Assembly: GCA_934169725.1 (NCBI GenBank)
Contig: CAKPOF010000002.1
Coordinates: 73,986 to 137,985, forward strand
Direction of reading: 5' to 3'
Length of the DNA: 64,000 bases
Source: an uncultured Clostridia bacterium
Lineage (GTDB): Bacteria > Bacillota > Clostridia > TANB77 > CAG-508
A model generated the notes under the pieces. That model saw only the letters and a program-made list of their open reading frames with translations. It was not told where the DNA came from and ran no database searches. Of this stretch, positions 1 through 64,000 are shown piece after piece. Each line of letters begins with the position of its first letter. Within the stretch, counting starts at the first letter, position 1. The position numbers and the translations under genes were made by a program.

Positions 1-335
1 AAGACCCAGTATCATTAGAAACACCAATAGGTGAAGAAGATGACAGCCATTTAGGAGATTTTATACAAGATGATGATAGTCCTGCACCACAGGATTCAGC
101 AGCATATACAATGCTTAGAGAACAGTTAGAAGAAGTAATGAATACATTAACACCAAGAGAAGCAAAAGTATTGAAATTAAGATTTGGATTAGAAGATGGA
201 AAAACAAGAACATTGGAAGAAGTAGGAAGAGAATTCCAAGTAACAAGAGAAAGAATAAGACAAATAGAAGCAAAAGCATTAAGAAAATTAAGACACCCTA
301 GTAGAAGCAAAAAATTAAGAGACTATATGGGATAA
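1..335 (+). CDS. sigA: RNA polymerase sigma-70 (RpoD/SigA) C-terminal portion; 5' end is outside the window
   Basis: In-frame translation from pos 3 gives ...[21 protein letters not shown]...[16 protein letters not shown]...[31 protein letters not shown], the sigma-70 region 3/4 signature. Confidence 0.9.
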
Positions 336-356
336 AATCTTATACTTGAGAAAGGA

Positions 357-1436
357 ATGGAATATAATATGGAACAATTATTAGAGTTTTGTGAAAGACT
401 AACATCGGTACAATTAATAGATATTGCGATTGCAATAGGTATTATAATTGTATGTAAACTTCTTAGTTCTCCGCTTTCATATATAATTATAAGAATATTT
501 AAAATAAAAAGTAAAAAATCAAAAGATATAAAAGAAAGTGCTTTCTTTAAGCCATTAAAACTATTTTTCGTAATATTAGGTGTATATTTAGCAGTTGTAT
601 TTTTAAAAGCACCACTTCAAATAGATTCTTATGTTATGAACATAGTTACAAAGATATTTAAAATAATAAGTGTAATAGAATTCTCACAAGGATTGGCAAA
701 TAGCTTTACATCAAATTCAACATTAGCTAGGAAAATGCAAAAAAGCTTAGACGAAAAAGTAGATGATGCAATGTTTGACTTTGTACTAAAAATAATAAGA
801 ATTGTTATATATATAATAGCAATATTCTTAGTGTTATCTATTTTAGAAATAAACTTAACAGGTTTAGTTGCAGGAGTTGGACTAAGTGGAGTAATAATAA
901 CATTAGCAGCTCAAGATACTGCAAAAAATCTATTTGGAGGACTAGTAATATTTTTGGATAAACCATTTATTGTTGGAGATTGGATTCAAATGGGAAATTA
1001 TGAAGGAACAATAGAAGATATAACATTTAGAACTACAAGAGTAAGAACATTTGAAAATGCTTTAGTAAATATTCCAAATGCAATAATAGCAGATGCATCA
1101 GTTACAAATTGGAGTAAAATGGAGAAAAGAAGATATAAAACAAATTTATGTGTTGAACTAGATACACCATTAGAAAAATTACAAATTTTAAAAACAAGAA
1201 TTGAGAATATGTTACAAGAAAGAGAAAGTGTATATGATGAGTCAATTATAGTAAAATTTGATAAAATAGAAGATAATGGAATAAATGTATTAATTTATAC
1301 ATATACTAATTCTGTTAATTATCCAAGCTATTTATCAGAAGTAGAAGATATTAATATGAAAATTATTAAAATTTTAAGAGAAGAAAAAATTGAATTAGCA
1401 TATGATACAAAAACAGTTCATGTAAAAAATAATTAA
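357..1436 (+). CDS. MscS-family mechanosensitive ion channel (start may be 369)
   Basis: TM helices followed by the conserved MscS beta-domain GDWIQMGNYEGTIEDITFRTTRVRTFENALVNIPNA. Confidence 0.85.
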   Translation: MEYNMEQLLEFCERLTSVQLIDIAIAIGIIIVCKLLSSPLSYIIIRIFKIKSKKSKDIKESAFFKPLKLFFVILGVYLAVVFLKAPLQIDSYVMNIVTKIFKIISVIEFSQGLANSFTSNSTLARKMQKSLDEKVDDAMFDFVLKIIRIVIYIIAIFLVLSILEINLTGLVAGVGLSGVIITLAAQDTAKNLFGGLVIFLDKPFIVGDWIQMGNYEGTIEDITFRTTRVRTFENALVNIPNAIIADASVTNWSKMEKRRYKTNLCVELDTPLEKLQILKTRIENMLQERESVYDESIIVKFDKIEDNGINVLIYTYTNSVNYPSYLSEVEDINMKIIKILREEKIELAYDTKTVHVKNN

Positions 1437-1446
1437 ATATAGTAAA

Positions 1447-1488
1447 AAGATTAGTTGGAATTTTTATAACGACTAATCTTTTTTTCTT
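1447..1488 (+). terminator. Rho-independent terminator after the MscS gene
   Basis: Stem aagattagt / actaatctt followed by a T-run. Confidence 0.6.
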
Positions 1489-1600
1489 ACATTGGTGTCG
1501 CAATCTATTAATGTTTAATTGATAGTAGATTGTTCCAAATCGCATTCACTAAAGTTCGCTTGATCGCTTATGTGGTATTTCAAAAATAATATATATTGAG
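1486..1600 (+). repeat. Intergenic repeat element, copy 1 (core plus right TIR; left TIR replaced by the upstream terminator)
   Basis: cttacattggtgtcgcaatctattaatg...ttaattgatagtagattg...tccaaatcgcattcactaaagttcgcttgatcgcttatgtggtatttcaaaaataatatatattgag; aligns with copies at 4140, 11514, 56609 and 63364. Confidence 0.8.
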
Positions 1601-1714
1601 CTTTTTGAGATAAAATATTGAATTTTAGAAATTTATTAAAATTTTGTTCACAATATAGACATAAAACCAAAGTATAATATATAATAAAGTTAGTAAAATT
1701 TAGGAGTGATAAAA

Positions 1715-2392
1715 ATGCTAAATAGTTGTGTTTTAATTGTTGATGATGAACAAAGAATGAGAAAATTAATACGAGATTTTTTAACGGCAAAAGGTTTTAG
1801 CATATTAGAGGCTGAAGATGGAGAAAAAGGTTTAGCTGTATTTGAAGAAAATAAAAATAATATTAATTTAGTTCTTTTAGATGTAATGATGCCTAAATTA
1901 GATGGTTGGTCTGTGTTAAGACAAATAAGGCAAGAATCAAATGTTCCAGTAATTATGCTAACAGCTAGAGGAGAAGAACAAGATGAATTATTTGGATTTG
2001 AATTAGGTGTGGATGAATATATATCTAAACCATTTAGTCCCAAAATTTTGGTTGCCAGAGTTGAAGCAATTTTAAAGAGAACAAAAAAAGATGAAAAAGA
2101 AATTAAAGACTATGGTGGTATAGAAATAGATAAAGAAGGCAGAACAGTAAAAATAGATGGAAAATTGATAGAGTTAAGTCTAAGAGAGTATGAGCTTTTA
2201 ACATATCTTGTAGAAAATGAAAATATAGCATTATCAAGAGATAAAATATTAAATAATGTATGGAATTATGATTATTATGGAGATTCTAGAACAATAGATA
2301 GTCATATAAAAAAAATAAGACACAAATTGGGTAAAAAAGGAAAATATATTCAAACAATGAGAGGTGTGGGGTATAAATTCGAAGTAAAGTAG
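1715..2392 (+). CDS. OmpR-family response regulator (receiver plus winged-helix)
   Basis: LIVDDEQRMRKL...LLDVMMPKLDGW receiver motifs and C-terminal trans_reg_C RTIDSHIKKIRHKL...MRGVGYKF. RBS taggag sits 8 nt before the ATG at 1715. Confidence 0.85.
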   Translation: MLNSCVLIVDDEQRMRKLIRDFLTAKGFSILEAEDGEKGLAVFEENKNNINLVLLDVMMPKLDGWSVLRQIRQESNVPVIMLTARGEEQDELFGFELGVDEYISKPFSPKILVARVEAILKRTKKDEKEIKDYGGIEIDKEGRTVKIDGKLIELSLREYELLTYLVENENIALSRDKILNNVWNYDYYGDSRTIDSHIKKIRHKLGKKGKYIQTMRGVGYKFEVK

Positions 2393-2404
2393 GATTTTGT
2401 TAAT

Positions 2405-3910
2405 ATGAAAGGTAAAATGAAAAAAATAAAACATGCATTAAAATCTGTAAGAGTAAAATTATTTTTAATGTTATCATTGGTAATATTATTAATTATAATA
2501 TTTTTAATATTAGTAAATAATTTTGTATTTGGACAATTTTATTTATATAGTAAAACTAAAGACTTGGAAAAAGTATATATAGCTATAAATGAGTATTATA
2601 ATAATTCTAATAAGATTGATATTAATTCAGAGTTAGAAAAGATTGCTGTTAGAAATAATTTTGATATTTTAATAAAAAATGATGAGAATATAAATGTATT
2701 TACATCAAATAAAGATTTTTTATCAACATTTGGAGAAATGAATGCAATTAGAAATATAAAAAATAATGGTCAATTAATAGAACAGAATAATAATTTTGTA
2801 ATAAAAAAATTAAAGGATAATAAAACTGGAGTGTCATATATATTATTATACGCTAATTTAGACAATGGATATCTATTGTATATTAGAATACCAGTTTCAT
2901 CAATTGAAGAAAGTGTAAAAATATCTAATAATTTCTTGTATTTAATAGCAGGATTTACAATTTTAATTTCAGCTGTTATTGTGTCTTTTGTAAGCAGAAA
3001 ATTTACAGAACCAATATTAGAATTAAATACAATTGCAAAAAATATGTCTAATTTAGATTTTAGTCATAAATATAGAATTACAGATGCAGATGACGAGATA
3101 AATAATTTAGGAAAAAGCATTAATGTTATGTCTAGCAAATTAGAAAAAACAATAAAACAGTTAAGAAGTACAAATATTGAACTTGAAAGAGATATTGAGG
3201 AAAAATCAAAATTAGATGAAATGAGAAAAAGCTTTATTTCAGATGTTTCTCATGAACTAAAAACACCAATTGCATTAATTCAAGGATATAGTGAAGGATT
3301 GCTTGAAAATGTAAATACAGATGAAGAAAGTCGAAAATTTTATGCAGAAGTAATTTTAGATGAAACCAATAAAATGGATAAACTTGTAAAACAATTATTA
3401 GAACTAATGAAACTAGAATATGGAAAAAGAGAGTTTAATGACAAAGAGTTTAATATTGTTGAATTAGAAAAAGAAGTTATAAGAAAATCTAAAGTAATGT
3501 TACAAGAAAAAGAAGTTGAAGTAGAGCTTGAATCACCAGAAGAAATTAATGTAATAGCAGATGATTTTTATATTGAACAGGTAATAACAAACTATGTAAC
3601 TAATGCTATAAAACATGTTGAAGAAAAAGATGAAAAAAAGAAAATAATAATAACAAATTATGTGGATGTTGAAAAAAATAAAGTAAGAGTTAAAGTATAT
3701 AACACAGGTGAAAATATTGACGAAGAAGACTTGGTAAGAGTATGGAATAGATTTTACAAAGTTGATGAATCAAGAAATAGAGCTGATGGTGGAACAGGTA
3801 TAGGTTTATCATTTGTCAAAGCAATAATGACAAATTACAAAAATGAATATGGAGTTGTAAATAAAGAAAATGGAGTTGAATTTTATTTTGATTTAAATTT
3901 AAAAATATAA
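2405..3910 (+). CDS. Sensor histidine kinase partner of the response regulator
   Basis: N-terminal TM, HisKA SHELKTPIALIQGY, and HATPase_c motifs NAIKH...GGTGIGLSFVKAI. Confidence 0.85.
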   Translation: MKGKMKKIKHALKSVRVKLFLMLSLVILLIIIFLILVNNFVFGQFYLYSKTKDLEKVYIAINEYYNNSNKIDINSELEKIAVRNNFDILIKNDENINVFTSNKDFLSTFGEMNAIRNIKNNGQLIEQNNNFVIKKLKDNKTGVSYILLYANLDNGYLLYIRIPVSSIEESVKISNNFLYLIAGFTILISAVIVSFVSRKFTEPILELNTIAKNMSNLDFSHKYRITDADDEINNLGKSINVMSSKLEKTIKQLRSTNIELERDIEEKSKLDEMRKSFISDVSHELKTPIALIQGYSEGLLENVNTDEESRKFYAEVILDETNKMDKLVKQLLELMKLEYGKREFNDKEFNIVELEKEVIRKSKVMLQEKEVEVELESPEEINVIADDFYIEQVITNYVTNAIKHVEEKDEKKKIIITNYVDVEKNKVRVKVYNTGENIDEEDLVRVWNRFYKVDESRNRADGGTGIGLSFVKAIMTNYKNEYGVVNKENGVEFYFDLNLKI

Positions 3911-3923
3911 AAATAAATAGAAA

Positions 3924-3955
3924 ATAGCAATTTGATTATGAATTGCTATTTTTTA
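3924..3955 (+). terminator. Rho-independent terminator after the histidine kinase
   Basis: atagcaatt...aattgctat followed by tttttt. Confidence 0.6.
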
Positions 3956-4139
3956 ATGATATATTAATAAAATTATACATTATGTTGCCTACAAAAATAA
4001 AAATTATCCTAGAGTTTACTACTCTAGGACAACTTTTCTAATTAAAAGTATAACAATAAAAATATGTAATATCAAGAGTTTTATTGAAAAATAATATAGG
4101 GTTATAGAAATTTTCTCTAAAAATAAATAATTATGTTTT

Positions 4140-4277
4140 AAATTCAATAAATATTATTTTTCATACCTTGGTGTCGCAATCTATTAATTAAAAATTAATA
4201 GTAGATTGCTCCAATCGCACTCACTAGCGTTCGTTTGATCGCTTACGCGGTATTTCAAAATAATATTTATTGAATTT
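4140..4277 (+). repeat. Intergenic repeat element, copy 2 (full, with both TIRs)
   Basis: TIR aaattcaataaatattattttt / caaaataatatttattgaattt bracket cataccttggtgtcgc, the hairpin caatctattaat..attaatagtagattg, and tccaatcgcactcactagcgttcgtttgatcgcttacgcggtat. Confidence 0.8.
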
Positions 4278-4463
4278 TTATAATTTAGTTTTATATAAAA
4301 AAATTCCTAGAGTAGTAAACTAAAAGAAAAATAAAATAAAACACTATAACATATCAATTTAATACTTGCAAAAATATAAAATACAAGTATATAAAAAAAT
4401 TAGTTGTAAATAATAATACTAGGATATTGAATTATCAAATAGAACAATTGGGGGAAACAAAAG

Positions 4464-5810
4464 ATGGTAAAAAATAAAAATAGTAAAATAAAAGAAAAAA
4501 TGAAAAGAAGAAATGGTATAACATTAATAGCGTTAGTTATAACTATAATAGTACTTTTAATATTAGCAGGAGTAACAATTGCAAGTATAACAGGAGAGAG
4601 TGGTATATTAAATAAGGCAACAAATGCGAGAGATAATAATGCAAAAGCATCAGCAGAAGAAAGAATAGAAATAGAAGTATTAGGAAGTTATGATAATAAT
4701 GGAAATTTAAGTTTGGATAACTTAAATAATAATTTAAAAAATGTGGATGGTTTAAAATATAATGGAGATGTAATATCAGCTAGTAATAAAATAGAAAGTT
4801 TACCAGTTACAGTAAATATAGATGGATATGATGTAGTAATAACTAAACAAGGAGATATAGAAAAACCAAAAACATTAGGAGATGCAAAATCTGAGGATAT
4901 GCTAACTAAAAGTGAAAATACACTAGTAAATGTATCAGATAAAACAGTAAAAATTCCAGCAGGATTTAAAGTAGCAGATGATAGTGAGACAACAATAGAT
5001 GAAGGAATAGTAATAGAAGATAGTAAAAAGAATCAATTTGTATGGATACCTGTAAGTAGAGAAAATTTTGAAACAAATTTTGTCAGAAGAGAAGGATATT
5101 ATAATGGTAATCTACAAGATATTTCTAATTATGGAGAAGCAGATACTACAGGGGTAAATAAAAAAGTTACGGAAACAAAAACAACACAGGAAGAGGCTAA
5201 AAACATGTATGCAAGTGTAAAAAGAAATGAAGGATTTTATATAGCAAGATATGAGGCTGGAAAAGATGATGAAGGAAATGTAGTATTTAAAAAAGGAGTG
5301 GATGTATATAATTATATACCATGGTCTGCAAATGGAAAAATGCAAGAAACTACAGGAACAGCAGGAGGAGCTATAGAATTAGCGAGAAATTTTGCAAATG
5401 CAAATAATTATAAGACAGTCACAAGTACATTAGGTTATGGAGTGCAATGGGATGCTGTAATGAAATGGATAGAAAATGTAAATAATCCAAATGTAGAAGG
5501 AAAAACTTGTATACAAGATAGTACTGAAATTGGATGGTATAGTGATAATTATGGAGGAAATCTACAAAAAACAGGAACAGATATAAGAGAAGAAAATAAA
5601 GGTTCAAATCAAGTAAAAAAAATATACGACCTTGCAGGAAATGTTTGGGAATGGACAATGGAATCTTATTATGCTAATGACAGAGTTTATAGGGGAGGTT
5701 CTTGTTATGATGTTGGCTCTAAACTACCAATTTCTAGTCGTTGCAATTACATTCCTTCTGGTAGTCATTCAAATGTTGGTTTTCGTACCACTTTATTTTT
5801 AAATAGCTAA
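4464..5810 (+). CDS. Prepilin-like N-terminal (class III signal-like) protein with a C-terminal FGE-sulfatase/C-type-lectin-fold domain
   Basis: N-terminus MKRRNGITLIALVITIIVLLILAG (prepilin-like, Ala at +5). C-terminus DLAGNVWEWTMESYYANDRVYRGGSCYDV...SRCNYIPSGSHSNVGFRTTLFL matches the FGE/DUF323 WEW...RGGS...GFR pattern. Confidence 0.7.
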   Translation: MVKNKNSKIKEKMKRRNGITLIALVITIIVLLILAGVTIASITGESGILNKATNARDNNAKASAEERIEIEVLGSYDNNGNLSLDNLNNNLKNVDGLKYNGDVISASNKIESLPVTVNIDGYDVVITKQGDIEKPKTLGDAKSEDMLTKSENTLVNVSDKTVKIPAGFKVADDSETTIDEGIVIEDSKKNQFVWIPVSRENFETNFVRREGYYNGNLQDISNYGEADTTGVNKKVTETKTTQEEAKNMYASVKRNEGFYIARYEAGKDDEGNVVFKKGVDVYNYIPWSANGKMQETTGTAGGAIELARNFANANNYKTVTSTLGYGVQWDAVMKWIENVNNPNVEGKTCIQDSTEIGWYSDNYGGNLQKTGTDIREENKGSNQVKKIYDLAGNVWEWTMESYYANDRVYRGGSCYDVGSKLPISSRCNYIPSGSHSNVGFRTTLFLNS

Positions 5811-6260
5811 ATATAAAATGATTTGGGTGGCAATAGTGAGAAGTGGTTAAAAATAGAATATTAATAATTTTATATGATGTTGACAGAATTTGAAATAAAA
5901 TCAAGTAATGCAATGGAAAATGTAATCAGTAATATATTAACCTATTAAATAAAAAAGTAAAAATATTTCATAAAAATAGCCTTGAATTAAAAAAAAGATC
6001 AAGGTTATTTTTAGGTTATTTTTTGAGAATTATACAAATAAACAAGGTATAAAAATTCCAGATAGTGTTTGATAATGTCGAATTTTGCGATGAAAAATTC
6101 TTTACAAATCAAATAAAATGTATTAGTATATATGCATAACATGTTATAAATTTTTATTTTATTATTAGTTAAAAGTTTAAAATCCAAATTTTAATATCAT
6201 TAATTTCAATTTATAATATATAAAATTATTTCTAATTAATTCAATATATTTTAGGAAAGA

Positions 6261-6851
6261 GTGGTTAATATATATACCAGTAAGTTTATAAATATAATAT
6301 CTTTGATTATTACAATAATAATCTATTTAGTCATGAATTTTTTTATCAATCATGTAAATTTTAAAGTCAATAAAGTTAAATTTAATGCTGATTTTGTATC
6401 AGAAAAAACTATAAATCTAAACAATATTAATTCGGTAAATTCAAGTGAAAAAACTTTAGAACAAAATTTAATTGAAGAACAATGGTATATACAAATTGAC
6501 AAAATATCATTAAAAGCACCCATTGCAAAAGATACGACGAAAGATGTGTTGGAAAATTATGTAGGACATTTTAATGAAAGTCCGTTAGATAAAGGAAATA
6601 TATGTTTAGCTGCGCATAACAGAGGATACAAAAATAACTATTTTAATAGAATAAAAGAATTGAAAGAAGGAGATGAAATAAAATATGTATATAAAAATAT
6701 AGAAAGAACATATGAAGTAACGAAGCAAGAAATTATTAAAAACACGGATTGGGAAAATTTAGAAAACACGGAAGAAAATAAAATAACATTAATTACATGT
6801 GTGGAAAATGAACCTGATTATAGAAGGTGCATACAAGGAATAGAAAAATAA
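6261..6851 (+). CDS. Sortase-family transpeptidase (GTG start; start uncertain)
   Basis: N-terminal TM; catalytic-region motifs LAAHN...ITLITC (TLxTC); the Arg expected near the C-terminus is present. Confidence 0.75.
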   Translation: MVNIYTSKFINIISLIITIIIYLVMNFFINHVNFKVNKVKFNADFVSEKTINLNNINSVNSSEKTLEQNLIEEQWYIQIDKISLKAPIAKDTTKDVLENYVGHFNESPLDKGNICLAAHNRGYKNNYFNRIKELKEGDEIKYVYKNIERTYEVTKQEIIKNTDWENLENTEENKITLITCVENEPDYRRCIQGIEK

Positions 6852-6864
6852 AGGATGTGAAAAA

Positions 6865-8136
6865 TTGTATAAGAAAAAAGTAAAAGTAAAAATTATAAGT
6901 ATAATATTGATAATATTAAGTTTAAATAGTTTGAATTTTATAAATTCTGTAAAAGCAATTAGTGTTGATAATACTAATATAAACTCAGTAGAAGATTGCG
7001 GAGCATTACTAAAATATAAAGGAATGATAGTAAAAACATTTTATGCTGAATATACAGGAGAGGGAAAAAGATATCCAGCATATTGTTTAGACAAAACTAA
7101 AACAGGAGTATCTGATCAAAATCCATCATATTCTGTGTCTATTGAAAATGCAATAAATGATGTGAAATTATGGAGAATTTTAATAAATGGATATCCATAC
7201 AAGACAATAGAAGAATTAGGCGTAGCTAATAGAGAAGAAGCTTTTACTGCTACAAAACAAGCTGTATATACATATATTCATAATAATCAATTAGGTGATT
7301 ATGAGGCAATAGGAGAAGCTGGTAAAAGAACATTAAATGCGTTGTATAAAATAGTGAATAATGCAAATAATTCTAATGAAGTACAAATTTCTAATAGAAT
7401 AGATATTAGTAAGATTAAAGATGAATGGGAACAAGATAATGTACAATTAGAATATGTTTATAAAAAGTATAAAGTTACAGCAAATACTAGGATATCAAAC
7501 TATAAAGTAAAAATAGATATGGCAACAAAAGTTGAGGGTATAAAAATTGTAGATGAAAAAAATAATGAAAAGGAAGAATTTTTACCAAATGAAATTTTTA
7601 AAATATTAGTACCAATAAAAAATCTTAAAGAAGATGGAGAAATAAAAATAAGTATAGATACACAAGTAGAAACTAAACCGATATTATATGGTAGAGCCTC
7701 TAGTTCAAATTTACAAGATTATGCATTAACAGCATCAACATATGAAGATGGAAAAGGAGAAATATCAGATAAATACGGAAAAAATGAAACAAAAATTATA
7801 ATAATAAAACAAGATGAGAATACTGGAGAAAGAATAGAAGGAACAGAATTTCAAATATTAGACGAAAACAAAAATGTTTTATATACAAATTTAAAAACAG
7901 ATAAAGATGGAATAATTAAAGTTGAAAATTTAATACCAGGAAAATATTATATAAAAGAAACTAAAGCAAAAGATGGATATGAGTTATATAAAGATTTAAT
8001 TGAAGTAGATATAAGCTTAAATGAAGAGTTTTCTGTAAATGTAAATAATAGTAAAACAGAAAAACCAAGTATAGAAAAAATACAAGAAATAGAAGAAGTG
8101 AAAAATAAAAAAATATTACCAGTCACAGGAATGTAG
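6865..8136 (+). CDS. Secreted surface adhesin-like protein with a thioester-type domain, a CnaB-type domain and a C-terminal LPVTG
   Basis: Signal peptide; AYCLDKTK...TATKQAVYTY resembles the TED Cys/Gln motif pair; GTEFQILDENKNV...IPGKYYIKETKAKDGYEL resembles a CnaB/SpaA fold; ends KKILPVTGM followed by a stop. TTG start at 6865. Confidence 0.7.
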   Translation: MYKKKVKVKIISIILIILSLNSLNFINSVKAISVDNTNINSVEDCGALLKYKGMIVKTFYAEYTGEGKRYPAYCLDKTKTGVSDQNPSYSVSIENAINDVKLWRILINGYPYKTIEELGVANREEAFTATKQAVYTYIHNNQLGDYEAIGEAGKRTLNALYKIVNNANNSNEVQISNRIDISKIKDEWEQDNVQLEYVYKKYKVTANTRISNYKVKIDMATKVEGIKIVDEKNNEKEEFLPNEIFKILVPIKNLKEDGEIKISIDTQVETKPILYGRASSSNLQDYALTASTYEDGKGEISDKYGKNETKIIIIKQDENTGERIEGTEFQILDENKNVLYTNLKTDKDGIIKVENLIPGKYYIKETKAKDGYELYKDLIEVDISLNEEFSVNVNNSKTEKPSIEKIQEIEEVKNKKILPVTGM

Positions 8137-8213
8137 AAAAAAGTGTTATATGACAATGTTTTATATAAATTTGTTGTATAGCACTTTAATTATTAAATAA
8201 AAAATAAATCATT

Positions 8214-8250
8214 TTCATTTTCATACCTTGGTGTCGCAAATCACATATTA
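8214..8250 (+). repeat. Truncated repeat element (left end only), copy 3
   Basis: ttcataccttggtgtcgcaaatcacatattaaaatcat; the 3' conserved half is missing. Confidence 0.65.
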
Positions 8251-8341
8251 AAATCATATTTTTAACTTTTTAAAACTATTGAATAAAAAAGTAAATTTTG
8301 ATAGAATATATTGGAAAATAAAAAATAAGGGAGCGTAAAGA

Positions 8342-9661
8342 ATGTTTTCACAATTAATAATTCTAGTAATATTAATATTGTTAAATGCTTACTTTGCGGC
8401 AAGCGAAATAGCGTTTATATCACTAAATGATGCAAAGATAGAGAAACAAGCAAAAGAAGGAAACAAAAAGGCTAAACAAATAGAAAAAATGTTAAAAGAA
8501 CCAAGCAAGTTTTTGGCTACTATTCAAATAGGAATAACATTAGCAGGATTTTTATCAAGTGCTTTTGCTTCAGATACATTTGCTGATAAATTAGCACCAA
8601 TATTAAATAGTTATATTCCAGCAGTTAGTTTGGGAATATGGAAAAGTGTATCAATTATAGTTATTACAATTATATTATCATTTTTTACACTAGTATTTGG
8701 AGAATTAGTTCCAAAAAGATTAGCAATGAAACATTATGAAAAGATATCATATGCGACAATAGGTGTTATAAGAACAATTTCAATAATAACGGCACCATTT
8801 GTAAAATTATTAACAACTGTTACAAATGCTATTTCGAAAATTTTTGGAGTTGGAGAAAATGAAGAGGAAGCAGTAACAGAAGAAGAAATAAAAATGATGG
8901 TAAATCAAGGCGAAGAAAAGGGTACAATAAAAGAAGAGGAAAAAGAATTAATAAATAATGTATTTGAGTTTAATGATATTACAGTATCAGAAATAATGAG
9001 ACATAGAACTGATATGTTTGCGGTAGATATAAATATAAGCAACGAGGAATTGCTTTCAGAATTGTCAAAGGAAGAATATAGATATAGTAGAATACCAGTG
9101 TATGATGAAACAATAGATGAAATAAAAGGAATTATTTATATAAAAGATATATTAAAAAATATAAATAAGAAAAATTTTAAGGTTAAAAATATAGTAAAAG
9201 AAGCATACTTTATATCAAAAAGCAGATTAATAAATGAAGTTTTTAAAGAGTTACAAAAAAATAAGATGCAGATAGCAATCATAGTTGATGAATATGGCGG
9301 AACAGCTGGATTAGTAACAATGGAAGATATATTAGAAGAACTAGTTGGTGATATTTATGATGAATATGATAAAGAGGAAAAGGAATATGAAAAGATAGAT
9401 GAAAATACGTATATTTTATCAGGTAGTTTACCAATCCATGATGTTAATAAATTATTAAATGCAGAAATTCCAGAAGGAGATTATGATACTATATCAGGAT
9501 TTTTACAAGAAAAATTGGGAAGAATTCCAAATGATAAGGAAAAACCAATTATTGAAACTGAAAAAGTAACTTATAAAATACAAAAATATGAAGATAAAAG
9601 AATATTAAAAATAAAAGCGTGTAAAAATAACATAATAGAAATAGAAAAAAATGAAAAATAA
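8342..9661 (+). CDS. HlyC/CorC (CNNM) family transporter: DUF21 TM domain, CBS pair and CorC_HlyC
   Basis: N-terminal 4 TM; IMRHRTDMFAV, VDEYGGTAGLVTMEDILEELVG; C-terminal transporter-associated domain. Confidence 0.85.
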   Translation: MFSQLIILVILILLNAYFAASEIAFISLNDAKIEKQAKEGNKKAKQIEKMLKEPSKFLATIQIGITLAGFLSSAFASDTFADKLAPILNSYIPAVSLGIWKSVSIIVITIILSFFTLVFGELVPKRLAMKHYEKISYATIGVIRTISIITAPFVKLLTTVTNAISKIFGVGENEEEAVTEEEIKMMVNQGEEKGTIKEEEKELINNVFEFNDITVSEIMRHRTDMFAVDINISNEELLSELSKEEYRYSRIPVYDETIDEIKGIIYIKDILKNINKKNFKVKNIVKEAYFISKSRLINEVFKELQKNKMQIAIIVDEYGGTAGLVTMEDILEELVGDIYDEYDKEEKEYEKIDENTYILSGSLPIHDVNKLLNAEIPEGDYDTISGFLQEKLGRIPNDKEKPIIETEKVTYKIQKYEDKRILKIKACKNNIIEIEKNEK

Positions 9662-9675
9662 GGTAGGGAATTTAT

Positions 9676-11421
9676 ATGAAAAAGAAAAGTATAATAATGA
9701 TAATATTAGTATTACTAGTAATCATAGGAATTTTTTCAATATATGTATATAAAAACATTCAAAAAAATGATAGAAAGTATGATATTGAAAATATAGATAT
9801 AAGTGAATATCAATATTTTGCATTAAAACAAGATAGTAAATATGGTGTTTTAAATAAAAATGGTGATGTTATTATAAAACCAGAATATACAAATATAGTT
9901 ATACCAAATCCTAAAAAAGATGTATTTGTTTGTTATAATGATGAAAATACAAAAGTTTTAAACCAAAATGGGGAAGAATTGTGGAATCAATATGAAAAAA
10001 TTGCACCAATAAAATTAAAAAATATTGCAAATAATTTAATGTATGAAAAAAATATTTTAACTTATGAAAAAGATGGAAAAATTGGATTAATAAATATAGA
10101 AGGTAAAAATATAACAAAACCAATATATGAATCAATTGAAGGATTACCATATAAAGAAGGAGAATTATTAGTAAAACAAAATGGAAAATATGGTGTATTA
10201 AACAATAAAGGAAAATATTTGGTGCATGCAGATTATGATCAAATATTAGTAGATAATTATAATACTGAAAAAGATGGATATAAAAATGCAGGATATATCA
10301 TATCTAACACAACTGATAATGGATATAGATATGGATATATGGATGTTAACGGAAAAGTTATATTAAAACCAGAATATAATGAAATTTCAAGAATAGTTGA
10401 TATAAATGATGAAAAAAATGTATATTTAATTGCAGCTGAAAATGGTCAATATGGAATGTTTAAAAATGATGAACAAATAATAAAAAATGAATATCAATCA
10501 ATATCATATAATAGTGAAAATAATACATTGATTTTAGAAAAAACAAAAAAATTTGGAGTTGCAACAATTGATGGAAAAATTATTATACCAATAGAATATT
10601 CCCAAATAGATAGCACAGGTGAATATATATATGCCACAGATAAAGATTCAAATGTTCAAGTATATGAAGAAGATGGAACAAAGGTATCGGTTGATAGCAA
10701 TATATATCTAACTAAAACAACAAATGATAATTACAAAATAAAAATTGATAATTCACAAGGTTCAAAATATACAATAACAGATAAAAATGGAAAAGAATTA
10801 ACAAAAGGTAATTACACATATATAGAATATTTGTATGACGATTATTTTATTGTGTCAATAGCTGGGGGAAAAGTTGGAGTAATTAATATAAAAGAAGAAC
10901 CTATTATAGATATAAAATATAATTCTGTAGAAAAGATACAGGATACAGATTATATTGTAACGAGATTAACAGAAAGTAATACTACACAATTATATAATAA
11001 AAAACTAGAAATGATATGTGAAATGTCAGGAGCTGTAATAGACAAGAAAAATAATTATATTAAAATATATAATGATGAAGAAACTAAATATTTTGATATG
11101 AATGGAAAAGAAATAGAAAATACAAAAGTCCTACCAGAACAAAATATTTATGCAAAAGAACAAAATGGAAAATGGGGATTTGTGGATAAAAATGGAAAAG
11201 TAGTTGTAGATTATAAATATGAAAAAGTAACAGATTTAAATTCATATGGTTATGCAGGAATAAAAGAAAATGGAAAATGGGGTGTAATAGATTCTAATGG
11301 AAAAGTAGTTTTACAACCTAAATATGAATTTAATGTCAAAACAGAACCTGAATTTATAAAGCAATACTATAAAGTTGAATATGGATATGGAGAGTTTTAT
11401 TATACAAATCAAGATAATTAA
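9676..11421 (+). CDS. Membrane-anchored WG-repeat (KWG) protein
   Basis: N-terminal TM; repeated NGKYGVLN / DGKIGLIN / NGKWGFVDKNGKVVV motifs. Confidence 0.75.
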   Translation: MKKKSIIMIILVLLVIIGIFSIYVYKNIQKNDRKYDIENIDISEYQYFALKQDSKYGVLNKNGDVIIKPEYTNIVIPNPKKDVFVCYNDENTKVLNQNGEELWNQYEKIAPIKLKNIANNLMYEKNILTYEKDGKIGLINIEGKNITKPIYESIEGLPYKEGELLVKQNGKYGVLNNKGKYLVHADYDQILVDNYNTEKDGYKNAGYIISNTTDNGYRYGYMDVNGKVILKPEYNEISRIVDINDEKNVYLIAAENGQYGMFKNDEQIIKNEYQSISYNSENNTLILEKTKKFGVATIDGKIIIPIEYSQIDSTGEYIYATDKDSNVQVYEEDGTKVSVDSNIYLTKTTNDNYKIKIDNSQGSKYTITDKNGKELTKGNYTYIEYLYDDYFIVSIAGGKVGVINIKEEPIIDIKYNSVEKIQDTDYIVTRLTESNTTQLYNKKLEMICEMSGAVIDKKNNYIKIYNDEETKYFDMNGKEIENTKVLPEQNIYAKEQNGKWGFVDKNGKVVVDYKYEKVTDLNSYGYAGIKENGKWGVIDSNGKVVLQPKYEFNVKTEPEFIKQYYKVEYGYGEFYYTNQDN

Positions 11422-11427
11422 TAAAAA

Positions 11428-11463
11428 AAGAATCAAATATTTTTATGTTTGATTCTTTTTTAT
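11428..11463 (+). terminator. Rho-independent terminator after the WG-repeat gene
   Basis: aagaatcaaa...tttgattctt followed by tttttt. Confidence 0.65.
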
Positions 11464-11513
11464 AGTATTTTTTTAAAATTTAATATGTATTATTTTTAAA
11501 ATGTTCATTAATT

Positions 11514-11664
11514 AAAGTTCAATATTTATTATTTTTTTTCATACTTTGGTGTCGCAAACTGCATATTAAAATTACTAGTATGTAGTTTGCTCCAAATCGC
11601 ACTCACTATCGTTCGTTTGGTCGCTTACGCAGTATGAAAAAAATAATAAATATTGAACTTTAAT
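11514..11664 (+). repeat. Intergenic repeat element, copy 4 (full, with TIRs)
   Basis: TIR aaagttcaatatttattatttttttt / gaaaaaaataataaatattgaactttaat bracket catactttggtgtcgc, the hairpin caaactgcatat..atgtagtttg, and tccaaatcgcactcactatcgttcgtttggtcgcttacgcagtat. Confidence 0.85.
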
Positions 11665-11782
11665 TTAAAACATAACAATATAAATATCATTAATATTAAT
11701 TTATGTTATTACAATAAAATGTTTAAATTAATATTATAGAGTAAATACTTATAAAGAATAAAAAAAGAAAAAAGGTGAATTT

Positions 11783-12631
11783 ATGAAATTAGGAGTTGCA
11801 TTGTCAGGAGGAGGGGCAAAAGGAATTGCACATGCTGGAGTGCTAAAGGCTTTACAAGATAGTAATATCGAAATAAGTGCTATAGGTGGAACCAGTTCTG
11901 GTGCATTTATAGCATGCATGTATGCTTTAGGCTATTCTCCAGAAGAGATGTATGAAATATTTAAAATATATTCTAAAGAAATGGTAGAAGAGGAAAAAAA
12001 GGGAAAAATAGGTAAAATAAATAAGATATTTAATTTTAAAAGTACGGGTTTTAGAAAAGGTGAAAATATTGAAAAAATTTTTAATAGATTATCAGAACAG
12101 AAAGGAATAAAAAATATATCACAAATACAAACATTACCAATATCAATACCAGCAGTTGATATAAAAGATGGTAAAGAGTATATTTTTACTAATAATATTT
12201 CTTCAGATGCCAAAGTATATAAGAAATATATAACTGATATTCCCATTGGAAAAGCATTAAGAGCCAGTAGTAGTTTTCCAGCTTTATTTTGTCCTTGCGA
12301 TTTTAAAGAACATAAATTTTTAGATGGAGGAGCTTTAAATAATATACCAGTTTTAGAGGTAAAAAGGCAGGGAGTAGATAAAGTTTTGGCAATAAATTTT
12401 AAGGCAGATGATATAACAAATAGTAGTAATTATATGGATATAGCAATGAGAACAATTGACTTAATGGGAAACAAAATATCTGAAAAAAATTTAAAGATGA
12501 GTGATTATGTTATAACACTAGAGTTAGAAAAAACGGGATTGTTAGAAATCAACAAATTGGAGAAATGTTATGAACAAGGATATTATCAAACTATAAATAA
12601 AATAAATGAGATAAAAGAAATAATCGAGTGA
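11783..12631 (+). CDS. Patatin-like phospholipase
   Basis: GGGAKGIAHAGV oxyanion motif and GTSSGA (GxSxG) lipase motif. Confidence 0.85.
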   Translation: MKLGVALSGGGAKGIAHAGVLKALQDSNIEISAIGGTSSGAFIACMYALGYSPEEMYEIFKIYSKEMVEEEKKGKIGKINKIFNFKSTGFRKGENIEKIFNRLSEQKGIKNISQIQTLPISIPAVDIKDGKEYIFTNNISSDAKVYKKYITDIPIGKALRASSSFPALFCPCDFKEHKFLDGGALNNIPVLEVKRQGVDKVLAINFKADDITNSSNYMDIAMRTIDLMGNKISEKNLKMSDYVITLELEKTGLLEINKLEKCYEQGYYQTINKINEIKEIIE

Positions 12632-12678
12632 AGTCAGCATAAAATATCTTAAGAAGATTTTATAGAGGTGAAGTTTTA

Positions 12679-13821
12679 ATGAAAACAAGATATTTTGATA
12701 ATGCTGCTACAACAAAAGTAAAAGAAGAAGTGATTGAAAAGATGTTTCCATATTTAGTAGAAGAGTATGGGAATCCATCATCATTATATAAAAAGGGGAG
12801 AACAGCCAAAATTGGAATAGAAGATGCAAGACAAAAAGTTGCAGATTTAATTAATTGTGAAAAAAATGAAGTTTTTTTTACTAGTGGTGGAACAGAAAGT
12901 GATAATACTGCTTTGAAAGGAATAATGCATTTAAGTGAAAATAGTAAAAAGCATATAATAACAACAAAAATTGAACATCCAGCAATATTAAATAGTTGTG
13001 CGACTTTAGAAAAAGAGGGATATGAAGTAACGTATTTAAATGTAGATAAAGATGGTATGGTTGATTTAGAAGATGTTGTAAATAATATAAAAGAAAATAC
13101 AGTTTTAATAAGTATAATGTATGCTAATAATGAAATAGGAGTTATTGAACCTATAGAAAAAATAGGAGAAATTGCTAGAAAAAGAGGAATTATATTTCAT
13201 ACAGATGCGGTTCAGGCTTGTGGAAATGTGGATATAGATGTTAAAAAGCAAAATATCGATATGTTATCCATTTCAGGACATAAAATAGGAGCTCCAAAAG
13301 GAATAGGTGCAATATATGTAAAAAATTGTATAAAATTTAATAATTTTATAGATGGAGGTCATCAAGAAAAAGAAAAAAGAGCAGGTACGGAAAATGTAGC
13401 TGGAATTGTTGGACTAGGAGAAGCATGTAAAATTGCAAAAAATAATATGGAAAATCATATTATGAAATTAAAAAAAATGAGAGATTATTATTTTTCAGAA
13501 ATGAAAAAAGAGATTGCTGATATAAAAATAAATGGATCATTAGAACAAAGATTACCAGGAAATAGTAATATATCATTTAAAAATATAAATGGAAGTGAAC
13601 TATTGTTAAAGCTAGATGAAAAAGGAATATGTGCATCAGCTGGTAGTGCATGTTCTTCTGGAAATAGCACACCATCACATGTATTAACTGCAATAGGAGT
13701 TGATAGTGAATATGCAGAAGGAACTTTAAGGGTAACTTTTGGAGATGAAAATACACAAGAAGATTTGGAATATTTAATTAAAAATTTAAAAGATATAGTT
13801 AGGAATTTAAAAAATAAATAA
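12679..13821 (+). CDS. nifS: Cysteine desulfurase (NifS/IscS class V aminotransferase)
   Basis: FDNAATT...SGHKIGAPKGIGAIYV PLP-lysine region and the SxxCSSG active-site cysteine loop. Confidence 0.85.
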   Translation: MKTRYFDNAATTKVKEEVIEKMFPYLVEEYGNPSSLYKKGRTAKIGIEDARQKVADLINCEKNEVFFTSGGTESDNTALKGIMHLSENSKKHIITTKIEHPAILNSCATLEKEGYEVTYLNVDKDGMVDLEDVVNNIKENTVLISIMYANNEIGVIEPIEKIGEIARKRGIIFHTDAVQACGNVDIDVKKQNIDMLSISGHKIGAPKGIGAIYVKNCIKFNNFIDGGHQEKEKRAGTENVAGIVGLGEACKIAKNNMENHIMKLKKMRDYYFSEMKKEIADIKINGSLEQRLPGNSNISFKNINGSELLLKLDEKGICASAGSACSSGNSTPSHVLTAIGVDSEYAEGTLRVTFGDENTQEDLEYLIKNLKDIVRNLKNK

Positions 13822-13907
13822 AAGCTGTAAAAAATACAATTAAGAAAATTGTTATAATTTACAACTTATTATAAATTTGAATATTATACTTTGTATAAAT
13901 AATTATT

Positions 13908-15569
13908 TTATATACTAGAAAAGTCAAAATTTGTATAAATTATTAAGGCTTTCCGATTTGTTTTAGTGGAATTTCCTAAGATGGAAAGACTTATTTTTAT
14001 TCCATCAACAGCAGCAGACATTATTCCGCCAGCATATCCAGCACCTTCACCGCAAGGATATATGCCATCAATATTTGATAAAAATGAAGAATTTCTTATG
14101 ATTTTTACAGGAGAAGAACTACGAGTTTCAACACCTGTTAGAATTGCATCAGGATTAGCAAATCCTGATAATTTTTTATCAAAGTATAAAATACCTTCTT
14201 TTAGTGTTGAAGACACAAAAGATGGTAATATATCATTTAAATTAGACAAGGTTGTGCCTGGTAAATATGAAGGAACAATATTACCAATTTTAGAAGATGC
14301 TTTATTTTGCAAAAAGTCTTCAATTCTTTGAATAGGTGCATTATAATTTGAACCACCTAATTTAAATGCCTTTTCTTCTAAATTTTGTTGAAAGTAAATT
14401 CCAGCCAAAGGAGAAGAATCATTAAAATCATCTGGAGTTACATTAACAAGCAAAGCAGAATTGGCATTTTTACCATTTCTAGCAAAATTACTCATACCAT
14501 TTGTGACAATCGTGTTTTTATCACTTGATGAAGCCATAACAGAACCACCGGGACACATGCAAAAAGTATAACAAGAACGACCAGAAGGTGAATGATAAGA
14601 AAGTTTATATTCAGCAGGTGGTAATTTTAAATGTGTACTATTTCCATATTGTGCAATATTAATGTCAGTTTGAGAATGCTCAACTCTAACACCAACTGAA
14701 AAGTTCTTCTTTTCAAGTTGTAATCCATTTTTATACAATAATTCAAAAGTATCTCTAGAGCTATGCCCGATAGCTAAGATTAATCTTGAAGTTGGTATAG
14801 TAAATATAGAATCATTTACAAGGTCATGTAGTTTTACAGAAGTAATTTTATTATTTGTAGATTCAAAATCTATGAATTTGGTATTAAAATAAAATTTACC
14901 TCCTTTAGAAATTATATAATTACGCATAGATTTAAGAATATTTATGAGATTATCAGTACCAATATGTGGTTTTGATAAATATAAAATTTCTTGGGGAGCA
15001 CCGAACTTAACAAATTCTTGCAAAACTTTTTTACATAATGGATTATTAATTCCAGTAGTAAGTTTACCGTCAGAAAATGTACCGGCACCACCCTCACCAA
15101 ATTGAACATTTGATGAAGTATTTAAAATCCTATTTTTTAAAAGATTGTCAATATCTTTTTTTCTATCATCCACTTTTTTTCCTTGTTCAATAATAATGGG
15201 AGAAATACCATTTTGAACTAATGTTAATGCTGAAAAAAGACCAGCTGGTCCAGAACCAACAATAACGGGAGAATGTTCAGATTTTAAAGATTTTATTACA
15301 TTAAAATCTAATTTTTCTTTAATTATTTTTTCTATATCAATAGGATGTATTTTTTCAAATTTATGATATTTATTTTCATCTTTTACAAATATATCAAGTG
15401 TATAATTAAAAAATATATCATTTTTCTTTCTAGCATCAATAGATTTTTTGAATATTTTCCAATTTACAATATCAGAAAAATTTATATGATATTTTTTGCA
15501 TACATGTTTAATTAAATTTTCATCAGAAATATTTTGACGTATTTTTATATTATTAATTCTTAGCATAAT
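13908..15569 (-). CDS. FAD-dependent dehydrogenase (COG2509-like, NAD(FAD)-utilizing)
   Basis: VIVGSGPAGLFSA Rossmann motif and conserved C-terminal GEGAGYAGGIMSAAVDG. Start set at MLRINN (RBS aaggag, 6 nt spacer) rather than the longer ORF. Confidence 0.75.
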   Translation of the reverse strand: MMLRINNIKIRQNISDENLIKHVCKKYHINFSDIVNWKIFKKSIDARKKNDIFFNYTLDIFVKDENKYHKFEKIHPIDIEKIIKEKLDFNVIKSLKSEHSPVIVGSGPAGLFSALTLVQNGISPIIIEQGKKVDDRKKDIDNLLKNRILNTSSNVQFGEGGAGTFSDGKLTTGINNPLCKKVLQEFVKFGAPQEILYLSKPHIGTDNLINILKSMRNYIISKGGKFYFNTKFIDFESTNNKITSVKLHDLVNDSIFTIPTSRLILAIGHSSRDTFELLYKNGLQLEKKNFSVGVRVEHSQTDINIAQYGNSTHLKLPPAEYKLSYHSPSGRSCYTFCMCPGGSVMASSSDKNTIVTNGMSNFARNGKNANSALLVNVTPDDFNDSSPLAGIYFQQNLEEKAFKLGGSNYNAPIQRIEDFLQNKASSKIGNIVPSYLPGTTLSNLNDILPSFVSSTLKEGILYFDKKLSGFANPDAILTGVETRSSSPVKIIRNSSFLSNIDGIYPCGEGAGYAGGIMSAAVDGIKISLSILGNSTKTNRKALIIYTNFDFSSI

Positions 15570-15682
15570 AAACTCCTTAAATTTAATAAATATATTATAT
15601 AATAATGGGATGTAATTAGCAATACATGTATTTCCAAACAATAGAATATATTATAAAATTATATCATAAGGAAGTGATAGTA

Positions 15683-16120
15683 ATGATAGAAACTAGACAA
15701 AATTCATATTTAGTTAGATATGCAGTTAAATTACTTATATTTACTGAAATATTTATGTTTATGACAATAATTATCCTATATGGTACTTTAGAAAAAATAA
15801 TTCCAACATTTTTGGAAAAAATATTATATGGATACATGAGTATTACTGGATATTTACAATATATAATACATTTTAAAAATGCAAAAATATATTTTTTTGA
15901 ATTATCTGCAATCAATAATAAGAAAATAAAAAATGCTTTTTGTATAGGATTGAATGAAAATAATATAAAGAAATTTAAAAAAGGATTAATAAATTATAAA
16001 TTTACTTATACATTTGATGATGGATTAAAAACAATAATTCAAATTCCTAAAAAGGTAAATAAATTATATTTGCAAAGTCAATATGCAGAAAAATTTTTTA
16101 ACGAATATATAGAAGGATAA
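15683..16120 (+). CDS. Hypothetical small membrane protein
   Basis: ORF with RBS aaggaag, one predicted TM and no recognisable motif. Confidence 0.4.
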   Translation: MIETRQNSYLVRYAVKLLIFTEIFMFMTIIILYGTLEKIIPTFLEKILYGYMSITGYLQYIIHFKNAKIYFFELSAINNKKIKNAFCIGLNENNIKKFKKGLINYKFTYTFDDGLKTIIQIPKKVNKLYLQSQYAEKFFNEYIEG

Positions 16121-16233
16121 TTTAAATACAATATTTGTAGAAGATTTGTTTTCTTAGAATAAATGAAAAGTTCTAATAGTTCCCTAATGCGAATACAATT
16201 AAACAAAAAATATTCGCAATGGGGGTTTACTTT

Positions 16234-16497
16234 ATGAATGGAGTATCAATAGAAGAACGTGCATGTAAATTGGCACAATATATAATAGATTCAAAAGATA
16301 CAGTGCGAGGAGCAGCAAAAAGATTTGGAGTAAGTAAAAGTACAGTACATAAAGATGTTTCTGAAAGATTAAAAAAAATAAATCCTAGTTTAGCACATGA
16401 AGTAAGAAAAATCCTAGATGAAAATAAGGCAGAAAGGCATATACGAGGAGGGATGGCAACAAAATTAAAATATAGTCACCGACATAAGAAAGATTAA
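16234..16497 (+). CDS. spoIIID: Stage III sporulation protein D (DNA-binding)
   Basis: GVSKSTVHKDV...HIRGGMATKLKY is the SpoIIID HTH signature; about 88 aa. Confidence 0.85.
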   Translation: MNGVSIEERACKLAQYIIDSKDTVRGAAKRFGVSKSTVHKDVSERLKKINPSLAHEVRKILDENKAERHIRGGMATKLKYSHRHKKD

Positions 16498-16570
16498 ATA
16501 ATAGAAATTAATATCACCATTCTACAAAAAATGACATAAAATATAATAGCTTTATTTTGAGGTGATATTA

Positions 16571-17380
16571 ATGAAAAGAATAAAAGTTGGTGATATAGTA
16601 AGTAGAAAATCATATAATAATGATATTTTATTTAGAGTAAAAAGGATATTAAATAAAAAAAATGACAAAATTGTGATATTATCAGGAGTAATAGAAAGAG
16701 TAGAAGCAGATTGCAATATAAAAGATTTAGAATTAGCAAGCAGTGATAGAGTAAACAATGATTTGCTATATATCCAAGGAAGAATAGATAATAAAGCAGG
16801 TAATAAACTAGAAGGAAAAAGGACACAGTATATAATAACTGGTAAAATATTGCATTTAGATGGAGATAGAAAATATAGTGAAAAATCATATCGATATTAT
16901 AAAAAATTAGGATTAAATGCTATAGTTAAAAATATACCTGAATATAAACAATCAAAAGTTGTTTATAATTTATTAAGAACATATGAACCAGATATATTAA
17001 TAATAACTGGTCATGACGGAATGATAAAAAATTCAACAAGATATAATGATTTGGGTAATTATCGAAATTCAAAATATTTTATAGAAACAGTAAAAGAGGC
17101 AAGAAAATATGATAAAGAAAAAAACAACAATTTAGTTATATTTGCAGGGGCTTGTCAAAGCTATTTTGAGGCACTTATATCAGCTGGTGCAAATTTTGCA
17201 TCATCACCTGGAAGAATATTAATAGATTTTATTGATCCATTAATAGTGGCAGAAAAAGTTGCTATAACAGAAAAATATAAATATATAACAATAGATGATA
17301 TTGAAGATGAATTACGTGATGGAAAAAAAGGAATAAATGGAATTGGTGCAAACGGAAAAATGTATAGAATAATAAAATAA
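16571..17380 (+). CDS. yabG: Sporulation-specific protease YabG
   Basis: Whole-length YabG-family similarity (IKVGDIVSRKSYNNDI...TGHDGM...FAGACQSYFEAL). Confidence 0.8.
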   Translation: MKRIKVGDIVSRKSYNNDILFRVKRILNKKNDKIVILSGVIERVEADCNIKDLELASSDRVNNDLLYIQGRIDNKAGNKLEGKRTQYIITGKILHLDGDRKYSEKSYRYYKKLGLNAIVKNIPEYKQSKVVYNLLRTYEPDILIITGHDGMIKNSTRYNDLGNYRNSKYFIETVKEARKYDKEKNNNLVIFAGACQSYFEALISAGANFASSPGRILIDFIDPLIVAEKVAITEKYKYITIDDIEDELRDGKKGINGIGANGKMYRIIK

Positions 17381-17483
17381 AAAAATGTAACAAAAATGAA
17401 ATATAAATGTAAAATAAAAGTAATAAACATTAAAAAACATTGAAAAACAAGCAAAGACAGGATGCTTTAAAAAAATACTTTTT

Positions 17484-17512
17484 TTGACAATTATCCCTTG
17501 AAATGCTATAAT
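17484..17512 (+). promoter_or_regulatory. Consensus sigma-A promoter upstream of veg
   Basis: TTGACA (17484-17489), a 17-nt spacer, then TATAAT (17507-17512). Confidence 0.7.
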
Positions 17513-17541
17513 TAAGCCATCTTAAGGGAGTAGGTGATAGC

Positions 17542-17841
17542 GTGATTTGTAAAAATGACATAACAAATCTAAAAACTGACATCTTAGAAAAAGTAGGGCA
17601 AAAGATAATAGTAAAAGGTTCTTTAGGTAGAAGTAAAGCCTTTGAAAAAGAAGCTACGATAGAAAAAGCATATCCAAATATTTTTGTTGTTAAATATGAG
17701 GAAAATAATAGAAATGTAACATATAGTTATACAGATGTTTTAACAAGAACTGTTGAGGTTGAGGTTTTTGATGGAGATTCATATAGTCCATTAATTCCAC
17801 CACCTGTTAACTTTAAAAAAAGAAAAACACATGAAATGTAA
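17542..17841 (+). CDS. veg: Veg protein (GTG start)
   Basis: DITNLKTDILEKVGQKIIVKGSLGRSKAFEKEATIEKAYPNIFVV matches the Veg family; RBS gggag upstream. Confidence 0.8.
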   Translation: MICKNDITNLKTDILEKVGQKIIVKGSLGRSKAFEKEATIEKAYPNIFVVKYEENNRNVTYSYTDVLTRTVEVEVFDGDSYSPLIPPPVNFKKRKTHEM

Positions 17842-17842
17842 A

Positions 17843-17872
17843 AGAAAACTGTAAAAGGTTTTCTTTTTTTTC
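17843..17872 (+). terminator. Rho-independent terminator after veg
   Basis: agaaaac...gttttct followed by tttttttt. Confidence 0.6.
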
Positions 17873-17941
17873 TTAAATATGTTCTAAATTCTACAAGCAT
17901 TAATATAATGAAAGTAAATAAGTCTAGTTAGGAGGTAAAAA

Positions 17942-19513
17942 ATGGTTGTAGATACAATAAAAGAAAATTTGAGAATAAATAAAAAAGTAGCAACAAAAAA
18001 AGAAATTATATTTGTTGAAGGTGATGTAATAGTTCCAGATGCAAAACCAGATGTTTTAAATGTAATTTGTACAAGTGGGGTGGTAAGTGTTTATAAAAAG
18101 GAAATTATAGATGAAAAAATAAAAATGGAAGGTCAAATTGATACATATATTATGTATATGTCAGATGATAATCAAGGCAATATAAGGGGAATAAATACGA
18201 GTTTAGAATTATCAGAAGTTATAAATATATCAAACATAACAAGTGAAATGAAAAGTAATATAAATTCTAAGATAAAAGAAATTGAGGCTAAAGTTGTAAA
18301 TGAGAGAAAGATATCAATTAAAGCGACACTAGAAATAAGCATAGAGTTTTTTTCAGAAGAAAATATCTCAATAATAAATAATTTAGAAAGTGAAAATGAA
18401 ATAAAAATGCTACAAGAAGAATTAGCTGTAAATTCATTAGTAGGAGAAGGAGAAACAAAAATATTTACTAAAGATAATATTGCTATAGATAATGCTGATA
18501 ATTTAATAGAAATTTTAAAAGTAGATATGAATATATGTAATAAAGATATAAAAATTAGTTACAACAAAGTATTAACAAAGGCGGAAGCAGAAATAAAGAT
18601 AATATATTTAACAGAAGATAATAGGATAAATAAAACAATATCAAAAATACCTATAATTGGTTTTATAGATATACCAGAAGTAAATGAAGGAAATCTTTGT
18701 GATTCTAATTATGAAATAAAAAATATAATGATAAAACCAAATTCTACTGAAGAACATTCTATATATGTAGAATTTGAAATAGGGGTTAATACTGTTGTAT
18801 ATACTCAAAAAACAATTAACATTATTCAAGATATATATAGTCCATGCGAAAATATTGATTTCAATAAAAAAACTGTTAGAGTTATATCACGTAAAGAACA
18901 AAAAGTGAATACTAAAGAAATAAAGGAAAGAATAAAAATTGAAGAATTAGAAGATAAAGATTTAATAGATGTAAATATAATTCCAAATATGACTAAAGAA
19001 AATATAGAAGGAAACCAAATTCAATATAGTGGAGAATTAGAGTTAAGGTTTATGATGATGGGAAATGACATGCAAATGGTAACAACTAGAAAAAATATTT
19101 CCTTTGAATATAATGTTGAAAATGTAAGTGATATAGATAATACTAATGTAAAAAGTAATATAGAAATAACAAATCAAGATTTTGTTATACAAGACAATGG
19201 AGAGATTTTGGTAAATGTAAAAATGATTTTTTATACAAACATAGAGAAAAATGCTAGTATAAATACTATTGATGAAATAGAAGTGAATGGAGAAAGAGAA
19301 GAGCAAGATTATAGCTTAATTATGTATATTGTAAAAAAGGGAGATAGCTTATGGAAAATTGCTAAAAAATATGGAAGTACAATTGAAGATATTGTGAACT
19401 TAAATGGTATAGAAGATCCAGAAGTTATATCTCCAGGACAAAAAATCTTTATACCAAGATACAGAAGAAATAAAATCAGTAAACAGCAACAATCAATGGT
19501 AAATTATGGATAA
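17942..19513 (+). CDS. LysM-domain protein with DUF3794-like repeats (SafA/spore-coat-assembly-like)
   Basis: C-terminal LysM IVKKGDSLWKIAKKYGSTIEDIVNLNGI...PGQKIFIP. Confidence 0.7.
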   Translation: MVVDTIKENLRINKKVATKKEIIFVEGDVIVPDAKPDVLNVICTSGVVSVYKKEIIDEKIKMEGQIDTYIMYMSDDNQGNIRGINTSLELSEVINISNITSEMKSNINSKIKEIEAKVVNERKISIKATLEISIEFFSEENISIINNLESENEIKMLQEELAVNSLVGEGETKIFTKDNIAIDNADNLIEILKVDMNICNKDIKISYNKVLTKAEAEIKIIYLTEDNRINKTISKIPIIGFIDIPEVNEGNLCDSNYEIKNIMIKPNSTEEHSIYVEFEIGVNTVVYTQKTINIIQDIYSPCENIDFNKKTVRVISRKEQKVNTKEIKERIKIEELEDKDLIDVNIIPNMTKENIEGNQIQYSGELELRFMMMGNDMQMVTTRKNISFEYNVENVSDIDNTNVKSNIEITNQDFVIQDNGEILVNVKMIFYTNIEKNASINTIDEIEVNGEREEQDYSLIMYIVKKGDSLWKIAKKYGSTIEDIVNLNGIEDPEVISPGQKIFIPRYRRNKISKQQQSMVNYG

Positions 19514-20204
19514 GATTTATTCTAGAACAAAAATAAAATTACCAAATTTGATAAAGGACTCAAAAAAATGGAAAAAAATATTAATAATTATAATATTAAT
19601 TATTATGATATTTTTTTCTATTGATATGACTATGAGTGCTGTAAATCCAATATTTGAAACTTTATGTGAAGATAAAGCTAAAAGTATAGCAACTATTGTA
19701 TCTAATGAACAAGCTACAAAAGTTATAAATGAATATAAATATGAAGATTTATTTTCAATTGAAAAAGATGTTAATGGTAACATTATAATGATAAAATCAA
19801 ATATAAATCCAATAAATGGTATAATTTCTGATGTTGGGCAAAAAATTCAAGAAGAATTAAATAAACAAGGAAGAAATAATATACAAATAGCATTGGGAAG
19901 TTTTACTGGTATAAAATTATTATCAGGAAGAGGACCAGGGATTAATATACAAATATCATCAATTGGAAATGTTGAAACAGATTTAAGAAGTGAATTTACA
20001 GAACAAGGAATAAATCAAACTTTACACAGAGTTTATTTACAAGTGGATTGCGAAGTAAGTATATTAACACCTTTTAAAGATATAGATAAAAAAATATCTA
20101 ATCAAGTATTGTTATTAGAAAATGTAATAATTGGAACAGTACCAAATACATATTACAATATAGAAGGAATAGATAAAAGCCAAGCAGTAGATATAATAGA
20201 ATAA
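19506..20204 (+). CDS. yunB: Sporulation protein YunB
   Basis: N-terminal TM plus YunB-family length and similarity; placed after a SafA-like gene in a sporulation context. Confidence 0.65.
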   Translation: MDKIYSRTKIKLPNLIKDSKKWKKILIIIILIIMIFFSIDMTMSAVNPIFETLCEDKAKSIATIVSNEQATKVINEYKYEDLFSIEKDVNGNIIMIKSNINPINGIISDVGQKIQEELNKQGRNNIQIALGSFTGIKLLSGRGPGINIQISSIGNVETDLRSEFTEQGINQTLHRVYLQVDCEVSILTPFKDIDKKISNQVLLLENVIIGTVPNTYYNIEGIDKSQAVDIIE

Positions 20205-20209
20205 TATAA

Positions 20210-20245
20210 AAACACAGAAGAATTTAAACTTCTGTGTTTTAAAAT
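20210..20245 (+). terminator. Rho-independent terminator after yunB
   Basis: aaacacagaag...cttctgtgttt. Confidence 0.65.
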
Positions 20246-20573
20246 ATTATCTCTTTGGTAATTACAAATGCTTATTTATAAACGTTTATGAGGATTTGTG
20301 TATATTGTATGAATATTAATAAATAACTTTTATATGTTATTAATAACGTTTTATTATAATTTTATATAATAAAAAAAATGAAAAAACTACCTATATTATT
20401 TATACAAGTATGAGATATTTTTATACTATATTTCAATTTCTTTTTATAATAGTTCTTTATACATATGAGTATATGAAAACTCTAGAATTTCTTCGAAAGC
20501 TCCTTTATGTTTTAGTAAAAATGTAATATATTATAAGTATTCTTTTATTATTTTTATCTGCCATACAGGGAAT

Positions 20574-29350: not shown

Positions 29351-30989
29351 ATGATAAAAAAGACAGAAAAAAAAGTTGCTGGAAGAAAAAAAGAGACGTT
29401 TATGCAAGGAATAGTAACTTTAATATTTTCACAATTGTTAATAAAATTATTAGGACTTGTATATAATTTATATTTAACGAATAGACAGGGATTTGGAGAT
29501 AGAGGTAATGGGATTGTATCAGCAAGTTATCAAATTTATGCTGTATTGTTAACAATTTCGTCAACAGGTGTCCCAAATGCGATTTCAAAATTAGTTTCAG
29601 AAAGAGTTGCTATTGGAGACCATAAAGGTGCATATAGAATTTTCAAAATTGCATTTGCAACATTTGCTGTTATAGGTTTAATAGGAAGTTTAATGTTATT
29701 TTTTGGAGCTAATATTATAGCTAATCAATGGCTACAAATACCTGATGCAGAAATGACAATGGTAGCATTATCGCCTGCAGTATTTTTTGTTGCAATAGCA
29801 TCTGTTATGAGAGGATATTTTAATGGAAGACAAAATTTAAAAGTGACAGCAAGGTCACAAACATTAGAACAGATATTTAAAACAACTTTAACAATAATAT
29901 TAGTTGAAATAGTAGCAATTATTTCAAATACATCAACAGTTTGGATGGCAGGTGGTGCTACATTAGCAACAACATTGGCAACATTTGTAGGATTTGGATA
30001 TTTATATTTATTTTATAAAACAAGAAGAAAAGAAATTGCTTCTGAAATAAGAGAAACAGTTAATTATAAATATGAAAGAGTAAGAGAAGTAGTAAAGAAA
30101 ATTTTATTGGTATCAATACCAATAGCATTAACTGCAATATTGTCTTCATTAAATAAAAATATAGATTCGTTTACAGTAGTAAGAAGTTTAAAACAATTTA
30201 TGAGTGAAGATATGGCAGTATCTCAATATGGAATATTGGGAGGTAAGGTTGATACATTAACAAGTTTGCCATTGTCATTTAATGTGGCTTTTGCTACAGC
30301 ATTAGTACCAGCAATATCAGCCGCTAAGGCTGTAAAAGATTATAAATCTATTAAACAAAAATCAGTTTTTACATTACTTATGTCAATGTTGATTGGATTA
30401 CCATGTACAATAGGGATGTATTTATTTGCTGGACCGATATTAAATTTATTATATCCAAATGCAAGTTCAGGAACTTTAGTATTACAAATTAGTGCATTTA
30501 CAATAATATTTACAATATTAGATCAAACAATAAATTCAATATTACAAGGATACGGAAAATTACGAGTACCAGCTATTGCTTTAGGATGTCGGAGTTTTGG
30601 TAAAATTAATTTTGAATTTAGTTTTGGTTCCTATACCTGCAATAGGAGTAAATGGAGCAGCTATAGCTTCAGTAGCTTGTCATATGGTAGCATTTATAAT
30701 TTCTATAATTGCATTAAATAAAACTATAAAATTAAATTTAGAATTTAAAAGATTTGTTATAAAACCAATAATTGCAACACTAATGATGGGAATTTGTTCA
30801 TATTTTGTTTATATGATACTTTTAGGAATAATAAGACAAAAATTGGCAACAATAATAGCAATTATATTTGCAATAGTTATATATGCTTTAGCTGTTGTTG
30901 CATTAAAAATATTTACTAAAGAAGAAATAAAAATGTTACCAGGTGGTAATAAGATATGTAAAATATTAGAAAAAATAAAAATATATTAA
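29351..30989 (+). pseudogene. spoVB: SpoVB-like polysaccharide-biosynthesis/MATE-type flippase, interrupted by a frameshift near 30585-30600
   Basis: The 456-aa ORF has a nonsense tail (SFGKINFEFSFGSYTCNRSKW...); the overlapping +1 ORF (30597-30989) carries the conserved C-terminal TM helices. Confidence 0.6.
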
Positions 30990-31098
30990 TTTTGAAAAAA
31001 AAGAAGGATTTTGTATATTTTTGGCGAATTTATATAATAGTACATTTATTGTATTCAGGCAAAAATGTACATAAACATACTTATAGGAGGTAATTTAA

Positions 31099-31377
31099 AT
31101 GAACAAAGCTGAATTAATCGCAGCAGTAGCTGCAAAAACAGGAGACACAAAGAAAGCAGCTGAGGCTTCAGTAAACGCTTTTGTAGAAGTTGTAACAGAT
31201 GCACTAAAAGAAGGAGATAAAGTTCAATTAGTTGGATTTGGATCTTTCGAAGTAAGAAAAAGAGCAGCTAGAAAAGGTAGAAACCCACAAACTAAAGAAG
31301 AAATCAAAATACCTGCATCAAAAGCTCCAGTATTTAAAGCTGGTAAAGCATTAAAAGATTTAGTAAACAAAAAATAA
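31099..31377 (+). CDS. hup: DNA-binding protein HU
   Basis: [15 protein letters not shown]...[41 protein letters not shown]. Confidence 0.95.
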
Positions 31378-31412
31378 TAATAAATAAATATATAATATAT
31401 AAATATATGAAA

Positions 31413-31438
31413 AAAGAGACTTTTTAGGTCTCTTTTAT
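31413..31438 (+). terminator. Rho-independent terminator after hup
   Basis: aagagac tttttag gtctctt followed by tt. Confidence 0.7.
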
Positions 31439-31532
31439 TATATACTAGGAAATTTCTCATTTCCTAGTATATAATAATGCTATAATTGCTATTGCCTTTG
31501 AGATTTTCTCTTTTTAGTCGAAAACTCAAATC

Positions 31533-33281
31533 TTATTTTTTATCAATCATAATGTGTACATCTCTTAATTGTTCACGTTTTACAGTACCAGGTGCACCCA
31601 TCATTAAATCTTGAGCTTTACTATTTAAAGGAAAAGCTATAACTTCTCTTATTGTATCTGAATTTGATAATAACATTAACATTCTATCAATACCAGGTGC
31701 AATTCCTGCATGAGGTGGAGCACCAAATTGGAATGCATTATATAAAGCACCAAATTTATCTTTTACTTCATCTTCTGAATATCCTGCCATAGTAAATGCT
31801 TTAAGCATAATGTTAATATCATGATTTCTAACAGCACCAGAAGAAAGTTCAATTCCATTACATACAATATCATATTGATAAGCCAATATATCTAAAGGAT
31901 CTTTATTTTCTAAAGCATCGAGACCACCTTGTGGCATAGAAAATGGATTATGGCTAAAAGCAAGTTTTTCATGTTCATCAAGTTCAAACATTGGGAAATC
32001 AATAATCCAAGCAAATGCAAATACATCTTTATTAATTAAATCTAAACGATTAGCTAATTCTGTTCTAATTTGACCAGCTAATTCAGTTGCACGTTTTTCA
32101 TTATCTGCAATAAAGAATATAGTATCACCTTTTTCTAAGTTAGCTAATTCAATTAGTGAAGATTTTAATTCTGCTGGAATAAATTTATCTATAGGACCTT
32201 TAAAAGAAAAATCTTCTAATACTTCTAAATATCCAAGTCCACCCATTCCAATTGATAATGCATATTTTAATAATTTTTCATGAAAACCTTTAGAAAGATG
32301 TTTGTTGACTTTTATTGCTCTTACTGTTCTATTCATAAATGGTTTGAAAGTACATTTGTTGAAAAATTCAGATAAATCAATTATTACTAATGGATTTCTT
32401 AAATCAGGTTTATCTGTACCATATTTAAGCATAGCTTCTTTATATGGAATTCTTGGGAATGGATAAGATAAAACTTTTTTATCAGAAAAAGTTTTAAAAG
32501 TGTTATACATTACTGGTTCCATAATATTAAAAACATCTTCTTGCGTAGCAAAAGCCATTTCCATATCTAATTGATAAAATTCACCAGGAGCTCTATCTGC
32601 TCTTGCATCTTCATCTCTAAAACAAGGCGCAATTTGGAAATATTTATCAATACCAGAAACCATTAACAATTGTTTAAATTGTTGAGGTGCTTGTGGTAAA
32701 GCATAAAATTTTCCAGGATGTAGTCTACTTGGAACTAAATAATCTCTAGCTCCTTCTGGAGAAGAACTAGTAAGAACTGGAGTTTGAACTTCCAAAAATC
32801 CTTGTTCAATCATTTGGTTTCTTAAATATTGAAGAACTTTTGCTCTTAATATTAAATTATCTTTTAATCTAGTATTTCTTAAATCAAGAAATCTATATTG
32901 CAATCTTAAATCTTCTCTTATTTCTTGTTTAGTATTTACTTCAAAAGGAAGATTTTTTGTTCTTTTACCTAAAACTTTAATTTCTTCGATTTTTATTTCA
33001 ACTAAACCAGTTTTTATTTTATGGTTTACAGTTTCTTCATCACGTTTTTTTACAATACCTGTAACAGTAACTGTGGATTCAATAGGAATATGTGAAGCAA
33101 AATCAACATCTTCTGTATCAGCAGATGTAACAACTTGTGTTATTCCATACATATCTCTAATATCTAAAAAAACTAGACCTCCTAAATCTCTGATTGTTTC
33201 AATCCAACCACTAATTTTTACTTTTTTTCCAACATCATCTAAAGTAATTTGATTGCAATTGTGAGTTCTGTACTCATTCAT
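31533..33281 (-). CDS. aspS: Aspartyl-tRNA synthetase (class II)
   Basis: 582 aa; N-terminal OB anticodon-binding domain; class II motifs FRDEDARADR, GGLDRM-like GIDRMLMLL; end-to-end AspRS similarity. Confidence 0.9.
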   Translation of the reverse strand: MNEYRTHNCNQITLDDVGKKVKISGWIETIRDLGGLVFLDIRDMYGITQVVTSADTEDVDFASHIPIESTVTVTGIVKKRDEETVNHKIKTGLVEIKIEEIKVLGKRTKNLPFEVNTKQEIREDLRLQYRFLDLRNTRLKDNLILRAKVLQYLRNQMIEQGFLEVQTPVLTSSSPEGARDYLVPSRLHPGKFYALPQAPQQFKQLLMVSGIDKYFQIAPCFRDEDARADRAPGEFYQLDMEMAFATQEDVFNIMEPVMYNTFKTFSDKKVLSYPFPRIPYKEAMLKYGTDKPDLRNPLVIIDLSEFFNKCTFKPFMNRTVRAIKVNKHLSKGFHEKLLKYALSIGMGGLGYLEVLEDFSFKGPIDKFIPAELKSSLIELANLEKGDTIFFIADNEKRATELAGQIRTELANRLDLINKDVFAFAWIIDFPMFELDEHEKLAFSHNPFSMPQGGLDALENKDPLDILAYQYDIVCNGIELSSGAVRNHDINIMLKAFTMAGYSEDEVKDKFGALYNAFQFGAPPHAGIAPGIDRMLMLLSNSDTIREVIAFPLNSKAQDLMMGAPGTVKREQLRDVHIMIDKK

Positions 33282-33299
33282 AATTATAACCTCCTATTT

Positions 33300-33520
33300 T
33301 TAGGGCACAAAAAAACGCCCTTTGCAAATTTTGATTGCAGGGACGAAATAAATCCGCGGTACCACCCAGCTTGAAAATTAAATAAAATTAATTTTCCACT
33401 TTATTGAAAATGCTCCAATGTGTTTCGCTAAAATTAGATTTGCTTAAAGGGTTTCCAGCCAATGACCCTTATTCTCTATAAGTAATTACTAAAAGCTTTC
33501 ATTGTACAAACGCAATATAT
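33300..33520 (-). ncRNA. T-box riboswitch leader of aspS
   Basis: Minus-strand reading: stem I agagaataagggtca..., T-box sequence aagctgggtggtaccgcgg, then terminator cgtccctgcaa...ttgcaaagggcg followed by ttttttt just before the aspS RBS. Confidence 0.75.
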
Positions 33521-33599
33521 ATTAAGTTTAACAAATAATATTTTACACATTTTATGTAATTTTGTCAATAAATATACAAATATTCTGTAAGTTAAATAT

Positions 33600-33860
33600 T
33601 TAAAGATGTGAATTGTAATGCAAATTATCTATAATTGCAGCTGATATAATAAAACTAACATATAAATTTAATCCTATGGCTAATACAAGTATACCCAATT
33701 GGTAAATAAATAGTGAAGAATAAAATAAATATGTAAGTAGAATGATAGAAGAAATAATACAAATAGCAAATGATGAATTTAGTCCTATTTTTAAAATATG
33801 TAAAATTTTTTTATCTAAATTTTTATAATATGAAATTAAAAATTTTATCATAATATCCAC
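33600..33860 (-). CDS. Hypothetical small membrane protein (2-3 TM)
   Basis: ORF only; hydrophobic segments. Confidence 0.35.
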   Translation of the reverse strand: MDIMIKFLISYYKNLDKKILHILKIGLNSSFAICIISSIILLTYLFYSSLFIYQLGILVLAIGLNLYVSFIISAAIIDNLHYNSHL

Positions 33861-34097
33861 CTCTATAAAAGTAATACTAAATAAAGGATATCATGATTAG
33901 ATAGTAAAAACAATGGAAGTTTTAACCAGGTTTTATATACTAGTAAAGTTCTCCGAACTTCCTATAATAGAAATATATTGCACAGAAAGTTGCTTTGCAA
34001 ATTTCGTGTACGAACAAAGACGCGGACTTTAAAATGTTTTAATAAGTACAAAAGTTATTAATGTCCGCTTTTGTTCTTAATGTTATTATATAGAAAA

Positions 34098-34132
34098 AAG
34101 AAAAACCAACTTATTTTAAAGTTGGTTTTTAA
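34098..34132. terminator. Bidirectional hairpin terminator downstream of rpsT
   Basis: aaaaccaac ttattttaaa gttggtttt with T/A runs on both sides. Confidence 0.6.
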
Positions 34133-34162
34133 ATAAAAACTATGCATAATCTTTATTTAGCC

Positions 34163-34429
34163 TTAAGCCATTGCTGCATTTAATTTTTTTGATAAATTTG
34201 ATTTCTTTCTAGCTGCAGTGTTTTTTACAATAACACCTTTTGTACAAGCTTGATCTATTTTTCTAGTTGCTTCAGAAAATAGAACTTTAGCTTCTTCTAA
34301 ATTTCCAGCTTCAACAGCTTCTTCAAATTTTTTAACAGCTGATTTATAACCAGATTTTATCATATTATTTCTTAAAGTTTTTTTCTCAATTACTTTAACT
34401 CTTTTTTTAGCTGATTTAATATTTGGCAT
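34163..34429 (-). CDS. rpsT: 30S ribosomal protein S20
   Basis: [21 protein letters not shown]... Confidence 0.9.
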
Positions 34430-34606
34430 CTATAAGCACCTCCTCTTAGTCTTTTATTCATTATAACATTTGCTATTCTAACATATTTTTTTATGAAATG
34501 CAAGTGAATTTTCCAATTTATTATTGTATTATGAAAAAACTTATGGTATATTTTTAAAGAGAATAAATAATACTAAAATATTTAAAATAGTGTTGGAGGT
34601 AAATAT

Positions 34607-35053
34607 ATGATAGCAATTGGTAGTGATCATGGAGGATATAAATTAAAAGAAGAAATAAAAAGATATTTGGATGAGAAAGAAATAAAATATATAGATTATG
34701 GAACAGAAAGTGAAGAAAGAGTTGATTATCCAGATATAGCAAAAGAAGTTTCAAAGTCAATTCAATCAAAAAAATGTGAAAAAGGGATATTAATATGTCG
34801 TTCTGGTTTGGGAATGAGTATAGTAGCCAATAAATTTAAGGGAATAAGAGCAACACCATGTTATAATGAGGAAACTGCTAAGTTTTCTAGATTACATAAT
34901 GATAGTAATATATTAGGAATTGGTGCAGATTATGTAACTGTAAATGAAGCTATATGCATTTTAAGAATGTGGCTTGCAACTGAGTTTGAAGGTGGTAGAC
35001 ATTTGGAAAGAATAAAAATGATAGAAGAAATAGAAAAAGAAAATATGAAATAA
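34607..35053 (+). CDS. rpiB: Ribose-5-phosphate isomerase B (RpiB/LacAB family)
   Basis: MIAIGSDHGGYKLKEEI...ICRSGLGMSIVANK... Confidence 0.9.
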   Translation: MIAIGSDHGGYKLKEEIKRYLDEKEIKYIDYGTESEERVDYPDIAKEVSKSIQSKKCEKGILICRSGLGMSIVANKFKGIRATPCYNEETAKFSRLHNDSNILGIGADYVTVNEAICILRMWLATEFEGGRHLERIKMIEEIEKENMK

Positions 35054-35069
35054 AAATGGAGGAATAAGT

Positions 35070-36306
35070 ATGTGGGGAGATATTGCAATTGCATTTTTAC
35101 TTGCATTTATTGTTACATTTATGGCAACACCATATACAATAAAAATAGCACATAAAGTAGGTGCTGTGGATGTGCCAAAAGATAAAAGAAGAATGCATAA
35201 AAAAGCAATGCCTAAGTTTGGTGGACCAGCTGTTATTGTGGGATTTCTAGTATCAGTTATATATTTGCTAATTGTAATGAGCATAGAAAATTCTATAAAT
35301 TTATTTCGGAATAGAACAGTATGGAATGAAGTTACTAGGGATGTTTTTAGGAATTATTATTATCTCGATAACTTGTATTATAGATGATATAAAAACAATA
35401 AAACCAATAACAAAACTAACAGGGCAATTATTAGCTGCAATTGTAGCTGTGGGATTTGGAATCAGAATTAATGATGTAACAATTCCATATATAAGTACAA
35501 TACAAATGCAAGAAATGTTTTCAATTATATTAACTATAGTGTGGATTGTAGGTGTAACTAATGCAATTAATTTAATAGATGGCTTAGATGGTTTATCATC
35601 AGGTATTTCAGTAATATCTGCAATTTCATTATTGATTATATTTGTATTAAATGATTCACCTATGGTGGCTATATTGTTAATAACAGCTCTTGCAGGAGCG
35701 TTAGTTGGCTTTTTACCATTTAATTTTTCACCAGCTAAAACATTTATTGGTGATACAGGTTCTAATTTTTTAGGATTTTCTTTATCAATTATTTCTATAT
35801 TAGGAGTAGCAAAGACATATACAGCAGCAGTTATTGTATTGCCATTGATAGTATTAGGATTACCATTGTTTGATACTTTTTGGGCAATTGTTAGAAGGTT
35901 GATAAAAGGAAAGTCAATAAAAGCTATATTTAAAGCAGATAAAGGACATTTACATCATAGAATAGTAGCAAAAGGATTTAGTCAAAAACAGGCTGTTTTA
36001 ATATTATATGGTATAAGTGCTACATTTGGTATATTTGCAGTTATTATGTTAGAAAGTGGTATATGGAAAGCATTATCATTTTTACTAATGGTTATAGTAG
36101 CAATAGCTTTAGGATATAGAAATTTTAAAACAGAAAATACTGCAAACCAAAGATATGAATGTTTAGAATGTAAATATATATATAATCCTAAATTTGGTAA
36201 TGAAAAAGCTGGAATAGAACCAGGAACGTCATTTGAAGATTTACCAGATGATTGGGTATGTCCTGTTTGTGGAGAAGGAAAAGATATGTTTGAAATACAT
36301 CAATAA
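35070..36306 (+). pseudogene. WecA/TagO-type polyprenyl-phosphate HexNAc-1-P transferase (GT4/MraY-like) with a C-terminal rubredoxin domain; frameshift near 35300-35325
   Basis: Two overlapping ORFs (35070-35387, 35326-36306). Motifs [12 protein letters not shown] and [13 protein letters not shown]-terminal [17 protein letters not shown]...[24 protein letters not shown] is a rubredoxin (two CxxC). Confidence 0.65.
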
Positions 36307-36325
36307 AATGATAGGAGAATGATTT

Positions 36326-37213
36326 ATGGCAGATAAAATAATAAAATTTTTAGCATATGATGGAAGAATTTCTGTTGTATGTGCAGATACAACTCAATTA
36401 GTTGAAGAAGCTAGAAAAGTTCATGATATGAGTCCAGTTGTAACAGCAGCATTTGGAAGACTTTTAACAGTTACAGCCATTATGGCTACAGAGATGAAAG
36501 GAAAAAAAGACAAATTAACAATCCAAATAAAAGGAAATGGACTAATAGGTAATATGCTTGTAACAGCAAATAATGAACCTACAATAAAAGGATATGTATT
36601 AAATCCAATTGTAGATATACCATTAAATGAAGATGGAAAATTAGATGTAGGTGGAGCAGTAGGAAGAGAAGGATATATTAATGTTATAAAAGATATAGGA
36701 TTAAAAGATCCATATATAGGAATTTCCCCATTAGTTTCAGGAGAAATAGCAGAAGATTTTGCAAATTATTTTGTAAATTCTGAACAAAGGGATTCAGCAG
36801 TAGCATTAGGAGTACTAGTAGATAAAAATGGAGTTAGAGCAAGTGGAGGTTATTTAATAAATCCAATGCCAGATGCTACATCAGAAGATATAACTAATAT
36901 TGAACAATCAATTTTTAAAGCAGGAGCTATGTCAAAAATGTTAGATCAAAAATTAACATTGATAGAAATAGCTAAAAAAATTACAGGAGATGAAAATGTA
37001 AAAATTATTGAAGACAATATTGTTCCTAATTTTAAATGTGAATGTTCAAAAGATACAATGAAAAATGCATTAACAACCATAGGAAAAGAAGAATTAAAAG
37101 ATATTATAGAAAAAGAAGGAAATGCAGAATTGGTTTGTCATTTTTGTAATAAAAAATATAATTTTACTAAAGAAGAATTAGAAGAAATATTAAAAGAAAT
37201 AAAACAAAATTAA
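36326..37213 (+). CDS. hslO: Hsp33 redox-regulated chaperone
   Basis: Hsp33 N-domain similarity; C-terminal zinc centre CECSKD...CHFCNKKY. Confidence 0.9.
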   Translation: MADKIIKFLAYDGRISVVCADTTQLVEEARKVHDMSPVVTAAFGRLLTVTAIMATEMKGKKDKLTIQIKGNGLIGNMLVTANNEPTIKGYVLNPIVDIPLNEDGKLDVGGAVGREGYINVIKDIGLKDPYIGISPLVSGEIAEDFANYFVNSEQRDSAVALGVLVDKNGVRASGGYLINPMPDATSEDITNIEQSIFKAGAMSKMLDQKLTLIEIAKKITGDENVKIIEDNIVPNFKCECSKDTMKNALTTIGKEELKDIIEKEGNAELVCHFCNKKYNFTKEELEEILKEIKQN

Positions 37214-37241
37214 AATAGTAAATATAGGAAGGAAATAAAAA

Positions 37242-38165
37242 ATGGAAAAAGTATTTATATTTGGACATAAAAGTCCTGACACAGATTCAATATGTGCAAG
37301 TTTAGTACATGAAAGATTAGATAAAAGAAATGGATGGAATGATACAGAAGCAAGAAGATTAGGAAAGTTAAATAAAGAAACACAATATGTTTTAAATTAT
37401 TTAAATATCGAAGAACCAAAAATGCTAGATGAAGTAGAAGAAGGTCAACAAGTTATTTTGGTAGATCACAATGAATTCAATCAAAGTGCAGAAGGAATTG
37501 AAAAAGCAAAAATATTAGCTGTAACAGACCATCACAGAATTGCAAATTTTGAAACATCAGAACCATTATATTATACAGCAAAACCTTATGGTAGTACATG
37601 TACAATATTATTTGAACAATATAAAACACAAGGACATGAAATAAATAAAGAAGAAGCTATACTAATGGCTAGTGCAATAATTTCAGATACATTATTATTA
37701 AAATCTCCAACTACAACTGAATATGACAAAAAAGCATTAAAAGAATTAGAAGAAATAGCAAAAATAGATTTAAATCAATATGGATTAGAAATGTTAAAAG
37801 CAGGTACAGATTTGGGTGATTTTTCAGAGGCAGAATTAGTAAATTTAGATGCTAAAAATTTAGACAAAGATGGAAACAAATTTGTAATTGCACAAGTAAA
37901 TACAGTTAGTATAGAAGATGTTCTAAAAAGACAAAAAGAACTAGAAGATGCAATGAAAAATGAAATAGAGAAAAAAGGATTACAACTATTTGTTTTAGCA
38001 ATAACAGATATTTTAAATAGTAATTCAGAAATTATAGCATTAGGTAATAGAGTAGATGCAGTAGAAAAAGCTTTTGATATTAAATTAGAAAATAATAGAG
38101 CATTTTTAGAAGGTGTTGTATCAAGAAAAAAACAATTATTACCAAATATTGATAAAAATATGTAA
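37242..38165 (+). CDS. ppaC: Manganese-dependent inorganic pyrophosphatase (DHH family)
   Basis: FGHKSPDTDSICAS...DHHR motifs; DHHA2 C-terminal domain. Confidence 0.9.
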   Translation: MEKVFIFGHKSPDTDSICASLVHERLDKRNGWNDTEARRLGKLNKETQYVLNYLNIEEPKMLDEVEEGQQVILVDHNEFNQSAEGIEKAKILAVTDHHRIANFETSEPLYYTAKPYGSTCTILFEQYKTQGHEINKEEAILMASAIISDTLLLKSPTTTEYDKKALKELEEIAKIDLNQYGLEMLKAGTDLGDFSEAELVNLDAKNLDKDGNKFVIAQVNTVSIEDVLKRQKELEDAMKNEIEKKGLQLFVLAITDILNSNSEIIALGNRVDAVEKAFDIKLENNRAFLEGVVSRKKQLLPNIDKNM

Positions 38166-38279
38166 AAATAATAAATCATTATTAAATTTTATAAGCTAAT
38201 ATTTTGAATTGTGAATTGTAGCATCTGTAGTTACGATAAAAAAGTAAAGATACAAGGAATACTAAAAAAGGAGAAACAC

Positions 38280-41200
38280 ATGTATTTAAAAAGATTAGAA
38301 TTACAAGGATTTAAATCATTCGCAGATAAAACTGTACTAGAATTTATGCCAGGAATTACAAGTGTTATAGGACCAAATGGGTCTGGAAAAAGTAATATAT
38401 CAGATGCCATAAGATGGGTACTTGGGGAACAAAGTATGAAATCTTTAAGAGGAACTAAATCATTAGATATAATTTTCGCTGGTACACAAAATAGAAAATC
38501 ACTTGGTTTTGCAGAAGCATCATTAATATTTGACAACACAGATGGTACATTACCAATAGAATATACAGAAGTAATTGTAACAAGAAAATTATACAGAAGT
38601 GGGGAGACTGGATATTACATAAACAAGGTTCCTTGTAGATTGAAAGATATATTAGAATTATTTATGGATACAGGAATTGGTAAAGATGGATATTCTATCA
38701 TAGGACAAGGAAAAATTGATGAAATATTAAGTAATAAATCAGAAGATAGAAGGCATATATTTGAAGAAGCTGCAGGAATAGTAAAATATAGAGTAAGAAA
38801 AGGTGAAAGTGAAAAAAAATTAGAACATACTAAATTAAATTTACTTAGAATAAATGATATTTTAGCCGAAATAGAAACAAATATTGAACCATTAAAAATA
38901 CAATCTGAAAAAGCAAAAAAATATTTAAATGTAAGAGAAGAATTAAAAAATATAGAAATAGGTCTATTTATATACAATATAGATAAATATAAAAAAGAGC
39001 TTGAAGAAATAGCAAAAGATGAAGAAATATATTCTAATCAATGCAATGATGAAGAAGGAAGATTAGAAAGATGTAGAGCATTAAAAGAAGAATTAAAAAA
39101 TGAAATAGATAATATCACTGAAAAAATAGAAAATATGACAAATTTAGGATTTGAAAGTGAAAAAGAAATTGAAATGTTAAATTCAGATATTAATGTTTCT
39201 AAAACAAGAATAGACAATAATAAAGAGAATAAATTAAGATTTAAAGAAGAAATTAAGGAATTAGAAGACAGAATAGAAGAATTAAAGGAAGAGAGAAAAC
39301 AAAAAGAGCAAAAAAAAGAAAATTTAAAAATTAATAAAGAAAAATTTGTTAAAGATTTAGAACAAAAAGAAAAGGAATTATTAGAATTAACAAGAAAACT
39401 TTCAGATAAAGAATTAGAAATAGAAACACATAAAAAAAAGGTAGAACAAAATATAGATAATAAATATGAATTGCAAACTAATATTAGTGAACAAGAAATA
39501 AATTACCAAAATAATGAAAAGAGACAAATGCAGATAAAAAATGAAATTGCTGGTAATATTTCTGAATTAGATAGTACAAGATTAAAAAAAGAAGAAATAT
39601 CAAAAGATTTTTATGAAGTTGAAAGTAAGAGAAATAAAATTTTAGCTAATTTAGGAAATATTAATGAACAAAAAGAGGAAGCTGATAAAAAAATAAAAGA
39701 ATATGAAACTAAAATAAACATGTATTCTGGAGAAAAAAGAATAAAAGAATCTAAATTAAAATTTTTAATAGAAACTGAAAAAGAAAAAGAAGGATATATA
39801 AAAAGTGTTAAATCATTATTAAAAGAATGTGAAAATACTAAAGAATTAGGAAAAGGAATGCATGGGGTTTTAGCAAATCTTATTGAAGTTCCAGAAAAAT
39901 ATCAAACAGCGATAGAAATGTGTTTAGGAGCAAGTTTGCAAAATATTGTTACTGAAAATGAAAATGATGCAAAGAGATTGATTGAATATTTAAGAAAAAA
40001 CAAATTGGGACGAGCTTCTTTTTTACCAATAAGTTCAGTTAAAGGAAGAAAAATTGATAAAATAAAAGGAAAAAATAATAAAGTATTAGGAATTGCATCA
40101 GATTTAATAAAATATGGAAAAAAATATGAAAATATTGTGTTAAATTTATTGGGAAGAACAGTAATAGTTGAAGATATGGAAACAGCTATAGAATTAGCAA
40201 AAAGTAATAATTATACATTTAGAATTATTACTATTGAAGGAGATGTAATTAATCCATCTGGTGCTATTTCTGGAGGTTCTATTGCTAAAAAAACAGTTAA
40301 TATTTTAGGTAGAAGTAGAGAGATTGACAAATTAAAAAAAGAAATAAAACAACTAGAAGAAAAAAATGAAAAATTAGAAAAAGAGAAAAAAGATTATGAA
40401 AATTCTACTGAAAATGTTGTAGAAGAAGCAATAAGTTATGAAAAAGAATTACAAGAAATTGAAATTTATTATGCAACAGGAAAAGAAAAAATTAAAGCTA
40501 TAGAAGATAATATAAATAGAGTACAAAATAGATTATCTAAATTAAAAGAAGAAACAAAAAAATTAGAAGAACAAAAAAATGAAGCAAAAGAGACTAAAGA
40601 AAAATTAAAAAATGAAATTGTAGCAATTGATGAAGAAAATGAAAAGTTGAAAAAGATAATAGAAGAATTTGCAGAATTAAATAAAGATAATCAAAAATAT
40701 ATTGATGATTTAAACTTTGACATAACAAATTTAAAAATATCAGTATCATCATTTGATGAAAGTGAAAGTTCTATTCAAGAAATACAAGAAAGAATAGATA
40801 CAGAAATTGCAACTACAGAAAAAAGTATTGAATATAAAAACATACAAATTGAAAAAATAGTTCAAGATAATATTAATTTAGAAAAATCGATAGAAGAAAT
40901 AAAAGAAAAAATAAATAAAATAAAAGAAGAGGTAAAAAATAGTGGTTCAAAAATAGAAGAATTAAAGCAAAAAAGAATTCAAAAAAATGAAAAGATGATT
41001 CATCAAGAAGAGGAAATAAATAATAAGTTTAATATAATAGAAGAATTGAAATCTCAATTAGTAAAAATTGACGTTAGAAAAACAAAATTGACAGATGATA
41101 TAAATGAAATTATTAATAAAATGTGGGAAGAATATGAATTAACACCTAACAATATTGTTGATTATAAAAAACCAGAAAATATACAATTGACTCAAAAAAA

Positions 41201-41834
41201 TGTAAAGGAATTGCGTAATCAAATAAGAGAATTAGGAAGTGTTAATATAGATTCAATTGATGAATATAAAAAATTAAAAGAAAGATATGATTTTATGTGT
41301 GAACAACGAGTTGACTTAGAAACAACCATGGCAAAATTAAGAAAAATTATATCTGAAATGACATCATTGATGAAAGAACAGTTTAAAGAAAAATTTGCAC
41401 AAATAAATAAAAACTTCTCTGAAGTATTTAAAGAACTATTTGGAGGTGGAAATGCTAGTTTAAGATTAGAAGATAAAGACAATATATTAGAATCTGGGAT
41501 AGAGATTACTGTTCAACCACCAGGTAAAAAATTGCAAAATATGATGCTTTTATCAGGAGGAGAAAAAGCATTTACAGCAATTGCATTATTATTTGCAATA
41601 TTAAAAATAAATCCAGCACCATTTTGTGTATTAGATGAAATAGAAGCAGCACTTGATGATGTTAATGTATATAGATATGCGGAATATTTAAAGAAATTTA
41701 CACAAAATACACAATTTTTAGTTATAACACACAGAAAAGGAACAATGGAAGCAGCAGATACTGTTTATGGAATAACAATGGAAGAAAATGGTATATCAAA
41801 ATTGTTATCTATGAAATTAAAAAATAATGAATAA
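38280..41834 (+). CDS. smc: Chromosome partition protein SMC
   Basis: MYLKRLELQGFKSF...GPNGSGKSN Walker A; long coiled coils and hinge; C-terminal LSGGEKA signature and Walker B. Confidence 0.95.
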   Translation: MYLKRLELQGFKSFADKTVLEFMPGITSVIGPNGSGKSNISDAIRWVLGEQSMKSLRGTKSLDIIFAGTQNRKSLGFAEASLIFDNTDGTLPIEYTEVIVTRKLYRSGETGYYINKVPCRLKDILELFMDTGIGKDGYSIIGQGKIDEILSNKSEDRRHIFEEAAGIVKYRVRKGESEKKLEHTKLNLLRINDILAEIETNIEPLKIQSEKAKKYLNVREELKNIEIGLFIYNIDKYKKELEEIAKDEEIYSNQCNDEEGRLERCRALKEELKNEIDNITEKIENMTNLGFESEKEIEMLNSDINVSKTRIDNNKENKLRFKEEIKELEDRIEELKEERKQKEQKKENLKINKEKFVKDLEQKEKELLELTRKLSDKELEIETHKKKVEQNIDNKYELQTNISEQEINYQNNEKRQMQIKNEIAGNISELDSTRLKKEEISKDFYEVESKRNKILANLGNINEQKEEADKKIKEYETKINMYSGEKRIKESKLKFLIETEKEKEGYIKSVKSLLKECENTKELGKGMHGVLANLIEVPEKYQTAIEMCLGASLQNIVTENENDAKRLIEYLRKNKLGRASFLPISSVKGRKIDKIKGKNNKVLGIASDLIKYGKKYENIVLNLLGRTVIVEDMETAIELAKSNNYTFRIITIEGDVINPSGAISGGSIAKKTVNILGRSREIDKLKKEIKQLEEKNEKLEKEKKDYENSTENVVEEAISYEKELQEIEIYYATGKEKIKAIEDNINRVQNRLSKLKEETKKLEEQKNEAKETKEKLKNEIVAIDEENEKLKKIIEEFAELNKDNQKYIDDLNFDITNLKISVSSFDESESSIQEIQERIDTEIATTEKSIEYKNIQIEKIVQDNINLEKSIEEIKEKINKIKEEVKNSGSKIEELKQKRIQKNEKMIHQEEEINNKFNIIEELKSQLVKIDVRKTKLTDDINEIINKMWEEYELTPNNIVDYKKPENIQLTQKNVKELRNQIRELGSVNIDSIDEYKKLKERYDFMCEQRVDLETTMAKLRKIISEMTSLMKEQFKEKFAQINKNFSEVFKELFGGGNASLRLEDKDNILESGIEITVQPPGKKLQNMMLLSGGEKAFTAIALLFAILKINPAPFCVLDEIEAALDDVNVYRYAEYLKKFTQNTQFLVITHRKGTMEAADTVYGITMEENGISKLLSMKLKNNE

Positions 41835-42095
41835 TTTGCAGAAAAAGATAATGGAAAGAATATTAAAATTCTTATCATTATCTTTTTTGTTATAATGTAT
41901 AAAAATACAATGTGCACAATTTTACGAAAAGTGAAAGAGAAAAGTTAAAATTTATATAAATTATAAAGCTTTTCGATTTGTTTAATTAATGTCCGTAGTT
42001 GTTCTAATAATTTAAAAAATCCAATAAGTATTAATAAAATTCCAGAAAATATAGACCATATATTATCTGGCAATTTATTTAATTTATAAATTTTT

Positions 42096-42659
42096 TTACC
42101 AAAAAAATTTCCGTAAACTCAAAAATAATAATTGAAAATAACTAACAATAAAAGGAAATACAAATGAAAAATTATCTAATATACTAAAACCAATTACAAT
42201 ACAAAAAATGTCAAGAGAAAGGGCTAAGCTTAAGAAAAAAGCCTCTTTAGCATCAATTGTATTAGAATGATCTAAGTCTGAAGAGTTAGGATTTTTAATG
42301 ATTTTTATTGTTATTCCCAAACATTTTATAAAAAGTGAATAAATTTTTTCTGATTCATGTATTTGAATTTTTTTATTAGAGCTTTTTAAGCTTTTTTTAT
42401 CTTTTATTGATTGAAAACACATAAAAATCCCCATAAAAACAAGAATAATGCTTCCTAAATAATTCATAAAAAAATCTGGTAAAAAATATTTTAATAAATT
42501 TCCAAAATATATTGAAATAACAGATACAAAAAAGGTTACAATAAATATTATTAATTTAGCTAAAATTGTTATTTTTGTATTTTTTATTCCATAAGTAAGA
42601 CCTATTCCTAGAGAGTCTATACTACTAGAAATAGCTAAAAATAAGTAATTTAAAACCAC
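42096..42659 (-). CDS. ytaF: Sporulation membrane protein YtaF (DUF204/MntP-like)
   Basis: Two DUF204 repeats (ISSSIDSLGIGLTYG ... LALSLDIFCIVIGFS); 6 TM. Confidence 0.7.
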   Translation of the reverse strand: MVLNYLFLAISSSIDSLGIGLTYGIKNTKITILAKLIIFIVTFFVSVISIYFGNLLKYFLPDFFMNYLGSIILVFMGIFMCFQSIKDKKSLKSSNKKIQIHESEKIYSLFIKCLGITIKIIKNPNSSDLDHSNTIDAKEAFFLSLALSLDIFCIVIGFSILDNFSFVFPFIVSYFQLLFLSLRKFFW

Positions 42660-42797
42660 ATATAGTCCCCTCCTATAATAATATAATATGGGTTACATAA
42701 AAAAATGCTACCAAGAAATAGTCATAAACATAAAAATTATGAATACAATTAAAAAGAAAAAGGACAAGATAATAAAATTACAAAGGAGAGAAAAGAT

Positions 42798-45413
42798 ATG
42801 TGGGAAACTTATAAAAAAGAAGAATTGGAAACAAAATTAAATACCAATTTTCTAAAAGGATTGAAGTTTGAAGAAGCAAAGAAAAGACAAATGAAATATG
42901 GGAAAAATGAATTAGAAAATAAGAAAAAAGAAGTAATATTAATAAAATTTATTAAACAATTTAATGATTTCATGATAATAATTTTAATTATGGCGTCAAT
43001 TGTGTCTGCAGGAATATCGTGGTATCAAGGAGAAAATGATTATATTGATTCAATAATAATAATAGCAATAGTTGTATTAAATGCTGTTATGGGTGTACTG
43101 CAAGAAGAAAAGGCAGAAAAATCAATTGAAAGTTTAAAAAAGATGACACCTCAAATGTCAAATGTTATAAGGGAAGGCAAAGAAAAACAAATAAATTCAA
43201 ACGAATTAACAATTGGAGATATAGTAATATTAGAATCAGGAAATAGTGTACCAGCAGATTGTAGAATAATAGAAAGCTATAATTTAAAAGTAGAAGAATC
43301 AAGCTTGACAGGAGAAACGATACCAGTAGAAAAAAATGGAAATGGGATATGTAAAAAAGATATGCCATTAGGTGATATTTTTAATATGGTATTTATGGGA
43401 AGTACAATTGTAAATGGACATGCAAAAGTTGTAGTAACAGATATAGGAATGGAAACTAGAGTAGGAAAAATAGCTAATATGATTATTACGAATGAATCAC
43501 CAGAAACGCCTATACAGAAAAAACTTAATCAAGTCGGAAAAATTTTAGGAGTAGTATGTTTGATAATTTGTCTAGTAATATTTGTTATAGGTATCGTAAA
43601 AAAAATACCACCAATGGAAATGTTTATGACATCTGTTGGGCTAGCAGTTGCAGCTATACCAGAAGGATTACCAGCAATTGTAACAATAATGTTATCAATT
43701 GGAGTTACTAAAATGTCCAAAAGAAATAGTATAATGAGAAAACTACCAGCTGTAGAAACGTTAGGAAGTAGTAATGTAATATGTTCAGATAAAACCGGAA
43801 CTTTAACTCAAAATAAAATGAAGGTTGTAGAAATAAAATCTGAAAATGTAGAATTAGCAATGGAATTAGCTACAATGTGTACTGATAGTAAGATAGAAAT
43901 AAATAATGGGAAAGTGGATATTATAGGTGAACCTACAGAAAATGCTTTAGTTGAAGTTGCATATAAAAACAAAAAGGATAAAATTAAACTATGTGAAGTA
44001 ATGCCAAGAGTTTATGAAATTCCATTTGATTCTAGCAGAAAAATGATGACAACAATACACAAATTGCCAAACGGAAAATACAGAGTTATAACCAAAGGAG
44101 CACCAGATGTTTTATTAAATAGATGTATAGGAATTTCTAAAGAAAAAATCTTAAAAGAGAATGAAAAAATGGCAAACAAAGCATTAAGAGTTATAGCAAT
44201 AGCATATAAAGAAATAGAAATAATACCAAAAGATGTAAAGATTGAAAATATTGAAAATAATTTAAAATTTGTAGGATTAATAGGAATGATTGATCCACCA
44301 AGAGAAGGAGTAAAAGAAGCTGTAGAAACTTGTAAAAAAGCAGGAATAAAAACAGTGATGATAACGGGAGATCATATTGCAACAGCAAAGGCAATAGCTG
44401 AAAAAATAGGAATATTAACAAATGGATATAATGCAATAACAGGTAAAGAATTGGATAAAATGAATCAAGATACATTAGACAAACAAATAGAACAATATAG
44501 AGTATTTGCAAGGGTAACTCCAGAACATAAAGTAAGAATAGTAAAGGCTTGGCAGAGAAAAGGTGCTGTTGTAGCCATGACTGGTGATGGGGTAAATGAT
44601 AGTCCAGCACTAAAAAGTGCAGATATAGGAATTGCTATGGGAAAAGGAGGAACAGATGTAGCTAAAAATGCATCAGATATGATTTTGGTAGACGATAATT
44701 TTGTAACAATTGTAGAAGCTGTAAAACAGGGAAGAAATATATATGATAATATTCGAAAAGCTATACATTTCCTAATTGCAACAAATATAGGAGAAATTGT
44801 AACAATTTTTGTTGGATTAGTATTAGGATTAAAATCACCTTTACTCGCAATTCAATTATTATGGATAAATTTAGTTACAGATTCTTTGCCAGCAATAGCA
44901 ATAGGTTTAGAACCACCTGAAAAAGATATAATGGAAAGGAAACCAATAGATTCTAAAAAAGGAATATTTGCAGATGGATTATGGAGCAAAATTATATTAG
45001 AAGGAATAATGTTAGGAATGCTTACATTAATAGCATTTAGCATAGGAAACAAATATTATGGATTAGAAGTTGCAAGAACTATGGCATTTATAAGTATGGG
45101 AGTATTAGAACTTGTACACTGTTTTAATATAAAAAGTGAAAAATCAATATTAAAAATAGGAATATTGGAAAATAAATATTTGATAGGAAGTTTTATAATA
45201 GGAATTTTAGTACAAGGAATAGTTGTAATAATACCATCACTTGCTGAGATATTTAATTTAGTAAATTTAAATCGAAACCAATGGTTAATAACATTAGGAA
45301 TTTCACTTTTACCAATACCTATTATAGAAGTTCAAAAAAAGATAAATAATAAAACAAGAAAAAATGAAAAGAAAGTATATATTAATAAACAACTATATAA
45401 ATCATCTGTTTAG
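42798..45413 (+). CDS. P-type Ca2+-transporting ATPase (type IIA/PMR1-like)
   Basis: CSDKTGTLTQNKM phosphorylation site, TGDHIATAKAIA, MTGDGVNDSPALKSADIGIAMG. Confidence 0.95.
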   Translation: MWETYKKEELETKLNTNFLKGLKFEEAKKRQMKYGKNELENKKKEVILIKFIKQFNDFMIIILIMASIVSAGISWYQGENDYIDSIIIIAIVVLNAVMGVLQEEKAEKSIESLKKMTPQMSNVIREGKEKQINSNELTIGDIVILESGNSVPADCRIIESYNLKVEESSLTGETIPVEKNGNGICKKDMPLGDIFNMVFMGSTIVNGHAKVVVTDIGMETRVGKIANMIITNESPETPIQKKLNQVGKILGVVCLIICLVIFVIGIVKKIPPMEMFMTSVGLAVAAIPEGLPAIVTIMLSIGVTKMSKRNSIMRKLPAVETLGSSNVICSDKTGTLTQNKMKVVEIKSENVELAMELATMCTDSKIEINNGKVDIIGEPTENALVEVAYKNKKDKIKLCEVMPRVYEIPFDSSRKMMTTIHKLPNGKYRVITKGAPDVLLNRCIGISKEKILKENEKMANKALRVIAIAYKEIEIIPKDVKIENIENNLKFVGLIGMIDPPREGVKEAVETCKKAGIKTVMITGDHIATAKAIAEKIGILTNGYNAITGKELDKMNQDTLDKQIEQYRVFARVTPEHKVRIVKAWQRKGAVVAMTGDGVNDSPALKSADIGIAMGKGGTDVAKNASDMILVDDNFVTIVEAVKQGRNIYDNIRKAIHFLIATNIGEIVTIFVGLVLGLKSPLLAIQLLWINLVTDSLPAIAIGLEPPEKDIMERKPIDSKKGIFADGLWSKIILEGIMLGMLTLIAFSIGNKYYGLEVARTMAFISMGVLELVHCFNIKSEKSILKIGILENKYLIGSFIIGILVQGIVVIIPSLAEIFNLVNLNRNQWLITLGISLLPIPIIEVQKKINNKTRKNEKKVYINKQLYKSSV

Positions 45414-45457
45414 AAATTTATGTTACAATTCATAGTTTATAAAATAGATTATTTTTA

Positions 45458-45516
45458 AATTTGATAATATAATATATTGTTTTTTTATACCTTGGTGTCG
45501 CAAACCCATATTAAAA
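45458..45516 (+). repeat. Truncated repeat element (left TIR plus start of core), copy 5
   Basis: aaatttgataatataatatattgtttttttataccttggtgtcgcaaacccatattaaaaat; the left TIR is about 85% identical to that of copy 7. Confidence 0.65.
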
Positions 45517-45599
45517 ATAAATTTTATAAAAAATATGGTAAAAAATAAAAAATTATGATAGGATATTAATGAAAAAAATAAAGATTTAATGGTGATAAA

Positions 45600-47489
45600 A
45601 TGGCAGTGATTTTATTTTTAATATTAATTATAAATTTTAGTTTTTTTATAAATATAAAATTAAATTTTAAACAAGAAGAAGCTATTGTTATAGCTTTTTT
45701 TGGAATGTTAATTGGCATATATTTTTTAGGTATATTTGAAAAATTATCAATAATGATGTATGTATTTGGATTTTTACTTGTGTCAAGCGTGATTTATAAT
45801 ATATATAGTATAAAAATTAAAAAAGTTGATCTAAAAAAAATGATAACAATGCCATCATTAATATATTATGCGTTAATAATTGGAACATATATATTTTTTG
45901 GTAAATGTAATTTTTGTCATTATGATGAATTTATGTTTTGGGGAACTAATGTAAAATTTATGTTTTCTGAAAATGTATTATGGGCTAATAAAGCAATAGA
46001 TGCGGTACATCAAGTTTATCCTCCAATTACTGGAATAGTAGAATATTTATTTTGCAAATTAAATAATAATTATAGTGAAGGAATGTGTTATGTTGGTATA
46101 ATAAGTTTTCTATTTACTCCAACAATATTATTATTTAAAGGATATAAATGTAATATTCAAAATATTATAAAAGTAATTGTAACATATTTATTTATATACA
46201 TATCAATTAATTTTTTTGAATTTAATATTGCAAATTTAAGTGTTGATTGTACATTGGGAATATTGTTTTCTATTTTGGTTTATTATTCATATGTTTTAGA
46301 TTATAAAAATAAAAAACAAATATTTATAATGTCAATATTATGTATAATAATGACTTTAACAAAAACAAATGGTTTATTATTTGTTGCTATACCTATTGGA
46401 TTTTTAGTTATTGAAAAAATAGTAGAACTAATAAAAAACAAAGAAAAAAATACCAAAAGATTTTTAAGACAATTTTTACCAATAATTATTTTTATATTTG
46501 TATCTATATTTAGCTATTTAACATGGACAATATATTATAAAGTAAATGGAAAAGAAATAGATGATAGACACGATAAAAATTTTGCGTCTGAATTCAAACT
46601 ATCTGAATTTGTAAATACTATTACAGGAAAATATAAAAATGTTGAACCTAAAGATATAATAGTATTTAATAATTTTAAAAGTGCATTAAAAAATCAAAAA
46701 ATTGGAAACACAAAAAATATATATTGGTGCATATTAGGAATTAATTTAATTGGAATTTTTACAATAGTATTAAAAAAGAAGAAATTAAAAAATATACTTT
46801 GGCTAATTGGATTAAATATGGGTAATTTTATATATTTGATGTCTGTTCTTTATATATTTATGTTTGTATTTGTACAATATCAAGGAATTACTCTTATGGG
46901 ATTTGAAAGATACATAAATACATATTTATTAGGTTTTTTATTAAGTGTTGTATTTATTATGTTAGAGGAAAAAAATACAATACCTATTATATTAACCATT
47001 TGTTTAGGTGTTATAATGAGTATTAAATTAAATTGGCAACAATATTATTTTAATAATATTGAAATACAATCTAATATAAACTCGGAAAATATAATTAGGA
47101 AAGTAAAAGAAAATGAAAGAGTTTATATAATTGATAATAGTAAAGATTATGGAGCAGAATTTAATAAAATTAGATATTTAATAGCACCTAGAAAAACCAA
47201 TTTACTATATGAATGGAATATAACAACACAGTCTCCATCAGTATATTATCAAAAAAATATAAGTAAAGAAGAACTGATGGATGAATTAATAGATAATTAT
47301 GATTATGTATATGTTATAAATGTGACAAATCAATTTTTGGCAGAATATAGAGGTATATTTACTGAAGATGGAATAGAAATGTTAAAAAATAATATATTAG
47401 AAGATGATGCACCAGAATATACTAGTAAAGGTGTAGGATATTTGTTTAAAATAAAAAAAGAGGAAAAAATATTAGAACGAGTAAAGTAG
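45600..47489 (+). CDS. Polytopic membrane protein, possible GT-C-fold glycosyltransferase (about 12 TM plus a C-terminal soluble domain)
   Basis: Topology only; immediately upstream of a DPM1-like GT2. Confidence 0.5.
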   Translation: MAVILFLILIINFSFFINIKLNFKQEEAIVIAFFGMLIGIYFLGIFEKLSIMMYVFGFLLVSSVIYNIYSIKIKKVDLKKMITMPSLIYYALIIGTYIFFGKCNFCHYDEFMFWGTNVKFMFSENVLWANKAIDAVHQVYPPITGIVEYLFCKLNNNYSEGMCYVGIISFLFTPTILLFKGYKCNIQNIIKVIVTYLFIYISINFFEFNIANLSVDCTLGILFSILVYYSYVLDYKNKKQIFIMSILCIIMTLTKTNGLLFVAIPIGFLVIEKIVELIKNKEKNTKRFLRQFLPIIIFIFVSIFSYLTWTIYYKVNGKEIDDRHDKNFASEFKLSEFVNTITGKYKNVEPKDIIVFNNFKSALKNQKIGNTKNIYWCILGINLIGIFTIVLKKKKLKNILWLIGLNMGNFIYLMSVLYIFMFVFVQYQGITLMGFERYINTYLLGFLLSVVFIMLEEKNTIPIILTICLGVIMSIKLNWQQYYFNNIEIQSNINSENIIRKVKENERVYIIDNSKDYGAEFNKIRYLIAPRKTNLLYEWNITTQSPSVYYQKNISKEELMDELIDNYDYVYVINVTNQFLAEYRGIFTEDGIEMLKNNILEDDAPEYTSKGVGYLFKIKKEEKILERVK

Positions 47490-47497
47490 GGGGAAAA

Positions 47498-48175
47498 TTG
47501 GGAAAAGATTTAACAATATTAATACCAGCATTAAATGAAGAAAAAACAATAGAAATTGTAATAAAGAAAGCAAAAGAATATATAAAATCAAAAAAAATAA
47601 ATGGAGAAATTTTAATTGCTAATAATGGAAGTATAGATAAAACAAAAGAACTAGCTATGAAACTAGGAGCAAGAGTGGTAGATATAGAAACTAAAGGATA
47701 TGGAATAGCAATTATAGAAGGAATAAAAAATGCTAAGGGAAATTATATTATAATAGGAGATGCAGATGATAGTTATAATTTTTTAGAATTGGATGATTTT
47801 GTACAAGCATTTAATGAAGGATATGATATTGTAATAGGAAATAGATATGGAAAAGTGATGGAAAAAGGTTCTATGAAAATATCGCATAAATATATAGGAA
47901 CACCGATATTAGGATGGCTAATTAGAAAAAAATATAAAAAGACAATACATGATATAAATTGTGGATTAAGAGGTGGAAAAAAGGAAAAACTTATAAATTT
48001 GGATTGCAATTGTGATGGGATGGAATTTGCTAGTGAAATGATGATAAAAGCAATAAAGAAAAATATGAAAATAAAAGAAGTACCAATAAATTTTTATAAA
48101 GATAAGAGAGAAGGAAAATCGCATCTTAATGCTATTAGAGATGGAATAAAACATTTAAAAGTTATTTTATTTTAG
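47498..48175 (+). CDS. Family 2 glycosyltransferase (dolichyl/undecaprenyl-phosphate sugar synthase-like); TTG start
   Basis: LTILIPALNEEKTI...IIGDADDSY (DxD) ... GNRY. Confidence 0.8.
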   Translation: MGKDLTILIPALNEEKTIEIVIKKAKEYIKSKKINGEILIANNGSIDKTKELAMKLGARVVDIETKGYGIAIIEGIKNAKGNYIIIGDADDSYNFLELDDFVQAFNEGYDIVIGNRYGKVMEKGSMKISHKYIGTPILGWLIRKKYKKTIHDINCGLRGGKKEKLINLDCNCDGMEFASEMMIKAIKKNMKIKEVPINFYKDKREGKSHLNAIRDGIKHLKVILF

Positions 48176-48301
48176 TAATATTGGCTTGCATTAGATAAAA
48201 ATATATGATAAAATAGTTATGCTTTAAAGATAGTATAACTATTTTTAAATCTCTACTTGCAAAAAAATGCAGGTTATAAATCCATAGGGAGGTGAAAGAT
48301 A

Positions 48302-48589
48302 ATGAACAAATACGAAAGTATTATCATTGTTAGTCCAAATGTTGATGAAGCAGGTTTAAAAGCTGTAGAAGAAAAATTCACAGGATTAATTAATGAACAT
48401 GGAAAAGTAGAAACAGTTGAAAACATGGGAAAAAGAAAATTAGCATACGATATAAAGAAATTTAAAGAAGCTACATATGTTTTATTCAACTTTGAAGCTG
48501 AACCAGAATTAATAACAGAACTTGAAAGAGTATACAGAATTACAGATGACATTATAAAATTTATCACAGTAAGAAAAGAAGAAAAATAA
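48302..48589 (+). CDS. rpsF: 30S ribosomal protein S6
   Basis: MNKYESIIIVSPNVDEAGLKAVEEKF... Confidence 0.9.
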   Translation: MNKYESIIIVSPNVDEAGLKAVEEKFTGLINEHGKVETVENMGKRKLAYDIKKFKEATYVLFNFEAEPELITELERVYRITDDIIKFITVRKEEK

Positions 48590-48645
48590 GATGAAAATTA
48601 AATAAAGATGGGGCCTTTATTTAGAGTAAAGAAAGGTGAGTTACA

Positions 48646-49074
48646 ATGAACAAAGTAATTTTAATGGGAAGATTAACAAGAGATCCAGAAACAAGATATA
48701 CACAAACAAATAATACATTAGTATCTTCATTTAGTCTAGCAGTAAATAGAAGATTTGTAAGACAAGGAGAAGAAAGACAAGCGGATTTTATAAATATTGT
48801 TGCTTGGAGTAAATTAGGAGAATTTTGTAGTAAATACTTTAAGAAAGGTCAACAAGTAGGTATAATAGGAAGAATTCAAACTAGAACTTGGGATGATGAC
48901 CAAGGACAAAAACACTATGTTACAGAAGTAGTAGCAGAAGAAGCGTATTTTGCAGATAGTAAAAGAGAAGGAGATACATCAAATTCATCTTTTGAAAATA
49001 CTTTCGGAAATACAGCTCCTGGAAATATGGGATCAGATTTTGAAATGTCTTCAAGTGATGACCTACCATTCTAA
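48646..49074 (+). CDS. ssb: Single-stranded DNA-binding protein
   Basis: OB fold MNKVILMGRLTRDPETRYT...; acidic C-terminal tail DDLPF. Confidence 0.9.
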   Translation: MNKVILMGRLTRDPETRYTQTNNTLVSSFSLAVNRRFVRQGEERQADFINIVAWSKLGEFCSKYFKKGQQVGIIGRIQTRTWDDDQGQKHYVTEVVAEEAYFADSKREGDTSNSSFENTFGNTAPGNMGSDFEMSSSDDLPF

Positions 49075-49098
49075 TTAGTTAGGGGGGAAAATTGAGAA

Positions 49099-49374
49099 AT
49101 GGCAGATAAAAAACAAAATAAAAGAAATAGAAATTATGATGATGATTATAATCCAAGATTTAGAAAACAAAGAAAAAAAGTTTGTTTATTATGTAGTGAT
49201 AAAAACTTTGAATTAGATTACAAAAATCCAGAACAATTAAAGAAATTTGTTAGTGATAAAGGTAAAATATTACCAAGAAGAACAACTGGAATGTGTGCTA
49301 AACATCAAAGAGATATTACATTAGCAGTAAAAAGAGCAAGACATATAGCTTTATTACCATATGCACAAAAATAA
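49099..49374 (+). CDS. rpsR: 30S ribosomal protein S18
   Basis: ...[32 protein letters not shown]. Confidence 0.9.
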
Positions 49375-49533
49375 TTTATAAAAAGACTAAAGTAATTGAT
49401 AAATCAGTTATTTTAGTCTTTTAAAATATGATTTTTATATACTAGGAAATTTTTCTTATTTGTTCGAATTGAAAAAGAGCGTAAAAAATGATAACATAGA
49501 TGTACAAATTATAATAAAATAGGTGGTTAAAGT

Positions 49534-50769
49534 ATGGATAAAGATTTATTAGAATTAGTTGAAAAATCTGAAAAAAAGATAACTAATCAATTTAAAAAAA
49601 TAGAAGAAATAAAAAGTAAAAATAGTATAAAAGTAATACATGCTTTTCAAGAGTGTAATTTACAAGAAATGCATTTAGCAACATCAACTGGATATGGAAT
49701 TGATGAAATAGGAAGAAATAAAATTGAGGAAATATATGCAAAAATATTTAAAGCAGAGGACAGTTTAGTTAGAGCACAATTTATTTCAGGAACACATGCA
49801 TTAGCAATAACTTTATCGGCATTGTTACGTCCAAATGATAAAATGATAAGTATAACAGGAGCACCATATGATACATTACAAACAGTTATAGGAATAGGAA
49901 AAGAATCAAGTCCAAGTTCTTTAAAATCATATGGAATAGAATATGAACAAATAGAATTAAAAAATAATGAGTTTGATATAGAAAAGATAAAAGAAAGACT
50001 ATCTAAAAAAGATATAAAATTAGTTGAGATACAAAGATCAAGAGGGTATTCTACTAGAAAAAGTTTAACAATAGAAAAAATAGAAGATGCAATAAAGGCA
50101 ATAAGAGAAGTAAATAAAGATGTAATAATAATGGTTGATAATTGCTATGGTGAATTTGTTCAAGATAGAGAACCTATAGAAGTAGGAGCAGATATTGCAG
50201 TTGGATCTTTAATGAAAAATTTGGGAGCTGGAATAGCAACAAGTGGAGCATATATTGTTGGGAAAAAAGAATTGACAGAATTATGTGCTGAAAGATTAAC
50301 AGCACCAGGAATTGGAAAAGAAATAGGTCCATCATTAAATCAAAATACGAATTTATTAAAAGGATTATTTTTTGCGCCTGAAGTAGTTGCAAGTAGTGTA
50401 AAAACAGCAATATTTGCAAGTGCGATATTAGAAGAGCTTGGATATGATGTAGAACCTAAATATAATGAAGAAAGAGCTGATATAGTTCAAACAATACATT
50501 TAGGAACAAAAGAAAAACTTATAAAATTTTGTCAGGGAATACAAAAAGGTTCACCAATAGATTCTCAAGTAATACCAGAACCAAGTCCTATGGGAGGATA
50601 TGAAGATGAGGTTATAATGGCAGCAGGGACGTTTACAGAAGGATCAACTATAGAACTAAGCTGTGATGGACCAGTAAGAGAACCATATATAGCATATATG
50701 CAAGGTGGATTAACATATGATTATGGGAAATATGGAATACTAAAAGCAATAGAAGAAATGAATAAATAA
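49534..50769 (+). CDS. Methionine gamma-lyase-family PLP protein (YnbB / aluminium-resistance-like)
   Basis: End-to-end similarity to the YnbB family (EMHLATSTGYGIDEIGR...GSLMKNLGAGIA...). Confidence 0.8.
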   Translation: MDKDLLELVEKSEKKITNQFKKIEEIKSKNSIKVIHAFQECNLQEMHLATSTGYGIDEIGRNKIEEIYAKIFKAEDSLVRAQFISGTHALAITLSALLRPNDKMISITGAPYDTLQTVIGIGKESSPSSLKSYGIEYEQIELKNNEFDIEKIKERLSKKDIKLVEIQRSRGYSTRKSLTIEKIEDAIKAIREVNKDVIIMVDNCYGEFVQDREPIEVGADIAVGSLMKNLGAGIATSGAYIVGKKELTELCAERLTAPGIGKEIGPSLNQNTNLLKGLFFAPEVVASSVKTAIFASAILEELGYDVEPKYNEERADIVQTIHLGTKEKLIKFCQGIQKGSPIDSQVIPEPSPMGGYEDEVIMAAGTFTEGSTIELSCDGPVREPYIAYMQGGLTYDYGKYGILKAIEEMNK

Positions 50770-50806
50770 TAAAATAATTGTAAAGAAATTTCAAAGGAGG
50801 ATATAA

Positions 50807-52066
50807 TTGAAAAAAGTCATAGTAATAGGTGGAGGACCAGCTGGTATGATATCAGCAATTACAGCAAAAGAAAATGGAAATGATGTATGTTTAATTGAAA
50901 AGAATAATCAATTAGGTAAAAAACTATTAATCACAGGAAAAGGAAGATGTAATATAACATCATCATTAGATATTAATGATTTTATAAAAAATACTCCTGG
51001 AAATGGTATGTTTTTATATAGTGCATATCAACAATATACTAATAAAGATATTATAGAATTTTTACAAAAACAAGGATTAGAAGTAAAAGAAGAAAGAGGA
51101 AATAGGATATTTCCATGTACAGACAAATCTGTAGACGTTTTAAAATGTTTTACTAAAAAGATGAAAGAACTAGATATAGAGATAAAATATAATGAAAGAG
51201 TTATAGAAATTTTAACACAAGATATAAATGGAGAAATAAAAGCAATAGGAGTAAGAACCAATAAAGAAACCATAAAGGCAGATAAAATTATTTTGGCTAC
51301 AGGAGGAAAAAGTTATCCTTTAACTGGTTCAACAGGGGATGGCTATAAAATGGTTGAAAAATTAGGACATAAAGTAACAGAAATAAATCCATCGTTAGTT
51401 CCATTAGAGTCTTATGAAAAAAATGAATGTAAAGAATTGCAAGGATTAAGTTTAAAAAATGTAAAAATAGAATTAATTGACACAAGAAAAAACAAAAAAA
51501 TATATGAAGATTTTGGTGAAATGATATTTACACATTATGGAGTTTCAGGTCCTACAATTTTAAGTGCATCTGCACATTTAGTTAGATATAAAAATATAAA
51601 GCAATTATTTAATGAAAAAAATATAATATTAAAAATAGATTTAAAGCCAGCATTAGATGTAAAAAAATTAAATGATAGAATTTTAAGAGATTTTGAAACA
51701 GTAAAAAATAAACAATTTAAAAATAGTCTTGATAGATTACTACCACAAAAATTAATTCCAGTAGTGATAAAAAGAAGTGGAATTGATCCAAACAAAAAGG
51801 TAAATGAAATAACAAAAAAAGAAAGAGAAAAATTAGTATTAGAAATGAAAGAGTTTAAGATATTAATAAAAGAATTTAGGCCGATAGAAGAAGCAATAGT
51901 AACAAGTGGAGGAATAAATATAAAAGAAATTAATCCGAAAACAATGGAATCAAAAAAAATAAAAGGATTGTATTTTGCTGGAGAAATTATAGATGTAGAT
52001 AGTTACACAGGAGGATTTAATCTACAAATAGCATATTCAACAGGATATGTAGCTGGATTAAATTAA
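50807..52066 (+). CDS. NAD(P)/FAD-dependent oxidoreductase of the HI0933/YhiN/BaiN family
   Basis: VIVIGGGPAGMISA...GKGRCNITS...GEIIDVDSYTGGFNLQ. Confidence 0.85.
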   Translation: MKKVIVIGGGPAGMISAITAKENGNDVCLIEKNNQLGKKLLITGKGRCNITSSLDINDFIKNTPGNGMFLYSAYQQYTNKDIIEFLQKQGLEVKEERGNRIFPCTDKSVDVLKCFTKKMKELDIEIKYNERVIEILTQDINGEIKAIGVRTNKETIKADKIILATGGKSYPLTGSTGDGYKMVEKLGHKVTEINPSLVPLESYEKNECKELQGLSLKNVKIELIDTRKNKKIYEDFGEMIFTHYGVSGPTILSASAHLVRYKNIKQLFNEKNIILKIDLKPALDVKKLNDRILRDFETVKNKQFKNSLDRLLPQKLIPVVIKRSGIDPNKKVNEITKKEREKLVLEMKEFKILIKEFRPIEEAIVTSGGINIKEINPKTMESKKIKGLYFAGEIIDVDSYTGGFNLQIAYSTGYVAGLN

Positions 52067-52068
52067 AT

Positions 52069-52722
52069 ATGGAGAAAGATATGAATAGTTTTTTTACAAT
52101 AAAAAATAATTTAATAGGTGAATTAGTGGTTAAAAAATCAAAATTTATAACTAATATTATTAAAGTTTCATCTAAAGAAGAAGCAGAAGAGGAAATAAAA
52201 AAGATAAAAAAGAAATATTATGATGCAAGACATAATTGTATAGCGTATAGAATATTAGAAAATGAAAAGATAATAGAAAGATTTAGTGATGATGGGGAAC
52301 CATCAGGGACTGCAGGACAGCCATTACTAAATATATTAGAAAAAAATAATATGGTAAATGTATTAGTAATAGTTACAAGATATTTTGGTGGTATATTACT
52401 TGGTACAGGAGGTTTGGTAAGAGCATATTCAGAAAGTTTATTAAATATATTATCAAAAAGTGATATAGTAGAAATAAAAATAGGAATAGAATGTGAAGTA
52501 GAAATAGAGTATAGTCAATTGGAAAAATTTAAATATTACTGTAAAAATAATGACATTAATATAAAAGAATATAAATATACTGAAAAAATTGTATGTAAAA
52601 TAGAGATGGATGAAAACAAAAAAAGTAAAATATTAGAAGATTATAAATTAAAGAATATTAATTTATTGAATTTAAAGATTTTATCTAAAAAATACATAGA
52701 AAAAAGTATAGAAAAAAAGTAG
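52069..52722 (+). CDS. yigZ: YigZ/IMPACT-family protein
   Basis: ARHNCIAYR...DDGEPSGTAGQPLL...VTRYFGGILLGTGGLVRAY. Confidence 0.85.
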   Translation: MEKDMNSFFTIKNNLIGELVVKKSKFITNIIKVSSKEEAEEEIKKIKKKYYDARHNCIAYRILENEKIIERFSDDGEPSGTAGQPLLNILEKNNMVNVLVIVTRYFGGILLGTGGLVRAYSESLLNILSKSDIVEIKIGIECEVEIEYSQLEKFKYYCKNNDINIKEYKYTEKIVCKIEMDENKKSKILEDYKLKNINLLNLKILSKKYIEKSIEKK

Positions 52723-52831
52723 TTTTATAAAAAAAGGTGGAAAAAATTACCAATATGTATTGCATTTTATAAAGTAAAGGAATATAATTTGAATTGTAAA
52801 AAATTTACAATTTATTTTATAGGAGGAACAA

Positions 52832-53653
52832 ATGAAAGACAAAATTACAGTTTTAATAGCTGATGATAATCAAGAATTTAGTCAAACATTGGCATCATAC
52901 ATAGATTCACAAGATGATATGGAGGTTATAGCAAAAGCGAAAGATGGAACAGAAGTAATAGATATAATTACAAACACTATACCAGATATAATGTTATTAG
53001 ATGTAATAATGCCACATTTAGATGGTTTAGGAGTTTTGGAAAATATGAATAAAATAAAATTAGCAAAAAAACCAATTTGTATAATGCTATCTGCAGTAGG
53101 GCAAGACAAAGTAACACAAAGAGCAATAGAATTGGGTGCACAATATTATGTAGTAAAACCATTTGACATAGAAGTATTGATAAAAAGAATGAGGGAATTT
53201 AAATACTATAAACCATCACCACAAAATAATAATAATTTTATTACAAGAGAAACTAAACCACAGTATATTGATATTTCACCTGAAGATACTAATGTTGAAA
53301 AAAATTTAGAAGCATTGGTAACAAATATTATTCATGAGGTAGGTGTTCCAGCACATATAAAGGGATACCAATATTTAAGAGAAGCTATAATGATGGTGGT
53401 AAACGATATTGATGTAATAAATCAAATAACAAAAAGTTTATATCCACAAATAGCGCACAAATTTAGCACAACTCCAAGTCGCGTAGAAAGAGCAATAAGA
53501 CATGCTATTGAAGTAGCATGGGGACGTGGACAACAAGAAACAGTAGAAAAAATATTTGGATATACAATTTCAGCTTCAAAAGGAAAGCCAACCAACTCAG
53601 AATTTATAGCAATGATTGCTGATAAATTACGTTTAGAATTAAAGAGTGCATAG
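52832..53653 (+). CDS. spo0A: Stage 0 sporulation protein A (master regulator)
   Basis: Receiver domain (LIADDNQE...[11 protein letters not shown]) and the Spo0A-specific C-terminal domain [19 protein letters not shown]...[15 protein letters not shown]. Confidence 0.95.
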
Positions 53654-54081
53654 AAATTGTGTGTAATCTTAGAGCACAAATCATTACACAAATAGTAAAA
53701 TATTTTCATTATACCGGCAGATTCATGAGTTTATGGCATTGAAACAATGTGGAAATAGGTAAAAAAACTACAAAATATTTTTGGAAGAAGGCAACTAACT
53801 TTTTTATTTTTGGGGTACGGTTGAAGGTAGAAATGACCTTTCGTTTATTGGATTTTTATTAAATCAAAAATTTAGTAAATGGGAGGTTATTTTTTATAAA
53901 TTAAATGGAATTCATATAGCAAATAGGAGATTGAATAAAGATGGCAGTTATTCAGGTGTAGAATATTATAGTAAAACAAAATAATTGTACATTTTTAGTC
54001 TGTTCGGTTAAATAATACATAAAAATGTTGTAATATAATATCAACCTTAATATATATGATTTCACATCCAATATTGATAGT

Positions 54082-54456
54082 GTGTATGGAGAAGGGAATT
54101 TTCAAACTTTATTAAAAACACTAAAATCATATTTGGAATATAATTTTGATTTTGTAACTATTGATAATAATAGTAAAAAATGGTCAAAACTAAATATTTC
54201 AGGAGTTAAAGCTATATATAATAATGAGTATGGTCAAGCAATATCATCAACAAATCCTAAATATGGTATTCTTATGTTAAAAGAAGATAAAACAGTTTCA
54301 TATATTCCTATAGATAGTCTAATTGAAGAAAAAGTTGAAACAATGGAATTAAATGTTGAAGATATTACAAGTATAGATATAGAAGAAGATATGGGATTAA
54401 TAACTAAATTAGTTGATGTTAATGGAAAAAAAGATGTTAATAATTATATAAAATAG
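54082..54456 (+). CDS. Hypothetical protein
   Basis: ORF only. Confidence 0.35.
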   Translation: MYGEGNFQTLLKTLKSYLEYNFDFVTIDNNSKKWSKLNISGVKAIYNNEYGQAISSTNPKYGILMLKEDKTVSYIPIDSLIEEKVETMELNVEDITSIDIEEDMGLITKLVDVNGKKDVNNYIK

Positions 54457-54596
54457 AAATACAAATACAATGTAAACTCTTGTTGAGGACTGGTTAAAAC
54501 CAGTCCTCAATATTTTCTAATAAAAATTAATTTTTGGTTTAAATTTTACAAATCTGGAAATACTTAAAACAAATACATAATAATGAGGAGGTACAA

Positions 54597-54920
54597 ATGG
54601 ATAAAATTGATATGAAAAATACTATAGTATTAAAAGATTTACCATCTAACATTATAAAAGAGGCATATGTTGTATTAAAATCTAATAAGGATGTAAAACA
54701 AATTCAAAAAAAGGAGAAAAATAATAAGAAAAAATCAAAAAATAAACAAGAATATATTGTAAAAGAAGCAGAATTGATAGTTTTAGATTTTATAAATGAA
54801 TTTGAAAAATCAGAAAATGATGTTATACTAAATTCTAAAATTAATCAAAAATTAAAAAGATATATGTATATTGCAAGTATAATAATGATTATACAGTTTA
54901 TACTATTAGTTATAAAATAG
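54597..54920 (+). CDS. Hypothetical tail-anchored small protein
   Basis: ORF with RBS gaggag; C-terminal TM. Confidence 0.4.
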   Translation: MDKIDMKNTIVLKDLPSNIIKEAYVVLKSNKDVKQIQKKEKNNKKKSKNKQEYIVKEAELIVLDFINEFEKSENDVILNSKINQKLKRYMYIASIIMIIQFILLVIK

Positions 54921-54981
54921 TTATAAAAAACCTTTTCCCAACATATAGTTTAATATGTAACCACGGAAGAGGTGTTTTTTT

Positions 54982-55866
54982 ATGGAAAGAATTATGACTG
55001 TAGAAGAAAGAATTAGACGAGCAGAAGAAAGATATGAACAGAAAAAAAGAAATGAAGGAATGGGAATATCAACTGTCAAAAAAGAAGTTGAAAAAGATAA
55101 AAAAGATTTAAAATTATTAAAAAAAATGGTAATTCAATTAATTATATGTACATTAATTTATTTAGTAGTTTATACTATTCAAAATAATGAATATATTTTT
55201 TCACAGGATTTTATAAATAAAGTAAATGAGATAATATCATATGATATTAATTTTAAAAATATATATGAACAGATAAAAGAGAAAATGAAAAATAGTTCAG
55301 AAAATAAAGATAATGGTGAAAATTCAGATTGTAATCAAGAAAATAATTTAAACGAAGAAAACCAGAATGGTATAGGTGGAGCACAGGAAAATATAGAAGA
55401 AAATAAGGAAGAAAATGAGCAGAGTAACCAGAATGAAAATTTATCAGAAGAGGAACAAGAAATATTAAAAATAAAAAATACAGCAAATTTTATTAAGCCA
55501 ATAGATGGAACAATAAGTTCAAGTTATGGTTTAAGAGAAAATGCAACAGGAAGAGTACCTAAAAATCATACTGGTGTAGATATAGCTGCAGTAACAGGAA
55601 CAAAAATAAAAGCAACAACTGATGGAGAGGTAGTAATGGTATCTGAAGAGGGGGATTATGGAAAACACATAAAAATGCAAATAGGTGAAGTAAGTGTAAT
55701 TTATGCACATTGTAATAATATATATGTAAAAGAAGGAGACAAAATAACACAAGGACAAGAAATAGCAGAAGTTGGAAGTACTGGCAATTCAACAGGTCCA
55801 CATTTACATTTTGAAATACGAATATCAGAAAAAACAGTAGATCCTCAAAAGATAGTTGAATTATAA
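54982..55866 (+). CDS. M23 (LytM-domain) peptidase in the SpoIVFA position
   Basis: N-terminal TM, low-complexity N/E-rich linker; HTGVDIAA...GDYGKHIKM...GSTGNSTGPHLHFEI catalytic motifs; overlaps spoIVFB. Confidence 0.75.
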   Translation: MERIMTVEERIRRAEERYEQKKRNEGMGISTVKKEVEKDKKDLKLLKKMVIQLIICTLIYLVVYTIQNNEYIFSQDFINKVNEIISYDINFKNIYEQIKEKMKNSSENKDNGENSDCNQENNLNEENQNGIGGAQENIEENKEENEQSNQNENLSEEEQEILKIKNTANFIKPIDGTISSSYGLRENATGRVPKNHTGVDIAAVTGTKIKATTDGEVVMVSEEGDYGKHIKMQIGEVSVIYAHCNNIYVKEGDKITQGQEIAEVGSTGNSTGPHLHFEIRISEKTVDPQKIVEL

Positions 55867-56566
55867 ACTATTAAGGAGTGAAAAAATGAAATTCAAGATA
55901 GATCTGAAAATTTTTTTATTAATCATTTTATTTTTATGCACAAATCAAATAAAAATATATGGAATGATGATGTTATTTGCAATTATACATGAGTTAGGTC
56001 ATTTAATAGCAGGAATAATATTAAAAATGAAGCCTAATCAATTAAAGATAAATCCATTGGGAATCTCCATAGAATTTGATATTAAAAATAGAGATTATAA
56101 TATAAAAATTCAAAAAGCAAATTTATTGGAAATAAAGAAAATTATTGTTGCATTGGCTGGACCATTAACTAATTTTATAATTATTTTAATTTTAAGATAT
56201 ATAAATATATTTTCTGAATATGATAAACTTATAATGACATATTCAAATGCTTTATTAATAGTATTTAATATTTTGCCGATATATCCTTTAGATGGAGGCA
56301 GAGTTTTAAAAAGTTTAATATATATTTATAAAGGAAAGCATTTAGCGGAAGAATATACATATAATACATCATATATAATATTAATATTGTTAACAGCAAT
56401 AAGTAGTGTAACTGTGTTATGGTTAAAAAATATATCAGTATTTTTTATAATAATATTTTTATGGGGATTACAAATAAAAGAAAGTATAAAATATAAAAAT
56501 AGAAAGAAACTGTATGAACTTATAAAATATGAAACAGAGAGTTACAATTCACAGCTTATAAAATAA
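55856..56566 (+). CDS. spoIVFB: SpoIVFB-type site-2 protease (M50, pro-sigma-K processing)
   Basis: HELGH zinc motif and NILPIYPLDGG. Confidence 0.8.
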   Translation: MNYKLLRSEKMKFKIDLKIFLLIILFLCTNQIKIYGMMMLFAIIHELGHLIAGIILKMKPNQLKINPLGISIEFDIKNRDYNIKIQKANLLEIKKIIVALAGPLTNFIIILILRYINIFSEYDKLIMTYSNALLIVFNILPIYPLDGGRVLKSLIYIYKGKHLAEEYTYNTSYIILILLTAISSVTVLWLKNISVFFIIIFLWGLQIKESIKYKNRKKLYELIKYETESYNSQLIK

Positions 56567-56608
56567 ACTATTATTAAATTTGTATAATAAAAAAAATAAA
56601 TCGTTTTT

Positions 56609-56754
56609 AAATTTAATAATATATTGTTTTTTTCATACCTTGGTGTCGCAAACCACATATAAAAATTACTAGTATGTAGTTTGCTCCAAATCGCACTCAC
56701 TATCGTTTGTTTGATCGCTTACGCAGTATTTCAAAAAAATATATTATTAAATTT
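56609..56754 (+). repeat. Intergenic repeat element, copy 6 (full, with TIRs)
   Basis: TIR aaatttaataatatattgttttttt / caaaaaaatatattattaaattt; core cataccttggtgtcgc; hairpin caaaccacatat..atgtagtttg; tccaaatcgcactcactatcgtttgtttgatcgcttacgcagtat. Confidence 0.85.
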
Positions 56755-56886
56755 TTATAAGTTAAATATTTTAAGTTGGAAATTGTAATAACAGAGAAAT
56801 TTGGTGAGAAAAAACTAAAAATTCCTATTGAAAATAAAACAAATTAATAGTAAACTATTACTAAAGAAAAAGTGGAGGGAATGCAA

Positions 56887-58296
56887 ATGATAAAAAAAGA
56901 AAATGGAGTAACTTTAATTGCATTAACTATAGCTGTTATAATAATATTAACTTTAACTGGCATGATAGTGTATTCGGCTAAAGATAGTGTTTATATAAAA
57001 AATTTAACCAATATGAAAAATGATATTTCTAATTTAAGAGATAAAGTATCATCATATTATTCAGAATATGGAAAAATACCAGCAACAACTGAATATACAG
57101 ATGTGAGTAATTTGCAATCAGCTGATATTTTGGGTGAAAATGATACAGGAAAGTTTTTGGTTATTGAATTAAAATATTTAGATGGATTAACATTAAATTA
57201 TGGAAAAGATTATGAAAAATATAAAGCAGGAGAATATAGCAATATAACGGATTTAACAGATATATATGTAATAAATGAAAATAGTAATAATATATTTTAT
57301 ATAGAAGGAATACGAGTTAGAGAAAATGGACAAACTAAAATGTATTATACAGATTATACAAATGGAGATTCAGAAAAAGTTAATTTAAAACAAGTTTCAG
57401 ATTGGCATGAGGATATCAATGAAAGTGGAGAAAAAATAATAACTAATGGTGTGACCGAAATGAAAATAGGTGATTATATCAATTATAATCCAAAGGGTGA
57501 AGCCAAATATAAGACATATACTTCAAATGAGAGTGTAAATGGATACCAAGATCAAACATTTGAATTAGACAGTTATACTAGTGGATGGAGAATTTTGGGA
57601 TTTGATGAAGAAAAAAATGAGATATTACTTGTATCAGCTGATTCTATAGGACCTGATATAGGAGGAGAAAAAGGAAGCGGAATAGACGAAAATGATAGTA
57701 GTTGCTTTGTATTAAAATCAGAGGAAGGATATGCTAATGGAATAAAGGAATTAGACAATATAAGTAAAATGTATGGGCAAGGGAAAGGTGCTGATTCCGC
57801 TAGAAGTATAACAATAAATGATGTAAATAAATTAACAGGATATGATCCAGAAACTTCCAATTATGGAGCAGGACAAAAATATGCTTATGGTAATGAAATG
57901 ACATATAGTGGATTATCAAAATACTATGATGAAAAAAATGATGAGTGGAAAAGACTTGATACAAATGAACCAATAACTATAAAATCAAATTATTATACAT
58001 ATAGTATAAATGATAAAATATTAAGTGATAGTATAGAAGCAGATTTGTTAAATGTAAAAAGAAAAACATATTGGACTAAAGATAGATTTGCATATACAAT
58101 GGACAATGGATGTTATTTTGGAATAAGATGTGTATATAAAAATTCAACATATGGAATGGAATATGGAGGACTATATTCGACATTTGGAAATAAAGGACAG
58201 TTAAGTTATGGAGTTAGACCAGTAGTTTCATTAAAATCTAATGTAGTTGTTTTACAAAAAGATGGAACATCAGAAAATCCACATGAAATACAATAA
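56887..58296 (+). CDS. Prepilin-like N-terminal protein, paralogue of 4464-5810, with an uncharacterised C-terminal domain
   Basis: MIKKENGVTLIALTIAVIIILTLTG (same N-terminal pattern, Ala at +5); C-terminal ...GCYFGIRCVYKN...SYGVRPVVSL may be a degenerate GFR-type motif. Confidence 0.6.
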   Translation: MIKKENGVTLIALTIAVIIILTLTGMIVYSAKDSVYIKNLTNMKNDISNLRDKVSSYYSEYGKIPATTEYTDVSNLQSADILGENDTGKFLVIELKYLDGLTLNYGKDYEKYKAGEYSNITDLTDIYVINENSNNIFYIEGIRVRENGQTKMYYTDYTNGDSEKVNLKQVSDWHEDINESGEKIITNGVTEMKIGDYINYNPKGEAKYKTYTSNESVNGYQDQTFELDSYTSGWRILGFDEEKNEILLVSADSIGPDIGGEKGSGIDENDSSCFVLKSEEGYANGIKELDNISKMYGQGKGADSARSITINDVNKLTGYDPETSNYGAGQKYAYGNEMTYSGLSKYYDEKNDEWKRLDTNEPITIKSNYYTYSINDKILSDSIEADLLNVKRKTYWTKDRFAYTMDNGCYFGIRCVYKNSTYGMEYGGLYSTFGNKGQLSYGVRPVVSLKSNVVVLQKDGTSENPHEIQ

Positions 58297-58308
58297 AATA
58301 ATTTTTGT

Positions 58309-58345
58309 GAGAGTTCAAAATCAGTATAATGAACTCTCTAAAATT
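58309..58345 (+). terminator. Rho-independent terminator after the pilin-like gene
   Basis: gagagttca...tgaactctc followed by a T-rich run. Confidence 0.6.
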
Positions 58346-58475
58346 TTGCTTAAAATAAAAAATAAAAATATCAATTGTAATAAAAGCTTAGGGAAATAAA
58401 GCATAAGACTATTAAAAATGTGTAATGAAATTGTAATATTTTGGCAATATTTTTGTAATTTTAACACTAAATTGA

Positions 58476-58504
58476 TTGACTTTTAATGTATTTCGTTATA
58501 TTAT
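58476..58504 (+). promoter_or_regulatory. Sigma-A-type promoter upstream of minD
   Basis: TTGACT, a 17-nt spacer, then TATTAT. Confidence 0.45.
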
Positions 58505-58549
58505 ATAAACATCAAAAATATGTGTTTTTAAATCCTAAGGAGGAGAATT

Positions 58550-59344
58550 ATGGGAGAAGTAATTGTTATAACATCAGGAAAAGGTGGAGTAGGAAAAACA
58601 ACTACAACAGCAAATTTGGGGTCAAGTTTAGCTTTAGAAGGAAAAAAAGTAGCATTAATAGATACAGATATAGGATTACGTAATTTAGATGTCGTAATGG
58701 GATTAGAAAATAGAATTGTATATGATATTGTAGATGTTGTAGAAGGAAAATGTAAATTAAGACAAGCATTAATAAAAGATAAAAGATTTAAAGAATTATA
58801 CCTATTACCAGCAGCACAAACAAGAGATAAAAGTGCAGTAAATGAAGAACAAATGAAAGATTTAGTGGGTAAATTAAAAGAAGAATTCGATTATATATTG
58901 ATTGACTGTCCAGCAGGTATAGAACAAGGCTTTAAAAATGCTATTGCAGGTGCAGATAGAGCAATAGTAGTTACAACAGCAGAAATCTCGGCAATAAGAG
59001 ATGCAGATAGAATAATAGGTCTTTTGGAATCATCAGAAATAAAAAATCCAGAATTGGTAATAAATAGGATAAGAACAAACATGGTAAGAAGAGGAGAAAT
59101 GATGGATGTTGATGATATAGTAGATTTATTATCAATAGATTTAATAGGTGTAGTACCAGATGATGAATATATAATAACTCAAACCAATAAAGGTGAACCA
59201 GTAATACAAAATAGAAAAGCACCATCAGGAAAAGCATATATAGAGATTGCAAAGAGAGTCCTAGGAGAAAATATAGAAGTTACAATACCAGGTAGAGAAA
59301 AAGGCTTTTTTGCAAGACTAAAAAGATTATTTAGTAGAAGATAA
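58550..59344 (+). CDS. minD: Septum site-determining ATPase MinD
   Basis: ITSGKGGVGKTTTTANLG deviant Walker A; full-length MinD similarity. Confidence 0.95.
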   Translation: MGEVIVITSGKGGVGKTTTTANLGSSLALEGKKVALIDTDIGLRNLDVVMGLENRIVYDIVDVVEGKCKLRQALIKDKRFKELYLLPAAQTRDKSAVNEEQMKDLVGKLKEEFDYILIDCPAGIEQGFKNAIAGADRAIVVTTAEISAIRDADRIIGLLESSEIKNPELVINRIRTNMVRRGEMMDVDDIVDLLSIDLIGVVPDDEYIITQTNKGEPVIQNRKAPSGKAYIEIAKRVLGENIEVTIPGREKGFFARLKRLFSRR

Positions 59345-59376
59345 CAATAGAACAAAAGTTGGAGGGAAATTTAATA

Positions 59377-60018
59377 ATGTTTGAAAACATAATAAAATTC
59401 TTTAATAAATTTATAAAAAAAGAAGAAAAAGAGGTACCAAATTCAAAAGATGCTGCAAAAGAAAGATTACATTTAGTTTTAATGCAAGATAGAGCTAATG
59501 TTTCTGCAGACTTTTTAGAATTGATGAAACAGGAAATCATAGAAGTTATAAAAAAATATATAGATGTAGATGAAAGAGCAATAGATGTTAGATTAACAAA
59601 TAAGGAAAATGAAGATGGAACAAATGGAGCTCCAGCATTATATGCTAATATTCCTATTTTAAATATAAAAAATGAAGCAAGAAAAGTAGATAAAGTAGAA
59701 AACAAAGAAGAAATAAAAGAAACAAAAAAAGAAGAACAAAAAGAAAAGTTAGAAGATAGTACAGAAAATAAAGAGCCACAAGAAGAAAAGGAAGAAAAAG
59801 AAACTGAAAAACAACAAGAAGAAAAAAGTAAAGAGCAAAATGAAGATGTAATAAATGAAGAGTCAAAAAAAGAAGTAAAAGATGACAAAGAAGAAATAAA
59901 AGTTGAAGAATTAAATGAAAATGAAGAAGAAACTAAAAAAGCTGATGAAGACAAAGAAGAAAAAATTGTAAAACAAAAGAGCAAAAGAGGAAGAACTAAA
60001 AAAGTTAAATCAAAATAA
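59377..60018 (+). CDS. minE: MinE topological specificity factor with a C-terminal extension of about 125 aa rich in K/E
   Basis: MFENIIKFFNKFIKK...AKERLHLVLMQDR...VDVRLTNKENEDG is a MinE core, then a low-complexity KEE-rich tail to 213 aa. Confidence 0.75.
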   Translation: MFENIIKFFNKFIKKEEKEVPNSKDAAKERLHLVLMQDRANVSADFLELMKQEIIEVIKKYIDVDERAIDVRLTNKENEDGTNGAPALYANIPILNIKNEARKVDKVENKEEIKETKKEEQKEKLEDSTENKEPQEEKEEKETEKQQEEKSKEQNEDVINEESKKEVKDDKEEIKVEELNENEEETKKADEDKEEKIVKQKSKRGRTKKVKSK

Positions 60019-60044
60019 AAATAAAATAGAAAAAGAGTGGTTTA

Positions 60045-61151
60045 ATGAGAAAAAGAGATTTAAAAAATATGGAATGGGGAATTTTGATAGTTGCAATTAT
60101 TCTATGTGTAATAGGAATGATTGCATTATTTTCAGCAACTCAAGAAACAGAACATGATGAATTTACAAAACAAATAATATGGTTTGTTGTTAGTATAATA
60201 TTTATGGTGGTCATAATGTTTATAGATTATAATGTATTGTTAAAAGCATCACCTGTATTGTATGGAATGTGTTTACTATTGTTAATTGCCGTATTATTTA
60301 CAACACCAATAAATGGAGCAACAAGCTGGTTTAATATTGGTGCGTTTTCTTTTCAACCAGGGGAATTTGCAAAAGTTTTTGTAATACTGTTTTTGGCATA
60401 TACTGTTGTAAAAATACAAAGAAAAGGACAAAATGAAATAAATAAAATAACAAAATTATTTCTTGCTTTAGCAGTAGTTGGGATACCTGTTTTATTACTT
60501 GTAATGCAACCGGACTATGGAACATCATTAGCATTTATAGTTGCAATAGGATTGATATTGTTAGCAGCAGGGTTAGATAGAAAATATATTATAGGAACAA
60601 TTTTAATAGTAGTAATAAGTGTACCATTATTATATAATTTTGTATTACCAGAACATGCAAAATCAAGAATAGATGTATTTTTAAATCCTGAATCAGATCC
60701 TAGAGGAGCAGGATATAATATAATTCAATCAAAACTAGCAATAGGAGCAGGAGGACTAACAGGGATGGGAATCTTAAAAGGAAATCAAACACAATTAGGA
60801 TTTTTATACCCTAAAACTACAGACTTTATATATTCTGTTATAGGAGAAGAAATGGGATTTATAGTAGCAGGAGGAATTATTCTTCTATATATATATTTAA
60901 TAACTAAATGTATATATATTGTAAAAACAGCTAAAGATAGAGCTGGCTCACTAATAGCAATAGGAATTACAGGAATATTTTTATTTCATGTAATAGAAAA
61001 TATTGGAATGGTTATGGGATTATTGCCAATAACAGGTGTACCGTTACCATTTATAAGCTATGGAGGAAGTTCTTTAATAACAAATTTTATGTGTATAGGA
61101 TTATTATTAAATATTAGTGGAAAAAGACAAAAAACAATATTTGTTCAATAA
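60045..61151 (+). CDS. rodA: SEDS-family peptidoglycan glycosyltransferase RodA (FtsW/RodA/SpoVE)
   Basis: 10 TM; conserved SEDS motifs; located after minDE. Confidence 0.85.
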   Translation: MRKRDLKNMEWGILIVAIILCVIGMIALFSATQETEHDEFTKQIIWFVVSIIFMVVIMFIDYNVLLKASPVLYGMCLLLLIAVLFTTPINGATSWFNIGAFSFQPGEFAKVFVILFLAYTVVKIQRKGQNEINKITKLFLALAVVGIPVLLLVMQPDYGTSLAFIVAIGLILLAAGLDRKYIIGTILIVVISVPLLYNFVLPEHAKSRIDVFLNPESDPRGAGYNIIQSKLAIGAGGLTGMGILKGNQTQLGFLYPKTTDFIYSVIGEEMGFIVAGGIILLYIYLITKCIYIVKTAKDRAGSLIAIGITGIFLFHVIENIGMVMGLLPITGVPLPFISYGGSSLITNFMCIGLLLNISGKRQKTIFVQ

Positions 61152-61171
61152 TACAATAATATTGGAGAAAA

Positions 61172-62148
61172 TGATGAATTACTTAAAAAAATTAAAAATA
61201 GGAAATGTAGAATTAGAAAATAATTTAATATTAGCACCAATGGCAGGCGTAACCAATAAGCCATTTAGAATAATTTGTAAACAATATGGTGTTGGAATGG
61301 TATGTACAGAAATGGCAAGTGCAAGGGCAATGTACCATAATGACTTAAAAACAAAAAGATTATTAGATACAACAGGAGAAAAAAGACCAATTAGTATGCA
61401 AATATTTGGAAGTGATGAAGAATCAATGGCATATGCTGCCAAAAGTGTTAGTAAAATTGCAGATATATTAGATATAAACATGGGATGTCCGGCACCAAAA
61501 GTTGTAAAAAATGGAGATGGCAGTAAACTATTATTAGATTTAAAAAAGGCAGAAAAAATATTAAAATCTGTTGTAGATAATTCAGAAGTTCCAGTTACAT
61601 TAAAAATAAGAAAAGGCTGGGATAAAGAAAATATTGTTGCTGTTGAGATAGCTCAAATAGCAGAAAGTGTAGGAATTTCAGCAATAACTGTACATGGCAG
61701 AACAAGAAGTGAATTTTATTCGGGAGATGCTGATTGGGACATTATAAAAAAAGTTAAAGAAAATGTAAAAATACCTGTAATAGGAAATGGTGATGTAATA
61801 GATGGAGAAACTGCTAAAAAAATGTTAGAATATACAGGTGTTGATGGAATTATGATAGGTAGAGGAAGCTTTGGGAGACCATGGATATTTAAAGAAATAA
61901 TTGAATATTTAAAAAATGGTGAAGAAATAAAAGAACCTACAAGTAAAGAAAAATTAGAAGTAATAAAAAAACATATACAATTAGCAGTAGAAGAAAAGGG
62001 AGAAATAGCTGTAAAAGAAATGAGAAAACATATTGCTTGGTATACTAAAAATCTAAAAAATTCAAGCGAATTTAGAAGTTCAATTAATAAAATAGAAAGT
62101 GAAAAAGAATTGCTAGATAAAGTAGAAACATATTTTAAAACTTTATAG
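61172..62148 (+). CDS. dusB: tRNA-dihydrouridine synthase
   Basis: LAPMAGVTNKPFR...DINMGCPAPKV... Confidence 0.9.
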
Positions 62149-62257
62149 AATAGTATTTAGAAGAATTATTTATATAAATAATTCTTCTTTTTCTATAATA
62201 TGAAAGTTCGTCAAACTTCATATTACAGAATATTACGCTTTCTTAGGAGGGGATTTT

Positions 62258-62863
62258 TTGAAAATTTTAAAAATAAAAAAAATACCAAAAATATTAATAA
62301 TTCTCATAATATTAATAATATTAATATTTTTTCTAATAAATAAGAGTAAAAAAAATATTATTGGAAATAATAAAAACAGTCAAGATATAATTAATAATAT
62401 TTTAAATATTAGCTCATATGAAGCAACAATAGATTTAGAAGTAAATAGTAATAAAAATAGCAATACATATACACTAAAACAAAAATACATATATCCTAAT
62501 CAATATGAACAAGAAATAATAGAACCAGAAGATATGAGAGGTATAAAAATAATAGCTAAAGAAAATGAAATAAAATTAGAAAATCCAAAAATAGAAATTA
62601 ATAAAACATATAAAGATAACAAATATGAAGATAATTATATAAATTTGTATACATTTATAAAAAAATATAAGGAAAGTGAAAACGCAAAAAGTAAAGAAAT
62701 AAATAATGAAATAGTGCTTAGTATGGAAGAAGATAATAAATACTGTAAATATGTATCATTATATATAGACAAAAGCACGGAAAAACCGATTAAACTAGAA
62801 ATAAAGAATGATAACAAAAAAACATTAATCTACATATTATATAAAGAAGTAAAGTTAACTTAA
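62258..62863 (+). CDS. Hypothetical secreted or membrane-anchored protein
   Basis: N-terminal TM/signal anchor; no recognisable motif. Confidence 0.45.
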   Translation: MKILKIKKIPKILIILIILIILIFFLINKSKKNIIGNNKNSQDIINNILNISSYEATIDLEVNSNKNSNTYTLKQKYIYPNQYEQEIIEPEDMRGIKIIAKENEIKLENPKIEINKTYKDNKYEDNYINLYTFIKKYKESENAKSKEINNEIVLSMEEDNKYCKYVSLYIDKSTEKPIKLEIKNDNKKTLIYILYKEVKLT

Positions 62864-62936
62864 TATAACTTTACAATTACTAATATTTAAAGTAAAAAAT
62901 AAACTTGATAAATACTAATAATAGGAGTGAAAATTA

Positions 62937-63287
62937 ATGGTAATAAAAAGAGGAGATATGTTTTATGCAGATTTGAGTCCTGTTATAGGATCAGAACAAG
63001 GTGGAATACGTCCAGTACTAATAATTCAAAACGATTTAGGGAATAAATATAGTCCAACAGTAATAGCTGCAGCAATTACCTCACAAACAGGAAAAACAAA
63101 ATTACCAACACATATAGAAATTGAATCAGAAACATGTGGATTAAAAAGTAATTCTGTTGTTTTAACAGAACAAATAAGAACTATAGATAAAAGTAGATTA
63201 AAAGAAAAAATAGGTCATATAACAGATGAAAAAATAATAAATAAAGTTAATAATGCTCTAGGCGTTAGTTTTGGATTAGAAGAATAG
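62937..63287 (+). CDS. mazF: MazF/PemK/EndoA-family type II toxin endoribonuclease
   Basis: [33 protein letters not shown]...[10 protein letters not shown]... full-length EndoA/MazF similarity. Confidence 0.85.
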
Positions 63288-63363
63288 TAAATGTAAAAAA
63301 GTAATCTAGTTTTAGATTACTTTTTAAGTGCTGTGTTACAATTCGTAATTCTAAATATTTATA

Positions 63364-63508
63364 AAATTTGATACTATATTGTTTTTTTATACATTTGTGT
63401 CGCAAACCACATATTAAAATTATTGGTATGTAGTTTGCTCCAATTCGCACTCACTATTGTTCGTTTGATCACTTACGCGGTATTTAAAAACAATATAGTA
63501 TCAAATTT
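63364..63508 (+). repeat. Intergenic repeat element, copy 7 (full, with a perfect 23-bp TIR)
   Basis: aaatttgatactatattgttttttt ... aaaaacaatatagtatcaaattt; core tatacatttgtgtcgc; hairpin caaaccacatat..atgtagtttg; tccaattcgcactcactattgttcgtttgatcacttacgcggtat. Confidence 0.85.
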
Positions 63509-63556
63509 AGAAATGATTTATTTCATAAACTGTGAATTTTAACACAGCAAGTAAAA

Positions 63557-64000
63557 TTAAATTTTTAATTTTTTTATAGATTTAATTTCAGAATACAAGT
63601 TATCTATAATAGCTTTCCTTGTATTATAAGCATTAAGATATTCTTCATGAATTGAATTATAATTTTCAATTGTTTCTCCAGGTTTTAATAACATTTTTAT
63701 ATATTCTAGATAATATTCTTTATCATTTTCTTTAACAGCAGTATCCATTTTTTGTTGATATTTATTAATTTTTTTAAATCTTTTTAATTCTTTTTCTAAA
63801 TTGTCAACATAGCTTTGAGTACATGTTATTTCATATCCAATATCATCAATAACTACTTTAAATAGAGTACGAACAATTAGAGGATTAGTTTTACCAAGTT
63901 TGGCATTATCAGACATTTGCTTTAATGTTCCAGAATAATCAGGTGTTGTAGAAGGTTTTGCTTCATCTAATAATATTTTTAATGTATCTGATATACCAAC
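63557..64000 (-). CDS. Hypothetical protein; reading frame continues past the window end
   Basis: Open frame through position 64000 (…LKQMSDNAKLGKTNPL…); no motif recognised. Confidence 0.4.
   Translation of the reverse strand, partial: VGISDTLKILLDEAKPSTTPDYSGTLKQMSDNAKLGKTNPLIVRTLFKVVIDDIGYEITCTQSYVDNLEKELKRFKKINKYQQKMDTAVKENDKEYYLEYIKMLLKPGETIENYNSIHEEYLNAYNTRKAIIDNLYSEIKSIKKLKI

What the first reader, a model, noticed from the sequence alone, without database searches (positions are those of the whole stretch)
1486..63508. A roughly 145-bp repeat family with terminal inverted repeats and a conserved core (5 full plus 2 truncated copies)
Seven loci share the same architecture: an AT-rich 22-25 bp left TIR, (t)cataccTTGGTGTCGC, a hairpin, tccaaatcgcactcactatcgttcgtttgatcgcttacgcggtat, and a right TIR that is the reverse complement of the left one. 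The copies are at 1486, 4140, 8214, 11514, 45458, 56609 and 63364. Copy 1 has no left TIR because a terminator occupies that position. All copies are in the same orientation, all are intergenic, and most sit between a terminator and the next + strand gene. Copy-to-copy identity in the core is about 85-95%. The TIRs are about 80% identical between copies, which argues that they belong to the element and are not flanking genomic sequence. The TIR-bounded size and the multi-copy, non-coding nature fit a MITE-like mobile element. Strict orientation conservation relative to downstream genes also fits a transcribed structured RNA or regulatory module. I do not recognise it as a named repeat such as BOX, RUP, ERIC or REP.
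Basis: seen in the sequence. Interest (0 to 1): 0.8.

Follow-up and report, generated by a model that had tools for sequence, protein, structure and literature searches.

The report
Foldback repeat with conserved structured core
This is a real repeat family with no match in any resource searched here: 140-350-bp hairpin-forming elements scattered between genes of uncultured low-GC gut Clostridia, with a 95-base centre that folds into a conserved three-way junction and long inverted arms that differ between copies but stay complementary within each copy.

Summary
The window holds five full and two 5'-truncated copies, all on the + strand and far beyond chance. The family also occurs at more than 100 loci in human-gut metagenomes and uncultured Clostridia MAGs. 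It has no match in Rfam, phages, plasmids or viral contigs.

Each copy has an asymmetric ~95-nt core closed by inverted arms of 25-120 nt. The core contains helix P1, a P2-P3 hairpin, a P4 hairpin and near-invariant junction strands. Covariation supports this fold: 94% of cells are paired against 80% when shuffled, and 35-50% when the partners are slid.

Only the inner ~20 nt of the arms is conserved in sequence. The outer arms are unrelated between lineages yet 94-100% self-complementary, and they co-evolve at an orthologous site. In 2 of 19 orthologous groups the core is inverted in place.

The element is present or absent at orthologous sites between species, but fixed within species. I found no target-site duplication and no partner transposase. 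The strict orientation seen in the window does not hold family-wide.

The best reading is a non-autonomous foldback repeat (MITE/BIME-like) whose folded core is the selected part. A transcribed structured RNA remains a live rival. I rate it a new variant of a known kind, with moderate to high interest.

The parts
1477..1603 (+). Copy c1. The core is at 1487-1578 and is degenerate (TTACA, TTATGTGG). The right arm is at 1579-1603. There is no left arm because the upstream terminator hairpin abuts the core.
   Evidence: conserved in L001-L003
4140..4277 (+). Copy c2: left arm 4140-4162, core 4163-4253, right arm 4254-4277. The arms have a 21-nt stretch that is 100% complementary.
4004..4330 (.). 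Outer inverted duplicate around c2. The upstream terminator hairpin (4004-4040) is repeated in reverse complement at 4294-4330.
   Evidence: (I4)
8214..8255 (+). Copy c3, truncated. It keeps a degenerate left arm and the 5' core up to the P3 5' strand, and is followed by the promoter region of a CNNM/CorC gene.
11510..11665 (+). Copy c4. The 29-nt arms at 11510-11538 and 11637-11665 are 100% complementary. The core is at 11541-11635, and P1 is ATACT/AGTAT, a compensated pair.
45422..45520 (+). Copy c5, truncated. It has the outer boundary motif at 45422-45435, a left arm, and the 5' core up to the P3 5' strand.
56541..56794 (+). Copy c6 with outer layer. The outer motif is at 56541-56554, the left arm at 56609-56634, the core at 56635-56729, the right arm at 56730-56754, and a degenerate outer right motif at about 56782-56792.
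63330..63548 (+). Copy c7 with outer layer. The outer inverted repeat is GCTGTGTTACAATTC at 63330-63344 and its complement at 63534-63548. The inner arms are at 63364-63388 and 63484-63508, and the core is at 63389-63483 with degenerate P1/P2. The copy is fixed in 10 strains.
33606..33619 (-). Solo copy of the outer boundary motif (ATTACAATTCACAT) without a core.
38209..38222 (-). Solo copy of the outer boundary motif with its adjacent outer-arm sequence, resembling the right flank of c6. There is no core.

Best explanation
This is a lineage-specific family of non-coding, non-autonomous foldback repeats. In kind it is MITE-like, and in its mosaic make-up it is BIME-like.

Anatomy (shown). Each copy has an asymmetric ~95-nt core. 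As a single strand the core folds into a three-way junction with these parts:
- P1, NNACC/GGTNN.
- P2, TGG/CCA, followed by a TGTC bulge and the variable P3 hairpin.
- P4, made of a lone C:G or T:A pair, a TC/TC internal loop and a variable hairpin.
- Near-invariant junction strands TCGCA and TTTGRTCGCTTACGC.
The junction is closed by long inverted arms.

Dynamics (shown).
- The family has spread to many unrelated intergenic sites, preferentially at the 3' ends of genes.
- Copies are present or absent at orthologous sites between species.
- Subfamilies with lineage-specific arms exist.
- Some copies are decaying or truncated.
- Within a species, copies are fixed.

Mechanism (inferred).
- The folded core, not the termini, is the part under selection. 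It is probably the structure-specific recognition module for whatever trans-acting enzyme copies or moves the element through a single-stranded hairpin intermediate.
- The arms are kept complementary by intra-element recombination or template switching (gene conversion) between them. That process also occasionally flips the core and can extend the palindrome into flanking sequence.
- Where a copy is transcribed by read-through, it would add a very stable hairpin to the mRNA 3' end. This effect has not been tested.
For: Reality and spread:
- Window statistics.
- Of about 150 profile matches across everything fetched, 135 are near-full-length and 104 are unique, in human-gut metagenome loci and uncultured Clostridia MAGs.

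Structure:
- On the MAFFT alignment A4, 91.2% of cells are paired against 80.1% shuffled, with 304 double-change cells against 87.
- On the model-fitted alignment A5, 94.3% against 79.9%, and 558 against 159. Slid controls give 35-50%.
- All top mutual-information pairs fall on the proposed helices.
- Fold z-scores range from -4.5 to -10.6.

Arms:
- The outer 16 nt is 36% identical between copies. Gapped alignment within a copy matches a median 27 of 32 arm positions.
- Arms of 82 nt at 100%, 103 nt at 94% and 120 nt at 98% complementarity occur in other lineages.
- Orthologous copies in the HPr-ptsI spacer of two species (86% identical flanks) differ at many arm and P3 positions, and each change is mirrored in the partner strand.
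- L251 shows compensated changes in the outer arm of c7.

Inversion:
- The core is 100% identical to its reverse complement between strains whose flanks are 97-98% identical. A second locus shows the same across a shared inverted repeat of only ~28 nt. This is 2 of 19 orthologous groups.

Mobility-type dynamics:
- At 7 element-bearing loci the orthologous spacer in another species lacks the element, including window 36290-36341, 13821-13908 and 61125-61183.
- Copies lie in convergent spacers 41 times against 13 in divergent spacers.
- c1, c3, c5 and c7 are decaying copies.
Against: - No target-site duplication is visible at either the inner or outer boundary.
- No transposase with matching ends is in the window.
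- No recurrent neighbouring protein appears in about 1 Mb of family loci.
- No insertion polymorphism occurs within a species in 19 orthologous groups.
- The termini are the least conserved part, which is the opposite of a classical MITE.
- Conserved unpaired strands with covarying helices are equally the signature of a functional RNA.
- Covariation in short hairpins could arise partly from mutational palindrome correction rather than from selection.
- The inversion at the locus with 82-nt arms could be an assembly ambiguity.
Confidence: 0.5

Rival explanations
1. The element is a family of structured non-coding RNA genes or RNA modules. The + strand is transcribed, either from an inward-facing -10-like TGnTACAAT in the outer boundary motif or by read-through. 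The long arm helix is processed, for example by RNase III. The released ~100-nt three-way-junction RNA acts through its invariant single-stranded segments, by binding a protein, by pairing with a target, or by catalysis.
For: - Junction strands are invariant and P1, P3 and P4 covary across about 100 copies.
- G.T pairs outnumber A.C pairs in P3 (42 to 14) and P4 (9 to 0) on the + strand.
- The outer motif contains TACAAT, often preceded by TGn and facing the core.
- Copies at orthologous sites are retained across species with 71-86% identical flanks.
Against: - The wobble signal is inconsistent: P1 gives 2 to 9 and the arms 11 to 15, and most of the P3 excess comes from one pair.
- The core occurs in both orientations relative to neighbouring genes and is flipped between strains.
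- Only about 20% of copies carry the outer motif.
- Several window copies are degenerate in P1/P2 or truncated.
- Arms of 82-120 nt that are 98-100% complementary go far beyond what RNA folding would require.
- There is no Rfam relative even at E up to 10.
Confidence: 0.27
2. The element is an inverton-type switch. The core is a segment flipped by a site-specific recombinase acting on the inner inverted repeats, and it toggles expression of neighbouring genes.
For: - The core is found in both orientations at the same locus in different strains, with unchanged flanks.
- The inner ~20 nt of the arms is conserved.
- Some neighbours are surface proteins: thioester/SpaA adhesin, sortase, WG-repeat and pilin-like FGE-sulfatase proteins.
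Against: - No convincing promoter lies inside the 95-nt core (and inspection).
- 17 of 19 orthologous groups show a single orientation, including 10 strains at c7.
- There are hundreds of copies next to unrelated housekeeping genes.
- 41 copies lie between convergent genes, where no promoter is needed.
- No recombinase gene is adjacent.
- Inversion is what homologous recombination between long perfect inverted repeats would produce anyway.
Confidence: 0.08
3. The conserved core is a small structure-dependent element, like a miniature IS200/IS605-type (PATE-like) element, that inserts into the loops of pre-existing palindromes such as terminators or REP-like hairpins. On this reading the arms are target DNA, not part of the element.
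For: - The outer arms are unrelated between copies but complementary within a copy.
- In L152 the whole unit lies inside a terminator-like stem flanked by A5 and T5, where the orthologous spacer of L155 has a plain terminator.
- Arms of the long-arm subfamily are built from a REP-like unit that also occurs alone after stop codons.
- The 3' junction strand contains an invariant TTAC.
Against: - The inner ~20 nt of the arms is conserved family-wide, and whole long arms are shared by copies at different loci within a lineage.
- The REP-like units flank the core as complete units in inverted pairs, not as split halves.
- A or T runs are not enriched outside the outermost inverted match: 17 and 19 against control values of 16 and 17.
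- No core-less palindrome made of the arm sequence exists in the window.
- No Y1/HUH transposase gene was seen.
Confidence: 0.1
4. The element is a conserved promoter or leader (cis-regulatory element) of the downstream + strand genes.
For: In the window, six of seven copies lie upstream of + strand genes.
Against: - The downstream genes are unrelated: OmpR-type regulator, FGE-sulfatase protein, CNNM transporter, patatin and unknowns.
- Family-wide, the downstream gene is on the opposite strand more often than on the same strand (70 to 55), and 41 copies lie between convergent genes.
- Recognisable promoters and ribosome-binding sites lie downstream of the element.
Confidence: 0.02

Closest known systems
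Correia elements of Neisseria and bacterial MITEs in general (comparison from my own knowledge)
   Same: Both are 100-350 bp, non-coding, bounded by inverted repeats, present in many intergenic copies and able to fold into long hairpins. Both show presence/absence between related species.
   Different: In MITEs the terminal inverted repeats are the conserved, transposase-bound part, and they are flanked by a target duplication (TA for Correia). Here the termini are the most variable part, no duplication is seen, and the conserved part is an asymmetric internal three-way junction.
REP / BIME / REPIN repeats (comparison from my own knowledge; REP tags as in PMC3733652, seen only as a search result)
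   Same: Both are hairpin-forming extragenic repeats concentrated after gene ends. Both combine different units in alternating orientation as mosaics. Both persist long-term at fixed loci.
   Different: REP units are 20-40 nt, REPINs are two inverted REPs with a variable spacer, and they depend on a RAYT transposase. Here the 'spacer' is the conserved 95-nt structured core. No RAYT was found or testable, and no GTAG or CGTC head tag defines the unit.
ERIC / IRU 127-bp imperfect palindromes of enterobacteria (comparison from my own knowledge)
   Same: Both are long imperfect palindromes in intergenic, often co-transcribed positions. Both occur in either orientation, carry insertions at defined internal sites, and appear constrained at the level of folding.
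   Different: The sequences are unrelated. ERIC is palindromic through its centre, whereas this element has a non-palindromic structured centre and arms that vary in length and sequence.
Eukaryotic Foldback (FB) transposons (comparison from my own knowledge)
   Same: Both have long arms of variable length built from tandem sub-repeats, seen here as the TGGCAAT...GGTTCCGGGTTT modules. In both the arms are near-perfectly complementary and the central segment can invert.
   Different: FB elements are eukaryotic and lack a conserved structured centre. No bacterial counterpart family is established.
Invertons (invertible promoters of gut bacteria; comparison from my own knowledge)
   Same: In both, a short segment between inverted repeats is found in both orientations among strains.
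   Different: Invertons occur at a few loci per recombinase, contain a promoter and usually sit near the recombinase gene. Here there are many copies, no promoter and no recombinase.

Membership tests
MITE | Small (<~600 bp), non-coding, multi-copy | tested here: met
   Units are 140-350 bp with no ORF. There are 7 copies in 64 kb and more than 100 loci elsewhere.
MITE | Terminal inverted repeats conserved across copies (transposase binding sites) | tested here: inconclusive
   The inner ~20 nt is conserved (64% ungapped identity, consensus ATAATATATTGTTTTTT). The true termini are unrelated between copies, with 36% identity in the outer 16 nt.
MITE | Target-site duplication flanking the element | tested here: not met
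   No consistent direct repeat appears at inner or outer boundaries of the window copies, or of copies carrying the outer motif. This was judged by inspection; AT-rich flanks limit power, and no clean filled-versus-empty pair within a species was available.
MITE | A related autonomous IS with the same ends | tested here: not met
   The IS3-type fragment and the HTH_38 ORF in the window have unrelated ends. No multi-context protein occurs in ~1 Mb of family loci. Whole genomes could not be scanned.
REP/REPIN | Unit of 20-40 nt with a GTAG/CGTC head, doublets as hairpins, and an associated RAYT gene | not testable with these tools
   No complete carrier genome could be searched for a RAYT. The architecture differs, because the conserved part is the 95-nt centre.
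Any Rfam RNA family | Covariance-model score at or above the gathering threshold | tested here: not met
   There were 0 hits at gathering over the whole window. At E up to 10 the hits were plant miRNA hairpin models matching the AT-rich arm helix, plus two chance-level hits (E = 3.7) on the L151 core; the window c6 core gave none.
Inverton | Both orientations of the segment present, a promoter inside, and a recombinase nearby | tested here: inconclusive
   Both orientations occur among strains at 2 of 19 loci. No convincing internal promoter and no nearby recombinase were found.
cis-regulatory leader of a gene family | Fixed orientation and distance upstream of functionally related genes | tested here: not met
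   The neighbouring genes are unrelated. Both orientations and convergent-gene contexts are common.
Integron attC | Conserved R''/L''...L'/R' boxes (RYYYAAC / GTTRRRY) with a variable centre, arranged as an array next to intI | tested here: not met
   The conservation pattern is the opposite: conserved centre, variable ends. No R boxes are present, copies are separated by 2.6-34 kb of housekeeping genes, and no integrase is present.

The most novel reading that the evidence does not exclude
The 95-nt three-way junction may be a new class of functional folded nucleic acid. One possibility is a structured RNA such as a protein-recruiting RNA or a self-cleaving RNA. Another is the single-stranded DNA recognition module of an unknown hairpin-dependent copying or inverting system in Clostridia. 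On this reading the long, concertedly evolving arms form part of its life cycle (folding back, processing or inversion), and the element would be the first bacterial foldback-type element with a conserved structured cargo.
Probability: 0.22. Interest if true: 0.8.

Novelty: new variant of a known kind. Interest (0 to 1): 0.6.

Why it matters
Interspersed palindromic repeats are common, but in known families the ends are conserved and the interior drifts. This family does the reverse. Its asymmetric interior has near-invariant unpaired strands and covarying helices, and it is conserved across species. Its arms are free to change as long as they pair, and the interior can flip in place.

This matters for three reasons:
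- It gives a clean natural system for studying concerted evolution and inversion of inverted repeats.
- It flags a candidate structured RNA or single-stranded DNA module in an abundant but uncultured group of human-gut Clostridia.
- At roughly one copy per 9 kb in this window, the repeat will affect assembly, strain comparison and terminator or promoter prediction in these genomes.

Tried and rejected
- **Genome-contig scan.** The 14-base pattern I used was too short, so most of the 118 loci were chance hits.
- **Known-family and collection searches.** Rfam at gathering and at E up to 10 gave nothing. BLAST against plasmids and phages gave nothing, and neither did a viral contigs pattern scan.
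- **Literature.** A string search for the core motifs returned only unrelated primer matches. The first 200 supplement files of the human-microbiome structured-RNA survey PMC8040213 contained no match.
- **Leader or promoter of a paralogous gene family.** Rejected.
- **Strict orientation with genes or with replication.** Not upheld. 55 copies lie on the inferred leading strand and 32 do not; the inference is crude. Neighbouring copies on one contig do tend to agree in orientation, 11 pairs to 1.
- **Strand of a putative RNA from G.T versus A.C counts.** Inconsistent.
- **General 'insertion into terminator loops'.** A or T runs are not enriched outside the outermost inverted match, although single cases look like this.
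- **Partner enzyme.** Local transposase-like ORFs have unrelated ends, and there is no recurrent neighbouring protein.
- **L002 as an 'empty site' for c2.** It is a deletion reaching into the next gene, not an empty site.
- **Pseudoknots.** Mutual information shows nothing beyond the helices and one possible triple at positions 73-80-92.


Full report
**1. The observation**

- TTGGTGTCGC with up to 1 mismatch occurs 7 times against 0.54 expected, always on the + strand.
- The 25-nt right-core motif occurs 5 times against 0 expected.
- A profile HMM built from the full copies finds five full copies (E from 1e-41 to 3e-33) and two copies that match only the left 40-45 nt (E about 7e-7).
- A covariance model run with filters off finds no further full copy in the window.

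Copy c1 has a right arm but no left arm, because a terminator hairpin abuts the core. Copies c3 and c5 both stop in the loop of the first internal hairpin.

The window is about 25% G+C, and most of its genes lie on the + strand. It carries Spo0A and other sporulation genes. Syntenic metagenome contigs and MAG titles place it in uncultured gut Clostridia.

**2. Distribution**

The same family is present in ten uncultured Clostridia or 'Clostridium sp.' MAG loci.

Across everything fetched there are about 150 profile matches. Of these, 135 are near-full-length, 104 are unique and 66 remain after removing near-duplicates.

Nothing was found in viral contigs, phage records or plasmids. Rfam gave nothing at gathering thresholds or at E up to 10, including searches of the core alone. 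A text search of the literature for the motifs also found nothing.

**3. Anatomy**

The element is a long hairpin (P0, the arms) closing an asymmetric core of about 95 nt. From 5' to 3' the core contains:
- A 3x3 internal loop (TTT opposite TTC).
- P1, NNACC/GGTNN.
- P2, TGG/CCA, which is invariant.
- A TGTC bulge.
- P3, GCAA...TTGC, extended by a variable stem-loop that tolerates large insertions.
- The junction strand (A/T)NTCGCA.
- P4, made of a lone C:G or T:A pair, a TC/TC internal loop and a variable hairpin.
- The near-invariant 3' strand TTTGRTCGCTTACGC.

Covariation supports this fold.
- On a plain MAFFT alignment of 64 non-redundant copies, 91.2% of cells pair against 80.1% in column shuffles. 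There are 304 double-sided changes against 87.
- On the model-fitted alignment of 101 distinct rows the figures are 94.3% against 79.9%, and 558 against 159. Sliding the partners gives only 35-50%.
- P1 alone shows ATACC/GGTAT, GTACC/GGTAC, GCACC/GGTGC, ACACC/GGTGT, GAACC/GGTTC and TTACC/GGTAA.
- An unbiased mutual-information scan puts all its top pairs on these helices.

Two caveats apply. The fitted alignment leans toward the model. Palindrome-correcting mutation could also contribute to apparent compensation.

**4. The arms**

Only the inner ~20 nt is conserved in sequence (consensus ATAATATATTGTTTTTT). The outer 16 nt is 36% identical between copies, which is close to background for this base composition. 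Within a copy, a gapped alignment of the two arms matches a median 27 of 32 positions, and that count includes the conserved internal loop.

Arm length and sequence depend on lineage.
- The window's species has about 25 nt of AT-rich arm. About 20% of copies, including c5-c7, add an outer layer ending in GTTACAATTCACAG about 60 nt from the core.
- A second lineage has 82-nt arms that are 100% complementary. They are built from two TGGCAAT...GGTTCCGGGTTT modules.
- A third lineage has 120-nt arms, richer in G+C and 98% complementary.

The module of the second lineage also occurs alone as a REP-like hairpin directly after stop codons. The window's outer motif likewise occurs alone at 33606 and 38209. 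The element is therefore a mosaic, as BIMEs are.

Two orthologous comparisons show the arms co-evolving in place.
- In the HPr-ptsI spacer of two species (flanks 86% identical), the arms and P3 differ at many positions, and each change is mirrored in the partner strand.
- At c7, strain L251 has GCAGTG...CACTGC where the others have GCTGTG...CACAGC.

**5. Inversion**

At one locus the flanks are 97-98% identical between contigs, but the 95-nt core is 100% identical to its reverse complement. L153, L171 and L189 have one orientation, and L168 and L129 have the other. A second locus shows the same for L212 against L169 and L238.

These are 2 of 19 orthologous groups. The other 17 show one orientation, including the group of ten strains at c7.

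For the first locus the 82-nt perfect arms could in principle let an assembler mis-orient the core. At the second locus the shared inverted repeat is only about 28 nt, so an artefact is less likely.

Recombination or template switching between the arms explains three things at once: the inversion, the concerted evolution of the arms, and inverted duplications of flanking sequence. An example of the last is the terminator copy around c2, at 4004-4040 and 4294-4330.

**6. Genomic behaviour**

The flanking genes are unrelated.

Family-wide placement relative to neighbouring genes is as follows:

| Context | Copies |
|---|---|
| Between convergent genes | 41 |
| Between divergent genes | 13 |
| Tandem genes, same orientation as the element | 33 |
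| Tandem genes, opposite orientation | 20 |

The element therefore prefers gene 3' ends and has only a weak orientation bias. A crude leading-strand inference gives 55 to 32. Neighbouring copies on one contig usually agree in orientation, 11 pairs to 1 including the window. The window's 7 of 7 is thus the upper end of a bias, not a rule.

At seven element-bearing loci the orthologous spacer of a related species (70-80% identical flanks) lacks the element. The window lacks it at three of these sites: 36290-36341, 13821-13908 and 61125-61183. Within species I saw no insertion polymorphism.

I saw no target-site duplication. A or T runs are not enriched outside the outermost inverted match. No transposase with matching ends was found, and no recurrent neighbouring protein.

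**7. Interpretation**

The data fit a non-autonomous foldback repeat that has amplified within lineages. Supporting points are the lineage-specific arms shared by copies at different loci, gains and losses between species, and decaying or truncated copies.

Its conserved, structured core is the selected part. I infer that the core is recognised in single-stranded, folded form by the machinery that propagates it, and that the arms are maintained by intra-element conversion. This step is inference, because no enzyme was identified.

The main rival is a transcribed structured-RNA family. It is favoured by the invariant junction strands, by the G.T excess in P3 and P4 (51 to 14 combined), and by an inward-facing TGnTACAAT in the outer motif. 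It is weakened by four observations:
- The opposite wobble signal in P1, and none in the arms.
- The core occurring in both orientations.
- The degenerate copies.
- Arms far longer and more perfect than RNA folding needs.

The inverton reading, the palindrome-loop-insertion reading and the cis-regulatory reading are each less likely, for the reasons given under rival explanations.

**8. Comparison and novelty**

The closest known kinds are Correia-type MITEs, REP/BIME/REPIN repeats, ERIC palindromes and, for arm architecture, eukaryotic Foldback elements. These comparisons rest on my own knowledge.

The element fails or leaves open several defining MITE features: conserved termini, a target duplication and a parent IS. 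It matches no curated RNA family.

I therefore file it as a new variant of a known kind, an interspersed palindromic repeat. Three features distinguish it: a covariation-supported three-way-junction core, arms that vary freely but evolve in concert, and in-place inversion.

Noticed in passing
window 20574-27015: This stretch contains a cluster of mobile-element-like features. They are a 430-aa HTH_38 ORF on the - strand (20574-21866), 21-nt tandem repeats inside ORF 22023-22928, a bAvd-like ORF (22976-23377, the accessory fold of diversity-generating retroelements, with no reverse transcriptase seen nearby), and an IS3-type integrase-core fragment (26410-27015). None has ends resembling the repeat arms.
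   Followed up: partly
L155 12040-12140; L161 1350-1440; L212 1560-1680; L235 2550-2620; L231 4990-5040: Related species carry a separate 33-nt REP-like hairpin unit, ATTGCCAC(C)GGTTCCGGGTTTRRATGGCAAT. It sits directly after stop codons, bracketed by A and T runs, singly or in tandem. The same unit, in inverted pairs, forms the 82-nt arms of the long-arm subfamily.
   Followed up: partly
L142 7165-8975: Here a left arm and the 5' part of the core (up to the P3 5' strand) are followed directly by a 492-aa pilin-like/FGE-sulfatase gene and then a right arm unit. The break point is the same as in window copies c3 and c5, which suggests the P3 loop is a recurrent recombination or insertion point.
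   Followed up: partly
L002 6770-7080 versus window 4125-5400: This strain variant has a deletion running from about 12 nt upstream of c2's left arm into the FGE-sulfatase-domain gene (window 4464-5810). The deletion removes c2 and the 5' part of the gene.
   Followed up: partly
window 4004-4040 and 4294-4330: The terminator hairpin downstream of the histidine-kinase gene is duplicated in reverse complement on the far side of c2 (37 nt, 76% complementary). This looks like outward growth of the palindrome.
   Followed up: partly
window 33575-33620 and 38170-38222: These are solo copies of the outer boundary motif (TGTGAATTGTAA) together with adjacent outer-arm-like sequence, in - orientation and without a core. 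One lies about 60 nt upstream of the SMC gene start.
   Followed up: partly
L051 3946-4109; L058 59-256; L088 3558-3778; L090 5657-5848: These copies carry 30-110-nt insertions in the P3 loop or, in L090, between P4 and the 3' junction strand. Some of the insertions form hairpins themselves.
   Followed up: no
window 52832-53653, 16562-20204: The window carries Spo0A, YabG, SipL and YunB, so the host is a spore-forming member of the Clostridia despite its 25% G+C and MAG-only status.
   Followed up: no

Follow-up and report, generated by a model that had tools for sequence, protein, structure and literature searches.

TvpA of Treponema denticola is a lipoprotein-type protein that is not known to have a pilin-like carrier module. 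The variable region (VR) that its diversity-generating retroelement (DGR) rewrites lies at the C-terminus, inside an FGE-type C-type-lectin (CLec) fold (PDB 2Y3C), and the same placement of a CLec VR within an FGE-sulfatase domain is found in the 'category b' DGR targets described by Wu et al. (2018). These systems have AAY-rich templates, carry Avd in their cassettes and have several targets per genome, including remote paralogous ones; the family described below resembles them in these points, and the MutS-like protein MSL of its cassettes is likewise found in 16 known DGRs. The C-terminal scaffold, YDLxGNVWEWT … RVxRGxS … R … P … NxGFR, is also common to FGE (SUMF1) and SUMF2/pFGE, from which the product of the gene studied here differs in that it has no conserved catalytic Cys pair, that the N-terminal two-thirds of the domain are divergent, and that the corresponding surface is hypervariable.

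Archaeal non-pilin surface proteins, such as the sugar-binding proteins of the Sulfolobus 'bindosome', carry class III signal peptides. This use of a prepilin-type signal as a general export and anchor device for diverse cargo resembles what the cargo spectrum of the present family suggests, but it belongs to another domain of life and depends on the peptidase PibD. The modular type 4 pilins PilB (vWA) and PilC (lectin) of Streptococcus sanguinis share with our protein a short leader ending in Gly, followed by a hydrophobic tract of ~21 residues (PMC8179133, PMC9934059, PMC10191384), and likewise combine a long alpha1 helix and a small pilin-sized globular module with a linker and a bulky ligand-binding module. 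PilB and PilC have Glu5 and the canonical IPR012902 motif, their genes lie in pilus operons and their cleavage by PilD has been shown, whereas in the present family Glu5 is absent, the motif stays below threshold, the genes are dispersed, their surroundings showed no machinery motif and Foldseek returned no significant match. Absence of Glu5, as in our protein, is a known trait of filament-tip subunits such as GspK/PilK and S. sanguinis PilA; in described systems it is tolerated only in such tip-capping subunits, which typically lack the residue and are missed by standard detectors (PMC10191384, PMC9934059). Finally, the type V pilus adhesins of Bacteroides (bioRxiv 10.1101/2024.11.15.621889) share the concept of a gut DGR that hypermutates the ligand-binding tip of a displayed adhesin. 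They differ in pilus type (Bacteroidota), proteins and anchoring, and the paper is silent on type IV pili, Clostridia and Firmicutes.

The gene analysed here lies in a 64-kb window, by which we mean the whole stretch of DNA that was analysed, and its main parts are the following.

4154 to 4262, forward strand: one copy of a structured intergenic repeat, located 5' of the gene (context only)
4450 to 4455, forward strand: Shine-Dalgarno-like GGGGGA (GGGGG at 4450-4454), 9 nt 5' of the ATG, read from the sequence
4464 to 5810, forward strand: whole gene, 448 aa, ATG start, from the ORF list
4464 to 4868, forward strand: N-terminal carrier module, aa 1 to ~135, from the AF2 model, sharing across the family and weak pilin matches
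4869 to 4940, forward strand: linker of varying length, aa ~136-159, with indel-rich, high-entropy columns
4941 to 5807, forward strand: FGE-sulfatase/C-type-lectin-fold domain, aa ~160-448; the direct match covers only the last ~60-100 aa, and the presumed start, VKIPAGF, is taken from the canonical FGE domain start

The product thus laid out comprises an N-terminal pilin-like carrier module, a linker, and an FGE/CLec domain with a DGR-type VR at its end. The original prediction had described a protein that begins like a pilin, with Ala at +5, and ends in an FGE/CLec-type domain, and this layout holds, as seen in the ORF, Gly18, the 22-residue tract and the PF03781 match. We predict a cell-surface ligand-binding protein made of two modules. 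Taken as one explanation, it is likely that an FGE/CLec tip with a fossil VR is joined to a carrier that is either pilin-like or a plain anchor; the product is probably a surface-binding protein, with a tip that a DGR used to rewrite and that is frozen in this genome. Compared with TvpA, the pilin-like carrier module and linker are additions, the similarity is confined to the scaffold (E 0.002-0.007), and the window copy has a decayed VR and no cognate template repeat (TR) or reverse transcriptase (RT) within the 64 kb. The exact 448-aa protein (P0001) is present on at least 23 contigs with identical synteny. The repeated intergenic element, which forms a hairpin with compensatory changes, occurs in seven copies in the 64-kb window against 0.04 expected; upstream of the gene, an Rfam scan of the whole window at the gathering threshold detected neither a riboswitch nor any other RNA. 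A check for phage association found no relatives of the gene on viral contigs.

The HMM search proposed along with the original prediction placed the Pfam FGE-sulfatase profile (PF03781) above its cutoff, with 26.0 against 23.3 bits (E 8.6e-6). The match covers aa 386-442 and spans only positions 177-253 of the 255 in the profile, short of full length, so that the 'complete-looking FGE scaffold' described earlier was right as to a significant match and overstated as to its completeness. Among solved structures, SUMF2 (1y4j, E 2.5e-5 to 8e-7) and TvpA (2y3c, E 0.0017-0.007) were matched. The AF2 model is unreliable for the C-terminal domain, with pLDDT below 50 beyond aa 350; sequence profiles covering the last 60-100 residues indicate that this domain probably adopts a CLec fold. 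The columns after RGG are hypervariable and hold no conserved catalytic Cys pair: Cys414 lies in a column that is templated by TAC and holds Y/F/C, Cys427 in an AAY column.

5664 to 5795, forward strand: fossil DGR variable region, aa 401-444, from family entropy, AAY columns and composition
5775 to 5792, forward strand: degenerate IMH-like 3' end of the VR, GTTGGTTTTCGTACCACT against ATCGGTTTTCGCCCCACT in DGR-linked relatives

Across 67 homologs, the last ~45 residues vary only at discrete columns within an invariant scaffold, and family entropy reaches 1.8 bits per site in the VR against 0.4-1.0 elsewhere. One relative, locus L007, has a complete cassette (target, MSL, Avd, RT and TR; Pfam E-values 7.8e-20 for RVT_1, 8e-18 for bAvd and 2.3e-9 for MutS_I). 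Its VR (1174-1293) and TR (3462-3581) differ at 19 positions, every one of them a TR adenine (19/19), and non-adenine mismatches in cis TR/VR pairs number 0/73 in L007, 1/74 in L009 and 1/73 in L043. The L007 TR has 17 AAY codons, and each of them corresponds to a column of 2.7-3.6 bits. Column entropy correlates with the adenine count of the TR codons (rho 0.74, p 8e-9); at AAY-templated columns, residues of the NNY set make up 97.7%, against 76.5% in the background. Complete RTs adjoin homologs in L007, L009, L011 and L018, and L043 has MSL and a TR without an adjacent RT. In these relatives the TR lies downstream of the RT, and none was found between target and RT. The conserved 3' flank of the DGR-competent copies showed no hairpin or cruciform and no fold better than shuffled sequence. 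L012 fits the L011 TR better than the L007 TR; we found no clear case of an orphan paralog matching the TR of a complete DGR in the same MAG.

On this alignment evidence, the family to which the gene belongs consists of bona fide DGR targets, with a VR in the C-terminal ~45 residues of the product. In the relatives, a cassette of target, MutS-like MSL, bAvd, RT and TR copies an Asn-codon-rich TR into the VR by error-prone reverse transcription, which randomises ~17-20 binding-site residues on the fixed scaffold R..RGG....G...P.S.R...P....GFR.TL. The gene had earlier been taken as not diversified by a DGR, a view that the family comparison overturns. The earlier remark that no VR-like codon bias is visible is literally correct for this copy (3/44 AAY codons, GC3 0.136) and misleading, as comparison across the family reveals the VR.

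For the window copy itself, a DGR history is deduced from relatives and composition, its own TR and RT having been seen nowhere in the 64 kb. The 64 kb were searched for a TR of the window VR by direct and inverted repeats, by blastn and by an ungapped scan adapted to DGRs; none was found, nor did these searches reveal a repeat linking the VR to the DGR remnant described below. The GC3 of the window VR, given above, compares with 0.41-0.48 in DGR-linked relatives and approaches that of the gene bodies (~0.10-0.13). Against the nearest TR, that of L043, the window VR has 16 non-adenine mismatches in 73 positions; all 16 run toward A/T and 11 of them are at third codon positions. Its IMH-like end, defined by alignment of the VR tails and by the point where TR/VR homology stops, carries two substitutions in the GC-rich end of that homology, and the 3' flank conserved by L042, L043 and L007 is missing. 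The same VR allele also occurs in a recombinant with a gene body only 85% identical. Conversely, the gene body of L041 is 98.4% identical to the window gene, but its VR is GC3-rich and TR-like; L041 and L044 are recombination mosaics. Composition and comparison thus indicate that the window copy is an orphan fossil VR, no longer refreshed, drifting toward A/T and fixed for one allele, with a TR presumably missing from the rest of the genome as well. They also show that homologous recombination, at a conserved block next to the VR, continues to exchange gene bodies and VR ends among paralogs. With a frozen VR, the protein would now carry a single binding specificity in this genome.

A truncated DGR lies elsewhere in the window.

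22976 to 23377, forward strand: bAvd gene of the truncated DGR (Pfam bAvd E 3.8e-16), 58% identical to the L007 Avd
23370 to 23609, forward strand: RT stub (tblastn, 40% identity, E 5e-14), aligning only to aa 7-96 of the L007 RT

A DGR remnant with a different target had been predicted nearby, and it is real, at a distance of ~16 kb (bAvd plus an RT fragment). The truncated DGR adjoins a target other than the 4464-5810 gene, and the next gene after the RT stub encodes an NrtR-type winged-helix protein. By sequence similarity, this truncated DGR shares its lineage with the DGRs that diversify the gene's family. Because its RT is reduced to a stub of aa 7-96, the local DGR is dead.

The N-terminal sequence of the protein is MVKNKNSKIKEKMKRRNG followed by ITLIALVITIIVLLILAGVTIA, and the relevant features, together with a second gene of this type in the window, are given here.

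4464 to 4517, forward strand: basic hydrophilic leader, aa 1-18, net charge +7, ending in Gly18, which is invariant in 67 homologs
4518 to 4583, forward strand: hydrophobic tract ITLIALVITIIVLLILAGVTIA, 22 residues, mature +1 to +22, with Ala at +5, from conservation
56872 to 58296, forward strand: second leader gene, …KKENG followed by VTLIALTIAV…, Ala at +5, from a motif scan

The 22-residue tract has a mean Kyte-Doolittle value of 3.18, and the mean entropy of aa 21-40 in the homolog alignment is 0.11 bits. Ala23 (+5) is invariant in the 67 homologs and, together with Gly-1, Thr+2, Leu+3 and the entire tract, is conserved to at least 90% among 100 diverse cluster representatives (50% identity). 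A start at the internal Met13 would leave a leader of 5 residues. In the AF2 model (pLDDT 79 for the carrier module, above 90 at aa 60-130), a kinked helix of ~53 residues (aa 21-73) is followed by a small alpha/beta unit. The carrier module is common to 21,070 cluster representatives at 50% identity, where it is joined to varied cargo (FGE, BspA-LRR, DUF285, Big_2, GH26-CBM35-dockerin, GDSL), and the genes that bear it are dispersed in housekeeping contexts. The product of the 56872-58296 gene has a pilin-like alpha1 with 'SSYYSEYGKIP' that aligns in register with Geobacter PilA-N over 63 residues (E 0.038); in L013 and L022, the same carrier type is joined to an FGE/VR C-terminus. A literature search with the leader motif 'ITLIALV' returned nothing. 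This widespread carrier would consist of a Gly-terminated basic leader, a 22-residue helix that is nearly invariant and lacks Glu5, an amphipathic helix and an alpha/beta unit; it may export the FGE/VR domain and many other cargoes and display them outside the membrane.

Two alternatives bear on the C-terminal half. A membrane-anchored enzyme of the FGE/SUMF1/EgtB family, acting in formylglycine generation or a related oxidation, would account for a PF03781 score above the gathering threshold and for a weak EgtB match (E 0.035). It is extremely improbable: the C-terminal scaffold alone matches the profile, the two best matches of solved structure are SUMF2, which is non-catalytic, and TvpA, a DGR binding protein, and the site of the FGE catalytic Cys pair is hypervariable here. 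We rejected an FGE enzyme because that pair is not conserved. The other alternative concerns the state of the VR, which might be no fossil at all but a remote target on which an intact DGR in another part of the genome still acts in trans. There is ample precedent for remote DGR targets (PMC5758913), L041 with its near-identical body and TR-like VR suggests a DGR recently active in the species complex, and L043 illustrates that a TR can exist without an adjoining RT. Such continued diversification is nevertheless distinctly improbable for the window copy, which has lost the compositional imprint of a TR, differs from the nearest TR at non-adenine positions exclusively toward A/T, is degenerate at its IMH-like end and in the 3' flank that relatives conserve, and presents one VR allele on at least 23 contigs as well as in the recombinant with an 85%-identical body. 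An orphan, fossil VR is thus our preferred reading.

For the N-terminus, the question is whether the carrier is related to pilins or is an uncleaved signal-anchor with type II topology, whose likeness to a prepilin would amount to a basic stretch and a hydrophobic helix, without a type IV filament. The earlier likening to a prepilin cleavage segment is not established: leader and tract fit the layout of a class III signal peptide, with a Gly-terminated leader followed by ~21 mostly hydrophobic residues, but the Pfam N_methyl search suggested with that claim (PF07963) remained below threshold (15.9 against a cutoff of 21.2 bits, E 0.0099), the NCBIfam prepilin model TIGR02532 did not match the product, Glu at mature +5, canonical for pilins, is absent family-wide, and, in a search by structure with the carrier module, Foldseek found neither a significant match nor a pilin. 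These negative results count in favour of a signal-anchor, as does the genomic context. Neither a prepilin peptidase nor PilB/PilT nor a canonical Glu5-pilin motif was found in the 64-kb window, and patterns for PilB/PilT, PilD and Glu5-pilins found none in the ~1.3 Mb flanking ~115 leader-bearing genes from many genomes, which speaks for a lack of clustering with the machinery rather than for genome-wide absence; genes for small 'module-only' proteins were never located in pilus operons, and enzymes and LRR adhesins are usual cargo of ordinary surface proteins. On the other side, specific residues, and not mere hydrophobicity, are kept at 90% or more across the 50%-identity representatives, which points to a particular partner or to specific packing contacts. 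The carrier module gives weak but in-register matches to PilA-N and MshA, two independent types of N-module can be aligned in register to the alpha1 helices of true pilins, 'SYYSE…P' motif included, and 10 of 100 members of the carrier family match N_methyl at E<=1e-3. We consider a plain signal-anchor a serious contender, somewhat short of an even chance. Most likely, the carrier module serves as an anchor or tip subunit of type-IV-pilin-like (class III signal peptide-like) character; failing that, it would be a plain membrane anchor at the N-terminus. Prepilin processing of the product is unproven. A wider proposal, in which more than 20,000 clusters of Glu5-less carriers are cleaved by prepilin peptidase and act as interchangeable type IV filament tips or membrane-proximal pseudopilin anchors that present adhesins, enzymes and DGR-hypermutated lectin domains, appears to us on the unlikely side.

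DGR targets with an FGE-type lectin fold are already known, and the C-terminal half of this protein is a new member of that class, dead in the window copy. The locus offers a clean natural case of DGR-target fossilisation: the cassette decays stepwise across relatives, from the full set in L007 through MSL and TR only in L043 to none at the window locus, and along this series AT drift erases the TR imprint, while recombination at the VR border keeps shuffling bodies and VR ends. It also yields a rule for annotation, as a decayed VR that is hidden in one sequence is plain in the family alignment. Less ordinary is the coupling, in this family, of DGR hypervariation with an N-terminal carrier of pilin-like character. 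In uncultured gut Clostridia this carrier forms the N-terminus of over 20,000 protein clusters, whose surface cargo is diverse, and it was absent from the literature searched. Should it indeed supply a type IV filament or enter a prepilin-peptidase pathway, it would represent a major overlooked route of surface display in abundant bacteria of the human and animal gut, and the DGR-linked members would be a 'hypervariable pilus tip' of monoderm (Gram-positive) bacteria, the counterpart of the DGR-diversified type V pilus adhesins of Bacteroides.

The window is AT-rich chromosomal DNA (~25% GC) that encodes Spo0A, SMC, MinD/E, and RodA, and its host is a spore-forming Clostridia-type bacterium. 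The study gene (4464..5810, + strand) is preceded by a GGGGG Shine-Dalgarno sequence at 4450-4454 and specifies a protein of 448 aa. Its N-terminus reads MVKNKNSKIKEKMKRRNG up to the leader boundary and ITLIALVITIIVLLILAGVTIA after it; the leader (net charge +7) precedes a 22-residue hydrophobic tract, with Ala at mature position +5. These features, and a match to the formylglycine-generating enzyme (FGE) family, had been read from the sequence in the original prediction and proved to be real, although two of its labels went beyond the models. The Pfam FGE-sulfatase match lies above the cutoff (26.0 vs 23.3 bits) but covers only aa 386-442 (profile positions 177-253 of 255) and not a complete scaffold. 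"Prepilin" likewise exceeds the direct model evidence, as Pfam N_methyl reached 15.9 bits, under its cutoff of 21.2, and the NCBIfam prepilin model did not match. At least 23 contigs encode exactly this protein, in the shared synteny dnaG–rpoD–MscS–two-component system–gene–sortase–TED adhesin.

Beside the sortase gene, the thioester-domain (TED)–SpaA adhesin (6865-8136, +) terminates right after LPVTGM, and 8137-8260 contains no in-frame hydrophobic tail or basic anchor; its sorting signal may be truncated or non-canonical. A partial intergenic-repeat copy lies immediately 3' of this 423-aa gene, which is also present at two other loci, L039 and L040. Elsewhere in the window, a MurJ/SpoVB-like polytopic membrane protein ORF (29351-30989, +) has an odd low-complexity C-terminal tail and is overlapped by an ORF in a different frame (30597-30989), which suggests a frameshift or sequencing error.

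Among 8000 candidates scored, 7234 matched the study protein at E ≤ 1e-3, nearly all of them unnamed and gut-metagenomic. Alignments of 23 and 67 homologs (55-81% identical) revealed that the last ~45 residues are set apart from the remainder by their variability pattern: invariant R407, R410, G411, G412, R426, and G439-F-R441 are interleaved with columns of 11-16 different residues, and mean entropy is ~1.8 bits per site over aa 401-440 vs 0.4-1.0 in the remainder. A genome scan yielded 38 loci, every one in MAGs of uncultured gut Clostridia or Eubacteriales, some with several paralogs (7 in the Hadza MAG CAKPPS01, at least 5 in the rabbit MAG CANPZF01).

At four loci, a reverse transcriptase (RT) with the motif SQxFANxYLN…YxDD, typical of diversity-generating retroelements (DGRs), is encoded ~1 kb 3' of the homolog. 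One of these relatives, L007, carries the following elements:

L007 cassette
Target: 434 aa, leader GITLIALVITIIVLLILAG, the same as in the study protein
MutS-like gene (MSL): Pfam MutS_I, 2.3e-9
bAvd: Pfam, 8e-18
RT: Pfam RVT_1, 7.8e-20
Template repeat (TR): translation KSYNTNNRVNRGGNYNNTGANNPASNRNNNNPSNSNDNIGFRLTL

In an ungapped scan that allowed a TR adenine to pair with any base, the L007 variable region (VR; 1174-1293) differed from the repeat at 3462-3581 by 19 mismatches, 19/19 at TR adenines. Equivalent Asn-rich TRs are present at L009 and L011. At L043, where target and study protein share 76% identity, the arrangement is target–MSL–TR, with 20 adenine mismatches and 2 others. In the codon-aligned core, non-adenine mismatches of these cis TR/VR pairs number 0/73 (L007), 1/74 (L009), and 1/73 (L043). 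When the L007 TR codons were mapped onto the 67-sequence alignment, all 17 AAY codons fell on columns of 2.74-3.64 bits, whereas adenine-free codons averaged 0.56 bits (Spearman rho 0.74, p 8e-9, adenine count of TR codons vs column entropy); 97.7% of residues in the AAY columns belong to the NNY-codon set, vs 76.5% background. Such a pattern is the hallmark of DGR mutagenic retrohoming, and the family is one of DGR targets of the TvpA/FGE-CLec type. A CLec VR inside an FGE-sulfatase domain (TvpA-like), the MSL accessory gene, and remote or multiple targets have been described (Wu et al., 2018; PMC5758913). Profile searches against PDB sequences likewise matched TvpA (2y3c; E 0.0017-0.007) and SUMF2/pFGE (E down to 8e-7) across the VR-bearing scaffold. 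An enzymatic role was rejected because the columns for the FGE catalytic cysteines are hypervariable, which argues for a binding domain.

Two arrangements among the relatives deserve separate mention. L043 (10001-12320) retains the target, MSL, and a clean TR, its next gene encodes GAPDH, and neither Avd nor RT was found within 10 kb; either a distant RT acts on the TR in trans or the locus is an intermediate stage of cassette decay. In MAG CAKNKX01, three paralogs share an identical VR (L017 4459-4578, L017 6229-6348, L018 11236-11355), and the L018 target is interrupted by a stop despite its adjoining RT. This is better explained by a frozen VR having been duplicated or spread by gene conversion than by independent diversification.

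No TR for the study gene's VR was found across the 64-kb window. This copy lacks a local TR or RT; its VR has decayed in composition and has become fixed. The original prediction had seen no VR-like codon bias, which holds for this sequence (3/44 AAY codons), but the conclusion drawn was wrong, since family comparison identifies the region as a DGR VR.

GC3 of VRs and gene bodies in the window copy and its relatives
L043: VR 0.477, gene body 0.134
L042a: VR 0.432, gene body 0.122
L042b: VR 0.409, gene body 0.132
L041: VR 0.432, gene body 0.111
Window copy: VR 0.136, gene body 0.097

The high VR GC3 of the DGR-linked or DGR-competent relatives is an imprint of the TR that the window copy has lost, and composition is the clearest evidence for its fossil status. 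Compared with the nearest TR, that of L043, the window VR has 16/73 non-adenine mismatches, 11 of them at third codon positions and all 16 toward A/T (C>T 10, C>A 3, G>A 2, T>A 1), while the two gene bodies differ by only 14.5%. The GC-rich terminus of TR/VR homology, ATCGGTTTTCGCCCCACT, has become GTTGGTTTTCGTACCACT, and the 3' flank conserved among L042, L043, and L007 is missing. The scaffold residues are intact, which makes it probable that the protein can still fold and bind, with a single frozen specificity.

About 16 kb from the study gene lies a DGR remnant (region 20574-27015):

20574-21866, - strand: IS30-like transposase gene, upstream bracket
22023-22928: leaderless CLec-like target with a 21-nt tandem repeat (EEETEKI) at 22173-22261
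22976-23377: bAvd
23370-23609: RT stub, running into an NrtR-type winged-helix gene
26410-27015: IS3-like rve fragment, downstream bracket

Its bAvd is 58% identical to that of L007, which places both DGRs in the same lineage. The RT stub aligns to aa 7-96 of the L007 RT only, and the remnant adjoins this different, leaderless target. This suggests truncation by rearrangement.

L044, the same locus from a Hadza metagenome, matches the window at only ~85% identity on the 5' side of ~5600; from there on, across the sortase and TED genes, identity is 100%. L041 is identical from ~4400 to 5500, with different flanks and a different, GC3-rich VR; the gene bodies are 98.4% identical and the VRs differ at 18/73 TR non-adenine positions. 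These mosaics show that paralogs swap VR ends and gene bodies, the breakpoints falling at the conserved YDLAGNVWEWTMES block. L041, with its "fresh" VR, gives a hint of DGR activity, present or recent, somewhere in the species complex and sustains the idea that the study gene is an active remote target of a DGR elsewhere in the genome. Given the A/T-decayed VR of the window copy, we assign this a low probability.

The N-terminal module (N-module; residues 1 to ~135) was modeled by AF2 with a pLDDT of 79 overall and >90 for aa 60-130, as a helix (21-43), a GESG kink, a second helix (48-73), a short helix, and three short strands. An indel-rich linker separates it from the FGE-like domain, which probably begins near VKIPAGF (aa ~160). 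When aa 1-140 were used as the query of an exhaustive search, this returned, as representatives at 50% identity, 21,070 proteins at E ≤ 1e-3 and 2,395 at E ≤ 1e-10, ~100 to 650 aa long. Pfam analysis of 100 representatives detected FGE-sulfatase in 10, BspA-type LRR_5 in 8, LRR_8 in 4, and DUF285 and Big_2 in 3 each, besides one GH26–CBM35–dockerin enzyme, one GDSL lipase, and one GLUG protein. The N-module is thus a widespread general carrier of extracellular or surface cargo. At L045 (10001-11887), the N-module stands alone in an ORF of 125 aa that recurs unchanged on 22 contigs; next come an ORF of 52 aa and an LRR_5/DUF285 ORF of 342 aa that lacks the leader. The arrangement resembles a carrier–cargo gene that has been stably split and may be a pseudogene or phase-variable.

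Whether the N-module is related to pilins or is a plain signal anchor was weighed on several lines of evidence. N_methyl reached E ≤ 1e-3 in 10/100 representatives, and the leader, including Gly-1, Thr+2, Leu+3, and Ala+5, is ≥90% conserved across them. A second window gene (56872..58296, +; 474 aa) has a related leader without the canonical pilin residue Glu5 and a type IVa-pilin-like alpha1 with SSYYSEYGKIP, which aligns in register with Geobacter PilA-N over 63 residues (E 0.038). Pfam found no domain in this protein, which ends in …YGVRPVVSL; in other genomes (L013 and L022) its N-module is joined to a DGR-type FGE/VR C-terminus. The FGE-family profile also matches PilA-N (E 0.012-0.014) and MshA. 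The similarity to type IV pilin alpha1 thus appears weak but positionally consistent, and the residue-level conservation of the membrane helix suggests a specific partner; both speak against a plain anchor.

A plain anchor is in turn favored by the sub-threshold HMM scores, by the lack of a Foldseek match to the N-module with E below 1, and by the absence of Glu5 from every family member, including complete module-only ORFs such as protein P0288 (125 aa, 31 contigs). Missing Glu5 is not disqualifying, since the tip-capping subunits GspK/PilK and S. sanguinis PilA of type 4 filaments lack it too, and their signal peptide evades detection tools (PMC10191384, PMC9934059). A position at the tip has been proposed for bulky modular pilins, among them PilB and PilC of S. 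sanguinis (PMC8179133). Genomic context fits a plain anchor as well: no module-only gene lies in a pilus operon (one resembles the 5' half of a split LRR/DUF285 gene), and ~1.3 Mb flanking ~115 leader-bearing genes contained no PilB/PilT Walker A, PilD, or canonical Glu5-pilin motifs. Because this DNA comes from many genomes, the result speaks to clustering with pilus machinery, which these genes do not show, and not to genome content. On balance, we give a class-III-signal-like, pilin-like anchor or tip subunit an even chance or slightly better, and consider a plain signal anchor a serious but somewhat less probable alternative.

Both pilin-like genes are immediately preceded by a copy of a GC-richer element that recurs in intergenic positions. 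Its 18-nt core (CATACCTTGGTGTCGCAA…AATCGCACTCACTA.CGTTCGTTTGATCGCTTACGC.GTAT) starts at 1486, 4162, 8222, 11540, 45486, 56634, and 63388, i.e., seven copies vs 0.04 expected by chance, all on the + strand just 3' of + strand genes. Five copies are full (~110 nt, e.g., 4154-4262); those at 8222 and 45486 comprise the first ~35 nt only. A 16-bp hairpin with compensatory changes in 3 pairs is predicted, and Rfam gave no match; the element could be REP/MITE-like, a terminator module, or a small RNA.

In the literature searchable here, neither the fusion to a Glu5-less pilin-like carrier nor the size of the carrier family is described, the one exception being a brief note that GspG-type pilin domains occur rarely among DGR targets (PMC11661182). 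The C-terminal half of the study protein is a new, here defunct, member of a well-described class. Export would leave the N-terminus of the protein in the membrane and place the CLec domain outside, where it would bind a ligand via the former VR surface.

Follow-up and report, generated by a model that had tools for sequence, protein, structure and literature searches.

The repeat and its family

The stretch of DNA analysed here (the window) comprises 64,000 nucleotides of a contig from an uncultured Clostridia bacterium, with a G+C content of 25.4%. It contains seven copies of a dispersed repeat, all of them intergenic and all on the + strand, which carries nearly all of the genes. Using GGTGTCGCAA as an anchor, we located five full copies (anchors at 1494, 4170, 11548, 56642 and 63396) and two fragments that comprise only the 5' part of the element (anchors at 8230 and 45494).

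The region spanning 11514–11664, for which a first-pass annotation made from the sequence alone had described an internal hairpin, corresponds to the entire fourth copy (11510–11665); the internal hairpin proper occupies positions 11554–11590. The 5' outer arm of this copy (11510–11545) and its 3' outer arm (11631–11665) pair in two blocks: 29 nucleotides at 11510–11538 form a perfect inverted repeat (100% complementary) with 11637–11665, and CATACT at 11540–11545 pairs with AGTATG at 11631–11636. The 5' arm is followed by a conserved junction, TTGGTGTC (11546–11553), whose GTGT has two candidate partners, ACGC (11627–11630) and GCAC (11599–11602), both invariant. The internal hairpin, which we term P2, consists of 15 pairs and a 7-nucleotide loop (GCAAACTGCATATTA, loop AAATTAC, TAGTATGTAGTTTGC) and includes two G·T pairs, G11561·T11583 and T11566·G11578. 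Between P2 and the 3' arm lies a domain (TCCAAATCGCACTCACTATCGTTCGTTTGGTCGCTTACGC, 11591–11630) that is nearly invariant between species and free of covariation, and for which there are two mutually exclusive candidate helices, CCAAA..TTTGG or GTTTGG/TTACGC. Copy 4 as a whole has a predicted fold energy of −55.1 kcal/mol, as compared with −19.9 ± 3.5 for shuffled sequences (z = −10).

The other copies, likewise on the + strand, differ in their completeness. Copy 1 (1480–1587), at a locus orthologous to L007:5889–5996, is represented by its core only; it has no matching 5' arm, and a terminator-like hairpin of the upstream gene stands in that place. Copy 2 (4140–4277) is bounded by a perfect 21-nucleotide inverted repeat (4140–4160 and 4257–4277). 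A terminator-like hairpin upstream of copy 2 (CCTAGAGTTTACTACTCTAGG, 4004–4040) is matched by a partial inverted copy downstream of it (CCTAGAGTAGTAAACT, 4294–4330), the two forming a second, outer layer of inverted duplication around that copy. Copy 6 (56541–56789, core 56628–56738) begins with the terminal motif GTTACAATTCACAG at 56541 and has a degenerate 3' terminus (..GGAAATTGTAAT), such that its 3' end, read by eye, is approximate. Copy 7 (63335–63543, core 63382–63492) extends over 209 nucleotides from GTTACAATTCG to CTGTGAATTTTAAC.

The two 5' fragments are copy 3 (8219–8254), which retains the end of the arm, the junction and the 5' strand of P2, and copy 5 (45422–45514), which begins with the terminal motif GTTACAATTCA. 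Copy 3 is a remnant, as a related species keeps a full copy at the orthologous site (L040:223–384; that copy has an insertion of ∼50 nucleotides in distal P2). Both fragments are cut at the same point, in the P2 loop, and in each case the start codon of a co-oriented gene follows 105–112 nucleotides downstream. The identical cuts may reflect hairpin-stimulated deletion, or the 5' half may have been kept as an expression signal.

An exact-pattern scan, covering one genome per species, returned at least 92 matching stretches. Among the 80 matches listed, 53 MAG assemblies are represented, labelled as uncultured Clostridia, Clostridium or Eubacteriales and obtained from human, rabbit, goat, sheep and mouse gut; one further match, in a Bacteroidota MAG, was taken as chance. 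A covariance model built on 96 copies identified 105 copies in the scanned loci and the window, including divergent ones beyond the reach of the pattern. Judged from these sequences, the repeat would be a mobile, non-coding inverted-repeat element (a MITE-like fold-back element) of ∼200 bases present in at least 53 species of uncultured gut Clostridia.

From the outside inward, the element consists of a terminal motif, GTTACnnTTCA (recognisable in a quarter of the copies), the outer arms, an inner stem (ATACC/GGTAT), the junction TTG(T)GTGTC, the variable P2 hairpin and the nearly invariant 3' domain. P2 is closed by GCAA/TTGC and often contains a 1x1 mismatch at pair 7 or 8. The outer arms thus flank a conserved, asymmetric core of ∼100 nucleotides. 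Strict extension gives arm lengths of 20–72 nucleotides (median 35), and in local alignments of the arms 4080 of 4440 aligned positions (92%) form Watson-Crick pairs. Where both termini can be recognised the element measures 163–214 bp, with a single outlier of 345 bp; the overall range is ∼160–250 bp. P2 is longer in one subfamily (L006, L009, L010, L058, L078, L023 and L067), where its distal part is a perfect 9-bp stem, GTTGAAAGA/TCTTTCAAC. The copies are intergenic, 3 of ∼100 seeming to overlap a called ORF, and insertions and deletions of 1–2 nucleotides exclude the core as coding sequence.

Comparison with known families and sequence collections identified no relative. At the gathering score no Rfam family matched the element anywhere in the window; around copy 4 at E ≤ 10 the only overlap was a spurious one with a plant miRNA, and at six other loci nothing overlapped the element at E ≤ 1. 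The element pattern had zero matches in viral contigs. The 19-nucleotide 3' block by itself gave three identical matches there, which we judged to be chance because their context is coding-like and the rest of the element is missing. Searches of phage and plasmid collections with blastn returned AT-rich noise only. A promoter and terminator scan around the copies showed no excess over shuffled sequences, and reading of the element by eye revealed no convincing sigma-70 promoter.

Covariation of the stems and the question of strand

The central observation of the first-pass annotation was that the strands of the hairpin vary between copies yet stay complementary. The sequences on which it drew were correct with one slip, the 3' arm in copy 1 being aattgatagtagattg rather than attaatagtagattg. 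Inside the window alone, covariation is less well supported than the title of that annotation implied. True double changes occur at three positions and separate only copies 1 and 2 from copies 4, 6 and 7, so that the window by itself amounts to two lineages. Copy 4 differs from copies 6 and 7 by one-sided changes only: CTGC in the former and CCAC in the latter face the same GTAG, which leaves one C·A in copies 6 and 7. That mismatch had been taken as consistent with recent decay from a copy-4-like master, an account at odds with the form found in relatives, ACT(C/T)CATAT, which has its mismatch at pair 8; by sequence comparison, copy 4 and copies 6 and 7 are separate derivatives of that form.

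In a structural alignment of 101 distinct copies, compensatory pairing was confirmed, and strongly. The covariation of the whole structure was 0.266, as compared with 0.115 ± 0.005 for shuffled alignments (0 of 500 reached the observed score) and 0.04–0.07 when pairing partners were slid by 1–3 columns; all five whole-structure measures exceeded every one of the 500 shuffles and all of the slid controls. Two-sided changes were found at 11 of the 13 P2 pairs and at all five of the innermost outer-stem pairs (inner P1), which are 96% paired (one of them, for example, being UA in 62 copies, CG in 20, AU in 12 and GC in 2). Within P2, pairs 1–4 are almost invariant (GCAA/TTGC), with two divergent copies changing these closing pairs in a compensatory manner (GCAG/CTGC in L066, GAAG/CTTC in L087). 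Pairs 5 and 6 are paired in 96–98% of copies and display four and three Watson-Crick types, respectively (pair 5: UA 45, CG 44, AU 9, GC 1, unpaired 2; pair 6: CG 72, UA 23, AU 1, UG 1, unpaired 4). The recurrent 1x1 mismatch shows at pairs 7 and 8, which depart from canonical pairing in 41 and 49 sequences, respectively, and beyond them the distal stem varies in both sequence and length. The helix of the 3' domain showed zero covariation in the same alignment, its sequence being simply conserved.

Strongly covarying stems that surround a nearly invariant junction and 3' domain are the usual signature of a functional RNA. The repeat could accordingly be read as a structured + strand RNA with a three-way junction, acting in cis in mRNAs or as a small RNA, with selection on the RNA keeping the pairing and mobility serving as its vehicle. 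There is precedent in bcr1, a repeat that is transcribed and displays compensatory changes (PMC3184786). We nevertheless regard this explanation as doubtful, for reasons that begin with the distribution of wobble pairs.

The first-pass annotation had argued for a + strand RNA (or single-stranded) structure from the two non-Watson-Crick pairs of copy 4, which are G·U on the + strand only. That argument survives in part. The G·U pairs of copy 4, distal P2 and the 3' domain agree with it, whereas the C·A of copies 6 and 7 (a G·U pair on the − strand), the arms and inner P1 do not. Across the six basal pairs of P2, 596 of 606 cells are Watson-Crick (with 4 G·T, 2 A·C and 4 other), and wobble pairing is thus used on neither strand. 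Over the whole of P2 there are 68 G·T and 30 A·C, or 65 and 13 outside the internal loop; this distal excess has p = 2e-9 by sequence count, but represents few independent events, because it lies mostly in three or four columns common to large subfamilies. In the inner five pairs of the outer stem the bias is reversed (G·T 2, A·C 10), and the full outer arms (4080 Watson-Crick, 70 G·T, 54 A·C, 236 other) show essentially none (p = 0.18 for G·T against A·C).

The 3' domain can be read either way. If its TTTGG forms a CCAA/TTGG helix, the G/A variation within that motif produces C·A, favouring the − strand; in the GUUUGG/UUACGC hairpin that RNAalifold prefers, the same variation exchanges G·U for A–U, favouring the + strand, with exclusively purines (G or A) opposite U (GU 77 and AU 26 at one position, GU 94 and AU 10 at another). 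Fold energies provide no consistent + strand preference: the + strand folds better in copies 1 and 4, the − strand in copies 2 and 6, and copy 7 is near equal (−22.3 vs −21.9). Over the first 12 pairs of P2, sense copies average 9.96 or 9.93 canonical pairs depending on the strand that is read. We conclude that there is a weak + strand signal in distal P2 and the 3' domain, and that the support for a + strand RNA, although such an RNA may exist, is weak.

The lack of an Rfam family also speaks against an RNA, as does a metagenome contig of the same species (L098:696–1086), which has 4 substitutions in the 391 positions aligned with 11400–11790 of the window. Three of them are clustered in 12 nucleotides of the core, one disrupting the G–C pair that closes P2. 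These substitutions reflect either relaxed constraint on copy 4 or low-coverage sequencing errors.

Arm complementarity, mobility and genomic context

A second line of evidence on how pairing is kept came from the outer arms. We compared 65 pairs of related copies whose arms are 70–97% identical, considering positions paired in both. At 1564 positions the pair was unchanged. At 124 it had changed on both sides and was still Watson-Crick (56 transitions and 68 transversions), 51 changes were one-sided (21 G·T, 16 A·C and 14 other) and only 2 two-sided changes no longer paired; these are counts over related pairs of copies rather than independent events, and they do not distinguish replacement from a paralogue from correction within an element. 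Compensation by transversion does not pass through a wobble intermediate. Copies antisense to both of their neighbouring genes pair as well as sense copies do (arms 94% and 92.5% Watson-Crick, basal P2 6.0 of 6 and 5.9, respectively).

The two-sided transversion changes and the equal pairing of antisense copies match the prediction of templated correction at the level of DNA. Template switching is known to render imperfect inverted repeats more perfect (PMC7202029). In quasipalindrome template switching, a replication error copies one arm onto the other, which predicts two-sided changes of any type, as seen here; it is a mutational mechanism rather than an element, and its experimental cases concern short quasipalindromes in E. 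coli, phage T4 and yeast. The covariation of the stems fits DNA-level copying between arms at least as well as it fits selection on an RNA. The opinion of the first-pass annotation that the pairing is not simple DNA palindrome maintenance is therefore poorly supported for the arms, given the 124 two-sided changes (68 of them transversions) and the equally good pairing of antisense copies. For the outer arms DNA-level maintenance is the better supported explanation, and for the internal hairpin it is also possible. The same observations weigh against RNA selection, since arms and basal P2 are essentially Watson-Crick only and transversions make up over half of the compensated changes in the arms.

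One orthologous locus could be compared in four species: its copies have arms that diverge at several positions, and yet every copy is complementary to itself. Identities there are 92–95% in the 3' domain, 64–86% in the arms, and 78–88% and 76–85% in the upstream and downstream coding flanks, respectively. That the 3' domain is more conserved than the coding flanks points to constraint on the core, and is also an argument in favour of a functional RNA.

Several features indicate that the element has moved. In 5 of 85 copies the inverted repeat is flanked immediately by exact 8-bp direct repeats (for example AATATTTA in L060, AGTTTAAA in L070 and TAAATTCT in L030), where 0.41 are expected and 200 shuffles gave at most 2; with one mismatch allowed there are 14, as compared with 6.6 expected. 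Several subfamilies start with GTTAC(A/T)(A/G)TTCA, and the terminal motif, with up to one mismatch, occurs at 34 of 180 ends as compared with ∼3 expected. About 90% of the copies have no recognisable target duplication and 67 of 90 have no terminal motif, so the transposon signature rests on a minority of copies. The arms belong to the element itself, because arms of ∼50 nucleotides are shared at different loci of one genome with different flanks; such arms (in L005, L029, L074 and L054) rule out both insertion into pre-existing palindromes and derivation of the arms from target DNA.

Orthologous sites differ, too, in whether they hold a copy. In L012, L027, L042, L018 and L040 the corresponding intergenic region, between a WG-repeat gene and a patatin gene, lacks copy 4, and no copy was found within 2.5 kb of patatin orthologues of 48–69% identity; the same-species contigs that we found all carry it. 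The window in turn lacks a copy that L040, L042, L012 and L027 have in common between an aminotransferase gene and a convergent FAD-protein gene. An exact empty site for copy 4 was not identified, the intergenic DNA of related species being too diverged to align. A third inverted-repeat element, unrelated and ∼300 bp in length, was seen in relatives (L040:3681–3990, L042:1210–1318, L007:3348–3465 and L074:4908–5009); as these relatives hold it in the intergenic region of copy 4, that region appears to be a repeated landing site.

A search of the window and of 92 loci, each up to 8 kb long, yielded no autonomous partner IS whose ends match those of the element. The window has a single transposase, a 430-amino acid ORF on the − strand (20574–21866) with an N-terminal HTH_38 domain, which matches an IS30-family transposase model at 92 bits (cutoff 80); it has no clear terminal inverted repeats and shares no ends with the element, and was rejected as the partner. 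Nearby, ORF 22023–22928, which has no Pfam match, contains a 21-nucleotide tandem repeat (22177–22267; 4.3 copies, 98% identity). Orphan terminal motifs in L046, L013 and L082 were likewise set aside, as they adjoin ordinary genes rather than transposases.

A conserved shape with free stem sequence could also be explained by single-stranded DNA hairpins recognised by a structure-specific enzyme, such as an HUH/Y1 transposase or a tyrosine recombinase. Stems whose sequence varies as pairing, the 1x1 mismatch at P2 pair 7 or 8 and the flanking single-stranded motifs are kept would be expected of such a substrate, Watson-Crick dominance with no use of G·U fits DNA over RNA, and the seven copies of the window do share the gene-rich strand. 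We consider this explanation quite improbable, however, given that inverted-repeat termini with 8-bp repeats point to staggered-cut DDE integration rather than to the product of an HUH or tyrosine enzyme, that orientation is locally variable and that no gene for such an enzyme was seen beside the copies in a scan of part of the window and a few ORFs of the loci.

Orientation relative to genes is biased. Of the copies flanked by co-directional genes, 46 are in sense and 15 in antisense orientation (p = 9e-5), or 39 and 14 after orthologous loci were merged by hand (p = 8e-4). Replication direction was rejected as the determinant of orientation, since four of the six two-copy loci have copies in opposite orientations. 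Some sense copies lie inside operons, namely groES–groEL (L010, L078) and a PTS gene pair (the L041 group), these genes being named from their encoded peptides. With three quarters of such copies co-oriented, and some within operons, the + strand would often be part of mRNAs; we infer that the element cannot be a strong terminator within operons. The sense bias (75%) again favours a functional RNA, against which stands the antisense quarter, with its equally good pairing.

The same bias bears on a further possibility, that the repeat is a functionless and immobile palindrome kept by mutational template switching, the core being conserved through recent common descent. Concerted two-sided changes including transversions, arms with no wobble preference, and truncated remnants such as copies 3 and 5 are all as that account would have them. 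It fails to explain a core that is conserved in at least 53 species and, at one orthologous locus, above the level of the coding flanks, or presence and absence at orthologous sites together with an enrichment of target duplications. In addition, the mismatch at P2 pair 7 or 8 persists in 40–50% of copies, and frequent correction by template switching should erase such mismatches. The persistent mismatch, the conserved core and the 3:1 orientation argue against a purely mutational account, and we hold it to be very improbable.

Proposed origin and relation to known elements

We believe that the hairpin forms the middle stem of a transposable element of the non-autonomous, MITE-like fold-back kind, which has spread among uncultured gut Clostridia of low GC content, a reading to which we assign a probability of roughly 0.6. 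The element would be mobilised in trans by a putative DDE-type transposase. Complementarity of the arms, and probably of P2, would be kept mainly by a process at the level of DNA in which one arm templates the other; candidate processes are quasipalindrome template switching during replication and conversion from paralogues, and foldable copies may in addition be favoured for mobilisation. Stepwise RNA compensation through G·U intermediates would not be the main route. The invariant core would serve as a sequence-specific recognition module for a protein or nucleic acid, and in mRNAs the long hairpin may act as an RNase III or other processing site or as a 3'-end stabiliser, by analogy with other MITE hairpins. 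Two observations fit this MITE-like reading poorly: a 3:1 co-orientation with genes is unexpected for a selfish element that acts purely at the level of DNA, and distal P2 and the GUUUGG/UUACGC hairpin have a + strand wobble pattern.

A more far-reaching and, in our estimation, improbable variant would make the conserved core of ∼100 nucleotides a functional nucleic-acid module of a new kind within a fold-back transposon. The core would combine a three-way junction, in which junction and 3' domain are invariant, with three TCGC motifs and a hairpin whose 1x1 mismatch is conserved. Such a module, which could be a protein-recruiting or self-processing structure of RNA or single-stranded DNA, would drive a route of mobilisation or repair that re-synthesises one arm from the other. 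If true, it would explain why the arms differ by copy, and by species at the same locus, yet remain complementary.

A full-text literature search found no prior description of the element, in line with the absence of an Rfam match. By description, the closest described analogue appears to be bcr1, a MITE-like repeat of ∼155 bp in the Bacillus cereus group that has 5-bp direct repeats, is transcribed and keeps a double-stem fold through compensatory changes (PMC3184786). The two are alike in being Firmicutes intergenic repeats of similar size, with short direct repeats, a patchy distribution between relatives and a multi-stem fold with compensation. As compared by description, they differ in that bcr1 has 5-bp repeats and a two-stem, cruciform-like fold, whereas the present element has 8-bp repeats, longer and variable arms and a core conserved across many species.

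MITEs more generally give rise to hairpin-forming transcripts and have direct repeats that fade with time, and the hairpins of Correia elements are cut by RNase III (PMC10969869). The present element resembles the Correia/NEMIS repeats of Neisseria, ERIC, RUP and QMITE in its terminal inverted repeats, fading duplications, AT-rich intergenic sites and lack of a transposase. Classical MITEs, however, have conserved termini, a variable interior and arms common within a family; here the arrangement is reversed, with a conserved interior and copy-specific, self-complementary arms. It is unusual for a MITE to combine an invariant interior with arms that are free in sequence but self-complementary.

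REP elements, at 20–40 bp, are GC-rich and carry a GTAG or CGTC tag (PMC3733652). Membership of the REP/RAYT group was not indicated for our element, which measures 160–250 bp, is AT-rich and has no GTAG or CGTC tag, and for which the scanned part of the window and ORFs of a few loci showed no RAYT gene. REP/BIME sequences with their RAYT enzymes, the ends of IS200/IS605 and integron attC sites likewise consist of hairpins that are recognised through their shape, their irregularities being conserved and their stems free in sequence, but none of them has inverted-repeat termini with 8-bp duplications.

IS6-family elements (IS1216, IS257, IS26) make 8-bp target duplications. An IS1216 end, GGTTCTGTTGCAAAGTTT, that adjoins a gene annotated as 'IS6-like element IS1216 family transposase' resembles the end of our element, GTTAC(T/A)(G/A)TTCACAGTTT, at ∼13–15 of 18 positions in an alignment made by eye with two single-base gaps. 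We regard this resemblance as a lead; in AT-rich DNA a match of this kind could arise by chance. Neither the window nor the immediate neighbourhood of any copy showed an IS6-family gene.

The repeat adds a widespread family to the poorly known genomes of uncultured gut Clostridia, and its position after genes and inside operons such as groES–groEL means that mRNA processing may be affected. It also counsels caution in RNA discovery: covariation of a textbook-like kind can come from templated correction of inverted repeats at the level of DNA, and covariation alone is no proof of an RNA.

Two further sequences carry ends of the same type. A 116-nucleotide sequence present twice in one MAG (L005:7653–7768 and, on the − strand, L074:76–191; 95% identical) begins with the terminal motif GTTACTGTTCACAGCC and has neither a matching right end nor the core; it could represent a single isolated end, or one end of some larger element. 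Abutting a copy of the main element at L075:620–828 is a second inverted-repeat element of 209 bp, with the same termini (GTTACA(A/G)TTCACA), a different interior and TCGAACTCACTTCG in common with the 3' domain, suggesting that one and the same machinery moves a wider superfamily.

Follow-up and report, generated by a model that had tools for sequence, protein, structure and literature searches.

This locus raises two questions: what kind of protein is encoded directly upstream of minD in an uncultured gut Clostridia genome, at a place where minC might be expected, and whether the repeat lying in front of the gene has anything to do with it. The window, by which we mean the whole 64-kb stretch of DNA that was analysed, has a base composition of 25% G+C. 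The gene in question (called gene X below) is a real open reading frame on the forward strand, running from an ATG at 56887 to 58296 with the stop codon included and encoding a product of 469 amino acids. It is an orphan amid division and sporulation genes: two peptidase genes precede it, a Spo0A gene lies 3 kb upstream with further sporulation genes in the vicinity, and on its 3' side minD and minE are followed, in the gene annotation of the window, by rodA and then dus. The neighbouring genes and the parts of gene X are as follows.

54982-55866: M23 peptidase gene, upstream of the M50 gene
55856-56566, forward strand: M50 site-2-type metalloprotease gene (236 aa; Pfam PF02163), directly upstream of gene X
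56887-56907, forward strand: leader MIKKENG of the gene X product, short and basic, ending in an invariant Gly at -1 (alignments A1 and A2)
56908-56973, forward strand: hydrophobic helix VTLIALTIAVIIILTLTGMIVY, aa 8-29, with Ala rather than Glu at +5 (tally of +5 residues; match of the family profile to a pilin domain)
56887-57402, forward strand: conserved N-terminal carrier module, aa 1-172 (clade alignments, AF2 model, species with the carrier only)
57403-58293, forward strand: C-terminal head, "type B", aa 173-469, of no known family (no Pfam match at E<=10; AF2 model)
58550-59344, forward strand: minD, downstream of gene X (TIGR01968, 406 bits)
59359-60018, forward strand: minE, downstream of gene X (TIGR01215, 62 bits)

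Compared with Pfam and NCBIfam, gene X matches no family above threshold, and among its 381 homologues none is named and none has a Pfam family. Two candidates, DUF6377 (17 bits, cut-off 36.7) and LoiP, were set aside as sub-threshold noise. We favour, with modest confidence, reading the product as a modular pilin-like surface carrier whose head can be exchanged, and the gene as transcribed from a promoter of its own.

A conserved carrier with heads that differ between species

One genome per species was scanned with an alignment of the N-terminal module, which yielded 79 species-representative loci. All come from uncultured gut Clostridia, including Clostridium sp. CAG:343 and Clostridium sp. 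26_22 and MAGs from Hadza people, chicken, rabbit and other guts. The order M23-M50-X-MinD-MinE-RodA-Dus is kept in 77 of these 79 species genomes, with a gene for the same 172-aa N-module between M50 and minD each time; the same order is found in loci L001-L020, and the contigs of homologues P0002, P0017, P0055, P0001 and P0037 agree with it. The first-pass annotation was right about the place of the gene: it borders minD on the upstream side, no minC is close by, and this arrangement is conserved. Across the clade MinD is 90-98% identical, and the N-module 43-78%.

What follows the N-module varies. The heads found at this locus are of type B, FGE-like (single or in tandem) or of a third type, or there is none, so that the encoded proteins range from 169 to 847 aa in length across species; in seven species the carrier stands alone, at 169-184 aa. 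Among the best 120 homologues of gene X, 48 match over the full length, 63 match over aa 1-172 only and carry an FGE-like head, and 9 carry the third head, the three types being distinguished by clustering. The 63 FGE-like heads cluster with the head encoded by 4464-5810, the other pilin-like gene of the window. One such head is found at the same locus in L018 (protein P0037); those of L022, L027 and L045 are 54-59% identical to the 4464-5810 head, so that heads up to 59% identical to it occur at gene X's own locus in other species. In a single protein, P0033, the first 172 residues are 77% identical to those of gene X and the head is 39% identical to that of 4464-5810.

Carrier and head part cleanly at about aa 172. 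A search of 1.84 billion representatives with the soluble carrier part (aa 30-172) yielded 540 clusters, the match lying at about aa 30-175 each time; this part forms a family of its own that has no Pfam model. The head has been replaced repeatedly between species at one locus; we infer that the route was recombination between the conserved carrier on one side and the conserved minD flank on the other. Since the outer domain is exchanged like a cassette, gene X is a candidate for determining adhesion, phage sensitivity or host interaction, and it lends itself as a marker for differences between strains and species of uncultured low-GC gut Clostridia, which are abundant in human and animal guts.

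The type B head and the second pilin-like gene of the window

The AF2 model of the type B head is well predicted, with pLDDT mostly 85-97, and neither PDB nor BFVD contains a fold that matches it significantly. Searching with the head alone located it in about 70 proteins whose N-terminus is GITLIALVITIIVLLILAG, and also in P0179, a canonical prepilin with the N-terminus KRNGFTLIELL (TIGR02532, 29.9 bits against a cut-off of 16.3). Related heads are carried by many orphan genes scattered amid housekeeping genes. The type B head is probably an uncharacterised ligand-binding domain. Kinship to DUF6273 domains (PF19789), which occur in Firmicutes and in phage surface proteins, is a lead only: we take their motif order (WR[VI]L...L[IV]S, YW..., GVRP..[SW]L) to be the same, and two DUF6273 phage proteins stand at ranks 4 and 9 among the top BFVD fold matches, with non-significant probabilities of 0.30 and 0.02, but the gene X head (aa 172-469) matches no Pfam model at E<=10.

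The other pilin-like gene lies near the start of the window.

4464-5810, forward strand: second pilin-like gene, with an FGE-like head (PF03781, 26 bits, cut-off 23.3) and the generic N-terminus GITLIALVITIIVLLILAG

Gene X had been proposed to be a paralogue of this gene. The likeness of the N-termini on which this rested is real: the NG followed by VTLIALTIAVIIILTLTG in gene X resembles the start of the 4464-5810 protein (19/53 identical residues, BLASTP E 6e-7), and these two ORFs are the only ones in the window with a G[IV]TLIAL-type N-terminus. The likeness does not extend to the whole genes. The protein alignment ends after about 50 residues, and comparison of the two head alignments finds the heads unrelated (hhalign probability 0.7%, E 0.077, 12 columns). 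The 12 aligned columns pair GVRPVVSL of gene X with GFRTTLFL of 4464-5810, in a terminal strand of the form G-x-R-x-x-x-x-L. The suggestion that GIRCVYKN and GVRPVVSL are degenerate FGE motifs fails on the same comparison and on the lack of any Pfam FGE match to aa 172-469 at E<=10. What stands of the proposed family link is that both proteins belong to a common pool of modular proteins with a Glu5-less pilin-like N-terminus; to judge from these alignments, they are linked at the level of modules and not as plain paralogues. FGE-sulfatase/C-type-lectin-fold proteins (PF03781) therefore bear on gene X as a class of head that is found on 4464-5810 and on orthologues of gene X elsewhere, while the head of gene X itself is unrelated to them.

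FGE/C-type-lectin heads are classic DGR targets. We discarded this idea for the two genes here, as no template/variable repeat pair was found in the window for the 3' end of either one. A bAvd-like ORF is present in the window at 22976-23377.

A pilin-like N-terminus without Glu5

All relatives share one kind of start, in which a few residues of basic leader run up to an invariant Gly and [IV][TS][LM][IV][SAT]L with a hydrophobic stretch comes next, and in 205 of 347 motif-matching relatives exactly 6 residues precede the Gly. The residue at +5 is Ser in 191, Ala in 97 and Thr in 52 (together 340 of 355 motif-matching relatives), and Glu in 0 of 355. Gene X itself has the short hydrophilic leader, Gly(-1) and hydrophobic run of a class III leader, and Ala at +5, the position of the Glu that is nearly universal in type IV pilins. 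The N-methylation motif model PF07963 (N_methyl) scores it at 13 bits against a cut-off of 21.2, TIGR02532 gives no match at E<=1, and one of 32 family members reaches PF07963 (E 0.0067); a profile of the family weakly matches the N-terminal domain of a Geobacter pilin (9egp_A, E 0.003). The AF2 model of the carrier (pLDDT 82) is a "lollipop" in which a helix at residues 6-61 leads to a small beta sheet, followed by a linker and the well-predicted head. Type IV pilins are among its best PDB matches in Foldseek, at E 0.3-2.6, none of them significant. Genes for a prepilin peptidase or for pilus assembly were found neither among the Pfam-scanned ORFs of the 64-kb window nor among the Pfam-annotated called genes of the fetched relative loci, and a literature search for the N-terminal peptide motif returned no papers. 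Because Glu5 is absent, the motif models stay below threshold and pilus genes are not seen, we describe gene X as modular-pilin-like and not as a proven type IV pilin.

The comparison with modular pilins, an established class, rests on the architecture: a pilin-type module at the N-terminus is followed by an unrelated head, and this head recurs on other carriers, a canonical prepilin among them. The same heads are therefore borne by Glu5-less pilin-like N-termini and by canonical prepilins. GspK of type II secretion is a minor pseudopilin without Glu5, a tip subunit with an inserted domain. Like gene X, it is large, pilin-like and Glu5-less and has an extra domain, which fits a location at the tip; it has no sequence or significant fold similarity to gene X, and its partners GspI/J share its operon, whereas none is seen around gene X. 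Such Glu5-less minor pseudopilins are also discussed by Raynaud et al. (2021; PMC8179133), who describe PilB (vWA module) and PilC (lectin module) of Streptococcus sanguinis as modular pilins, a class whose likely place of exposure is the tip of the filament. Modular type IV pilins share with gene X a small N-terminal pilin-type module and a bulky exchangeable one, in architectures that vary widely; gene X differs from them in lacking Glu5, in failing the class III signal peptide models and in lying outside a pilus operon.

On the reading that we favour, the 172-aa carrier would consist of a 6-residue basic leader, the invariant Gly, a 22-residue hydrophobic helix running into a helix of about 55 residues, and a small beta sheet. 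It would anchor the protein in the membrane with the C-terminus outside, and so present the exchangeable head of about 300 aa on what is presumably the cell surface. A prepilin peptidase may cleave it after Gly7, and it may sit at a type IV filament tip. Gene X is best read as a new, so far unnamed variant of the modular pilin-like design, with a single fixed locus among a group of related uncultured gut Clostridia.

An ordinary signal-anchored (type II) membrane protein, its helix uncleaved and built into no filament, with the carrier as a stalk for a variable extracellular domain, is a serious alternative that we nonetheless consider rather unlikely. It would account for the missing Glu5 and the sub-threshold motif models, for the lack of a significant pilin fold match and of pilus genes nearby, and for the many orphan genes amid housekeeping genes on which related heads are found. 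A plain anchor, however, has no need of a conserved Gly(-1) and a fixed 6-residue leader; the carrier-only forms are moreover pilin-sized, and one and the same head is common to gene X and a canonical prepilin.

A bolder reading, which we hold to be improbable, is that the Glu5-less N-termini with Gly followed by [IV][TS][LM][IV][SAT]L belong to an unrecognised but widespread head-display system of Firmicutes, processed or assembled unlike canonical type IV pilins. It would take in both the 172-aa carrier of gene X and the much larger "GITLIALVITIIVLLILAG" group. Gene X would then be its one core-genome member, kept in its place beside M23/M50 and minDE-rodA by a role of the carrier at the septum, in division or in sporulation.

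A conserved promoter-like block upstream of gene X

Two signals precede the start codon of gene X.

56828-56856, forward strand: promoter-like site TTGAAA-N17-TAAACT, directly upstream of gene X (consensus scan)
56874-56879, forward strand: ribosome-binding site GGAGGG, 7 nt before the ATG at 56887, with GGAGG kept in relatives of gene X

They form part of a promoter-like block, CTATTGAAAATAAA..AATTAATAGTAAACTA.TACTAAAGA..GGAGG, that is conserved clade-wide upstream of gene X. Of the 79 species loci, about 70 have the 9-mer TAGTAAACT close upstream of the gene. In most species gene X starts 32-52 nt past the M50 stop, and in relatives the block overlaps the last M50 codons. From this conservation, gene X is best read as transcribed from its own putative sigma-A-like promoter.

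The block also bears on an earlier observation that the leaders of gene X and 4464-5810 are similar. Two words, AAAAATTCCTA and TAGTAAACTA, are indeed unique in the window to these two upstream sites, and they are pieces of the promoter block of gene X that recur upstream of 4464. The statistics are marginal, however, with p about 0.007-0.02 in a collinear k-mer shuffle test against about 0.1 by local alignment, and at L129, the orthologous FGE locus, the match weakens further, TAGTAAACT being replaced there by TAATCAACT.

A mobile palindromic element inserted upstream of gene X

Upstream of the promoter-like site lies a repeat that has a counterpart at the second pilin-like gene.

56541-56789, forward strand: inserted palindromic element, 249 bp, whose central part is the repeat copy 56598-56788
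4126-4299, forward strand: repeat copy upstream of the FGE-head gene, ending 165 nt before the ATG at 4464

As the first-pass annotation reported, a copy lies upstream of both pilin-like genes in the same orientation, which is forward; that at gene X ends 99 nt before the ATG at 56887. The window holds five full and two partial copies.

The 249-bp element is flanked by an 8-bp direct repeat, AACAGAGA, at 56533-56540 and 56790-56797. When the element and one copy of AACAGAGA are taken out, the M50 frame is restored and ends in the conserved tail KLKIPIENKTN-stop, as in relatives; the last 9 codons of the present M50 gene (55856-56566) derive from the inserted element. The flanking AACAGAGA and the restored M50 frame together identify 56541-56789 as an insertion that duplicated 8 bp of its target. 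The element is present, in one orientation, in every same-species contig reaching across the site, and none was found upstream of the gene X orthologues in 79 other species-representative genomes or in relatives L001-L009. The repeat at gene X is a mobile palindromic element, recently inserted in this species only. It went into the M50 gene at its 3' end, leaving the putative promoter of gene X intact.

The repeat core was found on thirty metagenome contigs. Some 25 further copies flank unrelated housekeeping genes or sit between convergent genes; the unrelated neighbours include enolase, KsgA, Asd, a dehydrogenase and a response regulator. Since the element is limited to one species at gene X and other copies lie by unrelated genes, the association with the pilin-like family is not general. 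The exception in a family-wide check, in which the repeat was absent upstream of the orthologues in 79 species and its copies showed no bias to the family, is the FGE locus L129: there the copy at 4126-4299 is retained in a related organism, 80% identical over 539 nt (BLAST). The idea of a duplicated regulatory cassette accordingly has to be given up, the repeat at gene X being a species-only insertion with a target duplication and other copies lying by unrelated genes.

The repeat consists of an asymmetric core of about 95 nt, conserved across hosts of differing base composition, and of arms with 21-59 paired positions and 0-5 mismatches whose sequences diverge among copies (median identity 50%). 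Another organism has one locus with 170 nt of arms plus core inverted at 100% identity, between flanks that are 97% identical. In being short, non-coding, intergenic, palindromic and multicopy, and in its target duplication, the repeat resembles MITE-like palindromic repeats (ERIC, RUP, Correia-type); it differs from them in the asymmetric core conserved across distant hosts, in complementary arms that vary from copy to copy and in the one inversion polymorphism. By eye, none of the other copies has a convincing target duplication, and that at 56541-56789 alone is proven, by way of the empty sites. A scan of the whole window at Rfam gathering thresholds found nothing, and the repeat matched no phage, plasmid or literature sequence other than primer-like coincidences in papers. 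Rfam scans of two repeat copies by E-value gave just generic long-hairpin matches (plant miRNA precursors), which we rejected.

We think it very unlikely that the repeat is a regulatory device for gene X, be it a cassette, an invertible switch or a terminator, that is shared with the FGE-head gene. The copies in front of both pilin-like genes of the window, the retention of the FGE-locus copy in a related organism and the inverted locus elsewhere would suit such a device, and a long hairpin could terminate or stabilise transcripts. Yet at the gene X locus the repeat is missing from 79 species genomes and from L001-L009. It entered there by a clean insertion of the transposition type, which damaged the M50 gene at its 3' end, and it is found in a single orientation in all same-species contigs. 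The ancestral promoter of gene X is kept downstream of it, and elsewhere the repeat has enolase, KsgA, Asd or response-regulator genes beside it or sits where two genes converge.

minC and the peptidase gene next door

MinC, a cytoplasmic inhibitor of FtsZ, is usually encoded upstream of minD. We searched the six-frame ORFs of the window and of 129 loci, 1.5 Mb in total, with an HMM built from four solved MinC C-domains and with the B. subtilis MinC sequence. In the latter, the N-terminal domain (residues 1-102) agrees with PDB 2m4i at every position, and the C-terminal part can be aligned with further solved MinC chains. No MinC-like sequence was found at E<=10, so that minC is not next to minDE anywhere in the loci of the clade. 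Nothing suggests that gene X replaces it: the product is predicted to be extracytoplasmic, and the gene appears to have its own promoter. What gene X shares with MinC is the gene position directly upstream of minD-minE and nothing else, whereas it has no similarity to the MinC N- or C-domain (no Pfam match to PF03775, the beta-helix C-domain by which MinC binds MinD), a predicted N-in/C-out topology and its own putative promoter.

A very unlikely reading ties gene X to its neighbours, as a division or sporulation factor replacing MinC or, by analogy with SpoIVFA/SpoIVFB/BofA, as a partner or substrate of M23/M50, and while it could draw on the adjacency to minD in 77/79 species, on a search of the window and of 1.5 Mb of related loci that found no MinC-like ORF, on a carrier kept even where the head is lost and on a highly conserved TM helix encoded beside an intramembrane protease gene with sporulation genes nearby, it runs against a predicted topology that puts all but 6 residues outside when MinC acts on FtsZ in the cytoplasm, against the lack of a MinC domain, the gene's own promoter and the gap to minD, and against heads exchanged too rapidly to be typical of core division proteins. 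Adjacency to minD is itself weak evidence, because the whole block is syntenic. On the modular pilin-like reading, its place next to minD would reflect this conserved synteny, with no MinC-like role.

Gene X had been placed between spoIVFB and minD. MinD does lie downstream and an M50 peptidase upstream; the latter, however, matches the generic PF02163 and no SpoIVFB-specific NCBIfam model (E<=1e-5), so "spoIVFB" is merely a label here. SpoIVFB is longer than 236 aa and has a C-terminal CBS domain. On the other side, the gap between gene X and minD measures 60-700 nt, mostly 170-400, in nearly all species.

An invertible palindromic repeat

The palindromic repeat that precedes both X, the pilin-like gene between the M50 protease gene and minD, and the FGE-head gene, the second pilin-like gene of the window, occurs at the following window positions:

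1477-1637, copy
4126-4299, copy
8186-8254, partial copy
11504-11694, copy
~45416-45519, partial copy
56541-56789, copy
63352-63542, copy

The family extends beyond the window to other loci (L100-L129). The repeat has a conserved, asymmetric core of ~95 nt flanked on both sides by arms of 21-59 bp, which are near-perfectly complementary within one copy yet only ~50% identical from copy to copy. Many short metagenome contigs break inside the repeat. Comparison of the family with Rfam, phages, plasmids and the literature produced no match; it is an unclassified palindromic mobile element.

One genomic locus recovered from different samples allowed two orientations of the repeat to be compared. 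Between L114 (7435-7604) and L112 (2697-2866; also L116 and L124), a 170-nt segment comprising arms and core is inverted at 100% identity within flanks that are 97% identical, so the element can flip in place. Such flipping would also account for the lasting complementarity of the two arms within a copy.

When the element inserted (site 56533-56797), the M50 protease gene (55856-56566) lost its final 19 codons and gained 9 element-derived ones in their place. Taking the element out precisely, together with one copy of the 8-bp direct repeat that flanks it, regains the conserved M50 tail, KLKIPIENKTN*.

Probable transposase genes and a possible retroelement remnant

Three further ORFs in the window may stem from mobile elements:

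20574-21866, minus strand, ORF with HTH_38 domain
22976-23377, bAvd-like ORF (PF22296)
26410-27015, plus strand, rve integrase-core ORF

The HTH_38 and rve ORFs are probably IS30-type and IS3-type transposase genes, respectively, or fragments of them; we found no link between any transposase and the palindromic repeat. A 301-aa ORF with no assigned family precedes the bAvd-like ORF (both within 22023-23377), which may be what is left of a diversity-generating retroelement; neither a reverse transcriptase nor a template/variable repeat pair was found in the window.

Variation and surroundings of the pilin-like genes

In two species, the M50-minD locus carries two full copies of the carrier-plus-head gene in tandem (L072 5561-10210; L086 6235-9550). 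At three other such loci (L094, L051 and L095), 0.8-2.7 kb of extra sequence enlarges the X-minD gap, including one more FGE-like ORF in L094. P0179 (in the region 8734-11410 of L130), a canonical prepilin with the head type of X, is likewise an orphan gene outside any pilus operon; it immediately follows an FtsW/RodA-family gene, with PBP, RecU and DivIVA genes around it.

The FGE-head gene is closely followed downstream by genes for a sortase and for a thioester-domain/SpaA-fold protein with an LPVTG end (6261-8136), placing two distinct surface-display systems side by side.

MinE (59359-60018) is 219 aa long, with its MinE domain limited to residues 29-100 and followed by a ~120-aa low-complexity tail rich in Glu and Lys; relatives also have a long MinE (193-230 aa).

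The region lies among genes for sporulation and germination (16562-20204, 52832-53653 and 62258-62863), which encode YabG protease, a SipL-like protein, YunB, Spo0A and a GerS-like lipoprotein. Judged by this gene content, the source organism is a spore former, notwithstanding its very low G+C (25%).
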